The notes below the pieces were generated by a model. The model did no database searches, was not told where the DNA came from, and saw only the letters and a program-made list of their open reading frames with translations. The position numbers were made by a program, and so were the translations under genes. This document shows positions 1-64,000 of a DNA stretch of 64,000 nt, in pieces. How positions within the stretch are numbered: the stretch's first letter is position 1; every line of letters begins with the position of its first letter. The stretch comes from an uncultured virus (IMG/VR IMGVR_UViG_3300030098_006717) (Duplodnaviria > Heunggongvirae > Uroviricota > Caudoviricetes): IMG/VR virus record IMGVR_UViG_3300030098_006717, one strand, 5' to 3'.

Positions 1-43
1 TATTATTAATTTAATAAATACTTCAAAAACTTTACAATTTTTT

Positions 44-83
44 AAAAAAACACTTGACTCATATCATCCAAGTGCCGTATCTT
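44..83 (+). promoter_or_regulatory. sigma70-type (early) promoter with A-tract
   Basis: A-tract, TTGACT (54-59), 18-nt spacer, TATCTT (78-83). Shares AAGTGCCGTA with the promoter at 1265-1294. Confidence 0.7.
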
Positions 84-115
84 ATGATAACTTAAAAATA
101 AAAAAAGGAATAAAT

Positions 116-292
116 ATGAATTTAAGATTAGTTGGATTAACATTGGGTGTATTTTTATTTACCTGTATATGGACATATTCAAGAGTTTTTTCTATAAGTG
201 ATTATTATACTATCATGACTTGTTTTATTGTCTTTGGGGGTACAATGTGGACTTTAGGAAGACATTTAGAGAGAATAGATGAAAATAATTAG
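116..292 (+). CDS. small membrane protein (58 aa, not in ORF track)
   Basis: Manual translation MNLRLVGLTLGVFLFTCIWT...RHLERIDENN. AAGGA SD upstream, two hydrophobic stretches, overlaps start of next gene. Confidence 0.6.
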   Translation: MNLRLVGLTLGVFLFTCIWTYSRVFSISDYYTIMTCFIVFGGTMWTLGRHLERIDENN

Positions 293-749
293 TATATTAT
301 TTCTATTATTTATTAGTTGTGATGATAATGTATATGAACCAACTTTTCTAGATGAAAGTTATTTATATGATACTGATTGGTCAAGTGATGATGAAAATTG
401 CAACTATATGATAGAAATAACATCATATCTACCCCAAGATGGTAGTGGATACTATGTAATGGATTTTTTAAGTGAATACAATCAAACTTTCACTACATTA
501 ACTGTTGAAACTGAATCTTATGAATATAATCAAAAAGTTTCTTGGTTATCTAATAAAGAAATAGAAATTAATGGTTGGTGGATAAATTTAGTTAATGGTG
601 ATTCATACACTGATGAAATTGGAGAAGCTCATACTGTACTTGGTGTATGGGAAGAGTTTGTAGGTGATACTGTAACAGTTTATGGTGGTTATACTGATGA
701 ATGTAATATTCATCACTATGATTCACTTATGGTAATAATTAAAGAATAA
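279..749 (+). CDS. predicted lipoprotein, unknown function
   Basis: MKIISILFLLFISC: short hydrophobic leader ending in a lipobox-like Cys, followed by an acidic beta-rich domain. Confidence 0.7.
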   Translation: MKIISILFLLFISCDDNVYEPTFLDESYLYDTDWSSDDENCNYMIEITSYLPQDGSGYYVMDFLSEYNQTFTTLTVETESYEYNQKVSWLSNKEIEINGWWINLVNGDSYTDEIGEAHTVLGVWEEFVGDTVTVYGGYTDECNIHHYDSLMVIIKE

Positions 750-759
750 AGGATAATAA

Positions 760-912
760 ATGAATACATACGAAATAAAGTTGTACAATAATAATGATAT
801 GCCACAATCTATTTATTATATAGAAAGAAATAATATAATAGAAGTAGGTAAACATATCAAAACAATGAAATCTATCAATCCGGAGTTTAGACTTGAGTAT
901 AAGAAGGTTTAA
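760..912 (+). CDS. hypothetical protein (50 aa, not in ORF track)
   Basis: Manual translation MNTYEIKLYNNND...FRLEYKKV. AAGGA SD upstream; fills the gap between genes. Confidence 0.55.
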   Translation: MNTYEIKLYNNNDMPQSIYYIERNNIIEVGKHIKTMKSINPEFRLEYKKV

Positions 913-1255
913 AAAAGGAAATAGATGGAAATCTTTAACAAGTAAAGGTAGATATTATAAGTGGAGAAAGTCTGTATTTGAATTGAATAGGAGAAAATAT
1001 GGACTTTCTAAATATTATATATGTGTTAAATGTAATAAAAAAAGGAAAACCACTAAAGTATTACATGCTCATCACATATATTCTTGGGATAGATTTCCTG
1101 ATAAAAGATATACTATAAAAAATGGTGTAGTATTATGTAAATATTGTCATGATAAGTTTCATAGGAAATATAAATTTGAAGCTTTGGATAAACCTGAATT
1201 ATTATTGGAATATTTAGATAATAACACGGATGTAAAAAAATATATAAAAAAATAA
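893..1255 (+). CDS. HNH endonuclease
   Basis: CxxC...HAHH...NGVVLCKYCH...H, the Zn-binding HNH pattern. TTG start with GGAG upstream. Confidence 0.85.
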   Translation: MSIRRFKKGNRWKSLTSKGRYYKWRKSVFELNRRKYGLSKYYICVKCNKKRKTTKVLHAHHIYSWDRFPDKRYTIKNGVVLCKYCHDKFHRKYKFEALDKPELLLEYLDNNTDVKKYIKK

Positions 1256-1294
1256 AAAAAAAGCTTGACACATATAGGTTAAGTGCCGTAAATT
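1254..1294 (+). promoter_or_regulatory. sigma70-type (early) promoter with A-tract
   Basis: AAAAAAAAAGC-TTGACA (1265-1270), 18 nt, TAAATT (1289-1294). Confidence 0.75.
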
Positions 1295-1320
1295 ATAGTA
1301 TAAATGAAAGGGATATAATT

Positions 1321-3486
1321 ATGAGTTTTAATTCAAGAGATTTTAAAGGTTTTACATTTAGAAGTGGTCCTGTTAAGAGGGATACTAAATCTTATTCATC
1401 ATTTTGGGATACTTCAAATGATGATGTTGATATAGATTCTTTTTTGGGTATTGATGAGGGTAAACCTAAAGGTAAAGATTTAGTTGCATTAGCTGGTTAT
1501 AAAAGAGCTATCGGTAATTTTGTTAGTATTGTTACTGGACAAAATATACCTGTTGTGTTTAATTCTAAAGATGAGAGTTATACTGATGGTAAGAAAGTTG
1601 TTATCGGTGCTAACATTGATGATAAGAAATTTGATGTAGCTGTTGGACTTGCTCTTCACGAGGGTTCTCACATTAAACTTTCTGATTTCAATCTACTTAA
1701 AAATTTAGATGTTTCAATTCCTCAAGAAATATATGTATTGGGAGAAGAAAAAGGTATAGATAGGAATACTGTTACTAATACTATTAAATCTATTCTTAAC
1801 TATATTGAAGATAGAAGAATTGACTCTTACATATTTAGAACTTCCCCTGGATATAAGGGTTATTATCACTCTATGTATGATAAGTATTTTTACTCAAAGA
1901 ATGTAGATAAAGGTTTATTATCTTCAGAGTTTAGAACAGAAGAGATTGATTCTTATATGTTTAGAATTATTAACCTTCATAACAAGAATAGACAATTAGG
2001 TGCTCTTAAAGGTTTAAAAGAAATTACATCTATTATTGATTTAAAATCTATAATGAGAGGTTTCGGACCATCTGATAGTAACCAATGTTTTGAAGTTTCT
2101 TGTGATGTTATGAGAGTAATTCTTTTTAATATAGATGCTATTAAAGTTGAAGATACTCAAGATGATCAATCACAACCACAAGACGGTAGTGGTTCTTCTT
2201 CCGATAATACTTTATCAGATGAAGAGTTTGAGAATATGTTAGATGCTATTGAAAACAATACACCAATAGAATCAGGTTCTGGTGGTGGAAAATCTATATC
2301 AGTTGAACTACCATCAGCTCCATTGACAACTCCTGAAGAAAATCTTTCAAATGATGATGGTTCTGAATCAGTTGAGTTATCAGATAGACAAAAAGATTTA
2401 TTAAGAAAAGCTTTTAAGAAACAAGAAAAGTTTCTTGATGGTGATGTTCAAAAAACTTTACTTTCTAAAAAAGATAATAGTGATATGAAATCATTAGAAG
2501 AATCAGGAGCAACTTATGAGAATGTAGGTGATGGTATTGAATCTGGTAATTGGAAAGACTATGGTAATCCTGGTAAAGGAACTAAATGTTTGGTTGTTAG
2601 AAAACTAACTCAATCGGTTATAGATTCTGATCAATTTGCTTGTGCTACTTCTTATAATCAAAAAAGATATAATGAGAAAGATAGTTACTATGGTAGAGGT
2701 TATACTTTTGTTGAAGAAGGTTTAAGATTAGGTTCTGTTCTTGGTAGAAAACTTCAAGTTAGAGGTGAAGAATCTTCTTTGAAATATACAAGACAAAATA
2801 GTGGTAAAATTGATAAGAGATTGATTTCTGAATTAGGTTTTGGAAACTCTGATATATTTAGTCATACAATTACTGAAAGATACAATAAAGCTTACTTACA
2901 CATTTCAGTTGACGCTTCTGGTTCTATGTGTGGTGACAAATGGAACAAAGCGATGACATCAGCAGTAGCGATGATTAAAGCATCTGATATGGCTGGTAAC
3001 ATTGATGTGGTTGTTTCAATCAGAACTACTCATTCTTCTAGTAGAGGTGGTTCAGATGTTCCTTTTATTATGGTTTGTTATGATTCAAGAGTTGACAAGT
3101 TACAAAAAGTAAAAAGTTTGTTTGGGGCTCTTGATGTTAGTGGAACTACACCAGAAGGTTTATGTTTTGAAGCAATTCAAAAAGATTTGATTCCTGGTAA
3201 CTCTAATCAAGATAGTTATTTCATCAACTTTTCAGATGGACAACCTTATTATGGTAATAAAGACATTTATTATAGTGGTGCAATTGCTGAAAAACATACT
3301 AAAAAAATGGTTGGTAATATGAAAGCTATGGGAATTAGTGTATTGAGTTATTTCATCGGTGGTAGTTATGATAGAGATGATATGCCAGCTTTCACAAATA
3401 TGTATGGTAAAGATGCTGAATTTATCAACGCTACTAATATGATGCAAGTAGCTAAAACAATGAACAAAAAATTCTTGGAGAAATAA
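1321..3486 (+). CDS. vWA-domain protein with N-terminal HExxH metallopeptidase-like domain (CobT/VWA-like, typical MoxR partner)
   Basis: ALHEGSH and IEDRRI motifs, acidic linker, C-terminal MIDAS DASGS...T...SDG. Confidence 0.8.
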   Translation: MSFNSRDFKGFTFRSGPVKRDTKSYSSFWDTSNDDVDIDSFLGIDEGKPKGKDLVALAGYKRAIGNFVSIVTGQNIPVVFNSKDESYTDGKKVVIGANIDDKKFDVAVGLALHEGSHIKLSDFNLLKNLDVSIPQEIYVLGEEKGIDRNTVTNTIKSILNYIEDRRIDSYIFRTSPGYKGYYHSMYDKYFYSKNVDKGLLSSEFRTEEIDSYMFRIINLHNKNRQLGALKGLKEITSIIDLKSIMRGFGPSDSNQCFEVSCDVMRVILFNIDAIKVEDTQDDQSQPQDGSGSSSDNTLSDEEFENMLDAIENNTPIESGSGGGKSISVELPSAPLTTPEENLSNDDGSESVELSDRQKDLLRKAFKKQEKFLDGDVQKTLLSKKDNSDMKSLEESGATYENVGDGIESGNWKDYGNPGKGTKCLVVRKLTQSVIDSDQFACATSYNQKRYNEKDSYYGRGYTFVEEGLRLGSVLGRKLQVRGEESSLKYTRQNSGKIDKRLISELGFGNSDIFSHTITERYNKAYLHISVDASGSMCGDKWNKAMTSAVAMIKASDMAGNIDVVVSIRTTHSSSRGGSDVPFIMVCYDSRVDKLQKVKSLFGALDVSGTTPEGLCFEAIQKDLIPGNSNQDSYFINFSDGQPYYGNKDIYYSGAIAEKHTKKMVGNMKAMGISVLSYFIGGSYDRDDMPAFTNMYGKDAEFINATNMMQVAKTMNKKFLEK

Positions 3487-3487
3487 T

Positions 3488-3628
3488 ATGGAAAATTATA
3501 TACTATCGATATTATTAATACCTATAGTTTGGTATACATTAATAATCAGTTATCAGTTAATTAAATTATTTAAGTTATGGATAAATTATAAATTACAAAA
3601 TATAAAGGAGTTAAGAATATGGGATTAA
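3488..3628 (+). CDS. small membrane protein (46 aa, not in ORF track)
   Basis: Manual translation MENYILSILLIPIVWYTLII...; GGAG upstream; fills the gap. Confidence 0.45.
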   Translation: MENYILSILLIPIVWYTLIISYQLIKLFKLWINYKLQNIKELRIWD

Positions 3629-3831
3629 TTGGAGAAATTCAAAAAAATCAAAAAGAAAAAATATTAGTATCTACTAATGAATATAAAGGTCATAAATTTG
3701 TTGACTTGAGAGTTCATTATGAGGATGAAATAAGTGGTGAGTATAAACCTACTAAAAAAGGTATTTCCTTATCATCTAAAGTTATTCCAGAGATTATTGA
3801 ATTGTTATCATCTGGTTTAGAACAAATATAG
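3619..3831 (+). CDS. PC4/YdbC-like ssDNA-binding protein
   Basis: EYKGHKFVDLRVHY...YKPTKKGISL, the characteristic PC4 signature. AAGGAG SD. Confidence 0.85.
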   Translation: MGLIGEIQKNQKEKILVSTNEYKGHKFVDLRVHYEDEISGEYKPTKKGISLSSKVIPEIIELLSSGLEQI

Positions 3832-3852
3832 TATTTTGATGAAGTTTCGTGA

Positions 3853-3860
3853 TATTTATA
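3853..3860 (+). promoter_or_regulatory. TATTTATA candidate late promoter
   Basis: Same octamer found upstream of several other genes. Precedes ATGs at 3884 and 3917. Confidence 0.45.
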
Positions 3861-3883
3861 ATAGAAGGCGGGAGTTAGAAAAA

Positions 3884-4429
3884 ATGAAAAACAAACGTAA
3901 TAGGCGAGATAGAGAAATGAAATTTAGAATATTGGACGAATCTACTGTTAAATATTTAATAGATTTTTTAGATGATATACAACTACAGGCCGCTGAAGTG
4001 GATGATAGAGTACTTCTCAAATTTTGTCAAGATATGATAAGTCAATTAATAAATGCAGATGAAGTATTTGATAATGATGAGAACATAAAAAGATATAAGT
4101 TTAAAGATGATTCTTTTTCAGAAGATTATTTATTTAAAATATATGACTATCTAACACAGATAAAAAACTATACAGATTCTCCACAGGATTCTGGTAGGAA
4201 GAAAAGAAAAAAACAAAAAAAAGAAGATAAGAAAGTTAATGTAGTTAATATTGATTCATCAATGTCTTTAAAAGAAATAGAACAATTCTTAATTGAAGAT
4301 GATAGTCTTTCAAATTATGAAAAGTTTGAATTATATTATGATGAAAGAGAAAGAATTAAACCTAAAGAAAAAGGTTTAACATATAATCAACTATTAAAAC
4401 AGTCAGGTATCAAACCACCAAAAAAATAA
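3884..4429 (+). CDS. hypothetical protein (start uncertain: 3836, 3884 or 3917)
   Basis: Long ORF; GGGAG SD precedes ATG 3884. Confidence 0.65.
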   Translation: MKNKRNRRDREMKFRILDESTVKYLIDFLDDIQLQAAEVDDRVLLKFCQDMISQLINADEVFDNDENIKRYKFKDDSFSEDYLFKIYDYLTQIKNYTDSPQDSGRKKRKKQKKEDKKVNVVNIDSSMSLKEIEQFLIEDDSLSNYEKFELYYDERERIKPKEKGLTYNQLLKQSGIKPPKK

Positions 4430-4442
4430 AAAAGGTTTATAT

Positions 4443-5006
4443 ATGAGAATAGGAATAGATTGTGATGGAGTATTGAGAGATTTTATCCCTGATTTAATTT
4501 CCAGTATAAAAGAAACTCATCCTCAACATTCAGATAAAATTCTTGTCCCAAAATCTTGGGATTGGGAAACTTGGTTACCTTTCTGGACAGAAGAAGAAAC
4601 AGAGAAATATGTTTTTGAAGATAACTATTTAGATTTCTTTGGAGTTGTAGCTAATCCAATTCAATCTTCTGTAGATGATTGGATAAAACTAAAAAGATGG
4701 GCAGAAGATAATGATCATGAATTAGTATTAGTATCAGCTCAAAGAGAACATTGTATAGAACCAACAGATGATTGGTTAAAAGAACACGGATTTGATTTTC
4801 AAGAAAAACATTATACTAAACACAAATGGGCAGTTGATGTTGATGTATTAATAGATGATTCCCCAGAAAAATTAAATGATTTTAATAATAAAAGTGTAAA
4901 TAATGGACGTCCAATATGTTACAAACAAACTTGGAATACAAAATGTCATAAAGAATATATGTGTATTGACAAATTGTCAGACATTATCGGTAAATTATTC
5001 GGATAA
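4443..5006 (+). CDS. 5'(3')-deoxyribonucleotidase (HAD superfamily, NT5C-like)
   Basis: IGIDCDGVLRD (DxDGV motif I) and VLIDDSP (motif IV). Confidence 0.85.
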   Translation: MRIGIDCDGVLRDFIPDLISSIKETHPQHSDKILVPKSWDWETWLPFWTEEETEKYVFEDNYLDFFGVVANPIQSSVDDWIKLKRWAEDNDHELVLVSAQREHCIEPTDDWLKEHGFDFQEKHYTKHKWAVDVDVLIDDSPEKLNDFNNKSVNNGRPICYKQTWNTKCHKEYMCIDKLSDIIGKLFG

Positions 5007-5028
5007 TTAGTTTGGCATAATTATTGTA
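4967..5028 (+). promoter_or_regulatory. palindrome TGACA-N3-TGTCA plus sigma54-like -24/-12 element upstream of hsp20
   Basis: TGACAAATTGTCA at 4967-4979; TTGGCATAATTATTGTA at 5012-5028 (GG-N10-GT, near the GG-N10-GC consensus). Confidence 0.45.
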
Positions 5029-5112
5029 CTATATATAGTATATGAATTATTGCTCAATGAGGATAATTCAAATAATTAGACAATAATGTTAATTAAACAT
5101 AGGAGAAATAAA

Positions 5113-5577
5113 ATGACTAGAGTATTTAAAGTAAACCCAAAACATCTCAACCGAGATGAATTTTTAACACCATTCGATAAAGTATTCGATGAACTGATGA
5201 GTAAAACATTCCCAACATTTCAAGAAGATGTTGGTGTATCTTTTAATCAAGGTGCTTATCCAAAAGTAAATATCTATGAACATGATGACAAGATCAGTAT
5301 ATTAGCGGAGATTCCTGGATTAGATAAAAAAAATGTATCTGTTGATGTAGAAGAACAGGTTCTTACAATAAAGGGTGACAAGCACGGTTTAAGTTTTGGT
5401 GATGGTAAATGTATCACACGAGAATTAAAACAATCAGCTTTCACAAGATCTTTCAATCTTGGAGAATATCTAGATGGTACTAAAGTATCAGCTGAATTTA
5501 AAGATGGTATATTAACAGTATCTATTCCCAAGAAAGAACCAGAACAACCTAAAAAACATTCTGTTAAGATTTCTTAA
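5113..5577 (+). CDS. hsp20: small heat-shock protein (Hsp20/alpha-crystallin)
   Basis: YPKVNIYE...AEIPG...FTRSFNL...AEFKDGILTVSIPK. AGGAG SD before ATG 5113. Confidence 0.93.
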   Translation: MTRVFKVNPKHLNRDEFLTPFDKVFDELMSKTFPTFQEDVGVSFNQGAYPKVNIYEHDDKISILAEIPGLDKKNVSVDVEEQVLTIKGDKHGLSFGDGKCITRELKQSAFTRSFNLGEYLDGTKVSAEFKDGILTVSIPKKEPEQPKKHSVKIS

Positions 5578-5759
5578 TGTTTGAGAAATTAGAATTTCAA
5601 GGTAAACTCTGGAGAGTAATTGATAAGGTAGAGGGTCATCGTCTTGATGATCCATCTACACTTAAAGAAAATTATGGTGCTGATTTGGTTATAAGAAATT
5701 CTCAAAATGTATATTTCATACTTGATGAAATAATAGATGCGGAATTTGAAGAAATATAA
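5577..5759 (+). CDS. hypothetical protein
   Basis: TAATG overlap with hsp20 indicates translational coupling. Confidence 0.65.
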   Translation: MFEKLEFQGKLWRVIDKVEGHRLDDPSTLKENYGADLVIRNSQNVYFILDEIIDAEFEEI

Positions 5760-5803
5760 ATAAAGGTTATATAAGTCTCACTAATAATGTAGTCTCCATC
5801 ACA

Positions 5804-5831
5804 AAAAGGTTTCGGTTTTCCGAAACCTTTT
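5804..5831 (+). terminator. intrinsic terminator-like hairpin
   Basis: AAAAGGTTTCGG-TTTT-CCGAAACCTTTT, perfect 12-bp stem after the hsp20 operon. Confidence 0.8.
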
Positions 5832-5852
5832 GTGTTTCAGTAATATCCGTAC

Positions 5853-5860
5853 TATTTATA
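5853..5860 (+). promoter_or_regulatory. TATTTATA candidate late promoter
   Basis: Intergenic, directly after the terminator and ahead of a structured leader. Confidence 0.55.
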
Positions 5861-5864
5861 TATA

Positions 5865-5940
5865 GAGAATGGGATAAACCCGAATCAGAGCGGAGTGATG
5901 TGAGGGAATCCCGCTACCTTACATCACAAAACTCTGATAA
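5865..5940 (+). ncRNA. candidate structured RNA / 5' leader
   Basis: Outer stem ATCAGAG/CTCTGAT and inner stem GTGATGTGAGG/CCTTACATCAC. Loop GAATCCCGCTA can pair with upstream GGGAT or AGCGG (possible pseudoknot). GC-rich relative to flanks. Confidence 0.5.
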
Positions 5941-5974
5941 AATTTATTTTAACAATATTTATAGGAGAGATGCG

Positions 5975-6331
5975 ATGAAGAAGTTATTTACAATCTTGGT
6001 TATGTTAATTGGTTTCAGTTACTCACAAGAATGTGAAGAACCAACAAATGTCTGGTTCAAACTCTCCAATGATACATCAAGTAAAGATTATGGTGAAGTA
6101 ATGGCTATTGATATGAGTAGAGGGTATGCTACTACTGATGGTTATTTTATTTACCTATTAGTTTATTTAAAAGATTCGGATGAAGGAGTTATCATCTCAT
6201 TTCCAATTGGTAATTGGGAAGTTGATGATAAGATAGAAAAAGAATTTAAAGATTTAGAAGATTACCTTAAACAGAATAAAGGTAAAGGAATAAAAATACA
6301 AAAACAATACAACAATAAAGTGGGAGATTAA
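5975..6331 (+). CDS. secreted hypothetical protein
   Basis: MKKLFTILVMLIGFSYS signal peptide. AGGAG SD before ATG 5975; the track start 5900 lies inside the RNA structure. Confidence 0.7.
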   Translation: MKKLFTILVMLIGFSYSQECEEPTNVWFKLSNDTSSKDYGEVMAIDMSRGYATTDGYFIYLLVYLKDSDEGVIISFPIGNWEVDDKIEKEFKDLEDYLKQNKGKGIKIQKQYNNKVGD

Positions 6332-6333
6332 TT

Positions 6334-7164
6334 ATGGCAAAAGCGAGTAAGGAAATAATACAAAAACACGAACAAATGTTTTATCCTACAGTTAGGGTAA
6401 GAACAAAAAAGGCTGGGGGTTCAGGTACAGTAGTTTATTCAAAAGAATATAATGGTGAAGTTTATACATATGTTATAACTAATCATCATGTTATTTCTGA
6501 TAGTGTAAACATCGAGAAAAAATGGGATCCTGTTTTAAAAAGAAAAACAGATAAAGAAAAATTAGATACGGTATATGTTGAATTTTTTAGATATAATAAC
6601 TACTCACATACTGTGGGTTCTTTTGCCGTTGAAGCTGATATAGTAGCTTATTCTGAAGTGGATGGTGGTCAAGATTGGGCACTATTACGAGTCAGGGATA
6701 AAGAAAATACGGCCGACTGGGTAGCGAATGTGTTTCCACTTGATGACATAGATAATGTACATATCTTTGATAAGTCCTATGCAGTAGGAGCTTCACTTGG
6801 ACACCCACCAGTTGCTTCTGAAGGAATGATAACTTATATGGATGATGAAATTGATTCTTATAAATATTGGATGTCATCAGCTCCAACAATCTTTGGTAAT
6901 TCAGGTGGAGCAGTTTATAGATGGTCTGGAACAAGAAAACAATATGAGTATATTGGAATACCATCAAGAATTTCCATACAACCAATGGGATTCTCAGCAG
7001 ATGCTATAACCCATATGGGATATTTTATTCCAATTGAAAGGGTATATAAACTTCTTGAAGAAAATAATTATCAGTTTATTTATGATGATAAAGTTTCAAT
7101 TGATGATTGCAATAAAGCTCGTAATAAAAAACAAAAACCCAAAAAAGAAGATAAAGAAGAATAA
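6334..7164 (+). CDS. trypsin-like serine protease
   Basis: GSG...TNHHV (His), DWALL (Asp), GNSGG (Ser) catalytic triad motifs. Confidence 0.9.
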   Translation: MAKASKEIIQKHEQMFYPTVRVRTKKAGGSGTVVYSKEYNGEVYTYVITNHHVISDSVNIEKKWDPVLKRKTDKEKLDTVYVEFFRYNNYSHTVGSFAVEADIVAYSEVDGGQDWALLRVRDKENTADWVANVFPLDDIDNVHIFDKSYAVGASLGHPPVASEGMITYMDDEIDSYKYWMSSAPTIFGNSGGAVYRWSGTRKQYEYIGIPSRISIQPMGFSADAITHMGYFIPIERVYKLLEENNYQFIYDDKVSIDDCNKARNKKQKPKKEDKEE

Positions 7165-7193
7165 AAAATATAGCGGGGAACGGAGTATGACAA

Positions 7194-7604
7194 ATGTATT
7201 ACTTAATAGTATTAATGGTTTTGTCAATTGGTTTCTCACAAAAGTTTGGTGAGTGGAGATGGGCAGATGATACTGCTGAATTTACAATGGATAAGGAAGC
7301 TCACTTTGTAGGAAGTGCAGGTGCTTATTTCTTCTTTAGACATAAAGACTACACTAAAAAAGAATCTGCACTATATACATTTTATTTGGGATTAGGAAAA
7401 GAATGTATAGATGCAATATTGCCCTGGGAAAAATATGGTAGATGGGGTGGTGATGGATTTTCAAAATATGATTTAGCCTATGATTTGGCTGGAATAGGAG
7501 TCGCATATTTAATAGACAGGTTCTGGAAACCGAAGGAGAAGAATAATGATTTCACAATCAGATTTGATACTGGTGGGGTTGGCTTTTCTTATCGGTTACC
7601 TTAA
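7194..7604 (+). CDS. YfiM-like membrane/exported protein
   Basis: Signal peptide; DKEAHF...GLGKECID...GFSKYDLAYDLAG matches the DKxxHF / KE / GFSxxD pattern of YfiM-like proteins. Confidence 0.65.
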   Translation: MYYLIVLMVLSIGFSQKFGEWRWADDTAEFTMDKEAHFVGSAGAYFFFRHKDYTKKESALYTFYLGLGKECIDAILPWEKYGRWGGDGFSKYDLAYDLAGIGVAYLIDRFWKPKEKNNDFTIRFDTGGVGFSYRLP

Positions 7605-7800
7605 TGATACATTAGGTCCACAACCATATCATTATGGTGATAAAATAGTTATAGTAGATAAAAAATATCAATGTCCAACCTATTGTGATGTACATCACAA
7701 TCATAGTGTTTATTTCAAATCCGACTCAAATCGAATGGTTATTGATGAAAAAAAGCTAGGAAAACGCTATAAAATCAAAAAAAATAAGAAAAAAAAATAA
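7546..7800 (+). CDS. hypothetical protein with N-terminal TM and Cys/His cluster
   Basis: GGAG SD; hydrophobic N-terminus; CPTYCDVHHNH. Confidence 0.6.
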   Translation: MISQSDLILVGLAFLIGYLNDTLGPQPYHYGDKIVIVDKKYQCPTYCDVHHNHSVYFKSDSNRMVIDEKKLGKRYKIKKNKKKK

Positions 7801-7833
7801 AGCTTGACATATATATCGAAAAGTTAGTATATT
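7790..7833 (+). promoter_or_regulatory. sigma70-type (early) promoter
   Basis: A-tract, AAGC-TTGACA (7804-7809), 18 nt, TATATT (7828-7833). Confidence 0.75.
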
Positions 7834-7848
7834 ATAAGGTGATAAAAA

Positions 7849-8307
7849 ATGTCAAGAGAAGAAGATATAAAACAAATTAAAAAGAATGGATTTAAATCAT
7901 TTAAACCAGAAAGACACTCGTATGAAGATGATAATGGTCAAAAATGGATGCAATGTAAATTCTGTTGTGAATATCAAAAAGTAGATGATCCTATTGGTTA
8001 TATAACATGTAGCAAATGTGTTACTATGATAGATATGATTAAATACCCACAATCTTTTCAGACAAAACAATATAAACCAACAGGTAGACCTGCTGGTTGG
8101 CATTGGATGGCAGAGTTTGTAGATAAAGACGGAAATGTTTTTCACAAAGGAAAAGAACAACCTGATTTAAAAGGAACTCTTCCACCAACTAAAATAAAAA
8201 AAAGAAAAAAGAAAAAGAAATTATCAGCCGATGAAAAACTCCAAAGAGATATAAAAAATTGGAATAAAAGAAAAAAGCTGAGAAGAAAACAAAAAAAGAA
8301 AAAATAG
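7849..8307 (+). CDS. Zn-ribbon protein with basic C-terminus
   Basis: CKFC...CSKC; Lys/Arg-rich tail; AAGGTGA SD. Confidence 0.7.
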   Translation: MSREEDIKQIKKNGFKSFKPERHSYEDDNGQKWMQCKFCCEYQKVDDPIGYITCSKCVTMIDMIKYPQSFQTKQYKPTGRPAGWHWMAEFVDKDGNVFHKGKEQPDLKGTLPPTKIKKRKKKKKLSADEKLQRDIKNWNKRKKLRRKQKKKK

Positions 8308-8319
8308 GAGAATTAGGTT

Positions 8320-8574
8320 ATGTTTGATGATTTTATGTATGTATTAGAAAATTATCCAGATGCAAATTTAGCTAGTGAATCTGCTAGAGAAATGATAGCT
8401 ACCGCTTTAGTAAATATAATGTGTGAACATCACATAGTATCTTATACTGACTTGGATGCTGTTAAAAACGATCCCAAAATGACAACTTGGATTAGTTATT
8501 GTAAATCTAAAAAAGATGATAGAGATATTGAAAAAACAAATCAAATGGAAATTCCATTTGAGAGGGGATTGTAA
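8320..8574 (+). CDS. hypothetical protein
   Basis: ORF with AGGAG SD, abuts trx. Confidence 0.65.
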   Translation: MFDDFMYVLENYPDANLASESAREMIATALVNIMCEHHIVSYTDLDAVKNDPKMTTWISYCKSKKDDRDIEKTNQMEIPFERGL

Positions 8575-9054
8575 ATGGTAAAAAATATAAATAAATTATA
8601 TTTCGATAAGAATGTATATGATACAAATGTTGAATCTTCCGATGAAATAAAATTTCTTGGAAAGAAACCTGTAGTACTTGACTTTCATGCTAAATGGTGT
8701 GGGCCATGTAAAGCATTGAATCCAATATTAGAAGAATTAGATAAAGAGTATGGTAGTAAGCTTGATATCTACAAAATGGATATTGAGGAAGAAATGGAAG
8801 TGGCTCAACAATTTAATGTGATGAGTGTACCAACATTAGTATTTATTCCATCTGAAGGTAAACCAGCTATACAAGCGGGTGCGCCAAGTAAAGATGCATT
8901 AAAAGAAATTATAGATACTAGATTATTATCAGTAGGATGTGGTGATACTACAAAAGATAAATGTTGTGGTGGTGGATGTAAAACTACTAAAGAAGAAGAT
9001 CCAATATCAACATTTAATAAAATAATGGGTAAAATAAAAGGTATATTAAATTGA
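8575..9054 (+). CDS. trxA: thioredoxin with Cys-rich C-terminal extension
   Basis: VVLDFHAKWCGPCK and SVPT cis-Pro loop; tail GCGDTTKDKCCGGGC. Confidence 0.92.
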   Translation: MVKNINKLYFDKNVYDTNVESSDEIKFLGKKPVVLDFHAKWCGPCKALNPILEELDKEYGSKLDIYKMDIEEEMEVAQQFNVMSVPTLVFIPSEGKPAIQAGAPSKDALKEIIDTRLLSVGCGDTTKDKCCGGGCKTTKEEDPISTFNKIMGKIKGILN

Positions 9055-9647
9055 TAATAACAGATAAAAATAAATTAAAAATAAAATGTGAAAAAGTAAA
9101 AGATATCAGAGAAGGTGAAGATATTGCGGTTCAACTATTAGATCATTTAAGTAATTCTGAAATACCTGGTATTGGTTTGGCTGCAAATCAAATTGGTATT
9201 CAGAAAAGAGTTTGTGTTGTTAATGTTAAAGAACCATTAGCATTGATTAATCCTGTTGTAGTAGAAAAATCAAAAGAGATGTTTGCATTTCAAGAAGGTT
9301 GTTTATCTTTTCCTAAAGAATATGCAACTACTAGAAGACATGTTTGGGTAAAAGTTAAATGTGACAATATAGAGAATGAGATGATATTTACTTCAGAAGG
9401 TTCTACTAAAGAAAATTATGACAATGCTTTAGAGTGTGCTTGTATCCAACATGAAATTGATCATTTGGATGGTATTACAATGTTTGATAGAGAACTAAAA
9501 TCTGAACCTATTGTTAGGGGTAAAAATGCTCCACTCAAAATCGGTAGAAATCAAAAAATTACTATTGAAAGAGATGGTGATACAAAAATAATTAAATATA
9601 AAAAGATTCAACCTTATGTAGATAAGGGATGGAAAATAAGTGTTTAA
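9051..9647 (+). CDS. def: peptide deformylase
   Basis: GIGLAANQIG, EGCLS and QHEIDHLDG motifs all present. Confidence 0.95.
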   Translation: MIITDKNKLKIKCEKVKDIREGEDIAVQLLDHLSNSEIPGIGLAANQIGIQKRVCVVNVKEPLALINPVVVEKSKEMFAFQEGCLSFPKEYATTRRHVWVKVKCDNIENEMIFTSEGSTKENYDNALECACIQHEIDHLDGITMFDRELKSEPIVRGKNAPLKIGRNQKITIERDGDTKIIKYKKIQPYVDKGWKISV

Positions 9648-9777
9648 TTTATTAAAAGATGTGATATTAATCACTCCGTGGATTATATCTCTTATTGTTT
9701 TTGGAACTGTGTTACTTTTAATACAATCTTTTTTATATTTAACATATCCAATATTTAAAATAATAGATAGAATATAG
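9640..9777 (+). CDS. small membrane protein (45 aa, GTG start, not in ORF track)
   Basis: Manual translation VFNLLKDVILITPWIISLIVFGTVLLLIQSFLYL...; overlaps def stop. Confidence 0.45.
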   Translation: MFNLLKDVILITPWIISLIVFGTVLLLIQSFLYLTYPIFKIIDRI

Positions 9778-9796
9778 TTTTTCTTTTTTATTCTTA

Positions 9797-9804
9797 TATT
9801 TATA
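9797..9804 (+). promoter_or_regulatory. TATTTATA candidate late promoter
   Basis: 4 nt upstream of ATG 9809; no SD present. Confidence 0.5.
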
Positions 9805-9808
9805 TAAG

Positions 9809-10318
9809 ATGAGTAAACTATATGAAATATTAAAACCAGAAATAGAAGAATACAAAAAAATTGTAAAGGAAGCTTCTACCTCACTTTCTGCTGGATGGAG
9901 TCTTTTACATCCAGATGATGGTCCTTCGGTGTATAAAGGTGATACCAAACAATATATAGCACAAGTAAAAGAATTGGCTGATATGGTGGGGTATAAATTA
10001 TTACATCATATGATAGAAGAAGATCCAGATTTTCACTATGAATACAGAGAAAATATAGTTCCTGTAGTATCATTCGGTAAATCAGATAAGTGGAAAGATC
10101 ATATTTTAAAAGTAGGTTCTCAAGCTGGTTATGAGGTGTTGAGAGGAATATCTAAAAAGTTTGGATTAGAACATGATTCTGTTGAAGCTGGAACACCTGA
10201 AGTTTATCAGAGAGAGAAACAAAAAAAAGAATATAAGAAACTAAAAAATAAAAATAAAACTCCTAAAAATGAAAATAGAAATTTATCAGGATATTATCAT
10301 AAACTACTGGAGGAATAA
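9809..10318 (+). CDS. hypothetical protein
   Basis: 169-aa ORF with codon usage like its neighbours. Confidence 0.7.
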   Translation: MSKLYEILKPEIEEYKKIVKEASTSLSAGWSLLHPDDGPSVYKGDTKQYIAQVKELADMVGYKLLHHMIEEDPDFHYEYRENIVPVVSFGKSDKWKDHILKVGSQAGYEVLRGISKKFGLEHDSVEAGTPEVYQREKQKKEYKKLKNKNKTPKNENRNLSGYYHKLLEE

Positions 10319-10319
10319 G

Positions 10320-10703
10320 ATGAAAGATCATGATTTAGAAGAAATATTAATTGCTATAGAAGATAGAATACAGGTTATGGAAATGGAACAACACAAGTCT
10401 AGAAAATTGTTACAAATGACTATAGATAAATTAAAAACTATTTCTACATTTATAGAGTCTTTAACTTATGATTTATTAGAAGAACCTGATGAATTAGTAC
10501 CACTTCCTGGATCATCTATGAATAAAGTAACTGAAAATAGTTTATCTAGAGCTTTATTTGATGGTAAATATAAAGTTAAAGTAGAGGACTTGGAAGAGTT
10601 TAGTCAAGAAATACAATCCAAATTAGAAGAATTGAAAGAGTTCGAGGAAGAACTAAAGAAAAACAAACATAACATAGTCGCCAATATATTAGGTGAAGCT
10701 TAA
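10320..10703 (+). CDS. hypothetical coiled-coil protein
   Basis: GGAGG SD before ATG 10320; heptad-rich Glu/Lys sequence. Confidence 0.7.
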   Translation: MKDHDLEEILIAIEDRIQVMEMEQHKSRKLLQMTIDKLKTISTFIESLTYDLLEEPDELVPLPGSSMNKVTENSLSRALFDGKYKVKVEDLEEFSQEIQSKLEELKEFEEELKKNKHNIVANILGEA

Positions 10704-10710
10704 AAAAAAG

Positions 10711-10751
10711 TAAAAAAAAGCTTGACTTATATACCTTAAGATCCGTATATT
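10711..10751 (+). promoter_or_regulatory. sigma70-type promoter for the tRNA/tmRNA cassette
   Basis: AAAAAAAAGC-TTGACT (10722-10727), 18 nt, TATATT (10746-10751). Confidence 0.8.
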
Positions 10752-10768
10752 ATATATCTATTTACAAT

Positions 10769-10844
10769 GGGGGTGTAGCTCAATAGGGGGAGCGTTCGGT
10801 TTGCATCCGAAAGGTTGGGGGTTCGAGGCCCTCCACCTCCACCA
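10769..10844 (+). tRNA. tRNA-Ala(UGC), CCA encoded
   Basis: Acceptor GGGGGTG/CACCTCC with G3:U70. Anticodon arm TTCGG-TT-TGC-AT-CCGAA, T-loop TTCGA, 3' ACCA. Confidence 0.95.
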
Positions 10845-10918
10845 CGAGATGTAGTTCAGTTCGGTAGAACACTTGCTTTGGGAGCAAGGGGTCGTTGGTT
10901 CAAATCCAGCCATCTCGA
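10845..10918 (+). tRNA. tRNA-Pro(UGG), CCA not encoded
   Basis: Acceptor CGAGATG/CATCTCG, A73. Anticodon arm CTTGC-TT-TGG-GA-GCAAG, T-loop TTCAAAT. Confidence 0.95.
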
Positions 10919-10921
10919 CAC

Positions 10922-11258
10922 GGGGTCGACTGGTTTCGATTGCTAGATTTTTGACATAGAGTGCAAGTAAGTATGATTCACTTTAAAGAATCAATTCTCG
11001 ATATTCGGCAACGATTATCAAATGGCAGTAGCGTAGTCTACTTCCCATCACTCCCTGATTCCGATAGGGGAATAAGTGGTGTCATATCGGAAGACCTTCT
11101 TTTTAATTAGTTGAGAAGATAATAACTAATTAGTCTTGATAGAAGACTCGAAAAGACTATCTGATTTTTGATAGAGTTTTAAAGAAAAACTATCCAAACT
11201 TGTAGACGACTTTATGGTGAAAGCTGGTAAGACGGGGGTTCGAATCCCCCCGACTCCA
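10922..11258 (+). ncRNA. ssrA: tmRNA (tag reading frame GNDYQMAVA*, 11007-11036)
   Basis: 5' GGGGTCG pairs with 3' CGACTCC-A including G3:U. T-arm GGGGG-TTCGAAT-CCCCC. Helix 2 pairings TTGCTAG/CTGGTAA, CATAGAGT/ACTTTATG, GCAAGT/ACTTGT. PK1 AAGT/ACTT plus TGATTC/GAATCA precedes the tag. Confidence 0.93.
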
Positions 11259-11313
11259 CTAAAGAATTACTTGAAGTAATCAATTTTTTGATATACTTAT
11301 ACAGGTAGTTAAC

Positions 11314-11342
11314 AAACAAACATTAAAAAAAGTGTTTGTTTT
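11314..11342 (+). terminator. hairpin downstream of tmRNA, possible terminator
   Basis: AAACAAACATT-AAAAAA-AGTGTTTGTTT inverted repeat. Confidence 0.45.
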
Positions 11343-11355
11343 AATAAAAAGTTTA

Positions 11356-11363
11356 TATTTATA
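11356..11363 (+). promoter_or_regulatory. TATTTATA candidate late promoter for the porin operon
   Basis: Intergenic octamer ~230 nt before the porin ATG; variant TACTTATA at 11294-11301. Confidence 0.5.
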
Positions 11364-11590
11364 GGTACTATGAAAAGTTTGAAAAAGACTAAGAATAGAT
11401 TAAAAATGGTTATAATGAATTATTGTATACACAATGAACAAATCTTCCAAAGGAATCAATCCTGATTCTACCTGGTTAATATCACGTTATTATAAAATGT
11501 TATTAAATAGAGGAATATCTTTGCGATTTTGTGTATATAATGAGTTAGGTAAATAAAAAACGAGTTAGTTAATAGTTAAGGAGAAACTAA

Positions 11591-12481
11591 ATGAAGAACC
11601 TAAGTATGAAGACTCTAATCACCTCTTCAATCCTAATGTTGGGATTGTTTGGTATTGTTAGAGCTGAAGAAACTACTACTACTGTAGAGGTTACAGAAAC
11701 AGAATCTGTAATAACAGTAAGTGGTGAACTTAGTACTGACATTACCTTTGGTGACGCTACTACTTTCGTTAGCCCGTATACGGGACTAACATTTAGTGGT
11801 GACGGATGGGTTGTAAGTACAAATCTATCAGATGGTGAAGTGAACCTTGAGGAAGCCAAGTATTCTTGGACTCCAATAGAAGGATTTACTTTAGTATTTG
11901 GTAGTCAGGCAGAACCATATGGATTAGCGTGGGGCTTACATAGACCATCTAACAACTGGTTTGTTTCAACTCCAAGAGACCATAGTATTACTAATGGTGT
12001 AGGAATCGGATTGAACAAATGGGGTGTTGGTGCTGATCTATTTTATGGTGGAAGCACAGAAGATGTTCTTGATGGAGAAGGTGTTGTTACCGAAGAAGGT
12101 GGACAAATCTGGTCATCAAGATTTTCTTATGGTGTTTCTTTTGCTGGAATAGATTCCAAATTCGGACTATCATTAAATAGTAACGAAGCTCAACTTGTAG
12201 ATGTTAGTTTAGGTAATGACCTATTCACTACATCTTTTGAGTATGATTTGTCAGAAGAGGCAGATGGTGCGTATTGGTTGAGGGGTGTAGTAACACCTCC
12301 TCAGGCCCAAGGTGCTTTCCTTCTTATCGGGTTGAACTCCGATGAAGTTGTGACATATGGAGTTGGGTATAAATGCTCGGACAATATGAAAGTTGTTTCC
12401 GAGTTTAATTCTGGATTGAAAGATGCAGAAGGTAACGAAGTGGAAAATGACTTCTCAATTCGAGCAAGTTATTCATTCTAA
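11591..12481 (+). CDS. outer-membrane beta-barrel / porin-like protein
   Basis: Signal peptide (..IVRA|EE), alternating amphipathic strands, C-terminal FSIRASYSF beta-signal. FGSQAEPYGL resembles the GQxxxPFGL motif of OprO/P-type porins. Confidence 0.75.
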   Translation: MKNLSMKTLITSSILMLGLFGIVRAEETTTTVEVTETESVITVSGELSTDITFGDATTFVSPYTGLTFSGDGWVVSTNLSDGEVNLEEAKYSWTPIEGFTLVFGSQAEPYGLAWGLHRPSNNWFVSTPRDHSITNGVGIGLNKWGVGADLFYGGSTEDVLDGEGVVTEEGGQIWSSRFSYGVSFAGIDSKFGLSLNSNEAQLVDVSLGNDLFTTSFEYDLSEEADGAYWLRGVVTPPQAQGAFLLIGLNSDEVVTYGVGYKCSDNMKVVSEFNSGLKDAEGNEVENDFSIRASYSF

Positions 12482-12510
12482 TAATAAACAAATAAATCGG
12501 AGAAATAAAA

Positions 12511-12741
12511 ATGAATATTAAATCAATTTTCGGATCAATCGGTGATGTATTAAGCGGTATAGCTGGTGTTTTAACTGGACTAGTGTCAGTTTCAATTCTA
12601 TCAACTGTAGTGTTTGGTAGTGGCTGGTTAGGTACTGATATCATTGCTAATATTTCAGCACTTGTAGGTTCATTCCTATCAGGTGGTGTTACTGGATTAT
12701 TAGTATTAATTATTCTATTATCTTTATGGGATAGTAAGTAA
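12511..12741 (+). CDS. small Gly-rich membrane protein (2 TM)
   Basis: Almost entirely hydrophobic; GGAG SD; co-terminated with the porin. Confidence 0.75.
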   Translation: MNIKSIFGSIGDVLSGIAGVLTGLVSVSILSTVVFGSGWLGTDIIANISALVGSFLSGGVTGLLVLIILLSLWDSK

Positions 12742-12766
12742 TTAATTGATTAAAAACACGTTGAAG

Positions 12767-12797
12767 AAAAAGGGTAAGATAATTCTTACCCTTTTTT
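12767..12797 (+). terminator. intrinsic terminator
   Basis: AAAAAGGGTAAGA-TAAT-TCTTACCCTTTTTT. Confidence 0.85.
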
Positions 12798-12810
12798 GTT
12801 ATATATATTA

Positions 12811-12818
12811 TATTTATA
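12811..12818 (+). promoter_or_regulatory. TATTTATA candidate late promoter for phoH
   Basis: Immediately after the terminator, 50 nt before the phoH ATG. Confidence 0.55.
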
Positions 12819-12867
12819 GGTAAGAAGCGGGGAATGTATCTATAAAACATTAAATAGGAGGTTTCTA

Positions 12868-13740
12868 ATGTCAAAGACAAGAAGTTCTCAAAAAAAGGTT
12901 TCACTTTCCGAACTAAATAATCACACTGTAAATAATAAACGTCAAGCTTTGAAGGATTTAAAATTATTAAATTTTAATGATTTACAATATAAAAATCCAG
13001 CTCAAAGAAGATTTTATAAAACCATATCTACAAAAGACATAACATTTGGAATAGGTCCAGCTGGATGTGGTAAAACATATTTATCAGTTCACAGAGCTTT
13101 AAGAGAGTTAGGTGACAAAGATAATTCTATTGATGGAATTGTTATTGTCAAACCACTTGTAGAAGCTGCTGGTGAAAAGATAGGATATCTACCTGGTGAT
13201 GTGGAAGAAAAGACAGCACCATTTATGATGTCGTTTTATTATAATATGGAACAGATTATTGGTAAACAAAGATTACAAGTCCTAAAGGAAAGTAATACAA
13301 TTCAAGTAATACCATTAGCATTTATGAGAGGTATTACACTTTCTGATAAATTTGTTATACTTGATGAAGCACAGAACGCTACACCTGAACAAATAAAAAT
13401 GTTTGTTACAAGGATTGGTGAAAATTCTAAATATATCATTACGGGTGATTTGGAACAATCTGATATAGCAAAACATAAGAGTGGTTTAGAAGATGCAATC
13501 AAAAGATTTGCTGGTGTTCACGGAGTTGGATTGGCTTCATTTAAAGAAAAAGATATTGTTAGACATTCATTAGTTAAAAGATTATTAAAAAGATATAAAG
13601 ATAATTTTAATATTATAGATGCTGTATCAGCTGAAGATACTATATCAATGTGGATACAAGATGAAGGACTAGATGCTCCTGTAGATGGATCATCTGCTAA
13701 TGAAAGTGAATATCACTATAGACTAAATCAAATAAAATAA
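12868..13740 (+). CDS. phoH: PhoH-family ATPase
   Basis: GPAGCGKT Walker A; GYLPGD, PLAFMRG, ILDEAQN, TRIGENSK, GDLEQSD and DIVRH motifs. Confidence 0.96.
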   Translation: MSKTRSSQKKVSLSELNNHTVNNKRQALKDLKLLNFNDLQYKNPAQRRFYKTISTKDITFGIGPAGCGKTYLSVHRALRELGDKDNSIDGIVIVKPLVEAAGEKIGYLPGDVEEKTAPFMMSFYYNMEQIIGKQRLQVLKESNTIQVIPLAFMRGITLSDKFVILDEAQNATPEQIKMFVTRIGENSKYIITGDLEQSDIAKHKSGLEDAIKRFAGVHGVGLASFKEKDIVRHSLVKRLLKRYKDNFNIIDAVSAEDTISMWIQDEGLDAPVDGSSANESEYHYRLNQIK

Positions 13741-13741
13741 T

Positions 13742-13781
13742 AAAAAAAAGCTTGACTTTTATGGTATAAAGGTTGTATATT
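13742..13781 (+). promoter_or_regulatory. sigma70-type (early) promoter
   Basis: AAAAAAAAGC-TTGACT (13752-13757), 18 nt, TATATT (13776-13781). Confidence 0.75.
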
Positions 13782-13818
13782 GTTATATGTATTTTAATAA
13801 TATATTAGGAGAATCTTT

Positions 13819-14340
13819 ATGATCAAAACTTCATATGCAACTTGGGTAGCAGTTATCCCAATGTTAATTTTAACTTGGTACTTTTCTGGAATGATGGACG
13901 AGCACTACGAGTTGATAGGTAATTTAAGACAACAAATAAACGAATTACAACAAAATTGTGACTATAAATTAACAAATAAAATTTCATATGAAGTCACGGT
14001 AACCACGTACAATCCAACGAGAGCTCAATGTGATGATACACCGAACATTACAGCTGATGGAACAAGGTTTCATACTTGGAAAGCATCTTCATATCGTTAT
14101 GTTGCTTTATCAAGAGATTTGTTGTCAAGATGGGGTGGCCCTTTTAACTACGGAGACTACATCGTAATCGAAGGAACTGGTGATAGAGATGGTGTGTATC
14201 AAGTAAGAGATACAATGAATCCAAAATGGGTAAAAAGAGTTGATATACTTACAACTAATAGTAGATTTAAATATAATAATATTACAATGTATAAGTATGT
14301 TGATGAAGAATATTTAGTTACTGAAGGTTATATAAATTAG
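13819..14340 (+). CDS. 3D-domain (MltA-like lytic transglycosylase fold) protein with N-terminal TM anchor
   Basis: VTVTTYNP...TADG...VALSRDL...YQVRDTM...RVDIL, with the three conserved Asp of the 3D domain. Confidence 0.8.
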   Translation: MIKTSYATWVAVIPMLILTWYFSGMMDEHYELIGNLRQQINELQQNCDYKLTNKISYEVTVTTYNPTRAQCDDTPNITADGTRFHTWKASSYRYVALSRDLLSRWGGPFNYGDYIVIEGTGDRDGVYQVRDTMNPKWVKRVDILTTNSRFKYNNITMYKYVDEEYLVTEGYIN

Positions 14341-14351
14341 GAGAAGCACAT

Positions 14352-14573
14352 ATGAAATGTATGATGAGTGTGGATGGCTCTAATATCGTTAGAGTTTCAG
14401 ACGAAAAAGCAGCAAAGTTATATCACGAAGGTTTTAGATATGTATCTAAATCTTTATGGAAAGAAAAAGTTCGTGATGTAGAAAAACCAAAAGAAGAAAC
14501 AACTACAAAAAGGAAATCCAATAAGATGTCAAAATCTGCAAAAAGACATATGAGGAAATCTAATAAATGTTAA
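14352..14573 (+). CDS. hypothetical basic protein
   Basis: AGGAG SD, 73-aa ORF. Confidence 0.65.
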   Translation: MKCMMSVDGSNIVRVSDEKAAKLYHEGFRYVSKSLWKEKVRDVEKPKEETTTKRKSNKMSKSAKRHMRKSNKC

Positions 14574-14911
14574 ATAAAGATGTTATAATAGCTATATCAA
14601 TATTATTTTCAGTTCAAATAGTTATATGGTATCAATTAAACGGACAACTTGCTTATGGTTGGTTTAAAGATCATCCGTGGTTATTGTCTTTGTTAGGAGT
14701 TCCTATAAGTTATGCTTTGATATTAACAACTGAATATGGATATAGGGGGTTTGGAGAACAATTGTGGCCTGTTAGATTAATGGGATTTGCGGTTGGGATG
14801 ATATCATTTCCTTTTATTACATATTTTATGTTAGGTGAAGGAATAACAATTAAAACTGGAATTTCAATAGCATTAGCTTGTGTTATTATGATAATACAAT
14901 TATTTTGGTAA
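14567..14911 (+). CDS. 4-TM membrane protein (DMT/EamA-like)
   Basis: Four hydrophobic helices; MLGEGITIK..GI.LA resembles the EamA/SMR C-terminal motif. Confidence 0.65.
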   Translation: MLNKDVIIAISILFSVQIVIWYQLNGQLAYGWFKDHPWLLSLLGVPISYALILTTEYGYRGFGEQLWPVRLMGFAVGMISFPFITYFMLGEGITIKTGISIALACVIMIIQLFW

Positions 14912-14948
14912 AAAAAAGCTTGACTTTTGTTAAAAAATGTTGTAAATT
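14910..14948 (+). promoter_or_regulatory. sigma70-type (early) promoter
   Basis: AAAAAAAAGC-TTGACT (14920-14925), 17 nt, TAAATT (14943-14948). Confidence 0.7.
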
Positions 14949-14966
14949 ATAACAAATAGGAGAATT

Positions 14967-15836
14967 ATGATAAGTTATATAGGTGGTAAATCAAGAATGG
15001 CAAAATGGATATCTGGATATATCCCAAATAATATTGAGACATATGTTGAGGTATTTGGTGGAGCATTTTGGGTATATGTGAATGGAGATGTCCATACAAG
15101 ACCCAAACTGAAAAAAGTTATTTACAATGATTTCAATAGATATATGGTAAATCTTTTTGAGTGTTGTAAAACTCCACAAGAATTTTATGATTCTATGTTA
15201 GAGATAAAAGCACAAGATGAAGAGTTATTTTATAAATTTAAAAAAGAAGTATTTGAAGACAATGATGTGAATGATGTAACATTAGGTGATAAAGATTTTG
15301 GAATGAAATATGCTTATATAGTTACTCAAGTATTTTCGGGATTGAATCCAGAGAAGGGTAAATTTATTGATTTGAAAGGTAAGTATAAATCAAAGTTTGA
15401 CGCTTTCAGAAGAAGATTAGTAAAAAATGACATATCAGATAAATTAAAAAAGATTGATGTATGTGAGAATATGGATTATTCTGATGTGATAAAAAAATAT
15501 GATTCACCTACAACATACTTTTATGTAGACCCACCTTATTGGAAAACTGAAAACTATTATTCACTTCACGATTTTGATAGAGATGATCATGAGAAATTAT
15601 GTTTACAACTCCGTGATATTCAAGGTAAGTTTAGTTTATCCTATTATGATTTTGATTTGTTAAGTGAATGGTTACCTGAATCGGAATATGTTTGGGAAAG
15701 AAGAGAATTTGTAAAAGCTGCCTCTGCTAGAAAAGATGGTAAACAGAATAAAGGTGAAGAATTATTAATAATGAATTATAAACTTGAAGAAGAAAATCAA
15801 AATAAATTAGTTGGGGAGTTTTTTGATAATGAGTGA
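14967..15836 (+). CDS. D12-class N6-adenine DNA methyltransferase (Dam-like, orphan)
   Basis: YIGGKS, YVEVFGGA (motif I), YND, YVDPPY (motif IV), ELLIMNY. Target site not determinable from sequence. Confidence 0.9.
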   Translation: MISYIGGKSRMAKWISGYIPNNIETYVEVFGGAFWVYVNGDVHTRPKLKKVIYNDFNRYMVNLFECCKTPQEFYDSMLEIKAQDEELFYKFKKEVFEDNDVNDVTLGDKDFGMKYAYIVTQVFSGLNPEKGKFIDLKGKYKSKFDAFRRRLVKNDISDKLKKIDVCENMDYSDVIKKYDSPTTYFYVDPPYWKTENYYSLHDFDRDDHEKLCLQLRDIQGKFSLSYYDFDLLSEWLPESEYVWERREFVKAASARKDGKQNKGEELLIMNYKLEEENQNKLVGEFFDNE

Positions 15837-16035
15837 TGAAATTGTAAAACAAATTAAAGACATTGTAGATAAGTATCCAAACAATATGGAATTAGGAAAA
15901 AAGATAAGAAGTTTTTTTTGGAAATTGGAAGAAGAACCAACATACATCTATGAATCACCTGACGGTGGAACAACTGTATATAAAAGAGAATTTGGAAATT
16001 ATAAAAATAGACAAAAGGTAGATAATAATGAATAA
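15829..16035 (+). CDS. hypothetical protein
   Basis: ATG 15829 after GGGGAG; contains YIYESPDGGTTVYKR. Confidence 0.65.
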   Translation: MSDEIVKQIKDIVDKYPNNMELGKKIRSFFWKLEEEPTYIYESPDGGTTVYKREFGNYKNRQKVDNNE

Positions 16036-16762
16036 TAAACCAGAACAAATAAAATCTAATTGGGATAAATTAAATAAAATAGTAAATGAAACCTTTGATG
16101 GTGAACAATGTAATAATATTAAATTATTATTTGAACATTTTGGAGATAGAATAATTGACGCTCCTGCTTCAGGTCGACCTAACTATCATAATTGTTTTCC
16201 GGGTGGTTGGATAGACCATACTTTGAGAGTAATTGAAACTTCTTTAAAAACACGGGAACTTTTTGTTGGGTTAGGCGTTGAGGTAGTTGCATCAAAAGAA
16301 GATGTTATATTAGCGGCTATGTTCCACGACCTAGGCAAGTTAGGAGATTTGAATGATCCATATTACAAGATACAGACTGATGATTGGAGAAGAAAGAAAC
16401 TAAATGAGTTTTACACACACAATTCTGATATGGAAAACTTGAGTGTAACAGATAGAGCTCTTTGGTTACTACAACATTTCAATATCAAAGTATCTACTGA
16501 AGTATGGAAAGCTATAAAGATGTCAGATGGTATGTTTGATGCTGGTAATGAAAATTATTATAGAACATCTAGTGATAGTAGAAATATTTTACATTATATA
16601 GTTCACTTTGGAGATTGGATGTCAACTGTTGCTGAAAAACAACATTATATTCAAGGTAATGTTGAAAAGCAAGAAAAAATTGAAGAAACTAAAAAATCTT
16701 TTAACAAAAAAAATCTAAAAACTACGGATATTCAAAATGAATTCAATAAATTATTTAAATAG
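16028..16762 (+). CDS. HD-domain phosphohydrolase (YhaM-like)
   Basis: APAS..YHNCFPGGWIDH...MFHDLGK...GD motifs. Confidence 0.85.
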   Translation: MNNKPEQIKSNWDKLNKIVNETFDGEQCNNIKLLFEHFGDRIIDAPASGRPNYHNCFPGGWIDHTLRVIETSLKTRELFVGLGVEVVASKEDVILAAMFHDLGKLGDLNDPYYKIQTDDWRRKKLNEFYTHNSDMENLSVTDRALWLLQHFNIKVSTEVWKAIKMSDGMFDAGNENYYRTSSDSRNILHYIVHFGDWMSTVAEKQHYIQGNVEKQEKIEETKKSFNKKNLKTTDIQNEFNKLFK

Positions 16763-16771
16763 GAGATAAAT

Positions 16772-17059
16772 ATGTGGTGGTTTATTACTATATTAATTTT
16801 TATTTATTCTTTATTTATCAGTTATTTACTAATTCTTTCTTTAAGGAGAATTAATAATTTTGAAAATGTCATATTAAATATTCAGAATATTATAGACTAT
16901 TCAAGTAGAAGATTGAAAGTGATAGATGATAAAGGTACATTCGAGTCAGATGACGAGGTCGGTTTCATGTTTGAGGAATTGAAAAGAATACAAGAAGTAT
17001 TAGACAATTTGTTTGAAAATAGAATTGAGGAGAATGTAGATGCCGAGAAAGAAAAGTAA
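16772..17059 (+). CDS. membrane-anchored coiled-coil hypothetical protein
   Basis: N-terminal TM; FESDDEVG motif; AGGAG SD. Confidence 0.65.
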   Translation: MWWFITILIFIYSLFISYLLILSLRRINNFENVILNIQNIIDYSSRRLKVIDDKGTFESDDEVGFMFEELKRIQEVLDNLFENRIEENVDAEKEK

Positions 17060-17777
17060 AAAAAATATGTACTTCCACGAGGGAGTACAAGATGCTATTA
17101 TAAGATATAATGCATTAGATCCTGAAAAAGAATCTGCAAAGAGAAGTAAAATATATCAAGAAGAAATACATGCTGCTTTTGATAAACTATCGGAAAATAT
17201 GATTAATACATTTAAATTTGAATATTTTGATGATGGTTTTATAGATGTAAAACATGAAGTAGTAGCTTTTATGGTAATGAATATTCATAAATATGATCAT
17301 ACTACCGGTTCAAAAGCTTTTAGTTATTTTTCAGTAGTTGCTAAAAATTATTTAATATTAAATAATAACAACAATTATAAAAGATATAAAACACATGACA
17401 ATATAGATTTGTATCAAGATAGATCTGATGGTAAAATGCCTAAAAAGTCCGAAAAATTAGAAGTTATGAATATAAATGAGATGGAAGATGATTTTCTTAG
17501 TCAACTAATTGTATTTTTTGAAAATTTAGTTCCAACTTTATTTAAAAAAAGAAGAGATATAGATATTTCATATGCTATAATAGAATTAATGAGACGTAGA
17601 GATGAAATAGAAAACTTTAATAAAAAATCTCTTTATATTTTAATTAGAGAAATGACTGGAGTTAATACTAATAATATAACAAAAATATTAAATATATTAA
17701 AAATACATTATAAAAAAGCTGCAAGAGAATACCATAGTACTGGTATAATAGGAAATCAGAGAGGAAATTTCTTTTAA
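17040..17777 (+). CDS. phage sigma factor (T4 gp55-like, putative late sigma)
   Basis: HKYDHTTGSKAFSYFSVVAKN resembles sigma region 2 (FDPxK...F.YF as in gp55). Last gene before the terminator and the structural operon. Confidence 0.7.
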   Translation: MPRKKSKKNMYFHEGVQDAIIRYNALDPEKESAKRSKIYQEEIHAAFDKLSENMINTFKFEYFDDGFIDVKHEVVAFMVMNIHKYDHTTGSKAFSYFSVVAKNYLILNNNNNYKRYKTHDNIDLYQDRSDGKMPKKSEKLEVMNINEMEDDFLSQLIVFFENLVPTLFKKRRDIDISYAIIELMRRRDEIENFNKKSLYILIREMTGVNTNNITKILNILKIHYKKAAREYHSTGIIGNQRGNFF

Positions 17778-17802
17778 ATATCATTAGTTTGTATATTTTC
17801 AT

Positions 17803-17831
17803 AAAAAACCCATTTTTTAAATGGGTTTTTT
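17803..17831 (+). terminator. intrinsic terminator
   Basis: AAAAAACCCATTT-TTT-AAATGGGTTTTTT. Confidence 0.85.
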
Positions 17832-17860
17832 TATTTTATGTACAATTTTAACAATTTTTA

Positions 17861-17868
17861 TATTTATA
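17861..17868 (+). promoter_or_regulatory. TATTTATA candidate late promoter heading the structural operon
   Basis: Between the terminator and the first operon gene; no TTGAC -35 element upstream. Confidence 0.6.
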
Positions 17869-17902
17869 TATGAACAACTGTATTTTAATTGGAGAACATA
17901 AA

Positions 17903-18298
17903 ATGTCAGATAAAATATTTGAAAATAAAACATTTGAAGATTTAACTAAAGATATATATGAAAATCAGAAGTTAAAAAAAACACAAATAGATTTATTAAT
18001 ACAAGAATTACATAGTTTTATACAAACAGCTGAAGATGCTTTGATGATAGCACCTATTATTAAAGAATATTTTGATGTCAGTATAAAAAATGATGAACAT
18101 CTTGTTAAATTAGCTTCTGTGATACAAAGGCATATTCAAAAATCCTTGTCTGGGGCTGCTGAAGATGGTTCATTATTAAGTGATGATGAAAAACAAGATT
18201 TGTTAAATACATTACATGATACTGTAAATGATTTACAAAAAGAAAATGATAAATTAGATAAATTGAAAAGTTCAACAAAAGATTTATATAAAAGTTAG
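17903..18298 (+). CDS. hypothetical helical protein, first gene of the structural operon
   Basis: GGAG SD before ATG 17903. Confidence 0.7.
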   Translation: MSDKIFENKTFEDLTKDIYENQKLKKTQIDLLIQELHSFIQTAEDALMIAPIIKEYFDVSIKNDEHLVKLASVIQRHIQKSLSGAAEDGSLLSDDEKQDLLNTLHDTVNDLQKENDKLDKLKSSTKDLYKS

Positions 18299-18306
18299 AG
18301 GTTAAT

Positions 18307-19620
18307 ATGAGTATATTTATAACTACATATGAAAGAAGTGATATTAAAGATAAGGCCGATAGTTTAAAATCTGTTGGTGAACTTAAACCAGATCCATTGG
18401 TTCAAGTTTTAAGAAGATTAGATTCTTTAGAAAGAGCTGTAATAAATCATCCTATACAATTTACTGTTGGTCATTGTACACAGGCTATTGTTACTCATGA
18501 TGATATTACAGGATTAGAAAAAGATGAAACAATTAATGCTATAAAAGCTCAAATGGGATTTGGTAGAAAATTAGATTCTCAAAATTTAGATGCTATGGTT
18601 GGTAGTGGTGAAACATATTATCCATTAATAAGGGGAATACAAGATGTTCCAACTCAAGGTGATCCTGTTTTACTTTGTGAATTTGGTGGTAGAAAGTATT
18701 ATATGGGACCTTTAAATGTATTTGGTCAAAGTAACTTTAATCCAGACCCTGGTTTTAAATTAGATCAAAGTGAACACTTAGTACAAGAGAGTAAACAGGA
18801 TGTTACTATTAAACAACAACATAATGTAAATCCAAGATTTAGTTGGGCACCTAAGATGAAAAGATTAATGAAACCAATAACTGAATCTTCTTATTTATTA
18901 AAAGATAATGCTAGTCCTTATAATAGGGGGGTTGGTGATTTAATGTTAGAGGGTAGATTTGGAAATAGTATTAGAATAGGTAGTAGAAGTTCTACTCCAA
19001 ATATTGTGATATCAAATGGTAGAAATGATGATCAAAGATATGAAACATTAACGGATGGTAGTATACTATGTATGTTATCTAAAGGAAGTTTAAAACAACA
19101 TTTTTCTTTTACTGTTAAACAAAAAGTGGCAGAAGTTAATCCAGTATTAGTTAGTAATCAGGATAACAAATCAAATAGAAAAATTACTTTTGAAAATGAA
19201 ACATTAGATATAGCAAATTATAATAAAAATCAAACTGTACTTATGTCGGATAGATTATTATTTCAAAGTAGAAAAGATGATATTATTCTTTCAAGTAAAA
19301 AAAATATTCACATTGGTGGTTCTATATTCAATATTAATACACAAGGAAATGTTAATGTAAATTCTAAAAAATTAATATTAGGTGATCCGGATAATGCACA
19401 AGAGGCATTAGTTCTTGGTGACCAATTAGTTTCAGTTTTACAGGAATTAATTAAAGCTATTGGAAGTTGTTATGTAAATGGAGTACAACCTGCAGGTATA
19501 TCGGGTGCTATTGGTATAGCTGGTTCTCCTGGATGGAGTCAATTACAAAAATTATATGGTAATTTAACAAAAATAAAAAGTCAGTATGCAACAGTTGCAA
19601 CTAAACCTGGCCAAAAATAA
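18307..19620 (+). CDS. putative baseplate hub/central spike protein (gp5/VgrG-like)
   Basis: OB-fold-like PTQGDPVLLC, GDLMLEGRFGNSIRIGS, short beta-repeat C-terminal region, position upstream of gp25. Confidence 0.6.
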   Translation: MSIFITTYERSDIKDKADSLKSVGELKPDPLVQVLRRLDSLERAVINHPIQFTVGHCTQAIVTHDDITGLEKDETINAIKAQMGFGRKLDSQNLDAMVGSGETYYPLIRGIQDVPTQGDPVLLCEFGGRKYYMGPLNVFGQSNFNPDPGFKLDQSEHLVQESKQDVTIKQQHNVNPRFSWAPKMKRLMKPITESSYLLKDNASPYNRGVGDLMLEGRFGNSIRIGSRSSTPNIVISNGRNDDQRYETLTDGSILCMLSKGSLKQHFSFTVKQKVAEVNPVLVSNQDNKSNRKITFENETLDIANYNKNQTVLMSDRLLFQSRKDDIILSSKKNIHIGGSIFNINTQGNVNVNSKKLILGDPDNAQEALVLGDQLVSVLQELIKAIGSCYVNGVQPAGISGAIGIAGSPGWSQLQKLYGNLTKIKSQYATVATKPGQK

Positions 19621-19631
19621 TAGGAGGTTAT

Positions 19632-20048
19632 ATGAGTAATAAAACAAAAATAAGAACATTGATAAGGGAAATAGTTAGAGAAGAAGTTGGAATGGCTATT
19701 AAACAGGTACTAACTGAATTAAAACAACCGACACAACAAGTTTCTCAACCACAACCCACAAGAAAAGTTGTTGAAAAAAAACAATTTTCAAGTAATCCTT
19801 TATTGAATGATATATTGAACGAAACAGAGGGTTTTGATTCTAATAGTGGTGGAATAGAAAATATGAGAGAATCATATGGTCAAATGATGAATGGTCAGCC
19901 CACTGGTGATGAAGTAGTTTCATCAATGGGAACAGATCCATCTAGAGTAGACAATGCTACTAAAAATGCATTAACTAGAGATTATAGTGATTTAATGAAA
20001 GCTATAGATAATAAGAAAAAAGGTTCACCATTAAAGGGGAGAAGATAA
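19632..20048 (+). CDS. hypothetical virion-associated protein
   Basis: AGGAGG SD; N-terminal IRTLIREIVREEV helix. Confidence 0.7.
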   Translation: MSNKTKIRTLIREIVREEVGMAIKQVLTELKQPTQQVSQPQPTRKVVEKKQFSSNPLLNDILNETEGFDSNSGGIENMRESYGQMMNGQPTGDEVVSSMGTDPSRVDNATKNALTRDYSDLMKAIDNKKKGSPLKGRR

Positions 20049-21134
20049 TTGGCGTATTTAAATACACCACAAGGAGAACAGCTACAGGATGTATGGGATT
20101 CTGGAAAATTAGAATGGTCATGGGAATATGATCCAGATTTTGATCCAGGAACTATAAGAGCATTAGTAGTTATATCCAAAAATTTACCACCAGATGAAGC
20201 TGAAGATTGGGTAACTTCTATTCAATTTGATTGTATGCCTGGTGATGAACAAGATGATTGTATTTTAAGGGGAGGATTTGCTGATTTTATTACTAATATT
20301 GGATCATGGCCTTATGGGGGTCCATCTGTAAATAGTTTTGAACCAAGTATACCTTATTATTGGGGAATTATGACTTGGATAGATGGAGATTCATTGGAAG
20401 AAGAAGGTACTTGGGAAAATTCTGGTGATGAACAATTTTTAGAATTTATATTACCATTACCTGCTGGTCAAGATGTTAGTGATGAGACTTCAGAAGAAGA
20501 TACTCAAGAGACAGAACCTGAACAAACAACTCAAGAAATAGCTAGAGAAAGAGAAAAGGCTGAGGCTAGACAAGAATCATTAACAAAAAAAACTCCATCT
20601 AAAAGAAGTAGTGGTTTGGGTGGGAGTACTGGAAGTTTAAGTAATGATATAAAACTTGCTATAATTAAAAATGCATTAGGAGAAACCGATGTAGATGGAT
20701 ATGCTGAAGAAATTGCAGATGCTATAGCTAATTTTATGTTAAGACAAGAGAATAGAGTATGTGAAATAAATGTACCTACTGGAGTTAAACACATAAAAAC
20801 CTCAACTAGTATAGATGTAAATGTAACTCCTGAAACTTTAGCTGGACCATATGCCCCATTACTTAAGGGTATAAAAAAAATAGCATCTATGATACCGGGG
20901 GCTGGTGGTATTATAGGTGGAATTGAGGCTGCTATAATGCATGCGGCTTCTAAAGTTTCAGAGGCTGGAGCCAAATTACCTGCATTAGATATAGAAGATG
21001 GTAAACAGGGTGGTAGTTTAGATGTTGAGGGAGAAACTAAATACAAAACTCAATTTAAGGGAAGAAAAACAGCAGATTCACATGCTAGAAAATCTGTAGT
21101 TAAATTATTTGAAGAAGAAATAAAAGGATTATAG
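20049..21134 (+). CDS. hypothetical two-domain structural protein (TTG start)
   Basis: GGGGAG SD; acidic Trp-rich N-domain, low-complexity linker, Ala/Gly-rich C-domain. Confidence 0.7.
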   Translation: MAYLNTPQGEQLQDVWDSGKLEWSWEYDPDFDPGTIRALVVISKNLPPDEAEDWVTSIQFDCMPGDEQDDCILRGGFADFITNIGSWPYGGPSVNSFEPSIPYYWGIMTWIDGDSLEEEGTWENSGDEQFLEFILPLPAGQDVSDETSEEDTQETEPEQTTQEIAREREKAEARQESLTKKTPSKRSSGLGGSTGSLSNDIKLAIIKNALGETDVDGYAEEIADAIANFMLRQENRVCEINVPTGVKHIKTSTSIDVNVTPETLAGPYAPLLKGIKKIASMIPGAGGIIGGIEAAIMHAASKVSEAGAKLPALDIEDGKQGGSLDVEGETKYKTQFKGRKTADSHARKSVVKLFEEEIKGL

Positions 21135-21143
21135 GAGAAATAA

Positions 21144-21581
21144 ATGGCCATTGTACTTGGAAAAGCTGGAAAACAAATTGATAAAAATAATTCTAAATTT
21201 GTTGGTTTAAAAGTACCCATCTTAAAATCTGATGGTAGAGAGGGATATTTTGAATCATCTACTACAACATTAGAAGCTGTTAAAGAAAATATAAGAAATT
21301 TACTTAATACAAGAAAGGGTGAAAGAGTTATGCAACCAACATTAGGTTTAAATTTACAAGATTATTTATTTGAACCCATAACTGGTGATACAATAGCTAT
21401 AATACAGGATGAAATTAGAACATCAATTGAAACTTGGTTACCTTATATAACAATGCAACAATTAAATATAACAGAAAAAAGATCAGAGAATAGTTTAACT
21501 AATTCATTATTTATAGATATAACTTTTTTTATGAATAAGAATCCTAATATGTTAGAATCTGTTCAAGTAACGGTGGAATAA
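21144..21581 (+). CDS. baseplate wedge subunit gp25 / GPW family
   Basis: ENIRNLLNTRKGERVMQPTLGLNL...LFEP...WLP signature. Confidence 0.9.
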   Translation: MAIVLGKAGKQIDKNNSKFVGLKVPILKSDGREGYFESSTTTLEAVKENIRNLLNTRKGERVMQPTLGLNLQDYLFEPITGDTIAIIQDEIRTSIETWLPYITMQQLNITEKRSENSLTNSLFIDITFFMNKNPNMLESVQVTVE

Positions 21582-21596
21582 TAAGAGAGAATTAAT

Positions 21597-23804
21597 ATGC
21601 CATATGAAAATCAAAATGAAAATTTCAGAAATATAAAATATTTAAGTAAAGATTTTACTTCTTTAAAACAAGACTTAATTAATTATGCTAAAGCTTATTT
21701 TCCAGATACGTATAATGATTTCAATGAAACATCTCCTGGAATGATGTTAATGGAAATGTCTGCATATGTTGGGGATGTTTTATCTTTTTATATTGATAAT
21801 CAATTTAAGGAGATGCTTTTACCAACAACTGAAGAGAGAAGAAATATTTTATATATAGCCGATAGTCTTGGATATAAAGTTAAAGCTTCTATACCGGCAA
21901 TTACAGAATTAACTGTTACTCAAACAGTAGAGCATGATCCTGGTGCCGGTGATGATCCGAGAATTCCTAATGTATCTCAATTGATGACTTTTAATAAAGG
22001 GTTACAAGTTAAGGCTAGCACTAATTCAAGTATAGTTTTTGAAACTGTTAATGATTTAGATTTTAAAATAACTGGATCTTCAGATCAAGATCCGATTCCG
22101 GCTGGTCAAGATCAATTTGGGTTAACAAATTTATTTGTTGTTGAAAGAAAAGTAATGGCTATATCTGGTAAAACCAAAACATTAACTTTTGATGTTAAAA
22201 ATCCTTCATCTTTTTTAAAACTTACTATACCTGATAAAGATGTAGTTAATATACTTAGTGTAATTGATTCTTCTGGTCATGAGTGGTTTGAAGTTGATTA
22301 TTTAGCTCAAGATAAAATTACATTAGATGAACATAGAGAAGATCCATATAGTCAAACTTTATTACCTGTAGAATATAAAGTAAAACCTGGACAAAGTATA
22401 GATAAAAGATTTATAGTTAGAACAAATTCTGATAATACAACTTCAATGGTATTTGGTAATGGATTATTAAAAGAAAAATATTCAGTAAATAGATTACAAA
22501 ATATATGGGTAGAAAATCAAGACATTAATGCATTAATTAATAGTAGTCTTCCTAAAACATTAAGTCCTCATTTTAATGATACTTATCAAAATACATTAGG
22601 GGAATCTCCGGCACATACAACTTTAACAGTAACTTATAGAGTTGGTGGTGGTATTAAATCAAATGTACCTCAAGGTGATTTAAATACTTTTCTTAATACT
22701 CAAAATAAAGTAGTTGGTAATTCTGAAAGAATATCTACTTTAAGCGTTAGTAATTTATTACCTGCTATGGGTGGTATGGATAAAGAAAATGTAGAAGACA
22801 TAAGAAATAAAGTACAATCTTATTTTTCGGCTCAAGATAGATGTGTTACTCAAAAAGATTATGAGGCAAGAGTGTTATCAATGCCACCAAGATATGGTAG
22901 TGTTGCAAAAGCTTTTGTTAGAAGAAGGGGATTTAATGAAATTACAGCAAGTAGTGAAGATGGTGGAGTAAGTTCTTTTGTGTGGGCTGATGTTGACAAT
23001 GATGGTTCATCTGGTGGTAGTGGTGATCAGGGTGCGTGGGACACTTTATTCAGTTCTATAATGGGAGCTACGGCTGATGCTGAAGAAGCAACTACTATAA
23101 CTTCGGCACAAAAAGGTAAATTAAATGAAATTAGAAGTTTTATTGGTACTTTAGGTAGTAATACTACATCTAACTTATTGTCATTTCAAAATTTAAATCT
23201 TTATTTAATGTCTTATGACTCAAATAAAAATTTAGCTAAAACTACTGATGTTATTAAAAATAATATTGCAAATTATATTTCCCAATATAAAATATTATCT
23301 GATGAAGTACAAATACTTGACGGTAGTGTAATTAATTTTGGAGTTAAGTTTGTTATAGAGGCAAAGCCTGGTGTTAATAAGGCTGATTTAAAAATGAAAG
23401 TTATAAGACAAATAATTGAATATTTTGAAATAGGTAAAATGCAATTTAATCAAATCATATATACATCTGATATAGAAAATCAAATTTATAATAATGTTGA
23501 TGGTATTAGAATTATTAAAGAGTTGATACTTACTCAAGATAAAAATGATTTGAATATATCAAATCATTTAACTGCTCATATTAATGATGGTACTGGAGTA
23601 ACAACAGATGGGAGACCGGCTAATGGAGTATGTGGACCAAATCAAAATACATATGGTTTTGGATATATAACTGAATTTAAAAGATTTTATGAGGATTTTT
23701 ATGGTAGGGGTAAAGGTGTAATACTTCCACCAAATACAACAGGTACTCCTGGAGTATTTGAATTAAAAAATCCACTTGATAATATAAAGGGAGTGGTAGT
23801 CTAA
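21597..23804 (+). CDS. baseplate wedge protein (T4 gp6 / baseplate J-like)
   Basis: DFTSLKQDL...YNDFNETSPGMMLME..AYVGDVLSFYID, FGNG, YRVGGG..N, QDRCVTQKDY. Confidence 0.88.
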   Translation: MPYENQNENFRNIKYLSKDFTSLKQDLINYAKAYFPDTYNDFNETSPGMMLMEMSAYVGDVLSFYIDNQFKEMLLPTTEERRNILYIADSLGYKVKASIPAITELTVTQTVEHDPGAGDDPRIPNVSQLMTFNKGLQVKASTNSSIVFETVNDLDFKITGSSDQDPIPAGQDQFGLTNLFVVERKVMAISGKTKTLTFDVKNPSSFLKLTIPDKDVVNILSVIDSSGHEWFEVDYLAQDKITLDEHREDPYSQTLLPVEYKVKPGQSIDKRFIVRTNSDNTTSMVFGNGLLKEKYSVNRLQNIWVENQDINALINSSLPKTLSPHFNDTYQNTLGESPAHTTLTVTYRVGGGIKSNVPQGDLNTFLNTQNKVVGNSERISTLSVSNLLPAMGGMDKENVEDIRNKVQSYFSAQDRCVTQKDYEARVLSMPPRYGSVAKAFVRRRGFNEITASSEDGGVSSFVWADVDNDGSSGGSGDQGAWDTLFSSIMGATADAEEATTITSAQKGKLNEIRSFIGTLGSNTTSNLLSFQNLNLYLMSYDSNKNLAKTTDVIKNNIANYISQYKILSDEVQILDGSVINFGVKFVIEAKPGVNKADLKMKVIRQIIEYFEIGKMQFNQIIYTSDIENQIYNNVDGIRIIKELILTQDKNDLNISNHLTAHINDGTGVTTDGRPANGVCGPNQNTYGFGYITEFKRFYEDFYGRGKGVILPPNTTGTPGVFELKNPLDNIKGVVV

Positions 23805-25051
23805 TGCATAAATTTATTTATTCACAAAAAGATTCTTGGATAGCAGAAAACTCATCATCAGTTAATTTTGGTGGCGATGAAGTTTTAGAATTACATAAAA
23901 GTTTTAACTCAAATGTTAGTGGTAGTTACACTAATGGAGTTACTAGAATATTAACACAATTTGATTTAACTGAAGTTTCAAATTCTATTGTATCTGGTGA
24001 AATAACAAGTCCAACATATTATTTAAGGTTATATTCTACAGAAGCTTCTGAATTACAACATACATATAATTTAGTAGCTCATCCATTATCACAATCTTGG
24101 GAAGAAGGTACAGGTCATAGATCTGATACTCCTAGTGTTAAAGATGGTGTTTCTTGGAAATATCCAGACACTAGAGATGAAAATGTAGAATGGACATTAA
24201 GTTCTTTAGATGATATCGGTGGTGGTGGAAATTCAACAACTGGTAGTAGAACATTAGGATCTGGATCTTCTGCTACTGAAAGTGGATCTCAATATGGTGG
24301 ATCTTGGTATACCGGATCTGGATTTACAGCTACACAAACTTTTTCTTATCAATCTCCGGATGTTAGAATGGATGTTACTGATATTGTAAATAAATGGATA
24401 AATGGTAGTACCTATAATTCTTCTCCACTTGGGTATACAGAAGATAATAGTGATGAAGATGATATTCCAAATTATGGTTTTATTTTGAAGGCTAGTGGTA
24501 GTGGTGCTGATAACGAAGAAAATGATAGTTCCAGAATGAATTTAAAATTTTTCTCAAGAAATACAAACACAATATATCCACCTAAATTAGAAATAGCTTG
24601 GGATGATCATGTATCTATGGATTCAGATGATAATCCAGGATATCTTCATAATTTAGAACAATTAGATATGAGTGGAGAAACTGATAATTATATTTATGTT
24701 AAAGGTATAAGGCCGGAATATAAAGAAACGGAAACTGTTAAGTTTAGAGTTGGTGGTAGAAAAAAATATGTTGGAAGAACATTTTCAACTTCTGTACAAA
24801 CATTATCTGGTTCATATATTGGTGAAAAGAGTGGTTCATATTCTATAGTAGATTTAACTACCGGAGAAACAATAATACCATTTAGTGATTATACATATTT
24901 GAGTGTTGATAGTTCAAGTATGTATTTTAAACAAGATATGAATACTTTTCAGCCTGATAGATTTTATAAAATTTTAATTAAAGTAAAATATGATGATGGT
25001 CAAGAAGTAATATATGATAATGATAGTTTTCAATTTAAAGCGGTGAGGTAA
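23804..25051 (+). CDS. DNRLRE-domain virion structural protein
   Basis: DSWI...NFGG...RILTQFDL...LRLY...W.EG...DVTDIV..W...NYGFILK...PKLEIAW pattern. Confidence 0.7.
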   Translation: MHKFIYSQKDSWIAENSSSVNFGGDEVLELHKSFNSNVSGSYTNGVTRILTQFDLTEVSNSIVSGEITSPTYYLRLYSTEASELQHTYNLVAHPLSQSWEEGTGHRSDTPSVKDGVSWKYPDTRDENVEWTLSSLDDIGGGGNSTTGSRTLGSGSSATESGSQYGGSWYTGSGFTATQTFSYQSPDVRMDVTDIVNKWINGSTYNSSPLGYTEDNSDEDDIPNYGFILKASGSGADNEENDSSRMNLKFFSRNTNTIYPPKLEIAWDDHVSMDSDDNPGYLHNLEQLDMSGETDNYIYVKGIRPEYKETETVKFRVGGRKKYVGRTFSTSVQTLSGSYIGEKSGSYSIVDLTTGETIIPFSDYTYLSVDSSSMYFKQDMNTFQPDRFYKILIKVKYDDGQEVIYDNDSFQFKAVR

Positions 25052-25053
25052 AT

Positions 25054-26442
25054 ATGTCCTGGACACAAGAACAAGTTGCAGATTTTTTAGCTAAAAAGTC
25101 ATTAGAATTTTTTAAGAATGAAGGTGACTCTATAGATGTTTATCAGAAAGAAGTATCTGGTGGAAATGTAAATGTAAATAGAGATCCAAATAATCCATTA
25201 GTCATATATAAATCAGATTTAAAGGCTAATATTGAAGAATATGCTCATATAGTAATAAATGAAAATATACAACAAAATAATTTAGAAAACATAGTATCGG
25301 AAGAATTGTGGTTAGAATTTAAAGATATATATTTAAATTCACCTGAAAATGTCGGTCAATTTATAAATTTTGAAACTTCTCAATCTATAATTAATCCAGA
25401 TTTAGCTGCTGAAGTTTTAGATTCAGATATTAATGAGTTAGTTCCAACTTTACCATCTAGACAACAACAAATAGATAATTGGTTTGAAGAATTAAATAAT
25501 TTAATTGATCCTGCTCCAGATTTTAATGAAGAACCTGTAGATAGTGGAAATTGGGTAATGACTTCTGAATGGAATGATATATCTTCTGTACCATCTAGTC
25601 CATCTGGATCTATAAGTAGAACTGAAACCGAATCTGATGATTATAATTACTCAAGACAACAAACTATAGAACAATTAAGAAATAGATTGAGTTATTATTT
25701 ATTAGATGTAGATGGAATTCCTTCAAGTCAAAGATTGGATGAAAGACCACAATATCAAAATGATTCTGAAGGATATTTAAAATTTAGAAATTTAAATCAA
25801 TCTATAATCATTAGACAAGAACAAGGGACTAATAATATTTCATTTGCTGAAACAGATCCTGCAACTGGATATCCAAAATATTTATTGGATGGTTTTACTT
25901 TAACTAAATGGGTAAGATTTGCAAATAAAGTTGATGGGGGAACTTTATTTAATTTTGGTAATCCTTTAAGAGAAACAAATCCTCATGGTTTTAGATTAGA
26001 AACATTTATTATAGAAAACGGAACTGTAGCTACAGATGCAACTACACCAAGTCATCTTTTTCAAGATAGTTTATATGAGAGATTCATAAGATTATCTGTT
26101 ATGGATGAAACTGGAGTTTTAAGGGACTCATTACCTTATAGAGATGGATATGATGTCGGAAGTTATTATACTCCAGATTTAAATAATATAGATGGACCTA
26201 GAATTTTTCACTATACTCATATTCCTGTTGATATAAATGAGTGGTATTTTATTGTTGCTAATTATAACCCATCTGTTAATGAAGATGAATCATATGGAGT
26301 TCATGATTCTAATCATGATTGGTGGAGATGGAATATGAATGAAGATGGGACTTACACTAATTTTTCTTCATTGGGCGCTAAATGTAAAGTTGAAGTAATA
26401 TCTAGAACAGATTTATTAAGAGCTCGTGGTTATCAATCATAA
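25054..26442 (+). CDS. structural protein with C-terminal LamG/concanavalin-like domain
   Basis: FTLTKWVRF...TLFNFG...EWYFIVANY. Confidence 0.6.
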   Translation: MSWTQEQVADFLAKKSLEFFKNEGDSIDVYQKEVSGGNVNVNRDPNNPLVIYKSDLKANIEEYAHIVINENIQQNNLENIVSEELWLEFKDIYLNSPENVGQFINFETSQSIINPDLAAEVLDSDINELVPTLPSRQQQIDNWFEELNNLIDPAPDFNEEPVDSGNWVMTSEWNDISSVPSSPSGSISRTETESDDYNYSRQQTIEQLRNRLSYYLLDVDGIPSSQRLDERPQYQNDSEGYLKFRNLNQSIIIRQEQGTNNISFAETDPATGYPKYLLDGFTLTKWVRFANKVDGGTLFNFGNPLRETNPHGFRLETFIIENGTVATDATTPSHLFQDSLYERFIRLSVMDETGVLRDSLPYRDGYDVGSYYTPDLNNIDGPRIFHYTHIPVDINEWYFIVANYNPSVNEDESYGVHDSNHDWWRWNMNEDGTYTNFSSLGAKCKVEVISRTDLLRARGYQS

Positions 26443-26459
26443 TTGGGGGAAAAGTTTAA

Positions 26460-29400
26460 ATGCCTAGACACTCCACATCTAAACCTTTATGGGAAGATCA
26501 TAAATCTAAACCCGTAACACCTGAAATATCCCGAACAACATGTTGTTTTAATGATAGAGATTGCCCACCATATTCAGATGGGGATATATATTATCAAGGT
26601 GCTTGTGATAGAAGACTCCCCCATCCAGATTGTACAGATGAGGGTTTTTGTGCTGAAGCTGGTTTTGACTCATGTTCTGAAAATTCACCATGTCTACAAG
26701 AAGGTTATGATTGTAATGGTATAGCCAGTGACGGTGGTGTATATTATTGTTGTGTTCCAGGTGATGGTAGTGGTGATAGATCACAAGAAGATCCAGCAGA
26801 AGCTTATGTTAAAAGATATGCTTGTATATATTCAGAATTTCATGATGATGAAGATGATGAAGATGATGGTGGTGTAGACATAGATGATATTGTAGATATA
26901 GATGATCAAATAGCACCTCTCCCATGTAATTGTAGAACATTTGATTGTAGTCAATGTACAGATACTGGTGATAGTGCTTGGATAGGTGATTATTTTAATA
27001 ATGGTGGTATGGTTACAACATCAACTTCTGACGATGATAATAGTGAAGAAGAATCAGAAGATTGTTTTGGAATATATGATTGTAATGGTGATTGTGATGG
27101 TGGCGCTGTTTTAACTCAGTGTTATTTTGATATAGATGGTGATGGGTTTGGTCAGCCTGGTGGTGTACAACTTTGTACTGGTGGAAATACCGAATATGTT
27201 TCTGGTCAATGTAGAAAAGAAGAAAATTGTGGAGAATATCAAACAGGAGTTATATCAGCTGTAACTGGTAATAGACTCGGAGACAGATTTGTTACATTAA
27301 ATCATTTAAATGGTTCACCCGATTTAGAGGGTAATCATTATCAATATGTAGATTGGCCATATTATTCTGCCGTTGGTGACCCGTATACAATTTCTTTATA
27401 TTTCAAAATAAATGAATACTCTGATCAAGCAAAACAGAGTGGAAATATAACTGGTCTTAATATAGGACATTATAAAAATTTCAATATTGTAGATTCTGGT
27501 GATAATATAAATATTGAGATGACTCATATATCCTTAAACCAAGATGGTGGACCACAACCAGATTCTGGTCAAAATCCATGGACAGGTGGTCCTGGAGATC
27601 AGTCAACTGGAGAATTTTTAGAAGGTGGTGCTGGTTATATTAATATGTCATGGTCTTTTCCTTCTATACATCCGAATGATATTTACGATAATAAAGATTG
27701 GGTTCATTTAGTATTTATGGCAACACCTTATGGGAATACTGGTATTTATTATAGTATGTACATAAATGGTGTTGAGGGTGAATGTATTTCAGGTTGTCAC
27801 AGAGACAATTTACCAATGACAATGGTAGATTTTGAGGATCTAAGGTATTATTATACTAACACTTCATTTGCGGAGATGGCTGCTTGGGATACAAACTCAT
27901 ATAATGTATCAACTAATACCTTTGTATCTGAACCAAAACATCTTTGGACTTTTGGTCACCATCCCAAAGACACTGTTAATGATCCAATTCCTAGAAATAA
28001 TAATTCACCGGTAAATCCTGCAATAACAGTAGATACAGTTTTATTAGATAAGGCTTTAAATGGTGAATTGGTTGAATGTGAAAATGGTATGAATGAGATA
28101 TGTTATCAATCTAATATGAATCCACATCATCCTGGAACTGAATTACCACTTAATGAAAATCAGACTTTTGAATTGGTTAATCAACAAGGTGGATATAAAT
28201 TATATTTACCTGGTCAAACTTTAATAGGTCAACATCCATTAAGTACTTATAAGGTTGATGGAATTGAATATACCAATTCATCTATATGGTCACAAAGGTT
28301 AATACATCAAGGTGTATATAAACTTTCATTTTGTGCATCTAATGCACCTCTGACAACACCTGATGGTGAAAATATAAACATTGCAAATGATTTAACGGTG
28401 AAGTTAAAATATGTAAAAAACAATAATACAGGAGATATTGCAACGGAAGCAATTGTTGGTTTAACTAATCCTAATGATGTAGGGTGTGCACCAATGGGTG
28501 TGTATTTCTTTGCTAGAGCTCATGATACCGGTCACGGTACTGCAGATGATGAACATTTTCTCACAAATCATTATCAATACAATCCAATGTGGATTGAAGT
28601 AAGTGGACCTTCTTTCTGGAGTGATACTTACAATATATACATTAGTGATTTGAAATTAGAACATCTTCCAGGTAGACATTTTATGCATAGGGGAAACTTG
28701 GGACAAAGTAATCCGGACTATAATTATAATAAAAGTCTTTATGATTTTAATGAATTTGAAGTATGTTATTCAAATAATTTAGATGATATTAATGATATGA
28801 ATTATTGTTTATCTAATGTCTATGATGAGTGTGGTATATGTGATGGTAATGGTGTTGTTCAAGATTGTGGATGTGGTGCACCAGGAACAAAGGGAATTCC
28901 TGACGGATATTGTAACTGTGATGCTACATTAACATTAGATTGTAATGATGTATGTGGTGGTACAAGTGAAATAGATTGTGCTGGAGTTTGTGGAGGTAAT
29001 GGTGTAGTCCAAAATTATTATAGAGATGCTGACGGTGATGGTTTGGGTGAAGAATTTGTTGGAACATATTGTTCAGCAGATGTTGATGATCCAACTTTGG
29101 TAACAAATTCTAATGATTTAGTACCAGATTGTTTTTCAAATGAATTAGATGAGTGTGGTATTTGTGATGGTAATGGTCCTTGTAAATGTTTAGATATAAA
29201 TTATTATCAAGATTCTAAGCAGTTAATATCTAATAGTTATGAAAATATATTTGGTAATTTAATTACACCAGATAATATTAGTTTTGGATTGGTTCAAGAA
29301 AGTGTAACAACATTTAATAATAATGAATATGTAACCATAAATAATAATGATTCTATATTTTCTGTTGGGAATTTAACAACCCAATTTGATTGTGATCCTA

Positions 29401-31697
29401 TTTCACATCCAGAGTTATGTTATGAATCAGATTCTAATTTTTATTTATTTTGGGTATCCGATAACAATAATTTACAATTAGAAATACCAAATGATTTTAG
29501 AATATGGAATTGTTCACTTGATGAGTGTATACATTCACCTGAATCTGAATTAAATGTAAATGAAGTACCTTCAAATGGTATGATATCTTATATATCAAAT
29601 CTTGGGTCTGGGTGGCATGTACTTACTCTTAAAAATAATATTGTAAAAGTTCCATTTGAACCAAGTCCTTTACCTCATATATATGCGTGTGAGTGTTGTG
29701 AATCCAATTCTCCCCCTAATGTACCTTCATTACCTAATAAACCAAAACCAGATTTACAAAGACCAGATTGGATTACTACATGTTGTAATCAATGTTGTGA
29801 TGAAATAATACCACCATCAATACTTGGATGTACATATCCAGATGCGTGTAATTATAATGAAAGGGCTCAGAGAGATGATGGGTCTTGTTGGTTTGCTGAA
29901 GAACCATGTACATGTAGAAATTATTCTGATGGACCTGATAGTGCTTATGTAGATTGTTATGGTGTATGTAATGGTGATAATAGAATAGATGATTGTGGTG
30001 TATGTTCCTGTAGTGGAATTCAAGCACTTCCAACAATTCTTGATCAAGGATGTGGTGGAAATCAACATAGGCCTAATAGTGATAAAGATTGTTCAGGTGT
30101 ATGTTTTGGAAATGATTGGTCGTGTTATTATCCAGATAGTTTGTTAGATTATTGGAATTGGATGATAGAAGATGAATGTAGTGTATTAGATTGGACTCAA
30201 CTTCAAACATTTATATTAGCATTACAGGAAGCTCCAACTCAACAATGTTATGATGAAGTTTTAGTTCCAGCTGGAGTGGAAACTTGGTGGGATTTTGTAA
30301 CTATGTTATATTGTCCAGATTGTCCTGATTGTCCTGATTGTCCAGAATGCCCAGATTGTATAAGTTGTGAAGATATAGGTTTAGTTACATGTGATGATGG
30401 TTCATGTGCGGCTACTGAGGGTCAGTGTGGGTGTCCTGATTGTCCAGATTGTCCGGATTGTCCAGAATGTCCAGATTGTAATTCTTGTTGTACAACTTGT
30501 GAAGAGATAGGTTTAGTTACATGTAGTGATGGTTCTTGTGCGGCTTCTATAGATGATTGTGAATGTCCAGATTGTCCAGATTGTCCGGATTGTCCGGATT
30601 GTCCTGACCCCGATTATACTGGATGGGTTGAAGAATCTTCAACATGTGGTGGTTATGTAGATAATGATGCTGATGGTAATGGTGGTATGTGCGCTGATAC
30701 AGGATTCATAGATCCAAGTGGAGGATGTGATTCAATGACAACACAATGTGTTGATTATTCTGGAACTTGTGGTGGTTATACAGATAATGATGCTGATGGT
30801 AATGGTGGCGTATGTGCAAATACAGGATATATAAATCCGAGTGGTTCTTGTGATTCAATGACAACACAATGTGTTTCATATTCTGCTAGTTGTAGTGGAT
30901 ATTTAGATAATGATGATTCAGATAATGATGGGTGGTGTCAAGATACTGAATTTATAAATTCTGATGAATGTCAATCTTGGGTAAATGATGCAGTTGGTGG
31001 GGAAGGAGTTTATTGTACGGAAGATTGGTGTACCAATTATACAGATTTATTTAGTGATGATCAATGTGCGGCTAATTATTCATACTTAGGTGAACCTGAT
31101 TTTCAGTTTCTAAATTCTTTCTTATTAGGTACACCTTTTTGTGATACGGATGTGGCAGATGAAGATGATCAAGATAATTGTGATGGGGTAATATATAATG
31201 ATTTAGATGAATATTTAATGACTCAAGACTATTCAACATATTTGGATAGTGTATATGCAGATTCAGTATCGGATACTTGTAATGATACTTGGTGTTTGGA
31301 GAGTTGGGAGACATTACAAACGGTTACTACTTATGATACTATTACTGTTGCTGGGGGACTTTCTCAGCAAAACCCACTTGCAAGAACTTTTATTGCATAT
31401 CCATATAGAGATGAATTTTATGATCAATTAGGATTAAATCCAACTGGTAATGGACTTTGTACATTCATTGGTATTTTAAATGCTTCTTGGAGTAGTACAT
31501 TTGTAAATGGTGATACCTTATTTTCTAATAGTTCTGCAGGAACTTACTTTTTATCACATAGTGGTACAAGTTGGGGAGTTATAAGTGGAGATGTTGACAA
31601 TTTACCTCAAGGAATAGGATTTATGTTACAAACATCAAATGCGGGTGAAATAAATTGGACTTTACCTGTTAATTGTATACCAGTGGAGAATAGTTAA
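26460..31697 (+). CDS. 1745-aa Cys-rich modular protein (LamG- and CBM-like inserts, DxDxDG loops, CPD repeats)
   Basis: Continuous ORF with DECGICDG, GCTYPDACNYN...DDGSC and (CPD)n motifs; no signal peptide. Confidence 0.85.
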   Translation: MPRHSTSKPLWEDHKSKPVTPEISRTTCCFNDRDCPPYSDGDIYYQGACDRRLPHPDCTDEGFCAEAGFDSCSENSPCLQEGYDCNGIASDGGVYYCCVPGDGSGDRSQEDPAEAYVKRYACIYSEFHDDEDDEDDGGVDIDDIVDIDDQIAPLPCNCRTFDCSQCTDTGDSAWIGDYFNNGGMVTTSTSDDDNSEEESEDCFGIYDCNGDCDGGAVLTQCYFDIDGDGFGQPGGVQLCTGGNTEYVSGQCRKEENCGEYQTGVISAVTGNRLGDRFVTLNHLNGSPDLEGNHYQYVDWPYYSAVGDPYTISLYFKINEYSDQAKQSGNITGLNIGHYKNFNIVDSGDNINIEMTHISLNQDGGPQPDSGQNPWTGGPGDQSTGEFLEGGAGYINMSWSFPSIHPNDIYDNKDWVHLVFMATPYGNTGIYYSMYINGVEGECISGCHRDNLPMTMVDFEDLRYYYTNTSFAEMAAWDTNSYNVSTNTFVSEPKHLWTFGHHPKDTVNDPIPRNNNSPVNPAITVDTVLLDKALNGELVECENGMNEICYQSNMNPHHPGTELPLNENQTFELVNQQGGYKLYLPGQTLIGQHPLSTYKVDGIEYTNSSIWSQRLIHQGVYKLSFCASNAPLTTPDGENINIANDLTVKLKYVKNNNTGDIATEAIVGLTNPNDVGCAPMGVYFFARAHDTGHGTADDEHFLTNHYQYNPMWIEVSGPSFWSDTYNIYISDLKLEHLPGRHFMHRGNLGQSNPDYNYNKSLYDFNEFEVCYSNNLDDINDMNYCLSNVYDECGICDGNGVVQDCGCGAPGTKGIPDGYCNCDATLTLDCNDVCGGTSEIDCAGVCGGNGVVQNYYRDADGDGLGEEFVGTYCSADVDDPTLVTNSNDLVPDCFSNELDECGICDGNGPCKCLDINYYQDSKQLISNSYENIFGNLITPDNISFGLVQESVTTFNNNEYVTINNNDSIFSVGNLTTQFDCDPISHPELCYESDSNFYLFWVSDNNNLQLEIPNDFRIWNCSLDECIHSPESELNVNEVPSNGMISYISNLGSGWHVLTLKNNIVKVPFEPSPLPHIYACECCESNSPPNVPSLPNKPKPDLQRPDWITTCCNQCCDEIIPPSILGCTYPDACNYNERAQRDDGSCWFAEEPCTCRNYSDGPDSAYVDCYGVCNGDNRIDDCGVCSCSGIQALPTILDQGCGGNQHRPNSDKDCSGVCFGNDWSCYYPDSLLDYWNWMIEDECSVLDWTQLQTFILALQEAPTQQCYDEVLVPAGVETWWDFVTMLYCPDCPDCPDCPECPDCISCEDIGLVTCDDGSCAATEGQCGCPDCPDCPDCPECPDCNSCCTTCEEIGLVTCSDGSCAASIDDCECPDCPDCPDCPDCPDPDYTGWVEESSTCGGYVDNDADGNGGMCADTGFIDPSGGCDSMTTQCVDYSGTCGGYTDNDADGNGGVCANTGYINPSGSCDSMTTQCVSYSASCSGYLDNDDSDNDGWCQDTEFINSDECQSWVNDAVGGEGVYCTEDWCTNYTDLFSDDQCAANYSYLGEPDFQFLNSFLLGTPFCDTDVADEDDQDNCDGVIYNDLDEYLMTQDYSTYLDSVYADSVSDTCNDTWCLESWETLQTVTTYDTITVAGGLSQQNPLARTFIAYPYRDEFYDQLGLNPTGNGLCTFIGILNASWSSTFVNGDTLFSNSSAGTYFLSHSGTSWGVISGDVDNLPQGIGFMLQTSNAGEINWTLPVNCIPVENS
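30312..30614 (+). repeat. three blocks of 9-bp TGTCCNGAY repeats encoding (Cys-Pro-Asp)n
   Basis: Blocks at 30312-30359, 30432-30479 and 30564-30614, separated by similar CExIGLVTCxDGSCAA units. Confidence 0.9.
30642..30945 (+). repeat. 123-bp (41-aa) tandem repeat, about 2.5 copies
   Basis: TCGGYxDNDADGNGGxCAxTGxIxPSGxCDSMTTQCV units start at 30642, 30765 and 30888. Confidence 0.85.
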
Positions 31698-33916
31698 TGG
31701 CTATAGGATCAGTTAACATACAAGGGAATTATGGATTCTTAACTCAAACCGATGGTTGGACAGGGGAGAAACATCAAAATGATGTTATTATAGCAACTCA
31801 TTTAGGAGTTGATTATAGAACCGATGATCCTGGTAATAGTATTAATTGGTCGGATGGAACTTTTGGTATAGGTATGCCAGATGTTGATGTGGGAAATCAA
31901 ATAACTTATAGAATAGAGCCTGGTAATCATTGTGGGGCTGATTATCCATTAACAGCTACTGATTCTGGTGGAACTATCTTTACAGATATTTCTCAAGATG
32001 TTGTGTCGGGTGGTGGAGCACTTTATCCATCAATTTATTTTAGTGTAAATGCACCAACTTTTACTTCTGAAAATGTAGTGGTATATTTAGATGATGTGGA
32101 GGGGGGTTTAAATCCCACTTCAACATCTGGTCAATTAACAGCCAATATAAATGATGGATATGGTGGTACATCTGCAACTGTTTTGTTTACAGAATTTGCT
32201 GGAGATTTATTTGGGGATCATGGAACTTGGGAGTGGAATGGTGATGGTTCATATGCATTTGAGCCTTTTGATATAACAAATAATCATCTAATTCAAAAGG
32301 TTATTTTTACAATTTATAATGGTGCTATACTTAGTTCTAATCAATGTAATAGTGGTTTAATTACATATATAACTAATATAGTTAATATACAATTTATAAT
32401 TTATAATCTTTCACATATACCTTATGAATATGGATGTACAGAAACGGAGAGAGCTGGCCAGCTTTCTTTAAATTATTATTGTGATGTTAACAGTTCAAAT
32501 GATGGAACTTATTGTGTTGACGGATCCCATACAGAATTTGTATTACCTTGTAATGAAAATGCTGAAAACGATTGTTGTATTTATTCCCCATCAGTAGATT
32601 TTGATTTCACTCAACCAGTTGCAACTGAATTAAAAATACAATTTACAAATAAAACCATAGATCCAAACAATGAAATTTGGCCAGCTGGTGAAACTTTAAC
32701 ATATACTTTTTCATATGATCCTTATCCATCATCAGGTGGTGTTAATTCATGGACTGATATGAATTATAATTATTCATTTTATTTATATTATGATAGTCCT
32801 GGAGAAAAGACACTTTCATTAAATGTTACTGATTTAACTGGAAATTCTAGGACTGTTGAAAAAAGTCTTACAATTTCATTAGATGGATGTACGGATCAAA
32901 GGGCAGATAATTATAATGCATTATCTAATGAAGATGATGGAACTTGTACTTATGTAGGTTGTTTTTACACTGCAGATTCTGTATCAAATTATTTTTGTGA
33001 TGAATATCCAGATGCATATATTTGTAATGATTCAAATGGATATAGTCTTCAAATTGGTGTAAATGCGTTTGACAATAATACTTGTACTTTTAGTACATTA
33101 AATTCTGATAATTTATCTTGGTTAAGTAACTTTGTTACTAATGGTGAAACTGATAATTATTCTCCGTCAAATTATACAGATTTAGATGCATACTTATTAA
33201 ATTTATTTGGAAGTGACACTAGTAATTATATTTACACCGATCCAAGTACTGGATATTTTGACGACATATCTTATGATATTTTAGATAAACATTGTACTAC
33301 CGCAGAAGCTGGTTGTACTGATACTTGGTGTGAAGGACAATATGGTACACTAATGTTTAGTGATGATTGTGATTTTTGGTGTACAAATGGTTCATGTGAT
33401 AATTGTGAAACACTTTTAAATGAAGAAAATTTTCCTTGTGATGATATTTATTATGGGAGTTGGTGTGTTAGTAATGATTATACTCTTACTGACGAATGTA
33501 AATATACATTAGAATATCCATCTGTTTATTTAAAAAACGGAGCAGTGAATAGAATAGGATATCCATTTAATGAAGAATTAAATATAGATGATGTCTTATC
33601 TCTTTCATTGTTTAATGAGGATCCTAATGCTAGTAGTGGAGATTGTATTTCTTGTTGTGGACAATATACGGATACAGCAACTTATGAAAGTTGTTTATCT
33701 GGTATATCAGTAGACCCAGATGAGGGATCTCAATTACTTAGGTATACATATAGAGATTCTGAAACATTAGATACGGATTTTTCTATTTATAGTGGTGGTA
33801 CTTGGATAGGATTTTTTGATGTATTTTCTCCAACTTATGGATATGAGTTTGTATCCAATGGATCAAACTTATGGTTAAAATTTATAGTACCAATTATAGA
33901 AGAAGAGGAGATTTAA
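31697..33916 (+). CDS. 739-aa Cys-rich protein with PKD-like domain
   Basis: TAATG-coupled; PSVDFDF...IQFTNKTIDP...YDSPGEKTLSLNVTD (PKD-like); GCTDQRADNYN..DDGTC. Confidence 0.85.
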   Translation: MAIGSVNIQGNYGFLTQTDGWTGEKHQNDVIIATHLGVDYRTDDPGNSINWSDGTFGIGMPDVDVGNQITYRIEPGNHCGADYPLTATDSGGTIFTDISQDVVSGGGALYPSIYFSVNAPTFTSENVVVYLDDVEGGLNPTSTSGQLTANINDGYGGTSATVLFTEFAGDLFGDHGTWEWNGDGSYAFEPFDITNNHLIQKVIFTIYNGAILSSNQCNSGLITYITNIVNIQFIIYNLSHIPYEYGCTETERAGQLSLNYYCDVNSSNDGTYCVDGSHTEFVLPCNENAENDCCIYSPSVDFDFTQPVATELKIQFTNKTIDPNNEIWPAGETLTYTFSYDPYPSSGGVNSWTDMNYNYSFYLYYDSPGEKTLSLNVTDLTGNSRTVEKSLTISLDGCTDQRADNYNALSNEDDGTCTYVGCFYTADSVSNYFCDEYPDAYICNDSNGYSLQIGVNAFDNNTCTFSTLNSDNLSWLSNFVTNGETDNYSPSNYTDLDAYLLNLFGSDTSNYIYTDPSTGYFDDISYDILDKHCTTAEAGCTDTWCEGQYGTLMFSDDCDFWCTNGSCDNCETLLNEENFPCDDIYYGSWCVSNDYTLTDECKYTLEYPSVYLKNGAVNRIGYPFNEELNIDDVLSLSLFNEDPNASSGDCISCCGQYTDTATYESCLSGISVDPDEGSQLLRYTYRDSETLDTDFSIYSGGTWIGFFDVFSPTYGYEFVSNGSNLWLKFIVPIIEEEEI

Positions 33917-36900
33917 GTGGCAAATCAAGTCAGTCTGAACTTTGATTATAATTTAGAAGGATATGATGTTAATAATTCTGATGTTCTTAATATCTACTTA
34001 GATGGAATCGCATTAACACTTTCTAATGGTCTTGCAAGTGCACCTCAAATAAATAATGGAACAATATTTCTTAGTTTAGTTGGAACGGCTGGATCTGAAG
34101 TTCAAGAACTTTTATCTAATGGTGGAATTTTAACTTTAACTCTGGAAAGTTATGATGAAGGAACTAGTCAAGAATTTCAAGCTAGTTTACCTCCAATGGA
34201 AATTGCAAGTGGTAATCAGACAATACCTCTTAATGATGTATATGGTACATGGCCTGGTTTAACTGTAAGTTTTTTTTTACCCCAAAGTCTTGAAACATCA
34301 ATAATAATAAATGAAACTTTAACTCGTCATGCTATTGATCAATATAGTTATATTCCACCATTAATAGAATTATATAATACTACTGAAAATGATATTGATT
34401 TATGTGGATATTATTTATTAGTATGTCCTGGTGAAATATTAAGTGATTATGCAACTGAAACTGGAACTTGTAGTGCAATTAATCCTTTAACTCAAACACC
34501 ATATGTTCCGATAGAATTATCTTGTGGTGGTGATTCTGATGATGAGGAGTCAATATATAATCAATGTAAATCAACTTGTAATAGTGGTTTTATGACTCCA
34601 TCTCTTACCTCTAAATTTTTAGGTAAAAATACTAAAATATCTCCGGATAGTTATTTTACTCTTATAGCTGATGAATCAAGTTATCTAATAAGCTCATATG
34701 CATCAGTAGCCCATAACAATATTCTTAATTATAGTTGGTTGTATGCTTATTACGGTTATGCTGATTATACCGTTATGAGAGATTTTACTGCTTTATTTAT
34801 AGAATCGGGTGATTATATGATGAATTATCCTAAATATGTTGATACTTGTTGGTATTGTGGTTCTACTCAACCATTTACACCACAGGCTGCGGTAATACCA
34901 TTTACAACAAATCTTTCTAAAAATACTTATGTTTTATATGATGGTAATCCAAGTAATGGTGGAAATATAGTAACTAGACTGAAAGTAGATGGAACAGATA
35001 CATTTGCAGATTTATTGGGGGTAGGTTATGAGTATAGTCCTGATATTGGTTTTAATGCTGATTGTGATGATTTCAATCTTGATAATCAAGAATATTTTGT
35101 ACAAGGAAAATCTTTAGAGTTTACTAAACATTTAGATGATGATGTTGTAGATTTACAAAGTGAAGCTGAATATTGGAAATTAACAGATGTTTTAACTAAT
35201 CCAAGTAAAGAATTTAAACTCACATTTTTACCAGATGCAACTTCTGATTGTACAAATTTAACATGTTATGATGTTGATCCGAGTGGTTCACCGTGTGTAA
35301 GTTGTCCACAAGAAGCTACTGAATTTCTAAATATAATGATGTTAAATATGGGACAAGTAATGTGGGATAAAAATCCTTGGTTAGATGTCGGTGGTATTAT
35401 TAAACCAAGTGAAATGGAAATTAGATTTAAAAACTCAGCTCCAATGGCATCTGATTGTATTGCAAATTATGGAACATTTGGAAATCAAAATCATTATTCT
35501 TGTAACGGTGATGGATATCAACCTGGAAGTGGATTTTGTCCAGATGAGTGGATATTAAATTGTGATGGTGAATTGGGTGATTGGGATGTTAATACTTTTC
35601 CAGTAGATTGTAATGGAAATTTATGTCCAGAATGGGATGTTGGATCTTTTGGACCTCATCCATTAAATAATCCAGCTGAAGTTTATAGTTTAGATGAATG
35701 TGGGGAATGTAGACAAATTTATCCAGATGTTGATACTGATACAAATACTTCTTGTCAAGGGTGTATTGGTGGTGGAACTGATTTAGGTTATGGTGTATTT
35801 AATCAACATCAAACTGTTCATAGTGATGATTGTGGTGATGATTGTCCTTGTATTCAATATGAAAATACAAGTAGTGAAATAGATAATTATGATGGTAAAT
35901 ATTTTTGTAGAGATCCAGAAGATTCTACTGAATATGAGAACTATACAGCTTGTTCAGTATCATGTATAGATTGGGATTGTTATTATGAAAAAGAAGAATG
36001 TCACTTTTTTGATATCCAACCTGATGGTGTGAATGATTATGATACTAATATATGTGAGTATTCAACTACATTTGGATTGAGTGTTGGTGATGATATAGAA
36101 AATAATTTTTGGTTAACTATTGGTAATAATTTCCCTATAGATGAAGTTACTAATATTCAATTTACTGGAGTAACTATTACTGGAGCTATAGATCCACCAG
36201 ATGGTGTAAGTGTTGAATTAATAGATGATCAAAATATAAGAATATGGACAGAAGATGGTCAGTGGTTACAGACTGATTGTGGTGATAATTGGTGTCATGG
36301 ATTAAATCCAATTAATAAAATTAAATTGGGATACACTGGAACTGCGGATGATAGTTCTGTTACTATATCCAGTGTAACTGGAGTAACTTTTGATATTCCT
36401 GGTTCACCAACGGCTCAAAGTATTGAATTAAGAAATAATACCCTAACTACAGATTGTAATGGAACAATAGGTGGTTCTGATGAAAATGATGAATGTGGTG
36501 TTTGTGGTGGAGACGGATATTATACTTCATGTACATGTCAACCGAACACAAATATATGTGACGCTAGTGATTGTTGGGGAACTGATATATGTGGTAATTG
36601 TACTAATGGTTCTGGAACATGTGATGAAAATCCAGGATCAACTACAAATCATTTAAATGACAATGGTTGTTATAATTGGAATACATATTTAGATGCTTAT
36701 GGGACTAGTGTAGATGGTTGTGTAGATTGTTCTGGAACAATTGACGGTACCTCAGAATTTGATACTTGTTATGATTGTGCTGGTGATAATACTGATGATT
36801 GTAATAGTACAGGAACTTGTATAGATGGTGGTCCTAACAATGGTGGTTCTTGTAATTGTGATAGTAATTATTATGGTGAAATTTGTGATTCATTATGTGC

Positions 36901-39900
36901 TTGTCAAAACTCAAGTATATGTAATGATGGGGTTTCTGGGGATGGTTCTTGTATTTGTTTACATTCAGATGATAGTGCAGGATATTATGGTAGAAATTAT
37001 GGGTCAAGTTTATGTAATTTAGAGTATGACAATTGTGGTGTACTTGATGGTCAAAATTTAGGATTAGATTGTAATGGTAATTGTAATGATATACCAACAT
37101 TTGATGGTACAGTAAATCATATTTCTGATGGTAATCCTAATTATTTACAAATTCTTTTAAATCACGATGATTGGGATATTGAAACTGTTTATGATGATGA
37201 GTATGGTGAAATATCATATCCTACAATAATGCAAAGATTGTGTGATTCAGCTCTCGGTAATTGTGGATGGCAGACATCGAGTAATAAAAGATACATAATG
37301 ATTAATAATTCACCTAATCAAAATGATATATCATATGATATTTTAATTAATAATGGTAATTGTAGTGAATTAGAGGAAAATAGTCAAGCTTTATGTGAAG
37401 AGATAAATAATTTAACTGATGGTTTTACACCATACGCATATATAGTAAGTAATACTACTCCTAGTGGAACTTTACATTTACATTATAATAGGAATGAAGA
37501 TCCAAGACCTTGGGACAATTTAAATAATATATCTGAATCTATTAATGTGAAAATAATTCCTAGACCTTCTGCTATTTTAGATGATTGTAATGTTTGTTCA
37601 GGTGGTAACAGTGGACATGTTGCAAACTCTGATAAAGATTGTCATGGTGACTGTTTTGGAACAGCTGCAATTGATGATTGTGGTGTATGTTCAGGTGGTA
37701 ATACAGGATTAACACCCAATGATGATAAAGATTGTAACGGTGATTGTTTTGGTTCAGCTGTTGTAGATACCTGTGGTGTATGTTCTGGTGGTAATACAGG
37801 TCATGTAGCTAACAGTGACATAGACTGTAATGGTGATTGTTTTGGAACTGCAGAACTAGATGATTGTGATGTTTGTTCTGGAGGAAACTCCGGTCACGTT
37901 GCAAACTCTGACAAAGATTGTAATGGAGATTGTTTCGGTGATGCTGCATTAGATGATTGTGCTGATTGTACAGGTGGTAATACTGGTTTAGTTGCTAATT
38001 ATGATAAAGATTGTAATGGTGATTGTGGAGGTTCAGCAGTTATAGATACCTGTGGTGTTTGTTCCGGTGGTAATTCTGGTCATGTAGCTGATAGTGACAT
38101 TGATTGTAATGGGGATTGTTTTGGAACTGCAGAACTAGATGATTGTGATGTTTGTTCTGGAGGAAATTCTGGACATGTTGCAAATAGTGATATAGATTGT
38201 ACGGGAACATGTTTTGGTGACGCTGTAGTTGATGATTGTGGTGTATGTTCTGGTGGAACGAGTGGACATGTATCAAATTCCGATAAAGATTGTTATGGTG
38301 ATTGTTTTGGAACTGCTATAATTGATGATTGTGATGTATGTACAGAAGGAAATACGGGGTTAGTAGAAAACTATTTACAAGATTGTAACGGTGATTGTAA
38401 TGGTTCAGCTATTGTAGATGATTGTGGAACTTGTTCCGGTGGTAATTCTGGTCATGTAGCTGATAGTGAAAAAGATTGTAATGGAACATGTAACGGTTCA
38501 GCGGTTATTGATGATTGTGGTGTATGTTCTGGTGGTGACTCTGGACATGTTGCAAATAGTGATCAAGATTGTTATGGAACTTGTACTTCTAATTTAGATA
38601 TATCAACAACTAATTGTATTGATGGTAATGTAGGTTTAGGATATAATCCAAGTGAAACTGCATGTTTTGCATTATCTACGGTAGATGATTGTGGTGTATG
38701 TTCAGGTGGAAATGGTGAAACTCCAAATGGTGATAAAGATTGTAACGGTGATTGTAATGGTTCTGCATTTTTAGATGACTGTGGAGTTTGTTCAGGTGGT
38801 AACAGTGGACATGTTGCAAATAGTGATAAAGATTGTAACGGTGATTGTAATGGTTCAGCTGTTATAGACGATTGTGAGGAATGTACCGAAGGTAATACAG
38901 GTCTTTCTGAAAACTATTTACAAGATTGTAACGGTGATTGTAATGGAACTGCTTTACTTGATGATTGTAACGTATGTTCAGGTGGTAACTCTGGAAATGT
39001 TGCAAACTCTGATAAAGATTGTCATGGTGACTGTTTCGGTTCTGCAATTATAGATGATTGTGGTATATGTACCGAAGGTAATACAGGTCTTTCTGAAAAC
39101 TATTTAGATTTAGGTTGTGGATGTAATGAGAATGCTCCATCGGGGTGTAATAATGAATGTGATTCAGTTTTAGAAGATGATGAGTGTGGTATCTGTGGAG
39201 GTGATGGTACAGATGATACATATGGTTGTTGTCCAGCTAATTCACCAACTTATCCAAATCAAAATACATCTGGTCAGGGACCTGATTGTGCTGGATATTG
39301 TGGTGGTAATAATTTAACTGATAATTGTGGTACATGTGATTCAAACTCCGGTAATGATTGTACTCAAGATTGTGCGGGTGTATGGGGTGGTGATGCTGTT
39401 GTAGATGACTGTGGTGTTTGTGATGGTAATAATTGTAGTTGTGTAAGTTGTACTTGTGATGATAAATGTGAAAATGGTTTTCAATATACTAATGGTTCAA
39501 GTACTTGTACTAATGGTATATGTTCAGAATGTACTTATACTGAAACATCTTGTGAAGGTAATCCTTGTGTTGGTAATTATTGTGGCGATTCTGGATGTAC
39601 TGGTGATAGTTTTGCTGGATGTCCTGAAAATCAATCTTGTAATGATTTGGGTAGTAACCAATATGAATGTATTTGTGTAAGTGGAACTTTTGATTGTAAC
39701 GGTATTTGTGATGGAACTGGTGTAGAAGATTGTGCTGGTGTATGTAATGGTGAAGCTGTAATTGATGAATGTGGTGTATGTGGTGGTAATGGTATCTCTG
39801 ATGTAGAAGATGTATTTGGTGGATATAATTCATGTGATTGTGATGGAAATATAAATAATGGTTGTGGGTGTTCATCTGAAACTAATAACCAATTTCCAAC

Positions 39901-42900
39901 TGATGGTTGTGATAATACATGTGGTTCAACTTTAGAAGATGATGTATGTGGTGTCTGTGGTGGAGATGGATATTCAGATGAAACTAACCAATGTTGTGGT
40001 GGTGAAATTGGTGATTGTAATGGTGATTGTGATGGATCTGCGGTATTAGACGATTGTGGAACATGTTCAGGTGGTAACTCTGGACACGTAGCTAACTCTG
40101 AAAAAGATTGCCATGGTGATTGTAATGGTTCAGCTATTGTAGATGATTGTGGTATATGTACCGAAGGTAATACAGATTTAGTTGAAAACTATCTCCAAGA
40201 TTGTAATGGTGATTGTAATGGAACTGCTGTAGTTGATGATTGTGGAACTTGTTCAGGTGGAAATTCTGGTCATGTGGCTAATAGTGAAAAAGATTGTAAT
40301 GGGGATTGTAATGGATCAGCTTTAGTTGATGATTGTGGTGTATGTTCTGGAGGAAACTCTGGTCACGTTGCAAATTCTGACAAAGATTGTAATGGAGACT
40401 GTTTTGGTTCGGCTTTCTTAGATGATTGTAATGTTTGTTCAGGAGGAAACTCTGATCACGTTGCAAACTCTGATAAAGATTGTAATGGTGATTGTTTTGG
40501 AACTGCAGAACTAGATGATTGTCAGGTATGTTCTGGTGGTAATACAGGTCATGTAGCTAACAGTGATCAAGATTGTGATGATACTTGTTTTGGGAACTGG
40601 AATATCAATTTGTGTGGTGAGTGTACAAATGGAGGATCTTGTCTGACACCTTTATGTGGGTGTGATCAACTTTGTGAAAGTCATGTAATTGATGATTGTG
40701 GTGTTTGTGATGGTGGAAATGCAGATAAAGATTGTTACGGTGAATGTAATGGAACAGCTGCTGTTGATGACTGTGGTGTTTGTGCAGGTGGTAATACTGG
40801 TAATACTCCTAATATAGATAAAGATTGTAACGGTGATTGTAATGGTTCAGCTATTGTAGATGATTGTGGTGAATGTACAGAAGGAAATACTGGTCAAGTT
40901 GAAAACTATTTAAAAGATTGTAATGGTGATTGTAGTGGTACAGCTGTTCAAGATTCATTGTGTCCTGGAAATGGTTGTTGTGGTGGTAATACTGGAGTAA
41001 TTTGTTCATTTTTTATGGATAATGATGCTGATGGTTATGGTGGAGCTTATGATTGTAATCAAGAATGTGGTGGAACTGCTATTATAGATAATTGTGATGT
41101 ATGTTCGGGTGGAACGACGGGACATGTTGCTGACTCTGACATTGATTGTACGGGTTTATGTTTTGGTACAGCTGTTTTAGATAGTTGTAATGTTTGTTCA
41201 GGTGGAACTTCTGGTCATGTAGCTGATAGTGACATTGATTGTAATGGGGATTGTTTCGGTTCTGCTTTTCTTGATGATTGTGGAACATGTTCAGGTGGTA
41301 ACTCTGGACACGTAGCTAACTCTGAAAAAGATTGCCATGGTGATTGTAATGGTTTAGCTTCTATTGATGATTGTGGTATATGTACCGAAGGTAATACAGG
41401 TTTAGCCAATAATTATTTACAAGATTGTAATGGTGATTGTAATGGAACTGCTGTATTAGACAATTGTGATGTATGTTCAGGTGGTAACACGGGTCATGTA
41501 GCTGACAGCGATATAGATTGTAATGGTGACTGTTTTGGTACAGCTTATTTAGATGATTGTACATCTCCTATATGTGTTGGTGGTAATACTGGTTTAGAAG
41601 CCAATGATACTTGTACTGATTGTAATGGTGATGTTAATGGAACAGCTGAAGATGATTCTTGTGGAGTATGTTCGGGTGGTAACAGTGGTCATGTAGCTGA
41701 TAGTGATATTGACTGTAATGGTGATTGTTTTGGTTCAGCATTAGAAGATACGTGTGGTGTATGTTCAGGTGGTAACAGTGGTCATGTAGCTGATAGTGAT
41801 AAAGATTGTAATGGTGACTGTTTTGGAACTGCTTATGTAGATAATTGTTCAGATTGTTGTGGTGGTAATACTGGAGTTGATTGTCAAAATTGGAATGGTA
41901 ATGGTTCTCCTGGATATCCTAACTTATTGAGTAACACTTTATCATGTGATTGTGATAGTCAATTGAGTTATGATTGTAATAATGATTGTGGTGGGTCTGC
42001 AGTAGAAGATGATTGTGGAACTTGTTGTGGTGGAAATACTGGATTAGATTGTGTATATGAAAATGGTGAACCATATTGTGGTAGTGAATTTGAGTGGAAT
42101 TGCCCAAATGGTAACCAACGATGGACATGTCTATCACAAGGAGGGTTTCATTCTAGTCAAGAAACTTGTCATAATGTATGTACTAACCAGTATGATGGTG
42201 AAGAATGTATACATGAATGTGAAGCTAATAATGGGACATGCTCGGTGAATGATGCTGATGGTCCATTCGAATGTACATATAGTAATAATAATTGTTGTGA
42301 TTGTGCAGGTTCTGCTAATGGTGGAAATTCTTTAGATGATTGTGGAACATGTAGAAATCCAAGTTGTGGTACAGATGGTACTTGGCCTGAATGTTATGTG
42401 AATAATCCATGTCCTAATGGTGAATGGCCAAATAATTTAGATTGGAATACATCTTGTTTGGGGTGTGAGGGATGTCCAAATACAGGAACTGTAATTGATC
42501 CTTGTGATATTTGTGATGGAAACAATACAGATTGTGGAGAAATTTATTTTGATTTATCAACTTATAGTTATACAATTGATGATTATGGTCAATATGTTAG
42601 TGTTGATGTATATGCCACTTCAAGAAATACAGTTGGAAAATTAGATATACCATTTGAATATCAAGTTCCTGCATATTACTTAGAATATCATGAAGCAGTT
42701 ACTGGAGTGGCTGAAATAGTTGACTTTACTTTATCATCAACATTTATAGATGCAGGATTTAATGCTTATTATTCTGGATGGTTTGGTGATTATCCAGATA
42801 ACTTATTACAAATTAGAGATGGTGAATTAAGTGCATTTAGTAGTACAAAAGTTGGTACTGCTAAATTTAAATTAGCAGAAGATAAAGTTATTCATTGGAT

Positions 42901-45900
42901 TTTCTTTGATGTTAGAGCGGATAGAAAACCAACTTTTTACAGTATGGATGATGAAGCTTACGGTGATATCTTAACAAATAATGCAGATGCAATTCAATTA
43001 ATATTTGGATGTAATGATCCACATGGTGGAGTAGCTTCAAGTTTTTCAGATAGTTATCAATCTTATCAATATTGGGGTGTAAATTATTCTGATTGTACTT
43101 ATGATGACAATGACGGTGACGCTATGAATTATCAATATCAATCTAATACTGGTATGTGTACAATGTATGCTTGTAATGAGTTTAGTCATAAAACTTATTG
43201 TACTGATGGGGGTACTACTGGTGATAATTGTTGTTGTAGTTATCCAACACTGACTCTAAATAATTTAACTTATGAAGATGTAGATTATCCAATAGCTACT
43301 CATAATGCTGATGGAATTGGAATTATGTCTTTAACTAGTGGTACTACATATAAAGATACTGATGATTTTAGATTAGATTGGACATCATCTGGTTGGGATG
43401 ATGGGTATGATATAACTACTTATGTTGATGATAAATTTAGAGCTTTTTTAGTTAAACAAGATGGAATGGAAATTATTCATTCTGAAATAGTTGATGAAGA
43501 TCAACCTTCGGAAACTTTATTTAGTACTTCATTATTGGGGGATAAAAATACCTTATCTACTGGAGCATATACATGGTATTTAACTTGGCCAGCTTATGAT
43601 TTATCTGGAAATGCTACAACATCTCCATCTTCAGGTGATGTTAAAATTTCTGATTATATCGCTTTTGTAGTTGACAGGCCGGGATGTACAAGACAACAAG
43701 ATTCATATGGTAATCAATCAAATAATTATAATAGTGTATCTTCTGAAGATCATGGTATATGTAGTGATGATAGTAGTGCTTGTATTGTTGGTGTTGATGT
43801 TTGTCCAAATAGTGGAACATGTATTTCTAGAACTTGTACATTTAGAGATATATATTATAATTCTTGGATATGTGATAATGGAGCAGATCCAACTCCTTTA
43901 TATTTTGGTAATGAACCTGATTGTGTTAGTTGGTGTACTGAACATAAAGGTGAAACCAATTGTGTACAATTAACAAACACACAATTATGTTATGAAGATG
44001 AGTTGGATAATAAATGTGATAATGACTCTGATGGTAATTATGGTGTATGTAATGGTGTAGATAGATATATTTGGTATGATGATAGTAATGATCATGATGG
44101 TGTGGGATGTATAAATACTTTAACATATGTATGTCCAGATAAAAATCATTATTGGCATATCGGAGAACCACCTGGATATGGTTGGTTATATGGTGGAACA
44201 GAATCATCTCCATCAGATTCTATAAACAATATAGATGGAATATCTATATGGAATATTCCAAATTATAATAGTCATTTATATTATTATAATAATGATGGAA
44301 ATAATGATGTTGTTTATTTGGATGGGTTAGAGAGTGGAGAGGCATGTGAATGTACATCTAAATACCATTGTACAGATACTGGTGGTGGATATATAGAACA
44401 ATCTTATATATCTTCTGATTGTGATAGTGAGTGTGAAAATGAATGTGTAAAAATAAGTTATGTTCAAGATAGTTGTGATGTATGTCAACCAACTTGGGAT
44501 GAATTAACAGATGGATTAGTTGCTCATTATCCACTTGATTTAGATTATTCTGAATTATATGGATCTGATATATCTATTTCTGGAAATCTTGTATTTTCGG
44601 ATGGACATGTAACTATGGAAGATCATCAAGCTGCTGGTGGTTCAGCTGGTCAATATTTTGGATCAAATACTATAAATAATATAAGAACTTGGGCATTTTG
44701 GGCTAAAGCTTCTTTATATTGTGGTGGTGATACAAGTTATTCTTACCAATGTTCAAGTAACGGTGATCCTTGTGGTGACTCTGGTCAACATTCTTGTTCT
44801 TGGAATACACAAACAATATTATCTACCAAATCAAGATTTACTGGTGATACTCCAGAAGATAGTTCTTTGGGTGAATCAAATCAAGTAAATATTAGTTATG
44901 GTGGTTTTCAATTTAATTCTGATAATAACGGTGGTTGGGCTTCGACTAAATCAGTTAAATCTACTGGTGCAGGTGCAATCTATCAAGATGGTGGCTGGCA
45001 TCACTATGTTGCTATTTTAAAAGATAATGGTGCAATTAATTTTTATATTGATGGAACTAATAAAACCAAATGTTCTGATTTTGAATATGGTTCTACTTGT
45101 GGTACAGGTACTTATTCACCTATTGAATTTAAATCACAAGGTTGGTTAGGAATTGGTACTGGAGCAGGTAATGGTTGGGGAGCTACATATTATGGTTCGG
45201 TTGATGATATTAAATTATATAATAGAGATTTATCTCCTGAAGAAATTGTAGAATTATATAATGCAGGTAGACCAAATTATAGTGAACTTGTTTATGATTC
45301 TAGAAATGGTTGTGGATATTGCCAATCTGAATATAGTGGTGGTTTTGATACAACTTTATTAAATGAAGAAGTATTGTGGATAAATTATGATTCTCCTACT
45401 GATTGTAATGGAACTTGTTTTGATTTAACTGATCCGACAAGTGGTCCTTTTACAAATGGATATGGTGCATATTTAGATGATTGTGATATTTGTTCAGAAG
45501 GTAATTCTGGACATACAGCTAATTCTCAAATAGATAGTTGTGGTAAATGTATGACTTCAACTGGAACAAATAATATAGGTGAAGATTTATATATTTGTTC
45601 CAATGATTGTGGTGGGGGTGTTTATGTAGATCCAGCTAATGGTTCTGATCCTTGTAATAATGTTTGTAATGGTTTTTGTGAAAGAATTAGTTCAACTTGT
45701 AATGATTTACCTACTGGACCGGCTGGTACAACTTGGACAGATTTATATACTTGGTATTGGAATTATTCTTGTATGGAATGTGATAATCAACTTAATTCGG
45801 GTGCATACAAAGATGATTGTTTTTATTGTTGTGGAACTTCGGATGCGATAACTGTTGGTGGATTTTTAGATAATTGTCACGTTGGTGAAAATGATGGAAC

Positions 45901-48900
45901 TATGACAGGTCCTTCTACTGGTTGTCTTGGATATTGTCAATATCAAGCTGATTGGAATTATGAAACCATTTCTATTTTAGATGATACGGGAACATGTTGT
46001 TATGAAAGTCAAATGGCTCATATGTTCCCAGATATTGATTATCAATATGGTGTAATGGATTATGTTGGTGAACTTGGTTTTTGTGAAGATCCAACGTGTG
46101 GAAGTCAATCTGCTTGTGAAGATGTTAATCAATGTAATTCTACTTGGTATTGGACAAATCCAATTAAATTTTGTGATGATGGTAGAGAGTATATAGTTTA
46201 CTCTGGTGGTTCATCTCTAAAATGTGATACAATTCAAGAAAACCCTGCAGTTTATCCAAATGTTAATGCTGATAGTTGTGATGCGTGGACAACTCAACCT
46301 GGAAGATTGGCGAGTGAGAGTGGATTTACTTATTATAAAGTAACTGATTTATGTGATGGTTGGATAGATGATTGTGGTTCTTGTTGGAGTAATGATCAGT
46401 ATATTAATAATTATAATGAAGTATGGAACTCTGCTATGGATTGTAGGGGAACTGTTAGTTCTTGTTCTGACGGAAATTCATGGGCAATTGATGATTGTGG
46501 TTTTTGTATTTATCCTAATTGTATTGAAGGATTAATTCCAAGTTATTGGGATGGACTTGTAAATACACTAAATGCATGTGATAATGGTTATTATCCATCA
46601 GAACAGAAATGGAATAGTTTATGTACTGGTTGTACAGATATAAATGCTGATGACAATGATACATGTTATGATTCAAGTGGTCAGTTAATTGAATGTACAA
46701 TAAGTTGTAATAATGATACTCATCAGATTACTTTAGATAGTTTTGTAGATGATAATGATGATGATACATACAATAATTGGGGAATAAGTTTTCATAGCAA
46801 TACTGGTTATTGTACAACTGAAACTAATTTTAGTAATTGTTGTTGTCACTATATTTTATCAGAACCATCTCCTCAAAAAATAGATTGGGATGGTGATGGA
46901 AATATTGATGAGGATGATAAAGTTAATGATAGATATATTCATGGTTATATTCAAGTAGGCGAACCTAGTAGTGTTATAGAACCAATTATTTTAGATTGGG
47001 TTTATTTAGGTCCTATTGAAAATACAACATTTAATATTTACAGGAATGACAGTGTCACTCCTGAAGACCCATCGTCTGTGAGTTGGGTGTCTGTAACGGG
47101 CACACCAATTAATCCCGCAGATGTTCTCCATCCTAATGAGACATTTGGTCATTACCGGTTTGCAGATAATTTAATGTATCCAATTTACGGTGATGGGTCT
47201 GAACCTTTTGTTGAAGAACAAAGATTCTTTACGTATTATATAGAAGTATTAAATGTTAATCCAGATTTAAAAAGTACAATAGTTGGATATGTTGATGGTG
47301 GTAATAGTTCACCATTACCATCTGAATTAGAAGCTTCACCTAATAACTATACATTACAAACAGATGTTGATACTCATTTAGCTGTAAATGTAGAAACTTC
47401 ATCACCATCTATTTGGATAACATCACCTACATATACTGATGTTGTTAATATAACTTATACTCCTTTTGATAATATAACTTTAAGTATTGAATATGATGAT
47501 TTAGTTTATATACCTGGAGCTGATTCTGACTTTAATCAATTTAAAGGAATAATAAGTGATACATTTGGTAATGAAATATTTTCTAGTGTATTTGATATAG
47601 ATAATACATTTGGTACTTTAGACTGGAACATAACTTCTAATATTTGGCAAAATGTAATAGAAACAGGATATTATAAAATATCATTTGAATATCCTGATGC
47701 ATCTGGTAATTATTTAACTTATGATTATGATGAAGATGGAGTAGATGATAATTATCAATTGTATATACAAGTTGTATTAGGATGTTTAGGAAATTATAGT
47801 GAAATATTAAATTCTACTTGTAATTGTTATAATTGTTATGATTTATGTGGTGAGTGTATAACCGAAGAACCTGATGGTGGTTGGGAAGAAGATTCTCCAG
47901 TACCTTCTGCTTGTTATGATGATGGATTCTATAATGTTAATGCTAGTGTAGATTATTGTACTGATGAATATGGTGTAATTACTGATATTAAATGTAATTA
48001 TCCATCTGATCCTGTATGTGGAGCTTTTGGTTTTTGTAATGGGTCATGTACTTATCCTCTTGGTGGTTGTATGGATAGTGGATCAGAGAGAGGTGGCGCT
48101 TGTATAACACCTACGGCAACTGAATGTGTAGATGATACCCAATGTGAATCTAATCAAGTTTGTGGTTATGATAACTTTTGTCATACGGAATGTAGAGTTC
48201 CTGGAATGCATGCTGATTGTGCATTTGATGGTAGTGAATGTATAAAAGCTCCTACAACTTATGAAAATAATCAAGGGTATTATGGAAGTGTAACTCCTGG
48301 TACTGCAGGTGATTATTATTATATATGTTCTCACGATATGCATGATGGATCTCCTACTATATGTAATAATAGTGAAGATAATCAAACTTGTATAGACGCT
48401 TGTACATCATCAGGTGGAGAAAATTGTGAAAGTTCAATATGTGGTAATTTTGCAACTATAGAAGATAATAGTTGTCAATATTATGGTTGTCTGGACGTAG
48501 ATGCAAACAATTATGTTTGTAATATATCACCGTATCCTGTGGGTTGTTATATAGATGCTTGGAACTCAAATGTTCCCGATAGTTGTACATTTAATTTCCA
48601 AGTTAATTTAGAATATGGTTTAGAAGTAGATGGTACTAATTGGATACTTCCAAATGGTGAATTTACAGATAAATTATCTTTAGGAGTAGAAAATAATGAA
48701 GATAATCCTTGGATTGTAGTTTTACCTTATCCGTCTGTACAACCAGATGGTGCTACAGAACAAGGTGGAGAAACTCAATATCTTGAACTTAGAGTTATAG
48801 GAGAAGATAGTAATCAATATCAAGTGTGGTATCCAACTGAATCTTCTGCTGGATTTTCTATTGTAGAATCTTTGGGAGTAGAAGGATCTGGTTGGGAAGT

Positions 48901-51900
48901 TCCTGTAGGATTTGATATTGTAGAAGATGATTTAGAAGTACAAAACCTTCAATATTGTAGTGATAATACATCTCAAGATTGTGTTACGGATGATGATTGT
49001 ACTGGAACATGTATAAGATTAATGCAAAAAATAGTAATTCCTGATTATAATCATTTAAATCCAATAAGTACAGATCCCTATAAATTTTCATTAACTTTAG
49101 TTAATCCAGAACAAACTTCTAATTCTGTAACAAAGGATTTATGGATAAAATTTATAAATAATGATTATACTCCTGTATTAGATGTTTCAGTTGGATATAA
49201 CCAATTAAATATTGATATAGCAACTGGAGATGGTGAAAATGTACAAGGTACAATGCCTCTAAAAGCTTATGATTTAGATAATGAAGAATTTACTTTATCA
49301 TTTGAAACTATAAGTAGTACTCATGAAGATCAATCAATTAATTTATTAACATATGTACCTGAAGTAACAACTATAACAAATAATGATCCAAACAATTTAT
49401 TTAATTTAGTAGTACAATCTCCAGAAGTAATCGGTTTTTACACTGCGAGAGGTACATTAAAACAAGACGTATCTAATACTATGGTTAATAGTTGGGGGTG
49501 TGAATTAGACTCCATTGGAAACGATCATGGGGATGGGGAATATTTATTTGATATGCCTTGTCCAGGTGATTGTATTTATTATTCCGAAGGGTGGGAAATT
49601 GGAAATAGTGGTAATGGTTATCCAACTTGTGCTGGTCATGATCAATGTACAGAAGCTGGTAAAGGACAATGTGTCCCTATAGTTAGACCATTACATGGTG
49701 AAATAGAAACATATTTAGATTTTGCAGTAAATGTATATGATACAAGTGGACCTTCTGGATTTTTATTAATGACACCAGTACCTTCATTTGGTATATCTAG
49801 AGATACTTGGCAATTTCAATTTGTAGGAGAAGATGGTAGAACACATATTGGTGGAGATGAATCATCTTATTCTTATGGTTCTGGTGTTGGGTTAGGAACT
49901 ATTACATATGAATATGGAGTTATAGAAGAATCTGTTACTCATCCATATGTGTGTGAAGCTGTTGAGGGAGAGTATTCATCTGTTCAATGTGATGTTGTTG
50001 AAAATGATAACGCTATTTGTATAGCTGCTGGTAATAATTTTGGTAACTGGGATTCTACAGCTTGTATTAATAATCCAATTTATGATCCATCAAATGCATG
50101 TGTTGGTGTAGATCAACAAAAACAACTAAAATTTGGTTCATCAATTTCAGAATATGCATATAATCAAATAGTTGCTGAATATGGTTTGGCTGGAGATTTA
50201 ACGGAAAATGAGTTTTTAGATTTTTATAATGATGAATCTGGTTTGCAATTTGAATTAACTAATATGGATGGAAGTGACCCACCAGAGGATCCTGAAGGAA
50301 CTCGTTCTGTTAATGGAGTTATTTATCAGTGTTACAAATATATTTCAACTGAATTTTCTGAAAATTGGGAAACAGATGTAGAACAATATACAGATGTTAT
50401 TTCTAATCCAAATTATGGTGGTTGGTTACCTAAAAATGCATATAATCCAATCAAAAATCCAAGTGGTGATCCAAATGATACTATTTGGAAATATCAACTT
50501 GAAATTCAAGATGAATATGGTAATGAACTTTATAAAAAAACATGGCAAGATTGGATTAATGAAGATACCCTTTTACCAAGTTATTGGGATTGTAGTGATT
50601 CAGATAATGATGGTAATAATGATTATTGTTGGTACAGCGGTCCTGGTGGAACTCCAACTACTTATTATCCTCCACCTAATTCTAATATGGCTGTTTCTAA
50701 TGTAGAAAGTATAGTAAAAAATGTAGTTAGATTTAAATTTTCAGAAGAAGGAGTATATAAAGTTATAGGAAGGGCTTGGGATTTACATTATAATGAAGAT
50801 CCATATCAAGGAACAAATTCTGGATCTTTAGAGTATGAATTAAATGTTGAACCTGTAATTCCAATTAAACAATCAGTTCCTCAAAAATATCTTCCTTGGC
50901 AGGGTATTAATTATCCTGAAAATATTTGGGTTGATAATTATCGTGGAAATGATTATTTAGATTTTATTAATAAATCAACTAGAAGAAAATTAGGTTGTTT
51001 CTGGGAAAAGGATAATGAGTTTCTAACTTGGACAGAAATAGCAGAAAATCAATATGATGATAATATCAATAAATCCGTTATAGTTTCAACTCAAACTTAT
51101 GATGATGCGTGTTCTTCTCAAGTTGAAAAAGAGGCAATGAATAATACTACATTAGAAATTAAAAATGCAGTTATTTCTAGAAATTATGGAAATGATAACT
51201 ACAGCAATTTAATATTGAATTATCATTCTAATACATATTATGATAATGAATATAAACAAGGGGCTCTTATCAACCCAATTGATATTATAGATCAGTCTGT
51301 ATTTATGGAAGATATAGGAGGTGGATGGAGATTTAAAGAATTTACTTATTTGGATATGGATATTTATATTGAAAATTTAGATTTTGTACCTCATCAAATA
51401 GAATGGACAAATGGTTGTAATTTAGGTACTAGTGGTTGTGGTGGAATTACAGTATCACTTATGCCTGAAGTTGGTTTTTGGGAAATAGGTTGGAATCATA
51501 TTAAAGCTGATTTACATTATGGTGTTGGACATCAATCTCAAGATATAAATCCCAATAATATGGGAAGGTGGGAAATATATAGAACTGGATGTGATGGTGG
51601 ATATGATATAACATTTGTTCCTGATGTTGATGTTAGAACACCATTATCATTATTAGGTAATAGATCTACTCCATTTAATTATTGGGATGAGGATTTAAAT
51701 AAAGATGAATTTGATGAAAATAAAGCTCCTGTAGAACTTCAATTTTATTTCTATAAAAGAGAATTAAAAAAAGTATGTCAGGATACTAATAATAGTTGTT
51801 ATACGGATAGTGAATGTAGTGATGATTTAAAATGTGTAGATGTAATGTTTGAGGATTTACCTATTATTCCGTTTTCAAATCCATCAGATACTTTCATTGG

Positions 51901-54661
51901 ATTTGTTGATTGGGGTGATGGATCACCTATAGAATTTGATGAAAAACCTCATAGAATTGGTGATAATCATCAAGATACTGTTGTGAGTCACGTTTATGAG
52001 AAGTCTGGATTATTTAATATTACTGGATATATGTTTGTTGCTTCTATGGAATTTGATTCGGAGGATCAAGATTGGAAAGAAATAGGAGTAGCTACTACAT
52101 CAACTTTCCCTGGATATAAAAAGTTTAGTGTTTTTGTATATTTAAATAGAGATCCAAAAGATTCAAGTGAATTTGAGGCTATGGGTGGTACTGGATATAA
52201 TTATATTCCTTATGAAACAAGTGGAAGTTATAAAAAATCATCACCTGTTATTGGTGGTACTACAAAAGAAAGTGTTTATGTTAAAAGTATTAAAAGAGAA
52301 TTAGGATATATTAATGAAACTCCTATTAATATTAAATTTCCTTATTATCAAGATAGATTAGATGCTGAATATGCATTGGCTCAGGCCGATGAGAAATATC
52401 TAAATAGTGAGATTAGTAGATATACTGGATCATTAGTACCTGAAGGTATTACTACTATATTAGATTCTGAAGGTTTAACTGATATTACACAAGAAGTAGA
52501 AAAAGAATCTAATTTTAGTGGATTTTATAGTGGTAGTGTAGATGCTGATGGAGAATTTAATACAAATACTATTAGTTTAATTCATAAAGGAAATTATAAA
52601 AATCATGGAGAATTAGGACAAAGTCTTGGTAATGTTGATATATCTGAACCGAGAGTATTTGGTGAAGGTTCGACTGATATGTGGCAACATCTTGGATTCC
52701 AAGATTATGAGGCCGGTATACCTGATAATCCTAGATATTGGAAAAATATAGCACCGAAGAATTATACTATGAAAGATAGAGGTGGAATTGGTGTTGAAAA
52801 TTACATTAAAACTAAATCTAACAAAGTATCAGATTGGAGTAAATGGCCATTTTATACAGATGCATCTTCTTGGAATCAATTACAAAATCCACCTATACAA
52901 TCTTCTAAAAAAATGTCAGGTGAAAGAGTAAATGTATTTGAAGGAGTTACTGCCAATGCTCAAAGTTCAAGAATTTGGGATTTTTATTATCCTTATAGTT
53001 GGGAAGAAGGTGATAATTTAACATTTTCTATTTTACTTAAATCAGATACACCTTTATCTGTTGCAACTAAATTTTCAATTAGATCTAATGTTGTAGATGA
53101 AGATACTCATCAAAATCCAGATGGAAGTAATATTATTGTAGATGATGTTCCTTTATCTCCATTAGGAGGTATATCTTGGGATGAAGATTCTGCAAATCAA
53201 TATTGTATTGATGCTGGATATGCTTATATAGTTAGTTATGAGGGATATCATACTGGATGTGAAACTATTAGTATATATGCTTGTACTGATAACAATGAAG
53301 AACAGATACCTTGTAGTGTGTATGGGGATGTTGTACCTGGTGAATATTGTGGTGATGAAACTTTAATATGTGGGGATGATGGATTGTGTCATCATTATTA
53401 TCCTGAAGATTGTAATGAAGATATAAATATAGATTCTACTACTGGTGAATATTGTGAATCATTTGATAATGAAAACGATTGTGATATAACCTATTGTACA
53501 TGGATAACTTATGAACCAGTGTGTTCTGGAGGGGAAAATTCAGATACTGATGGGTATGGTATAGATTGTAGTTTACTTGATGTAGATGAGTGTGGAGAAA
53601 CAAATGAAGATATAGGTTATGGTGAAGGTGATTGTCATTGGGTAGACAATTCAGAATATAATAGTTGTGAAGTATCTATTGATGCTCCTTCTTGGATAGG
53701 TAATTGTTCTGAACTTCAAGGTGAAAATTATACTTGTAACTCGGTTGTAGATAGTACTCCTAATTGTGTACATAATTATTATAAATATAATATTGAAAAT
53801 GGTGAGTGGGATATACTACAAAATGTTAATCAAGAAGCTATGTTAATATCAACTATCACTTGTACTCATGATGATATTTTAGATGATGATTATGGTTCAC
53901 AAAGTAAAACAATTGGATTGGATAACCAATGGAATAATTTTACTTGGAATGTAACGGCTCATGAGGGAACTGAAAATGGTGGATTTGATTTGGAATTGAT
54001 TGGTATACCAAATAAAAAAATATATGCTGTTTATCCTTCTTTTGTTCACGGACAAAGTGTAGATCAAGATAATATTGATGAACAAAGTGACCAATCTTGG
54101 TTTGGAACACATCCAGATACGCCTGGTGAAAACCCGTATTATTATCCTGTTTTACCTAAAATTAATCAATATGGGCAATTTGATGAAAATTTAGGTATGA
54201 TGGGTGGTAAAAATTCTCAACAATTTTTAGGTTATATATGTGAATTAGGAATGCCGGATGAAAGTGAATATTATAATGAAAATGGATATTTTGATAATCA
54301 AGAAACTTGTTTAACTGCAACTAGTTGTACTGTTAATTCTGTTCTTTGTATTGAATATTATCAAACTGATGTTTCATTAAATAATGTTCCATTTGGAAGT
54401 CATAATAGAAAATGGAATGAAAAAGATGAACAAGCTTTAGTGAATAAAAAACAAATTGATAATAGTTATAATATAGAGATGAGTCTAAAAGTATCAGAAG
54501 TTAATAATGAGGCTATAGAAGATAAAAGTGGAGCTGGACGTTTAGGTTTGACTACCGGTGATTATAGAGTTGGGTATGATAAAGATACAAAAGAACCAGC
54601 AAAAAATCCAGAAAGAATAGATGTAACAGTTTCAAATAATAGAAAAAGAGGACCTGTATAA
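33917..54661 (+). CDS. 6914-aa giant Cys/Asp-rich modular protein (LTD, EGF-like, 31-aa repeats, LamG, PKD, CBM-like)
   Basis: 20.7-kb stop-free frame; GTG start with GAGGAG SD. LTD motif IIINE...IELYNTTENDIDL (~34300-34420), LamG GLVAHYPLD...WHHYV...FYIDG...DDIKLYNRDLS (~44510-45262), PKD VDWGDGS...SHVY (~51900-52030). Confidence 0.9.
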   Translation: MANQVSLNFDYNLEGYDVNNSDVLNIYLDGIALTLSNGLASAPQINNGTIFLSLVGTAGSEVQELLSNGGILTLTLESYDEGTSQEFQASLPPMEIASGNQTIPLNDVYGTWPGLTVSFFLPQSLETSIIINETLTRHAIDQYSYIPPLIELYNTTENDIDLCGYYLLVCPGEILSDYATETGTCSAINPLTQTPYVPIELSCGGDSDDEESIYNQCKSTCNSGFMTPSLTSKFLGKNTKISPDSYFTLIADESSYLISSYASVAHNNILNYSWLYAYYGYADYTVMRDFTALFIESGDYMMNYPKYVDTCWYCGSTQPFTPQAAVIPFTTNLSKNTYVLYDGNPSNGGNIVTRLKVDGTDTFADLLGVGYEYSPDIGFNADCDDFNLDNQEYFVQGKSLEFTKHLDDDVVDLQSEAEYWKLTDVLTNPSKEFKLTFLPDATSDCTNLTCYDVDPSGSPCVSCPQEATEFLNIMMLNMGQVMWDKNPWLDVGGIIKPSEMEIRFKNSAPMASDCIANYGTFGNQNHYSCNGDGYQPGSGFCPDEWILNCDGELGDWDVNTFPVDCNGNLCPEWDVGSFGPHPLNNPAEVYSLDECGECRQIYPDVDTDTNTSCQGCIGGGTDLGYGVFNQHQTVHSDDCGDDCPCIQYENTSSEIDNYDGKYFCRDPEDSTEYENYTACSVSCIDWDCYYEKEECHFFDIQPDGVNDYDTNICEYSTTFGLSVGDDIENNFWLTIGNNFPIDEVTNIQFTGVTITGAIDPPDGVSVELIDDQNIRIWTEDGQWLQTDCGDNWCHGLNPINKIKLGYTGTADDSSVTISSVTGVTFDIPGSPTAQSIELRNNTLTTDCNGTIGGSDENDECGVCGGDGYYTSCTCQPNTNICDASDCWGTDICGNCTNGSGTCDENPGSTTNHLNDNGCYNWNTYLDAYGTSVDGCVDCSGTIDGTSEFDTCYDCAGDNTDDCNSTGTCIDGGPNNGGSCNCDSNYYGEICDSLCACQNSSICNDGVSGDGSCICLHSDDSAGYYGRNYGSSLCNLEYDNCGVLDGQNLGLDCNGNCNDIPTFDGTVNHISDGNPNYLQILLNHDDWDIETVYDDEYGEISYPTIMQRLCDSALGNCGWQTSSNKRYIMINNSPNQNDISYDILINNGNCSELEENSQALCEEINNLTDGFTPYAYIVSNTTPSGTLHLHYNRNEDPRPWDNLNNISESINVKIIPRPSAILDDCNVCSGGNSGHVANSDKDCHGDCFGTAAIDDCGVCSGGNTGLTPNDDKDCNGDCFGSAVVDTCGVCSGGNTGHVANSDIDCNGDCFGTAELDDCDVCSGGNSGHVANSDKDCNGDCFGDAALDDCADCTGGNTGLVANYDKDCNGDCGGSAVIDTCGVCSGGNSGHVADSDIDCNGDCFGTAELDDCDVCSGGNSGHVANSDIDCTGTCFGDAVVDDCGVCSGGTSGHVSNSDKDCYGDCFGTAIIDDCDVCTEGNTGLVENYLQDCNGDCNGSAIVDDCGTCSGGNSGHVADSEKDCNGTCNGSAVIDDCGVCSGGDSGHVANSDQDCYGTCTSNLDISTTNCIDGNVGLGYNPSETACFALSTVDDCGVCSGGNGETPNGDKDCNGDCNGSAFLDDCGVCSGGNSGHVANSDKDCNGDCNGSAVIDDCEECTEGNTGLSENYLQDCNGDCNGTALLDDCNVCSGGNSGNVANSDKDCHGDCFGSAIIDDCGICTEGNTGLSENYLDLGCGCNENAPSGCNNECDSVLEDDECGICGGDGTDDTYGCCPANSPTYPNQNTSGQGPDCAGYCGGNNLTDNCGTCDSNSGNDCTQDCAGVWGGDAVVDDCGVCDGNNCSCVSCTCDDKCENGFQYTNGSSTCTNGICSECTYTETSCEGNPCVGNYCGDSGCTGDSFAGCPENQSCNDLGSNQYECICVSGTFDCNGICDGTGVEDCAGVCNGEAVIDECGVCGGNGISDVEDVFGGYNSCDCDGNINNGCGCSSETNNQFPTDGCDNTCGSTLEDDVCGVCGGDGYSDETNQCCGGEIGDCNGDCDGSAVLDDCGTCSGGNSGHVANSEKDCHGDCNGSAIVDDCGICTEGNTDLVENYLQDCNGDCNGTAVVDDCGTCSGGNSGHVANSEKDCNGDCNGSALVDDCGVCSGGNSGHVANSDKDCNGDCFGSAFLDDCNVCSGGNSDHVANSDKDCNGDCFGTAELDDCQVCSGGNTGHVANSDQDCDDTCFGNWNINLCGECTNGGSCLTPLCGCDQLCESHVIDDCGVCDGGNADKDCYGECNGTAAVDDCGVCAGGNTGNTPNIDKDCNGDCNGSAIVDDCGECTEGNTGQVENYLKDCNGDCSGTAVQDSLCPGNGCCGGNTGVICSFFMDNDADGYGGAYDCNQECGGTAIIDNCDVCSGGTTGHVADSDIDCTGLCFGTAVLDSCNVCSGGTSGHVADSDIDCNGDCFGSAFLDDCGTCSGGNSGHVANSEKDCHGDCNGLASIDDCGICTEGNTGLANNYLQDCNGDCNGTAVLDNCDVCSGGNTGHVADSDIDCNGDCFGTAYLDDCTSPICVGGNTGLEANDTCTDCNGDVNGTAEDDSCGVCSGGNSGHVADSDIDCNGDCFGSALEDTCGVCSGGNSGHVADSDKDCNGDCFGTAYVDNCSDCCGGNTGVDCQNWNGNGSPGYPNLLSNTLSCDCDSQLSYDCNNDCGGSAVEDDCGTCCGGNTGLDCVYENGEPYCGSEFEWNCPNGNQRWTCLSQGGFHSSQETCHNVCTNQYDGEECIHECEANNGTCSVNDADGPFECTYSNNNCCDCAGSANGGNSLDDCGTCRNPSCGTDGTWPECYVNNPCPNGEWPNNLDWNTSCLGCEGCPNTGTVIDPCDICDGNNTDCGEIYFDLSTYSYTIDDYGQYVSVDVYATSRNTVGKLDIPFEYQVPAYYLEYHEAVTGVAEIVDFTLSSTFIDAGFNAYYSGWFGDYPDNLLQIRDGELSAFSSTKVGTAKFKLAEDKVIHWIFFDVRADRKPTFYSMDDEAYGDILTNNADAIQLIFGCNDPHGGVASSFSDSYQSYQYWGVNYSDCTYDDNDGDAMNYQYQSNTGMCTMYACNEFSHKTYCTDGGTTGDNCCCSYPTLTLNNLTYEDVDYPIATHNADGIGIMSLTSGTTYKDTDDFRLDWTSSGWDDGYDITTYVDDKFRAFLVKQDGMEIIHSEIVDEDQPSETLFSTSLLGDKNTLSTGAYTWYLTWPAYDLSGNATTSPSSGDVKISDYIAFVVDRPGCTRQQDSYGNQSNNYNSVSSEDHGICSDDSSACIVGVDVCPNSGTCISRTCTFRDIYYNSWICDNGADPTPLYFGNEPDCVSWCTEHKGETNCVQLTNTQLCYEDELDNKCDNDSDGNYGVCNGVDRYIWYDDSNDHDGVGCINTLTYVCPDKNHYWHIGEPPGYGWLYGGTESSPSDSINNIDGISIWNIPNYNSHLYYYNNDGNNDVVYLDGLESGEACECTSKYHCTDTGGGYIEQSYISSDCDSECENECVKISYVQDSCDVCQPTWDELTDGLVAHYPLDLDYSELYGSDISISGNLVFSDGHVTMEDHQAAGGSAGQYFGSNTINNIRTWAFWAKASLYCGGDTSYSYQCSSNGDPCGDSGQHSCSWNTQTILSTKSRFTGDTPEDSSLGESNQVNISYGGFQFNSDNNGGWASTKSVKSTGAGAIYQDGGWHHYVAILKDNGAINFYIDGTNKTKCSDFEYGSTCGTGTYSPIEFKSQGWLGIGTGAGNGWGATYYGSVDDIKLYNRDLSPEEIVELYNAGRPNYSELVYDSRNGCGYCQSEYSGGFDTTLLNEEVLWINYDSPTDCNGTCFDLTDPTSGPFTNGYGAYLDDCDICSEGNSGHTANSQIDSCGKCMTSTGTNNIGEDLYICSNDCGGGVYVDPANGSDPCNNVCNGFCERISSTCNDLPTGPAGTTWTDLYTWYWNYSCMECDNQLNSGAYKDDCFYCCGTSDAITVGGFLDNCHVGENDGTMTGPSTGCLGYCQYQADWNYETISILDDTGTCCYESQMAHMFPDIDYQYGVMDYVGELGFCEDPTCGSQSACEDVNQCNSTWYWTNPIKFCDDGREYIVYSGGSSLKCDTIQENPAVYPNVNADSCDAWTTQPGRLASESGFTYYKVTDLCDGWIDDCGSCWSNDQYINNYNEVWNSAMDCRGTVSSCSDGNSWAIDDCGFCIYPNCIEGLIPSYWDGLVNTLNACDNGYYPSEQKWNSLCTGCTDINADDNDTCYDSSGQLIECTISCNNDTHQITLDSFVDDNDDDTYNNWGISFHSNTGYCTTETNFSNCCCHYILSEPSPQKIDWDGDGNIDEDDKVNDRYIHGYIQVGEPSSVIEPIILDWVYLGPIENTTFNIYRNDSVTPEDPSSVSWVSVTGTPINPADVLHPNETFGHYRFADNLMYPIYGDGSEPFVEEQRFFTYYIEVLNVNPDLKSTIVGYVDGGNSSPLPSELEASPNNYTLQTDVDTHLAVNVETSSPSIWITSPTYTDVVNITYTPFDNITLSIEYDDLVYIPGADSDFNQFKGIISDTFGNEIFSSVFDIDNTFGTLDWNITSNIWQNVIETGYYKISFEYPDASGNYLTYDYDEDGVDDNYQLYIQVVLGCLGNYSEILNSTCNCYNCYDLCGECITEEPDGGWEEDSPVPSACYDDGFYNVNASVDYCTDEYGVITDIKCNYPSDPVCGAFGFCNGSCTYPLGGCMDSGSERGGACITPTATECVDDTQCESNQVCGYDNFCHTECRVPGMHADCAFDGSECIKAPTTYENNQGYYGSVTPGTAGDYYYICSHDMHDGSPTICNNSEDNQTCIDACTSSGGENCESSICGNFATIEDNSCQYYGCLDVDANNYVCNISPYPVGCYIDAWNSNVPDSCTFNFQVNLEYGLEVDGTNWILPNGEFTDKLSLGVENNEDNPWIVVLPYPSVQPDGATEQGGETQYLELRVIGEDSNQYQVWYPTESSAGFSIVESLGVEGSGWEVPVGFDIVEDDLEVQNLQYCSDNTSQDCVTDDDCTGTCIRLMQKIVIPDYNHLNPISTDPYKFSLTLVNPEQTSNSVTKDLWIKFINNDYTPVLDVSVGYNQLNIDIATGDGENVQGTMPLKAYDLDNEEFTLSFETISSTHEDQSINLLTYVPEVTTITNNDPNNLFNLVVQSPEVIGFYTARGTLKQDVSNTMVNSWGCELDSIGNDHGDGEYLFDMPCPGDCIYYSEGWEIGNSGNGYPTCAGHDQCTEAGKGQCVPIVRPLHGEIETYLDFAVNVYDTSGPSGFLLMTPVPSFGISRDTWQFQFVGEDGRTHIGGDESSYSYGSGVGLGTITYEYGVIEESVTHPYVCEAVEGEYSSVQCDVVENDNAICIAAGNNFGNWDSTACINNPIYDPSNACVGVDQQKQLKFGSSISEYAYNQIVAEYGLAGDLTENEFLDFYNDESGLQFELTNMDGSDPPEDPEGTRSVNGVIYQCYKYISTEFSENWETDVEQYTDVISNPNYGGWLPKNAYNPIKNPSGDPNDTIWKYQLEIQDEYGNELYKKTWQDWINEDTLLPSYWDCSDSDNDGNNDYCWYSGPGGTPTTYYPPPNSNMAVSNVESIVKNVVRFKFSEEGVYKVIGRAWDLHYNEDPYQGTNSGSLEYELNVEPVIPIKQSVPQKYLPWQGINYPENIWVDNYRGNDYLDFINKSTRRKLGCFWEKDNEFLTWTEIAENQYDDNINKSVIVSTQTYDDACSSQVEKEAMNNTTLEIKNAVISRNYGNDNYSNLILNYHSNTYYDNEYKQGALINPIDIIDQSVFMEDIGGGWRFKEFTYLDMDIYIENLDFVPHQIEWTNGCNLGTSGCGGITVSLMPEVGFWEIGWNHIKADLHYGVGHQSQDINPNNMGRWEIYRTGCDGGYDITFVPDVDVRTPLSLLGNRSTPFNYWDEDLNKDEFDENKAPVELQFYFYKRELKKVCQDTNNSCYTDSECSDDLKCVDVMFEDLPIIPFSNPSDTFIGFVDWGDGSPIEFDEKPHRIGDNHQDTVVSHVYEKSGLFNITGYMFVASMEFDSEDQDWKEIGVATTSTFPGYKKFSVFVYLNRDPKDSSEFEAMGGTGYNYIPYETSGSYKKSSPVIGGTTKESVYVKSIKRELGYINETPINIKFPYYQDRLDAEYALAQADEKYLNSEISRYTGSLVPEGITTILDSEGLTDITQEVEKESNFSGFYSGSVDADGEFNTNTISLIHKGNYKNHGELGQSLGNVDISEPRVFGEGSTDMWQHLGFQDYEAGIPDNPRYWKNIAPKNYTMKDRGGIGVENYIKTKSNKVSDWSKWPFYTDASSWNQLQNPPIQSSKKMSGERVNVFEGVTANAQSSRIWDFYYPYSWEEGDNLTFSILLKSDTPLSVATKFSIRSNVVDEDTHQNPDGSNIIVDDVPLSPLGGISWDEDSANQYCIDAGYAYIVSYEGYHTGCETISIYACTDNNEEQIPCSVYGDVVPGEYCGDETLICGDDGLCHHYYPEDCNEDINIDSTTGEYCESFDNENDCDITYCTWITYEPVCSGGENSDTDGYGIDCSLLDVDECGETNEDIGYGEGDCHWVDNSEYNSCEVSIDAPSWIGNCSELQGENYTCNSVVDSTPNCVHNYYKYNIENGEWDILQNVNQEAMLISTITCTHDDILDDDYGSQSKTIGLDNQWNNFTWNVTAHEGTENGGFDLELIGIPNKKIYAVYPSFVHGQSVDQDNIDEQSDQSWFGTHPDTPGENPYYYPVLPKINQYGQFDENLGMMGGKNSQQFLGYICELGMPDESEYYNENGYFDNQETCLTATSCTVNSVLCIEYYQTDVSLNNVPFGSHNRKWNEKDEQALVNKKQIDNSYNIEMSLKVSEVNNEAIEDKSGAGRLGLTTGDYRVGYDKDTKEPAKNPERIDVTVSNNRKRGPV
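37580..41839 (+). repeat. about 33 copies of a 93-bp / 31-aa Cys-rich repeat in five blocks
   Basis: Consensus DDCGVCSGGNSGHVANSDKDCNGDCFGSAVV; copies counted by eye from the translation. Confidence 0.92.
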
Positions 54662-54664
54662 TAT

Positions 54665-57160
54665 ATGGCTACTAAAAAAATTATAAATAATTCTATTCCT
54701 GATGAGGGTGGACTTGGTCAAATGAATATTGATGATGAAACTCTTTTGCAATCTGGTATTGGTGATTTATTTCATTTATATACTACTAGACATGAATATG
54801 ATTATAATGAAGATAATATAGAAACTTACCCATCCAATACTAATAATTCTTGGAATGATGGACTTAATTGGATGAGTGATGGTAGTGAATTTAAAATTAT
54901 TAATGCTAAAATAGTAAATAGAGGTGTTAATATGGATGTTGTGGGTGGTGGATGGGCTGCTTATGTTGTAGATGATGCTATGAATCCTGATATAGCAAGT
55001 GCAGAATCAGGTAATGCAATTAGAGATGCAGTTGGTGGTACTAATGAGGCAAATCAAAATGATTGGGATGAAAGTTATGCATATCTTTATCACAAATCAA
55101 GAGGAACTATAAATTCAGGTGGATCTATTGGTGAGATTATAGAAGCTTCAAATTGTACTAATTGTCATGATGATTTAACAATTTCAGATTTTCCAAAAAA
55201 CTTTAATACAGTTTCTGATGAATATACTGCTATTAATGGGGATATGGAAGAATTTTCAAAAGATATGGGTTCTGGTAATAGTGCTTATCATGTAGTTATA
55301 AGAATGGCTGGAGATGCAGAAGATTATGGTCCTAATGATTCTAGAAATAGAAGTTATAACAAATATACTTTAAGAAAAACTTTATTAAAAGATATGTGGA
55401 TGCAAGGTGAAAATTTTGAAAATAGTCATGATGGTGGAAATTATGAAGTTTTTTGTTGGGGTAAAGGTGTGGGTGATTCAGTTGGTCAAGGTTTAAATTG
55501 TACACATAAAGTTGGTCCTAATACATCTACTGTTGCTGATAATTATAATATAGATGACTCGGATGAATGGGAAGATGTGACAGCAGCTGCTTTTAAATGT
55601 CAATGGTTGGCTGTTAAAGTAACTCCACCGACTTGGAAATTATCTGAAGCTCCTAAAGATATATATTTTGGTGAAAATTGGTATAGGGGTATATATTGGA
55701 TTAATGAGTTAGATAATAATGATTATATAAAAATAAGACCTGATAATTGGGTAGATTATACATTTTTATATACGGATAGTACAGAAACTGAATTTTTAGA
55801 TCCAAATCATATATTTGATTTCAGACCAGTAAGTCATATTAGTGTAACTCATCCAGATGATGAAGATCCACAAGATGATCAACCAGGAGATGGTATAGAT
55901 ATTCAATCTTTCTATGAGCCAGAAACAACAGAATTTCAATATTCTGTCGCTCCAAATGTTGTTAGATTACAATTTAAAATGTCATATGATTATACAACTG
56001 CTGCAACTGAATTAAATTATTTTACTTATAATGCTGAATCTAATTTATGGGTAATAAATGATATAAATCCAGATTCTAATTCACAACTTGGATATCCAGG
56101 TGATATTGGTTTTAAAATGGTTGTAGTAGATTGGGAAGCTGAAGATTCTGATTTTGATTTTGATGATATTTTATTTGATTGGCCACAAGATTATACTGAA
56201 ATGAATAATCTTAGACAATTAAAAAATACTTATCATTTTAAAGATGTATATGATAAAGAAACTGAAACTTATAATTCTTTGTATCATCAGTATAATACGG
56301 CGGGATATAAAATTATAAAAGCATTAGTATTTAGTTATATTAAACATTCTAATGACCAAGATCTAATTCAGGCTTTGAGATGGAAAGGTGTAGTTATAAC
56401 TCATCATTTAGCCTATAGTTCAATAGATATGGAAGACTTTGGTTTGATTGGTGGTCCTGGATACACATTTCTTCCATGGCCTTATACTACTCCTATTGTT
56501 GGTGGTATAAGTAATGATAGTCAATATATTAATAGTGTTGAAAATATTTTAGGTAAAAATTACTTTAAAGAAACTGAATATAATTCATATTTTCAGACAT
56601 TAAATAGTTGGAAAAATAAACCTGGAAGTGAGATAGATGAGTTAGGTAAATATCCAGGTAAAATAGATTTTGGTCAATTAAGATATTTTAATAATGGTAA
56701 TTTTGATATGAATAATTTACTTGGAATATCTTCTAATATAACAGATTTAGAAGATGGATCTATATTCCATCCATATAATGATTTTAATCATTGGCAAGGT
56801 GATCCGTGTCAAACAGATGAGAATCAAGATTATTTAGATCAATATTTTGAAGATTTATATGAATGTACAAATTTACCAACATATCCTCAAGATTCTTGTG
56901 TTGGACTTATATTTATAGAAGACAGTATGCGTACTGATTTAAAAAATGCTTGTAAATTAGAATTAAGTGTTAGTGATATAGATAATGGTGCATTGATAGA
57001 TACATCTTTGGGGGATAAAAAAGGTATACTTATAGGTGATTATTCTTTAGAGAAACGTGATTATTTAGATCCTGTGGCAAAGACATCAGAACCTATTGTA
57101 CCTGAAATAGATGATGTTGATTCACCACCATTAAAATTTGTGGAGGATATTACTACATAA
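54665..57160 (+). CDS. 831-aa structural protein, paralog of the C-terminus of the 6914-aa protein
   Basis: Ordered shared motifs (see findings); GAGG SD. Confidence 0.85.
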   Translation: MATKKIINNSIPDEGGLGQMNIDDETLLQSGIGDLFHLYTTRHEYDYNEDNIETYPSNTNNSWNDGLNWMSDGSEFKIINAKIVNRGVNMDVVGGGWAAYVVDDAMNPDIASAESGNAIRDAVGGTNEANQNDWDESYAYLYHKSRGTINSGGSIGEIIEASNCTNCHDDLTISDFPKNFNTVSDEYTAINGDMEEFSKDMGSGNSAYHVVIRMAGDAEDYGPNDSRNRSYNKYTLRKTLLKDMWMQGENFENSHDGGNYEVFCWGKGVGDSVGQGLNCTHKVGPNTSTVADNYNIDDSDEWEDVTAAAFKCQWLAVKVTPPTWKLSEAPKDIYFGENWYRGIYWINELDNNDYIKIRPDNWVDYTFLYTDSTETEFLDPNHIFDFRPVSHISVTHPDDEDPQDDQPGDGIDIQSFYEPETTEFQYSVAPNVVRLQFKMSYDYTTAATELNYFTYNAESNLWVINDINPDSNSQLGYPGDIGFKMVVVDWEAEDSDFDFDDILFDWPQDYTEMNNLRQLKNTYHFKDVYDKETETYNSLYHQYNTAGYKIIKALVFSYIKHSNDQDLIQALRWKGVVITHHLAYSSIDMEDFGLIGGPGYTFLPWPYTTPIVGGISNDSQYINSVENILGKNYFKETEYNSYFQTLNSWKNKPGSEIDELGKYPGKIDFGQLRYFNNGNFDMNNLLGISSNITDLEDGSIFHPYNDFNHWQGDPCQTDENQDYLDQYFEDLYECTNLPTYPQDSCVGLIFIEDSMRTDLKNACKLELSVSDIDNGALIDTSLGDKKGILIGDYSLEKRDYLDPVAKTSEPIVPEIDDVDSPPLKFVEDITT

Positions 57161-57173
57161 TGGAGACTTATAA

Positions 57174-60100
57174 ATGCCAATTATAGAAGATAATTTTGAT
57201 CCTTCGATATTAGAATTAATCACATCTGGATTTGATTCGGTAGATACCTTTGATCCAGTTGCTGGTGATTATGTTAGAATGTCTGTATATGATAGACAAG
57301 GTACATTAGTATCTATATACAGATCAGATTCTACTTGGGATATTAATTCTGCTACCGGATCTCCAAATAAAATATTTTATGATAATGATTGGACTCCATT
57401 TTTTAATCTGACTGGTGATGTATATTCAGAAGAAATATCATTTCCATATATAAATCAAGTTCAATTACCAATATATAAAGATTCTGATGGTAAAGTATAT
57501 GTTAAACCAAATGATACATTAGATGCTGACCCCAACATAGATTATAATAAAGGTTTTTATACTTTAAAATTTGATTTTATATGGGATTCATTTAATGGTG
57601 CTATAGGTGGATTAGGTTATGTAAATCCAAAATTTTATTTAAGAGAAATATCTCCATCAAGAACTGAGGTTAGATTATTAGTTAGACAAAATATCACCCA
57701 AAATAATTCAGAACAAGTACCTCTTAATCAACAATTTATGGATGCTTTTAGTGATTTAAATGTTGGTTTAAGTGATTTAACTTGGGTTTTAGGATTACCT
57801 GAAGCAAAAAATATTAATATTTTAAATTATGCATTTGATAATATTTCTATACCAAATACTAATTCTTTAGTTTTAAAATTAAGTGGTGAAGTACCAATTG
57901 ATGTAAAATCTCCACAATCTAAAAATATTATGATTGGTAAGGAGATATATCCTACTCAAACAGAAGAAATATTTTATATAACAGAAGATGCTGTAGATGA
58001 TGAAATATACTCATTAACTCCAGATAATACAATAGAAACTGATAATAGTACTTTATCTTATGATATACCTCAAAGTTATAATGATTTAATTGGAACTTCT
58101 TCTACTTTTTCTGACGGTGATGCTTCGAATGTAGAATTATCTGTATACTCACAAAGTCATGATAATTTAAATATTGATTATTCTGAATTTGAAAATTATG
58201 CATTTTTTGGTTCGGCTGAACAAAAATTAAAAAACTTTTATAATAAAGTTAAAAAAATAGAAGATTATTCTTTAGAAATAAGTTCTTCTATGACTTCTAT
58301 ACCATCTGATCATATAGATGCTACTTTTGTTACTGAATCTTCTGTAGTAGAAAGAAGAAGAAATTTATTTAAAAATATAAATGAAATAGTTACTAATTTT
58401 ACTCCTTATGAATTATGGATGTATAGAAATAATATTCATTCTGGATCATATCCTAAATCTGGAAAAGACCATTCTAATTATCCACCTATATCGGGTAGTT
58501 TTAATGAATATTTTGGAAATGATATAAGTGGTGATGCCAGTGTTATAAAAGATTATTATGGATTTAAAACAGTATATAAAATTTCTACTGGTGATGATAA
58601 TATAATATCTCAAAGTAATTTTACTGGTGATGATAGTATAGGTTCAAGTTTATATGATACTTGGTATACTGGATCAACTAGTAACTGGAGATTTGAAAAT
58701 AATGAAATTGGTTATGTTCCGGGCGGTGGAGATACTAAATTGTATCATATATCTGGTGGATTAGATGATACCTTATTCAATAAACTTGATGATCCACATA
58801 CTGTTCAAAACTTTAGTTTATTTAGAAATAATACTAAATATAAAATTAGATTTAAATTATCTACTTGTTATGTTGGTGATAATTTAACCTTTAGATTGGG
58901 AGGTGAAGAGGGAGCTGAATCTAAAATATTTACAGTTGATGTCACTGATAGTGGTTCTTATTTTGAACATGTATTGGATGTAGAAGCTGCATCATTTCCA
59001 GGTGAAAATTATAATTATTTAGTTATAGATGCTGGATCATTATTTTCAGGTTCACTTGATGACATTGAAATATTAGCAGCTACTGATGTAGATGGAAGAG
59101 CTGATATATTTACTGATCAATATAGAGTTGAAGATTACCCTTTTCATCATTACAATGGAAAATATTATTTATCCTTTTTAGCTAGTTGGGATAGTTTACC
59201 TCATTGGGAAAATTATAATGCATCACAATCGGTAAATTCATTGGGAGAAACAATTGAACCTATTCCTATGGATGCATTTAATTCAGAATCTATACAAACT
59301 CAAACGGAAGAATCAAATACATCTGGAAGTTTTCATAGATATATTTTAGCGGCTTCTCAATCTTATTGGAGATATCCTGATGATGAAAGTATTCAACTTA
59401 CTGCATTAGACGAAGCAGATGCAACTAATTCTACTTTTGGTTGGGAAATTTTAGATGGTGAAAATATAACTGGATCTTATGGTCAAAATATTTTAAATCA
59501 AAATAATTTATATAATGAATTATATTCTTATGGTAGTTCTTCTATACTTCCATCTGGTGAATTATTTAGATTATATCATATAACTTCATCGGATGCGTTG
59601 GCTCCAGTTTCTCATTCTTATGTAATGGATGTAAAATTATTTAGAGAAGATAACATATGGTCAGGTCAACCATCTGATATAATAGATTTTTCTCATTTAT
59701 ATAGTACTTCTTCAAACGCAGTGAACACTTGGTATGAAAATAGAATAGATAGTGCTTCTCAATATGATAGACAGAATGTACATTATTTATATAATCAATT
59801 ACCTCAATTTATTAGAGATGAGGATGAAACCAAAACATTAGAAAAATTTATAAATGTAATAGCTGAACAATTTGATGCTTTAAAAAATTATATAGATAAT
59901 TATATTCATTTAAATTATAGATCTTATCAAGAAATAGATTCTATTCCTTATAATATAATAGAAATAATTGGTTCAAACTTTGGTTGGAAATTTATTAATA
60001 CAGGTGCTCTCAAGAATTTATTAGATTACCATATTGGAAATAAAAAGAAATCAGCTTATAAAGATGTTTCTGCTCAAATATGGAAAAATGTACTCAATAA

Positions 60101-63100
60101 CTTAATATACATTTATAAATCAAAAGGAACTGAAAATAGTGTTAGGGCTTTATTAAATTCGTTTGGATTACCTCCTAATATTTTAACAGTTAGAGAATTG
60201 GGTGGTTCTTTAGAAAGTCAAACAAATCCGACTGTAGATTTTTTAAATCCTGAAGGTGTTGAATTTTCTGTAGGTAATGTTTCTTATAATAAAGAACAAA
60301 GATATATTCAATCAATGAATATTAATGAAAGAAGTACAAATTCATTTAAAACAGATTGGAATACATCTGAAAGTGGTTTAAATGTCGGTGTAGAATTTAT
60401 TGGAACTTTTCAACATAATAATGCTACTCAAAGTATACTTTTATCTTCTGGATCTTATAGACAAAATTGGGATTTGGTGTACCACCCAGATCAAAATTCT
60501 GATAAAAATGCCCATTTAGAATTAAGAACTAATCTTATAGAAACTGGATCGGTTCTCATTGAGGCATGGCCAGTATCCCAAACTACTTTAGTTTCTGATA
60601 GTTTACCATTAACTGAAGATGGTGGTAAATATCCTTGGCATATTTTGGTACAAAGAATTGAAGCATCTGACTATGGTGCTTACAATAATAATTTTCCACT
60701 TTCAAGTTCGTTGGAGATGCATGTAGCCAGAAGAATTGGAGATACTATCACTCATTATTGGAGTGGTTCTGTTGATGTTTCTGGATCTTCTAGTACTAAT
60801 TTTATATCTACTGGATCAGGTGCGGTAATTAACTCTGATAATTTAGTATTTGGTGATCCGGGTGCATCAGATATAACTTTTGCAGCTCCATTTACTGGTT
60901 CTATATCAGAAGTGAGAGTATTAGCTCAACCTATAACAGCTTCTAAATTTTATACTCATGTTTTTAATCCAGATAGTGTTGTTGGAAATACTCAAGATGG
61001 ATTTATGGATATTATTCATAGATATTCATTTAAAGGAAATTATTTCAAGGATGATGATTATATAGTTATAAAAGACAATGGTAGTGGTGTTAGTGGTTCT
61101 AAACCTGTAACTATTTCTAAATCTAATGTGACAAGGTTACCTTCTTTTAGAAAAAATTATTATGATTTTTATGAATTTAATCCTAGATCTATAGATTTAA
61201 AACAATTTAATTCTAAAAAAGTAATAGTTTCTGATAAAAGAGAATTTATAGGTACTGAATTAAGTCCTGTAGAAAATAGATCTGTTGGTGATTTATATGT
61301 AGATAAAGAATTAAAAAGAATAAGAAATTTTGATCCTATTGTTGATATTTCTATTTCTCCGGCTAGAGTTATAGATAGGTTAATAACTTCTTATGTCAGT
61401 GATTGGTATCTCGGTGATTTACTTGGTGATCCATTAGATAATTCCAAATCTAATTATACAGATTTAACAGTATTTGCGAAAAGATTATTTGGTCAATTTG
61501 ATGGTTTAATAGATGTTAACCAATGGATTAGATCTCAGGCTGGAATGATTCCAGATGGATTTTGGACTACTTTAGAAGAAATTCTTCCAGCATCAGTTCA
61601 GTCTATAACTGGATTAACTATAGAAAATCATCTTTTATTTAGAAATAAAAATCCAAAAGATTTATTAGATTCTTCTAAAAAATATAACGGATACCCAACT
61701 GCTCAAGTTTATACCGCCCGTACAGATCATAGTATGGCGAATAGTTTTGTACCAGAAATAATTTCTAATACACCATCTATAGTTGTAACGGATGATATCA
61801 CAGTTGAAGCAACAAATCCAATTCCACCAATGGCTACAGATTTTTATAATTTTGAAACAGATTATAATGTAACATCTGAAGTTAAAAAAGATTTATCTGG
61901 AAAAATATTAATTAATACTGATACCAGTATAATGATGACATCTTTTATTAATGGATTATTGATAGATACTATTTCTTTAATTGAAAGTGAAGATAATCCA
62001 GATGGTGTTGATATAAATAGTTGGTTTGATTATCCAACTGAAGCTGTTATTGAATTGGAAGAGGATATAATAATATCTACTATTCATAATGATGTTAAAA
62101 TTGCGGATATTGATGTACCAGATCATATATCATCTAGTATTCATGTTCCTTATAAATCTGAAGATATAGATTTATCTTATATAAGTAATTTGGATAGTGA
62201 ATTTAAAGATTCATTAGATTCAAAAATAGATATATCAAACTTATCAGTTCTTTCATCTAGTATTAAAGAACATGTTGTAAGTGAAGATATAGATTTATCT
62301 GATATAACAAATTTAGAAACTTCTGTACCAGAACATCATACATCTAATATACCTATAACTGATTTAAAAGTGTTATCATCTAGTATTCAAGATCATCCTT
62401 TAAGTGAAGATATAGATTTATCTGATATAACTGATATTAAGACATCATTCAAAGATTCATTAGATTCTAATATAAACATATCAAGTTTATCAGTTCTTTC
62501 ATCTAGTTTACAAGATAAATTAATAAGTAGAGATATAGATTTATCTGATTTATCTGATATAAATACTTCCTTTGAAGATAAGATTAGGTTTGATATAAAT
62601 ATATCAAGTCTTTCTACTATATCATCTAGTTTTGAACATAAGATAACTTCTAATAAAATAGATTTATCCGACTTATCTGATATAAATAGTTCTTTTGAAG
62701 ATAAGATTAAATTTAATTTGGATGTGTCCAATTTAAATGTTATTTCTTCTAGTTTTAAAGATAATATATCTGTTGATAAAATAGATTTATCTGACTTATC
62801 TGATATAGATAGTCAATTTCAAGATATACTGATGGTAGATGACATTGATATGGGGTTAGTAAGTCACAATATGGTATCTGCTAGCTTGTATGATTATATA
62901 GATCAAACCAATAGGTTACAGAAAAACGAAGTAGCAACTATTACTTCTTTCAAACAAATAGTTCCTACGGGAGAAGAGTCTAAATCTTTTATAAGAGGAT
63001 CTTCATTCCATAGAAAAGGAAAATGGGATTCTGAAAAATATTTAGATCCTACTAATGAAAATTATGTAATAGATGTGGGTGTTAGTCCTCATGCAACCTT

Positions 63101-63749
63101 TAGACCTCATTGGACAATGCAACCAGTATCTGGAGCTTTTTATGAAACAGAAATGGTATTTAGATCTATAGGTGATACCGAAACACTTAATTTTTGGGGA
63201 GATAGATATTCAGTTACACAACCACATTCTGATTATCCTAATGTAGTTGTATATGGTAGGGATTGGCATAATTATGATAACGATCACCCTCAAATGTTTG
63301 GTGGTAGAAATATAATGAAAAACAGACCAGGTAAAGGAGGAGCTCCAGGTGGTAATAGGGGTAGACATGATGGTAGAAAAATAGGAAGAACACAAAGAAT
63401 ATATACTTGGAAACATTTTTCTGATACATTTGTAGAATTTAGTAATGAAGGATTTACTTGGGGTGATGATTTTGAAAAAATATATTATCCTCCTGATAGT
63501 TATTTTAAAATAGGATGGACATTAAAAAATCAAAGAATTAAAAGAGTAACTACAAATCATGGTCCAACAGCTGGTGGAGTTCCAGCGACAGATGCTGGTG
63601 GTAATAGTGTTTTTGGAAATAAAGGTGGGGATCTTTTAAAAAGAGGATGGTACGATCCAGAAAATCTTATAACTGGTCGAACTGAAGTAGTAATAAGTAG
63701 ACAAGTTCAAGGTGGATCTAAGAAACTAAAAGTATCAAATCCTGATTAA
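57174..63749 (+). CDS. 2191-aa putative baseplate wedge/tail protein (P2 gpI / T4 gp7-like segment, CBM- and LamG-like domains, C-terminal repeats)
   Basis: EISPSRTEVRL, LPQFI...FINVIAEQFD, IYKSKGTENSVRALLNSFG, FTGSISEVRV. Confidence 0.7.
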   Translation: MPIIEDNFDPSILELITSGFDSVDTFDPVAGDYVRMSVYDRQGTLVSIYRSDSTWDINSATGSPNKIFYDNDWTPFFNLTGDVYSEEISFPYINQVQLPIYKDSDGKVYVKPNDTLDADPNIDYNKGFYTLKFDFIWDSFNGAIGGLGYVNPKFYLREISPSRTEVRLLVRQNITQNNSEQVPLNQQFMDAFSDLNVGLSDLTWVLGLPEAKNINILNYAFDNISIPNTNSLVLKLSGEVPIDVKSPQSKNIMIGKEIYPTQTEEIFYITEDAVDDEIYSLTPDNTIETDNSTLSYDIPQSYNDLIGTSSTFSDGDASNVELSVYSQSHDNLNIDYSEFENYAFFGSAEQKLKNFYNKVKKIEDYSLEISSSMTSIPSDHIDATFVTESSVVERRRNLFKNINEIVTNFTPYELWMYRNNIHSGSYPKSGKDHSNYPPISGSFNEYFGNDISGDASVIKDYYGFKTVYKISTGDDNIISQSNFTGDDSIGSSLYDTWYTGSTSNWRFENNEIGYVPGGGDTKLYHISGGLDDTLFNKLDDPHTVQNFSLFRNNTKYKIRFKLSTCYVGDNLTFRLGGEEGAESKIFTVDVTDSGSYFEHVLDVEAASFPGENYNYLVIDAGSLFSGSLDDIEILAATDVDGRADIFTDQYRVEDYPFHHYNGKYYLSFLASWDSLPHWENYNASQSVNSLGETIEPIPMDAFNSESIQTQTEESNTSGSFHRYILAASQSYWRYPDDESIQLTALDEADATNSTFGWEILDGENITGSYGQNILNQNNLYNELYSYGSSSILPSGELFRLYHITSSDALAPVSHSYVMDVKLFREDNIWSGQPSDIIDFSHLYSTSSNAVNTWYENRIDSASQYDRQNVHYLYNQLPQFIRDEDETKTLEKFINVIAEQFDALKNYIDNYIHLNYRSYQEIDSIPYNIIEIIGSNFGWKFINTGALKNLLDYHIGNKKKSAYKDVSAQIWKNVLNNLIYIYKSKGTENSVRALLNSFGLPPNILTVRELGGSLESQTNPTVDFLNPEGVEFSVGNVSYNKEQRYIQSMNINERSTNSFKTDWNTSESGLNVGVEFIGTFQHNNATQSILLSSGSYRQNWDLVYHPDQNSDKNAHLELRTNLIETGSVLIEAWPVSQTTLVSDSLPLTEDGGKYPWHILVQRIEASDYGAYNNNFPLSSSLEMHVARRIGDTITHYWSGSVDVSGSSSTNFISTGSGAVINSDNLVFGDPGASDITFAAPFTGSISEVRVLAQPITASKFYTHVFNPDSVVGNTQDGFMDIIHRYSFKGNYFKDDDYIVIKDNGSGVSGSKPVTISKSNVTRLPSFRKNYYDFYEFNPRSIDLKQFNSKKVIVSDKREFIGTELSPVENRSVGDLYVDKELKRIRNFDPIVDISISPARVIDRLITSYVSDWYLGDLLGDPLDNSKSNYTDLTVFAKRLFGQFDGLIDVNQWIRSQAGMIPDGFWTTLEEILPASVQSITGLTIENHLLFRNKNPKDLLDSSKKYNGYPTAQVYTARTDHSMANSFVPEIISNTPSIVVTDDITVEATNPIPPMATDFYNFETDYNVTSEVKKDLSGKILINTDTSIMMTSFINGLLIDTISLIESEDNPDGVDINSWFDYPTEAVIELEEDIIISTIHNDVKIADIDVPDHISSSIHVPYKSEDIDLSYISNLDSEFKDSLDSKIDISNLSVLSSSIKEHVVSEDIDLSDITNLETSVPEHHTSNIPITDLKVLSSSIQDHPLSEDIDLSDITDIKTSFKDSLDSNINISSLSVLSSSLQDKLISRDIDLSDLSDINTSFEDKIRFDINISSLSTISSSFEHKITSNKIDLSDLSDINSSFEDKIKFNLDVSNLNVISSSFKDNISVDKIDLSDLSDIDSQFQDILMVDDIDMGLVSHNMVSASLYDYIDQTNRLQKNEVATITSFKQIVPTGEESKSFIRGSSFHRKGKWDSEKYLDPTNENYVIDVGVSPHATFRPHWTMQPVSGAFYETEMVFRSIGDTETLNFWGDRYSVTQPHSDYPNVVVYGRDWHNYDNDHPQMFGGRNIMKNRPGKGGAPGGNRGRHDGRKIGRTQRIYTWKHFSDTFVEFSNEGFTWGDDFEKIYYPPDSYFKIGWTLKNQRIKRVTTNHGPTAGGVPATDAGGNSVFGNKGGDLLKRGWYDPENLITGRTEVVISRQVQGGSKKLKVSNPD
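62100..62850 (+). repeat. 123-bp (41-aa) tandem repeat with 20/21-aa half-units, about 6 copies
   Basis: SEDIDLSDxxxxxxSFxDxxxxxIxISxLSVLSSS units recurring at about 62158, 62280, 62403, 62526, 62649 and 62772. Confidence 0.85.
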
Positions 63750-63850
63750 TATTTAATAAAAAGTATATTTTTTTAATAAACTTTATATTTATTAATGAAT
63801 AGGAACAGGAATGAAAATAAATAATTTAAAAAACATAATAAGTTTATATT

Positions 63851-63858
63851 TATTTATA
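63851..63858 (+). promoter_or_regulatory. TATTTATA candidate late promoter
   Basis: Intergenic, 36 nt before ATG 63895; variant TATTTATT at 63786. Confidence 0.55.
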
Positions 63859-63894
63859 GTATATCAAATAGGATAAATTTACAGGAGAACAATT

Positions 63895-64000
63895 ATGGGA
63901 TTTCAACCAGATACAGGGGCAGTAGTAGTAAAAGCCACTTTAACAGATTTAGGAACAAAATATCTATTAACCGAACCAAATAAATTTGTAATAGACAAAT
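63895..64000 (+). CDS. 5' part of a probable structural protein (truncated by window end)
   Basis: AGGAG SD; MGFQPDTGAVVVKATLTDLGTKYLLTEPNKFVIDK is open to the end of the window. Confidence 0.65.
   Translation, partial: MGFQPDTGAVVVKATLTDLGTKYLLTEPNKFVIDK

Follow-up and report, generated by a model that had tools for sequence, protein, structure and literature searches.

The 64,000-nucleotide window analyzed here, a contig of an uncultured virus, carries a 31-kb block of four genes that, by sequence comparison with related phages, is a variable insertion within an otherwise conserved baseplate gene order. With a probability of roughly 0.6, the block is a hypervariable baseplate appendage cassette of a widespread, uncultured marine myovirus, and its products are modular virion appendages anchored through their C termini. 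They would probably constitute a previously undescribed kind of giant virion appendage. CheckV estimates for relatives suggest a probable phage genome size of ~200 kb, and an FCB-group bacterium is the probable host. An earlier sequence-only reading, which saw in the block a Cys-rich system of lectin-decorated, virion-attached fibers, is partly supported. The four ORFs of the block (26460-57160) are:

26460..31697, + strand: accessory cassette ORF with an ATG start, encoding a 1745-aa Cys-rich protein (191 kDa, 121 Cys)
31697..33916, + strand: accessory cassette ORF with an ATG start, encoding a 739-aa Cys-containing protein (82 kDa, 28 Cys)
33917..54661, + strand: giant 6914-aa protein (750 kDa, 465 Cys), GTG start
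54665..57160, + strand: 831-aa protein (95 kDa, 9 Cys), ATG start

As first described, the ORFs are tightly packed, and spacers from the preceding 462-aa gene through the four ORFs to the following 2191-aa gene measure 17, -1, 0, 3, and 13 nt; minus-strand ORFs of at least 150 aa were not found within the block. All four products are indeed acidic (pI 4.05, 4.05, 4.05, and 4.21 in gene order). Their Cys contents are 6.9, 3.8, 6.7, and 1.1%, compared with 0–3.8% among the remaining 22 tabulated ORFs; Asp accounts for 9.5–11%, Gly for 7.3–10.8%, and Asn for 8.2–9% of residues, and Lys and Arg each for 1.1–2.3% in the first three proteins. The initial description of these three as Cys/Asp/Gly/Asn-rich holds for Cys, whereas Asp/Asn richness is common to the adjoining Cys-free structural genes, and the distinctive traits of the block are therefore its Cys content and very low Lys/Arg. 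The reported lack of signal peptides was reproduced by a Kyte-Doolittle scan of the first 45 residues, in which the maximal 12-residue means of the four proteins reached 0.33–1.42 compared with 2.2–3.0 in three ORFs of the window whose signal sequences are obvious; no TM-like segments were found either. The block had been put forward as an undescribed system, and a search for known homologous fibers turned up no counterpart among 50,697 GenBank phage records and no PHROG or NCBIfam family for its proteins. Phage proteins reach 7,694 aa in Al-Shayeb et al. (2020), so the giant's size alone is not unprecedented.

The genes bounding the cassette are:

21144..21581, + strand: gp25-like baseplate wedge protein, 145 aa (PF04965 GPW_gp25, E 6.5e-19)
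21597..23804, + strand: gp6/J-like baseplate wedge protein, 735 aa (phrog_219, phrog_10646, and phrog_6, 'baseplate wedge subunit')
23804..25051, + strand: 415-aa conserved baseplate-cluster protein, so assigned by its conserved position after the gp6-like gene
25054..26442, + strand: 462-aa candidate adaptor, with homologs before the cassette in marine relatives and predicted binding to the giant's C-terminal module
57174..63749, + strand: 2191-aa Cys-poor fiber-like protein (1 Cys), with homologs in relatives, bounding the cassette downstream

The upstream gp25 and gp6-like assignments of the sequence-only reading were confirmed; its gpI/gp7-like label for the downstream gene found no support, as the encoded 2191-aa protein has no Pfam or PHROG match. 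PHROG matches of the gp6/J-like protein range from E 1.9e-23 (phrog_219) to 4.4e-12, accompanied by a weak PF04865 Baseplate_J match, and the protein is 34–37% identical to the wedge protein of Flavobacterium phage immuto and that of Microcystis phage Mel-JY01. In every relative examined, a homolog of the gp25-like gene lies ahead of the gp6-like one. The 415-aa protein belongs to no Pfam or PHROG family, and its homologs lie directly after the gp6-like gene in immuto, Mel-JY01, and most marine relatives extending there, with a 2008-aa ORF separating the two in L024/L025. Homologs of the 2191-aa protein have 1265 and 1336 aa in immuto and Mel-JY01 and 1565–2055 aa in four marine contigs (G001, G002, G004, and G005).

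In the two cultured relatives, immuto and Mel-JY01, the wedge genes lead to the homolog of the 2191-aa gene without anything like the 31-kb block: this homolog lies a few hundred bases to ~1.2 kb 3' of the homolog of the 415-aa gene, separated from it by a single small ORF (113 or 413 aa). Seven related marine viral contigs, whose gp6-like proteins are 39–48% identical to the window's, carry a variable cassette in the same place, bearing out the expectation that the block varies while the flanking baseplate gene order is conserved. The main cassette protein of these contigs has 1058, 2002, 2352, 3103, 3107, 3404, or 5364 aa and ends in the same C-terminal module in all seven. A homolog of the 831-aa protein (428–1312 aa) follows it in all five contigs examined for this gene (G001–G005), and G005 has the complete arrangement of four ORFs (1177, 714, 3404, and 428 aa). 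Conservation of the main protein is confined to its C-terminal part, and the N-terminal heads differ between relatives; that of G001 is a subtilase (Peptidase_S8, E 1.1e-29), and a dockerin (E 4.6e-10) occurs in a 2116-aa accessory ORF of G004. Cys makes up 2.6% of the main protein in G002 and 0.6% in G003, and Cys-rich versions are overrepresented, since four of the seven cassettes were found by a search with the Cys-repeat motif. The viral contig collection holds 34 related loci, and 20 runs from 12 studies (2014–2025) contain parts of the giant gene.

The 739-aa ORF ends in TAA, immediately followed by the giant's GTG start, which has a Shine-Dalgarno-like AGGAG 6 nt upstream. The giant protein consists of a variable modular N-terminal part and a conserved C-terminal module, with the following features:

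37577..42016, + strand: arrays of a 31-residue four-Cys repeat, giant residues 1221-2700 (motif matches, interrupted by other Cys-rich stretches)
44900..45247, + strand: Laminin_G_3 (ConA-like lectin/glucanase) domain, giant residues 3662-3777 (PF13385)
51407..54658, + strand: conserved C-terminal module, giant residues 5831-6914
52598..52681, + strand: predicted docking strand, giant residues 6228-6255 (KNHGELGQSLGNVDISEPRVFGEGSTDM), from predicted complex contacts and conservation

The repeat (consensus DDCGVCSGGNSGHVANSDKDCNGDCFGSAx) matches 38 times in the 6914-aa ORF, 36 of them inside residues 1221-2700; at the DNA level it has a period of 93 nt, and copies are 60–87% identical. Each unit carries four Cys as CxxC ... 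CxxxC; in phage and bacterial copies alike, invariance is at least 90% for both the CxxC pair and the DC cysteine. An AF2 model of six units (pLDDT 96) predicts a regular rod; Foldseek and VIA-align found no PDB match for it, and the repeat has no Pfam or NCBIfam model. The proposed lectin-like decoration is borne out by one domain, the Laminin_G_3 match (E 1.6e-9 to 2.7e-8; 34.5–38.6 bits against a cut-off of 27.6).

The likeness of the repeats to those of exported bacterial adhesins is well founded; such repeats are otherwise found on the surface of Bacteroidota-type bacterial cells. Of 733 repeat homologs retrieved at E<=1e-3, most are proteins that FCB-group bacteria export through the T9SS; among the 120 matches listed, 69 carry the sorting domain PF18962 of that system. 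Named sources are the FCB group, Marinimicrobia, Fidelibacterota, Flavobacteriales, Owenweeksia, Phaeodactylibacter, and Chitinophagales; several homologs sit on contigs of 0.4–4.5 Mb, and the bacterial proteins also carry glycoside hydrolase, CBM, pectate lyase, and Ig-like domains. In contrast to these surface proteins, the phage block proteins lack both PF18962 and a signal peptide, as judged by Pfam search and hydropathy.

The four ORFs had been treated as one class, which fits only the giant and the 831-aa protein. By sequence, these two are paralogs with a common C-terminal module present across the clade: residues 537-797 of the 831-aa protein align with the giant's module at an hhalign probability of 98.8% (E 8.6e-17; 28% identity over 121 aa by BLAST). 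The 1745- and 739-aa ORFs are, on the same kind of comparison, poorly conserved extras not equivalent to this pair. The 1745-aa protein, without a match in Pfam, PHROG, NCBIfam, PDB, or GenBank phages, has only Cys-rich repeats, and no anchor module, in common with the giant; one homolog of similar length (P0274, 1718 aa, on a 5.5-kb contig) is 41% identical over 1345 aligned positions. It also has DxDGDG/DxDADG loops, one GC..A.NY module, and three (CPD/E)n runs at residues 1285, 1325, and 1369 in which every third residue is Cys. The 739-aa protein likewise lacks the anchor module and matches no Pfam, PHROG, or NCBIfam family above threshold (DUF5077 is sub-threshold only); the 714-aa ORF of G005 (5.3% Cys) occupies the same position without BLAST-detectable similarity.

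The conserved module comprises a PKD/Ig-like domain, a domain without structural match, a ~400-aa Cys-rich insertion, and a C-terminal beta region. It is predicted to bind the C-terminal beta-rich domain (~239-459) of the 462-aa protein, which would link the giant physically to a product of the baseplate cluster. Homologs of the 462-aa protein in marine relatives (473–713 aa) precede the cassette; none was matched among GenBank phages, and a weak Laminin_G_3 match (E 0.019) appears in only one of eight family members. The modeled complex scored an ipSAE of 0.66, against 0.03 for the best of three controls, with an alignment for chain 1 that was shallow and self-built (8 rows) and a low fold pLDDT (48–65); among solved complexes, 116 of 157 attain the mark for such scores, compared with 2 of 215 mismatched pairs. 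Runs agreed in at least 47% of contacts, with partner pLDDT of at least 53, and as a profile search found no related solved complex, the score is unlikely to reflect a memorized structure. Contacts of lowest expected error join module residues 410-418 to adaptor residues 281-288, and in both families the predicted interface coincides with the residues under strongest conservation. On the module side these form its best conserved motif (E402 in 55/61 sequences, G404 57/61, G408 56/60, D411 54/60, R416 45/61), which recurs as ELG...D....RYF at residue 658 of the 831-aa protein; on the adaptor side, residues 279-303 include the invariant G280, F281, T282, T284, W286, F289, G296, T297, N300, F301, G302, and N303. 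Searches of PHROG, Pfam, and PDB found no relative tying the module or the 462-, 415-, and 2191-aa proteins to known baseplate or fiber components.

We suggest that the giant and its 831-aa paralog each end in a docking module whose ELG..G.D....R.F strand would add to a beta-sheet in the C-terminal domain of the 462-aa protein, itself a putative adaptor at the wedge periphery. Docked in this way, the appendage would be anchored C-terminally with its variable N-terminal part pointing outward, a polarity opposite to that of classical tail fibers. The outward part would form ~5800 aa of extracellular-type modules arranged as beads on a string: ~38 four-Cys repeats, most likely a stiff spacer, EGF-like and further Cys knots, at least one LamG lectin domain, and DxDGDG-type loops that probably bind Ca. 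Modules of these kinds make up the surface enzymes and adhesins that FCB-group bacteria secrete through the T9SS; the phage copies have lost the signal peptide and sorting domain, and their folding must therefore take place in the cytoplasm or once they have left it. The appendage most likely serves to attach the phage reversibly and at long range, guided by glycans, to host envelopes or to polysaccharide particles that hosts inhabit, with relatives bearing other heads, such as the subtilase, on the same anchor.

Could the locus be something other than it seems? Chance cannot yield a 20.7-kb open frame in 30% GC DNA, and outside the repeat array the ORF is confirmed by independent metagenome contigs: contigs from two other studies are identical to the window over 34700-37621 and 41772-54699, and the array is flanked, with 0–1 differences, by contigs of two studies measuring 11.9 kb and 18.9–20.5 kb. 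A chimera, whether of two or more genes or of phage and bacterial adhesin genes, could be suspected from the array at 37.6–41.8 kb, which short-read contigs of four runs cover in unbridged pieces of 279–1005 nt, leaving its copy number unconfirmed, and over which cross-matching sequence raises depth. Such repeat-driven misassembly, raised by the sequence-only reading against itself, is very unlikely because the DNA copies differ by 13–40% and the flanks are confirmed in other studies; moreover, all pieces listed for X1 and X4 show 0 differences from the window, a copy-number error in a 93-nt unit would keep the frame, both flanks are phage-like in composition and Cys-rich in character, and related contigs independently encode proteins of 3103–5364 aa in the same order, repeats first and module last. 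Genes for gp25- and gp6-like proteins also occur in contractile injection systems and tailocins, and with repeats of bacterial type the window might be such a bacterial locus whose 'fibers' are ordinary adhesins. This is just as improbable, given cargo typical of lytic phages, carried on one strand (PhoH, Dam methylase, thioredoxin, peptide deformylase, HSP20, NT5C, and HNH, plus two tRNAs and a tmRNA), a wedge protein closest to those of phages, and the related loci in the viral collection.

A stronger, still unlikely, alternative is that the phage makes these proteins without building them into the virion: set free by lysis, or presented on the dying cell, they would serve as soluble adhesins, matrix binders, decoys, or enzyme scaffolds acting on host surfaces or marine gels, and the 462-aa/module interaction would organize a non-virion complex. 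Cys-rich extracellular-type modules usually fold outside the cytoplasm, the homologs are secreted bacterial surface proteins, known fiber families show no similarity to the block, and relatives carry enzyme and assembly domains (subtilase, dockerin). However, the genes form a gapless, same-strand series flanked by wedge genes on one side and a conserved fiber-like gene on the other, a position kept in seven relatives and unusual for auxiliary or lysis-stage genes, and 31 kb is ~15% of a roughly 200-kb genome, which points to a core infection role. Virion appendages remain our preferred reading, and a further possibility, less likely than not, concerns only how they are stabilized: Cys may coordinate metal rather than form disulfides, perhaps with one Zn(Cys)4 site per 31-residue unit and metal-binding (CPD)n runs, allowing folding in the reducing cytoplasm before lysis. 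The four-Cys pattern, its near-invariance in phage and bacterial copies, the Cys runs of the 1745-aa protein, and the cytoplasmic assembly of phage proteins favor this. Against it, the periplasm of T9SS bacteria is oxidizing, and disulfides are the rule there; the bacterial homologs, many with PF18962, cross it en route to the T9SS. No metal-binding family matched the block proteins, and disulfide-crosslinked phage virion parts are reported to exist (PMC13576161). The giant's 465 cysteines are hard to square with assembly in a reducing cytoplasm, an observation that counts against its being a virion appendage.

The four ORFs of the cassette were recovered by ORF calling at exactly the coordinates proposed in the sequence-only reading, and a fifth long gene follows directly:

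26460–31697, + strand: 1745-aa ORF; pI 4.05; 121 Cys residues (6.9%); 191 kDa
31697–33916, + strand: 739-aa ORF; pI 4.05; 28 Cys residues (3.8%); 82 kDa
33917–54661, + strand: 6914-aa ORF with a GTG start (the giant); pI 4.05; 465 Cys residues (6.7%); 750 kDa
54665–57160, + strand: 831-aa ORF; pI 4.21; 9 Cys residues (1.1%); 95 kDa
57174–63749, + strand: 2191-aa gene, the next after the cassette

Twenty-six of the 27 window ORFs of at least 150 aa, all cassette ORFs included, lie on the + strand, and the successive cassette spacers measure 17, −1, 0, 3 and 13 nt. The giant's GTG directly abuts the TAA of the 739-aa ORF, with AGGAG 6 nt upstream. The pI values of 4.05–4.21 bear out the acidic nature claimed for all four proteins, and the claimed Cys richness of the first three also stood (3.8–6.9%, against 1.1% in the 831-aa protein); Cys makes up 0–3.8% of the 22 other tabulated window ORFs and 0–0.3% of the flanking structural genes. 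The claimed lack of signal peptides agrees with a simple hydropathy measure, used here instead of a trained predictor: a scan of the four proteins found no hydrophobic N-terminus or transmembrane-like segment, and their first 45 residues score 0.33–1.42, compared with 2.2–3.0 in three window ORFs with obvious signal sequences. Neither the 1745-aa protein nor the giant, searched in two pieces, matched any PDB sequence at E ≤ 0.01; six pieces of the cassette proteins returned no NCBIfam family, and the cassette proteins returned no PHROG at E ≤ 1e-3. At E ≤ 0.1 nine of ten pieces still had no PHROG match, the remaining piece, a tile of the 2191-aa protein, giving two weak matches of unknown function.

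The 1745-aa and 739-aa proteins have only Cys-rich repeats in common with the giant. For the non-repeat core of the 1745-aa protein, a single homologue was found among 5.8 billion clustered proteins (1718 aa, 41% identity over 1345 aligned positions). Residues 1285–1383 of this protein (window 30310–30604) hold three runs of the type (CPD/E)n, in which every third residue is Cys, separated by CxxC-rich linkers; the runs have no family match and look like a metal- or disulfide-ladder element. By eye, the C-termini of the 1745-aa (31400–31697) and 739-aa (33500–33916) proteins appear to have in common a small beta-type domain whose end carries S.G.W.G ... G.GY-like motifs, and the same apparent domain occurs in two internal segments (residues ~575–650 and 1160–1240) of the main protein of a related contig, G001 (locus L044). 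Such a domain could be an attachment element of these two accessory proteins.

Upstream, the cassette is flanked as the sequence-only reading had it, by genes for a gp25-like protein (21144–21581; PF04965, E 6.5e-19) and, beside it, a gp6/J-like protein (phrog_219, E 1.9e-23; phrog_6, E 4.4e-12; a weak PF04865 match under the cut-off). The gpI/gp7-like label given to the downstream gene went unconfirmed, the 2191-aa protein having no Pfam or PHROG family, whole or tiled; among the family-library and phage comparisons it is homologous only to unannotated proteins of 1265 aa in Flavobacterium phage immuto and 1336 aa in Microcystis phage Mel-JY01. Near its C-terminus (window 62126–62838) are about five tandem 41-residue (123-nt) repeats, 66–80% identical in DNA. 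The same two cultured phages (160 kb and 190 kb), together with a 484-kb uncultured phage record, are the closest relatives of the gp6-like protein, at 34–37% identity. In both, the gp25-like and gp6-like genes are followed by a homologue of the 415-aa gene that in the window precedes the gene of the candidate adaptor, then by one small ORF and the counterpart of the 2191-aa protein, with no 31-kb block at that site. The candidate adaptor, a 462-aa protein encoded at 25054..26442, has no detected counterpart in either phage, and its family accompanies the cassette in the marine relatives. The window also encodes PhoH, Dam methylase, thioredoxin, peptide deformylase, HSP20, NT5C, HNH, two tRNAs and a tmRNA; outside the cassette it looks like a lytic marine myovirus.

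Relatives were gathered by a scan of viral contigs (34 related loci), a degenerate DNA-motif scan (five loci) and contig extension. Seven viral contigs show the cassette position; G004–G008 were found through the Cys motif, so that Cys-rich versions are over-represented. G007, a DNA-motif match from outside the lineage, was rejected as a relative.

Cassette position in seven related viral contigs: ORFs between the 462-family and 2191-family genes, or open frame at the site, with Cys content of the main protein or frame
G003: 1058, 1312 aa; Cys 0.6%
G002: 2002, 944 aa; Cys 2.6%
G001: 2352, 589 aa; Cys 6.2%
G005: 1177, 714, 3404, 428 aa; Cys 8.3%
G004: 2116, 5364, 889 aa; Cys 6.1%
G006: open frame of 3107 aa; Cys 4.1%
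G008: open frame of 3103 aa; Cys 4.1%

In all seven contigs the long protein ends in the same C-terminal module; a homologue of the 831-aa protein comes next in G001–G005, and then the 2191-aa homologue wherever the contig reaches far enough. Synteny across these contigs, immuto and Mel-JY01 thus supports the expectation that the block varies while the flanking baseplate genes stay conserved. CheckV completeness of 21–30% for related contigs of 39–57 kb suggests that genomes of the clade are near 200 kb, so the cassette would occupy ~15% of a genome. Searches of the viral contigs with giant residues 4300–5300 gave no match, and none was found with a 310-aa repeat stretch, the patterns being too specific.

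Several relatives carry further domains or insertions. The G001 main protein (L044 9587–16642, − strand; 2352 aa) starts with a Peptidase_S8 subtilase (residues 64–370, E 1.1e-29) containing D/H/S-type signature stretches, followed by many 'GC.D..A.NYN..A..DDGSC' modules and then the Cys repeat. In G004 (locus L053), the accessory Cys-rich 2116-aa ORF (1304–7651, − strand) has a Dockerin_1 domain at residues 544–610 (E 4.6e-10), which hints at a cohesin–dockerin-like assembly in the cassette family. The 462-family homologue of the same contig (35650–36660) is only 291 aa long, matches in its N-terminal part only and is followed by ~1 kb without an ORF of at least 200 aa; the adaptor's C-terminal domain may have split off or diverged there. 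The 831-aa homologue of G003 (1312 aa; locus L046, 11276–15211) contains a Hint/intein-like segment at ~826–988 (PT-HINT, E 1e-7; Intein_splicing, E 3.6e-5, under the cut-off). In locus L025 (9090–15116), and also in L024, an inserted 2008-aa ORF separates the gp6-like gene from the 415-aa homologue, which makes the baseplate operon variable at a second place.

The giant ORF might owe its length to an assembly error in its repeat array, a reading to which we give very little credence. The metagenome runs listed with near-identical sequence number 20, all marine or seawater, and belong to 12 studies (2014–2025); at least half of the sampled words were found in nine of these runs, one of which may be the window's own source. 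In runs of seawater viral fractions the phage reaches a contig depth of about 30x. Contigs from four runs (four studies) were aligned to window 34700–54699. In two of these runs, X1 and X4, an 11.9-kb contig and a 20.5- or 18.9-kb contig cover 34700–37621/37626 and 41772–54699 with 0–1 differences, and the array between them is represented by fragments of 279–1005 nt, every one identical to the window. What speaks for an artefact is that no contig of the four runs bridges the array, leaving its copy number unconfirmed; because the unit is 31 codons, a copy-number error would stay in frame. Against it stand the flanks, which match in independent contigs, the divergence of the 93-nt repeat copies, only 60–87% identical in DNA, and the related contigs, which separately encode proteins of 3103–5364 aa with their parts in the same order as the giant. 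The long ORF is thus borne out by independent contigs on both flanks of the array. Joints across the array were considered as alternative forms and rejected: their sides are 21–32 letters long, mostly from one run at 90% likeness, and were read as cross-matches between repeats.

Among its relatives the giant is conserved only in its C-terminal ~1000 aa (residues 5831–6914), the N-termini being unrelated. The N-terminal ~5800 aa are almost without known families when searched against Pfam as whole proteins and as 59 overlapping 400-aa tiles. The sole match above cut-off is a Laminin_G_3 domain (PF13385) at residues 3662–3777, with 34.5–38.6 bits against a gathering score of 27.6; it upholds the claimed lectin-like decoration at one place. 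For the domain of the 462-aa candidate adaptor, a LamG-like nature is weakly supported at most (one of eight family members, E 0.019). Sub-threshold hints of a teneurin-type EGF (~960–991) and a lamin-tail domain (126–252) were also obtained. Cys density reaches 10–18 per 100 aa over residues 1201–2900 and in several further blocks, and falls to about zero in the intervening beta-rich stretches and the conserved core. The dominant element is a repeat unit of 31 residues with four Cys, DDCGVCSGGNSGHVANSDKDCNGDCFGSAx, matched 38 times in the whole giant ORF and 36 times within residues 1221–2700. The sequence 'CGVCGG' may resemble a motif of ADAMTS Cys-rich regions. DxDGDG/DxDADG loops and 'GC..A.NY...DDGSC' modules are other elements of the cassette. 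An AF2 model of six units, built from an alignment of six other window stretches and 40 bacterial homologues, has a mean pLDDT of 96 and a pTM of 0.65, with short strands in a strictly periodic pattern; that Foldseek and VIA-align gave no PDB match for it may be due in part to the difficulty aligners have with elongated, strand-poor models.

The repeat is widespread in bacteria. Of 7999 scored candidates, 733 are homologous to the 1500-aa array region at E ≤ 1e-3 (best E 3.4e-252; local identity 27–70%), and a joint alignment of phage and bacterial repeats shows invariance of 90% or more in its Cys, Asp and Gly columns. Sixty-nine of the 120 listed homologues have the T9SS sorting domain PF18962. 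The sources named for the homologues are an FCB group bacterium, Marinimicrobia, Fidelibacterota, Flavobacteriales, Owenweeksia, Phaeodactylibacter and Chitinophagales; several homologues lie on contigs of 0.4–4.5 Mb, that is, in cellular genomes. The bacterial proteins also carry glycoside hydrolase, CBM, pectate-lyase, Ig-like and, in some, dockerin (PF00404) domains, and at least eight of the 120 have eukaryotic-type domain sets (TIG, CPW-WPC, RING). As the phage repeat is homologous to secreted FCB repeats and its proteins are without both export signals, the phage evidently uses a widespread, unmodelled repeat of the FCB secretome. It has no name in Pfam, NCBIfam or the ESM Atlas, the last of which returned unnamed clusters only; one weak lead there (0.77) had Binary_toxB and TSP3_bac on a minority of members. 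The Cys repeats described for diatom trail proteins (DUF4215 and others; 10.1101/2023.03.06.531300) differ from the phage repeat.

Both the FCB-type repeat and the relationship to a Flavobacterium phage suggest an FCB-group bacterium as the probable host. A cluster look-up gave a name for one member only, 'FCB group bacterium', and a homologue search with the peptide deformylase returned only short metagenome fragments and no lead.

An exhaustive profile-free search for the conserved module of the giant (renumbered here from 1) found 341 representative proteins at E ≤ 1e-3 and 45 at E ≤ 1e-30. The longest of the 150 listed has 2996 aa, a list not exhaustive for giants, as the 5364-aa protein of G004 exceeds it. 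Conservation is concentrated in module residues 70–470 and 890–1080, between which the window giant has an extra Cys-rich insertion of ~400 aa. The AF2 model of the module (71 sequences) has a mean pLDDT of 60.9, rising to 80–95 over residues 65–460, and the PKD/Ig-like domain of the module is predicted as a beta-sandwich that resembles solved PKD domains. Foldseek gave no match for the module fold in PDB or BFVD at E ≤ 1e-3, VIA-align took in residues 66–251 only, and the ESM Atlas had no usable match. The C-terminal tail 'D.SG..N.G...GDY' may resemble the first strands of LamG domains, a likeness that no profile match supports. Residues 537–797 of the 831-aa protein are homologous to the module (hhalign 98.8%, E 8.6e-17), so that the anchor parts of this protein and the giant are paralogous.

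What the module might bind is suggested by complex prediction. Modelled with module residues 60–470, the 462-aa adaptor scored 0.66, the best of three controls 0.03; the mark applied is reached by 116 of 157 solved complexes and two of 215 mismatched pairs, counts that are rough for self-made alignments. Between runs at least 47% of the contacts coincide, partner pLDDT is at least 53, and the best-defined contacts place adaptor residues 281–288 (FTLTKWVR) against module residues 410–418 as a predicted added antiparallel strand. Sequence conservation, which does not depend on the model, is highest in the contact regions of both families: adaptor G280, F281, T282, T284, W286, F289, G296, T297 and N300–P304 are invariant in eight sequences, and module E402, G404, G408 and D411 are kept in 54–57 of 60–61. 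The 831-aa protein has the same motif at residue 658. Profiles of the module and 462-aa families (A1, A3) found nothing meaningful in PDB at E ≤ 1, and with no solved relative for either family the prediction is not likely to reproduce a complex already known. Binding of the adaptor to the module is thus supported as a prediction.

The cassette works like a tail-fibre or adhesin cassette, and it departs from both classical fibres and T9SS cargo in features by which each is recognized. T9SS-secreted surface proteins of the FCB group (PF18962 cargo such as adhesins and polysaccharide-degrading enzymes), of which SprB of Flavobacterium johnsoniae is the classic giant example, have the 31-residue Cys repeat in common with the phage proteins, as well as a modular beads-on-a-string layout with lectin, Ig and PKD domains and an acidic, Cys-, Asp- and Gly-rich composition. 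Unlike them, the phage proteins lack a Sec signal peptide and PF18962, whole and tiled, and are encoded within a baseplate operon, and the giant ends in the module of the seven viral contigs. Classical myovirus fibres (T4 gp34–37 and gp12, P2 gpH) likewise adjoin wedge genes and vary strongly in size and sequence between related phages while their neighbours are conserved, and one 750-kDa giant monomer has about the mass of a whole T4 long fibre. The cassette nonetheless resembles no phage fibre family, either in sequence or by profile: beyond the lack of PHROGs, tblastn with the module, the adaptor, the repeat array and the 1745-aa protein matched nothing in 50,697 GenBank phage records, the 484-kb record included. 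The conserved and presumably anchoring part is C-terminal with a variable N-terminal part, not the N-terminal anchor and variable C-terminal end of fibres, and Cys-rich extracellular modules stand where fibres have a coiled shaft or trimeric beta-helix. A chaperone gene was not recognized.

Other likenesses are more partial. The Ig-like and PKD domains that decorate phage virions, as in T4 Hoc with its 'adherence to mucus' idea, are small capsid or tail decorations, whereas the cassette proteins have 0.8–6.9 kaa, are encoded in a baseplate cluster and hold their PKD-like domain in the conserved anchor module, not the variable part; modular adhesins of gut phages are the subject of PMC13370021. 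Huge-phage proteins of up to 7,694 aa, comparable in length to the giant and some tentatively annotated as structural, are reported by Al-Shayeb et al. 2020 (PMC7162821), so that length alone is not new. Cellulosome scaffoldins are similar in being long modular scaffolds with spacer repeats and carbohydrate-binding modules. Among the relatives the dockerin/cohesin link is confined to the 2116-aa ORF of G004, and the 59 tiles of the window's four proteins contain no dockerin or cohesin family at E ≤ 0.05; that the 1745-aa and 739-aa proteins attach to the giant is no more than conjecture.

Taken together, the conserved C-terminal module, the variable modular N-terminal part, the position in the baseplate operon and the homology of the repeat to secreted bacterial surface proteins lead us to put the probability that the cassette proteins are virion appendages at about 0.6. 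Their place in the virion is supported indirectly, by gene position and the predicted binding to the 462-aa protein. They would be attached to the baseplate by their C-termini, with the N-terminal part distal and the repeat, as modelled, forming a rod-like structure. One giant per wedge would add approximately the mass of the T4 long fibres. The arrangement may amount to a display scaffold with exchangeable tips, relatives carrying other heads on the same anchor (the subtilase of G001) or other accessories (the dockerin of G004). Given lectin and PKD-like domains on spacer arrays, long-range, reversible, glycan-directed adsorption would be the most likely role, directed at host envelopes or at polysaccharide particles where FCB hosts live. 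As for the cysteines, we lean towards disulfides formed after release to oxic seawater rather than metal binding in the cytoplasm, because maturation of the bacterial repeat homologues takes place in the periplasm. The cassette is preceded, 17 kb upstream, by a thioredoxin gene; such genes are common in large phages, and its presence proves nothing about the cassette cysteines. Disulfide-linked parts of phage virions are known (PMC13576161).

It is tempting to combine these elements into one picture, which as a whole we regard as unlikely. An abundant marine phage clade would have taken the extracellular kit of its hosts' T9SS adhesins and built monomeric, C-terminally anchored, scaffoldin-like baseplate appendages of up to 750 kDa. 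These would comprise a new docking pair, predicted between the adaptor domain and the ELG..G.D....RYF strand; an unmodelled four-Cys rod repeat with a confidently predicted fold and no solved counterpart; and, possibly, exchangeable subunits, which could be enzymes or the 1745-aa and 739-aa proteins. The virion would park on the algal polysaccharide particles of its hosts, or engage in homotypic binding to the hosts' repeat adhesins, and the appendages would reach a disulfide-locked final form only after lysis into oxic seawater.

What is new here is the Cys-rich construction, apparently derived from the host secretome, a conserved module at the C-terminus together with a predicted adaptor, a cassette that recurs across a widespread marine clade, and a confidently predicted repeat fold without a solved relative. 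Neither giant Cys-rich baseplate proteins of phages nor the repeat were found described in the open-access papers and preprints searched. If the cassette proteins are virion appendages, they would be attachment organs unlike the trimeric fibre paradigm: monomeric, adhesin-like, Cys-rich, anchored at the C-terminus and exchangeable as a cassette. As marine metagenomes from at least 12 studies, spanning a decade, contain the lineage, such appendages would bear on the way phages locate hosts or particles in a dilute ocean, and the folding of a 465-Cys protein made in the cytoplasm is a biochemical problem in its own right. Two testable objects emerge, an extracellular repeat abundant in bacteria and phage that has no Pfam or NCBIfam model and no structural relative, and a predicted adaptor–anchor interface that might be reused for cargo display on phage baseplates; the distribution of the repeat is in addition a lead to the host phylum of an uncultured phage clade.

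Further observations concern the upstream part of the window. Genes for tRNA-Ala (10769–10844), tRNA-Pro (10845–10919) and a full-length tmRNA (10922–11261; Rfam RF00023, 107 bits, E 1.3e-42) lie back to back; the tag peptide of this phage tmRNA, GNDYQMAVA, could give a host lead. The thioredoxin gene (8575–9054; PF00085, E 1.2e-23) overlaps that for peptide deformylase (9051–9647; PF01327, E 1.6e-31), and its product might handle the 600-odd cassette cysteines or be ordinary nucleotide-metabolism cargo. Two small acidic ORFs, 279–749 and 11591–12481, have signal- or lipoprotein-like N-termini (MKIISILFLLFISCDD and MKNLSMKTLITSSILMLGLFGIVRAEE) and appear from these to encode exported phage proteins.
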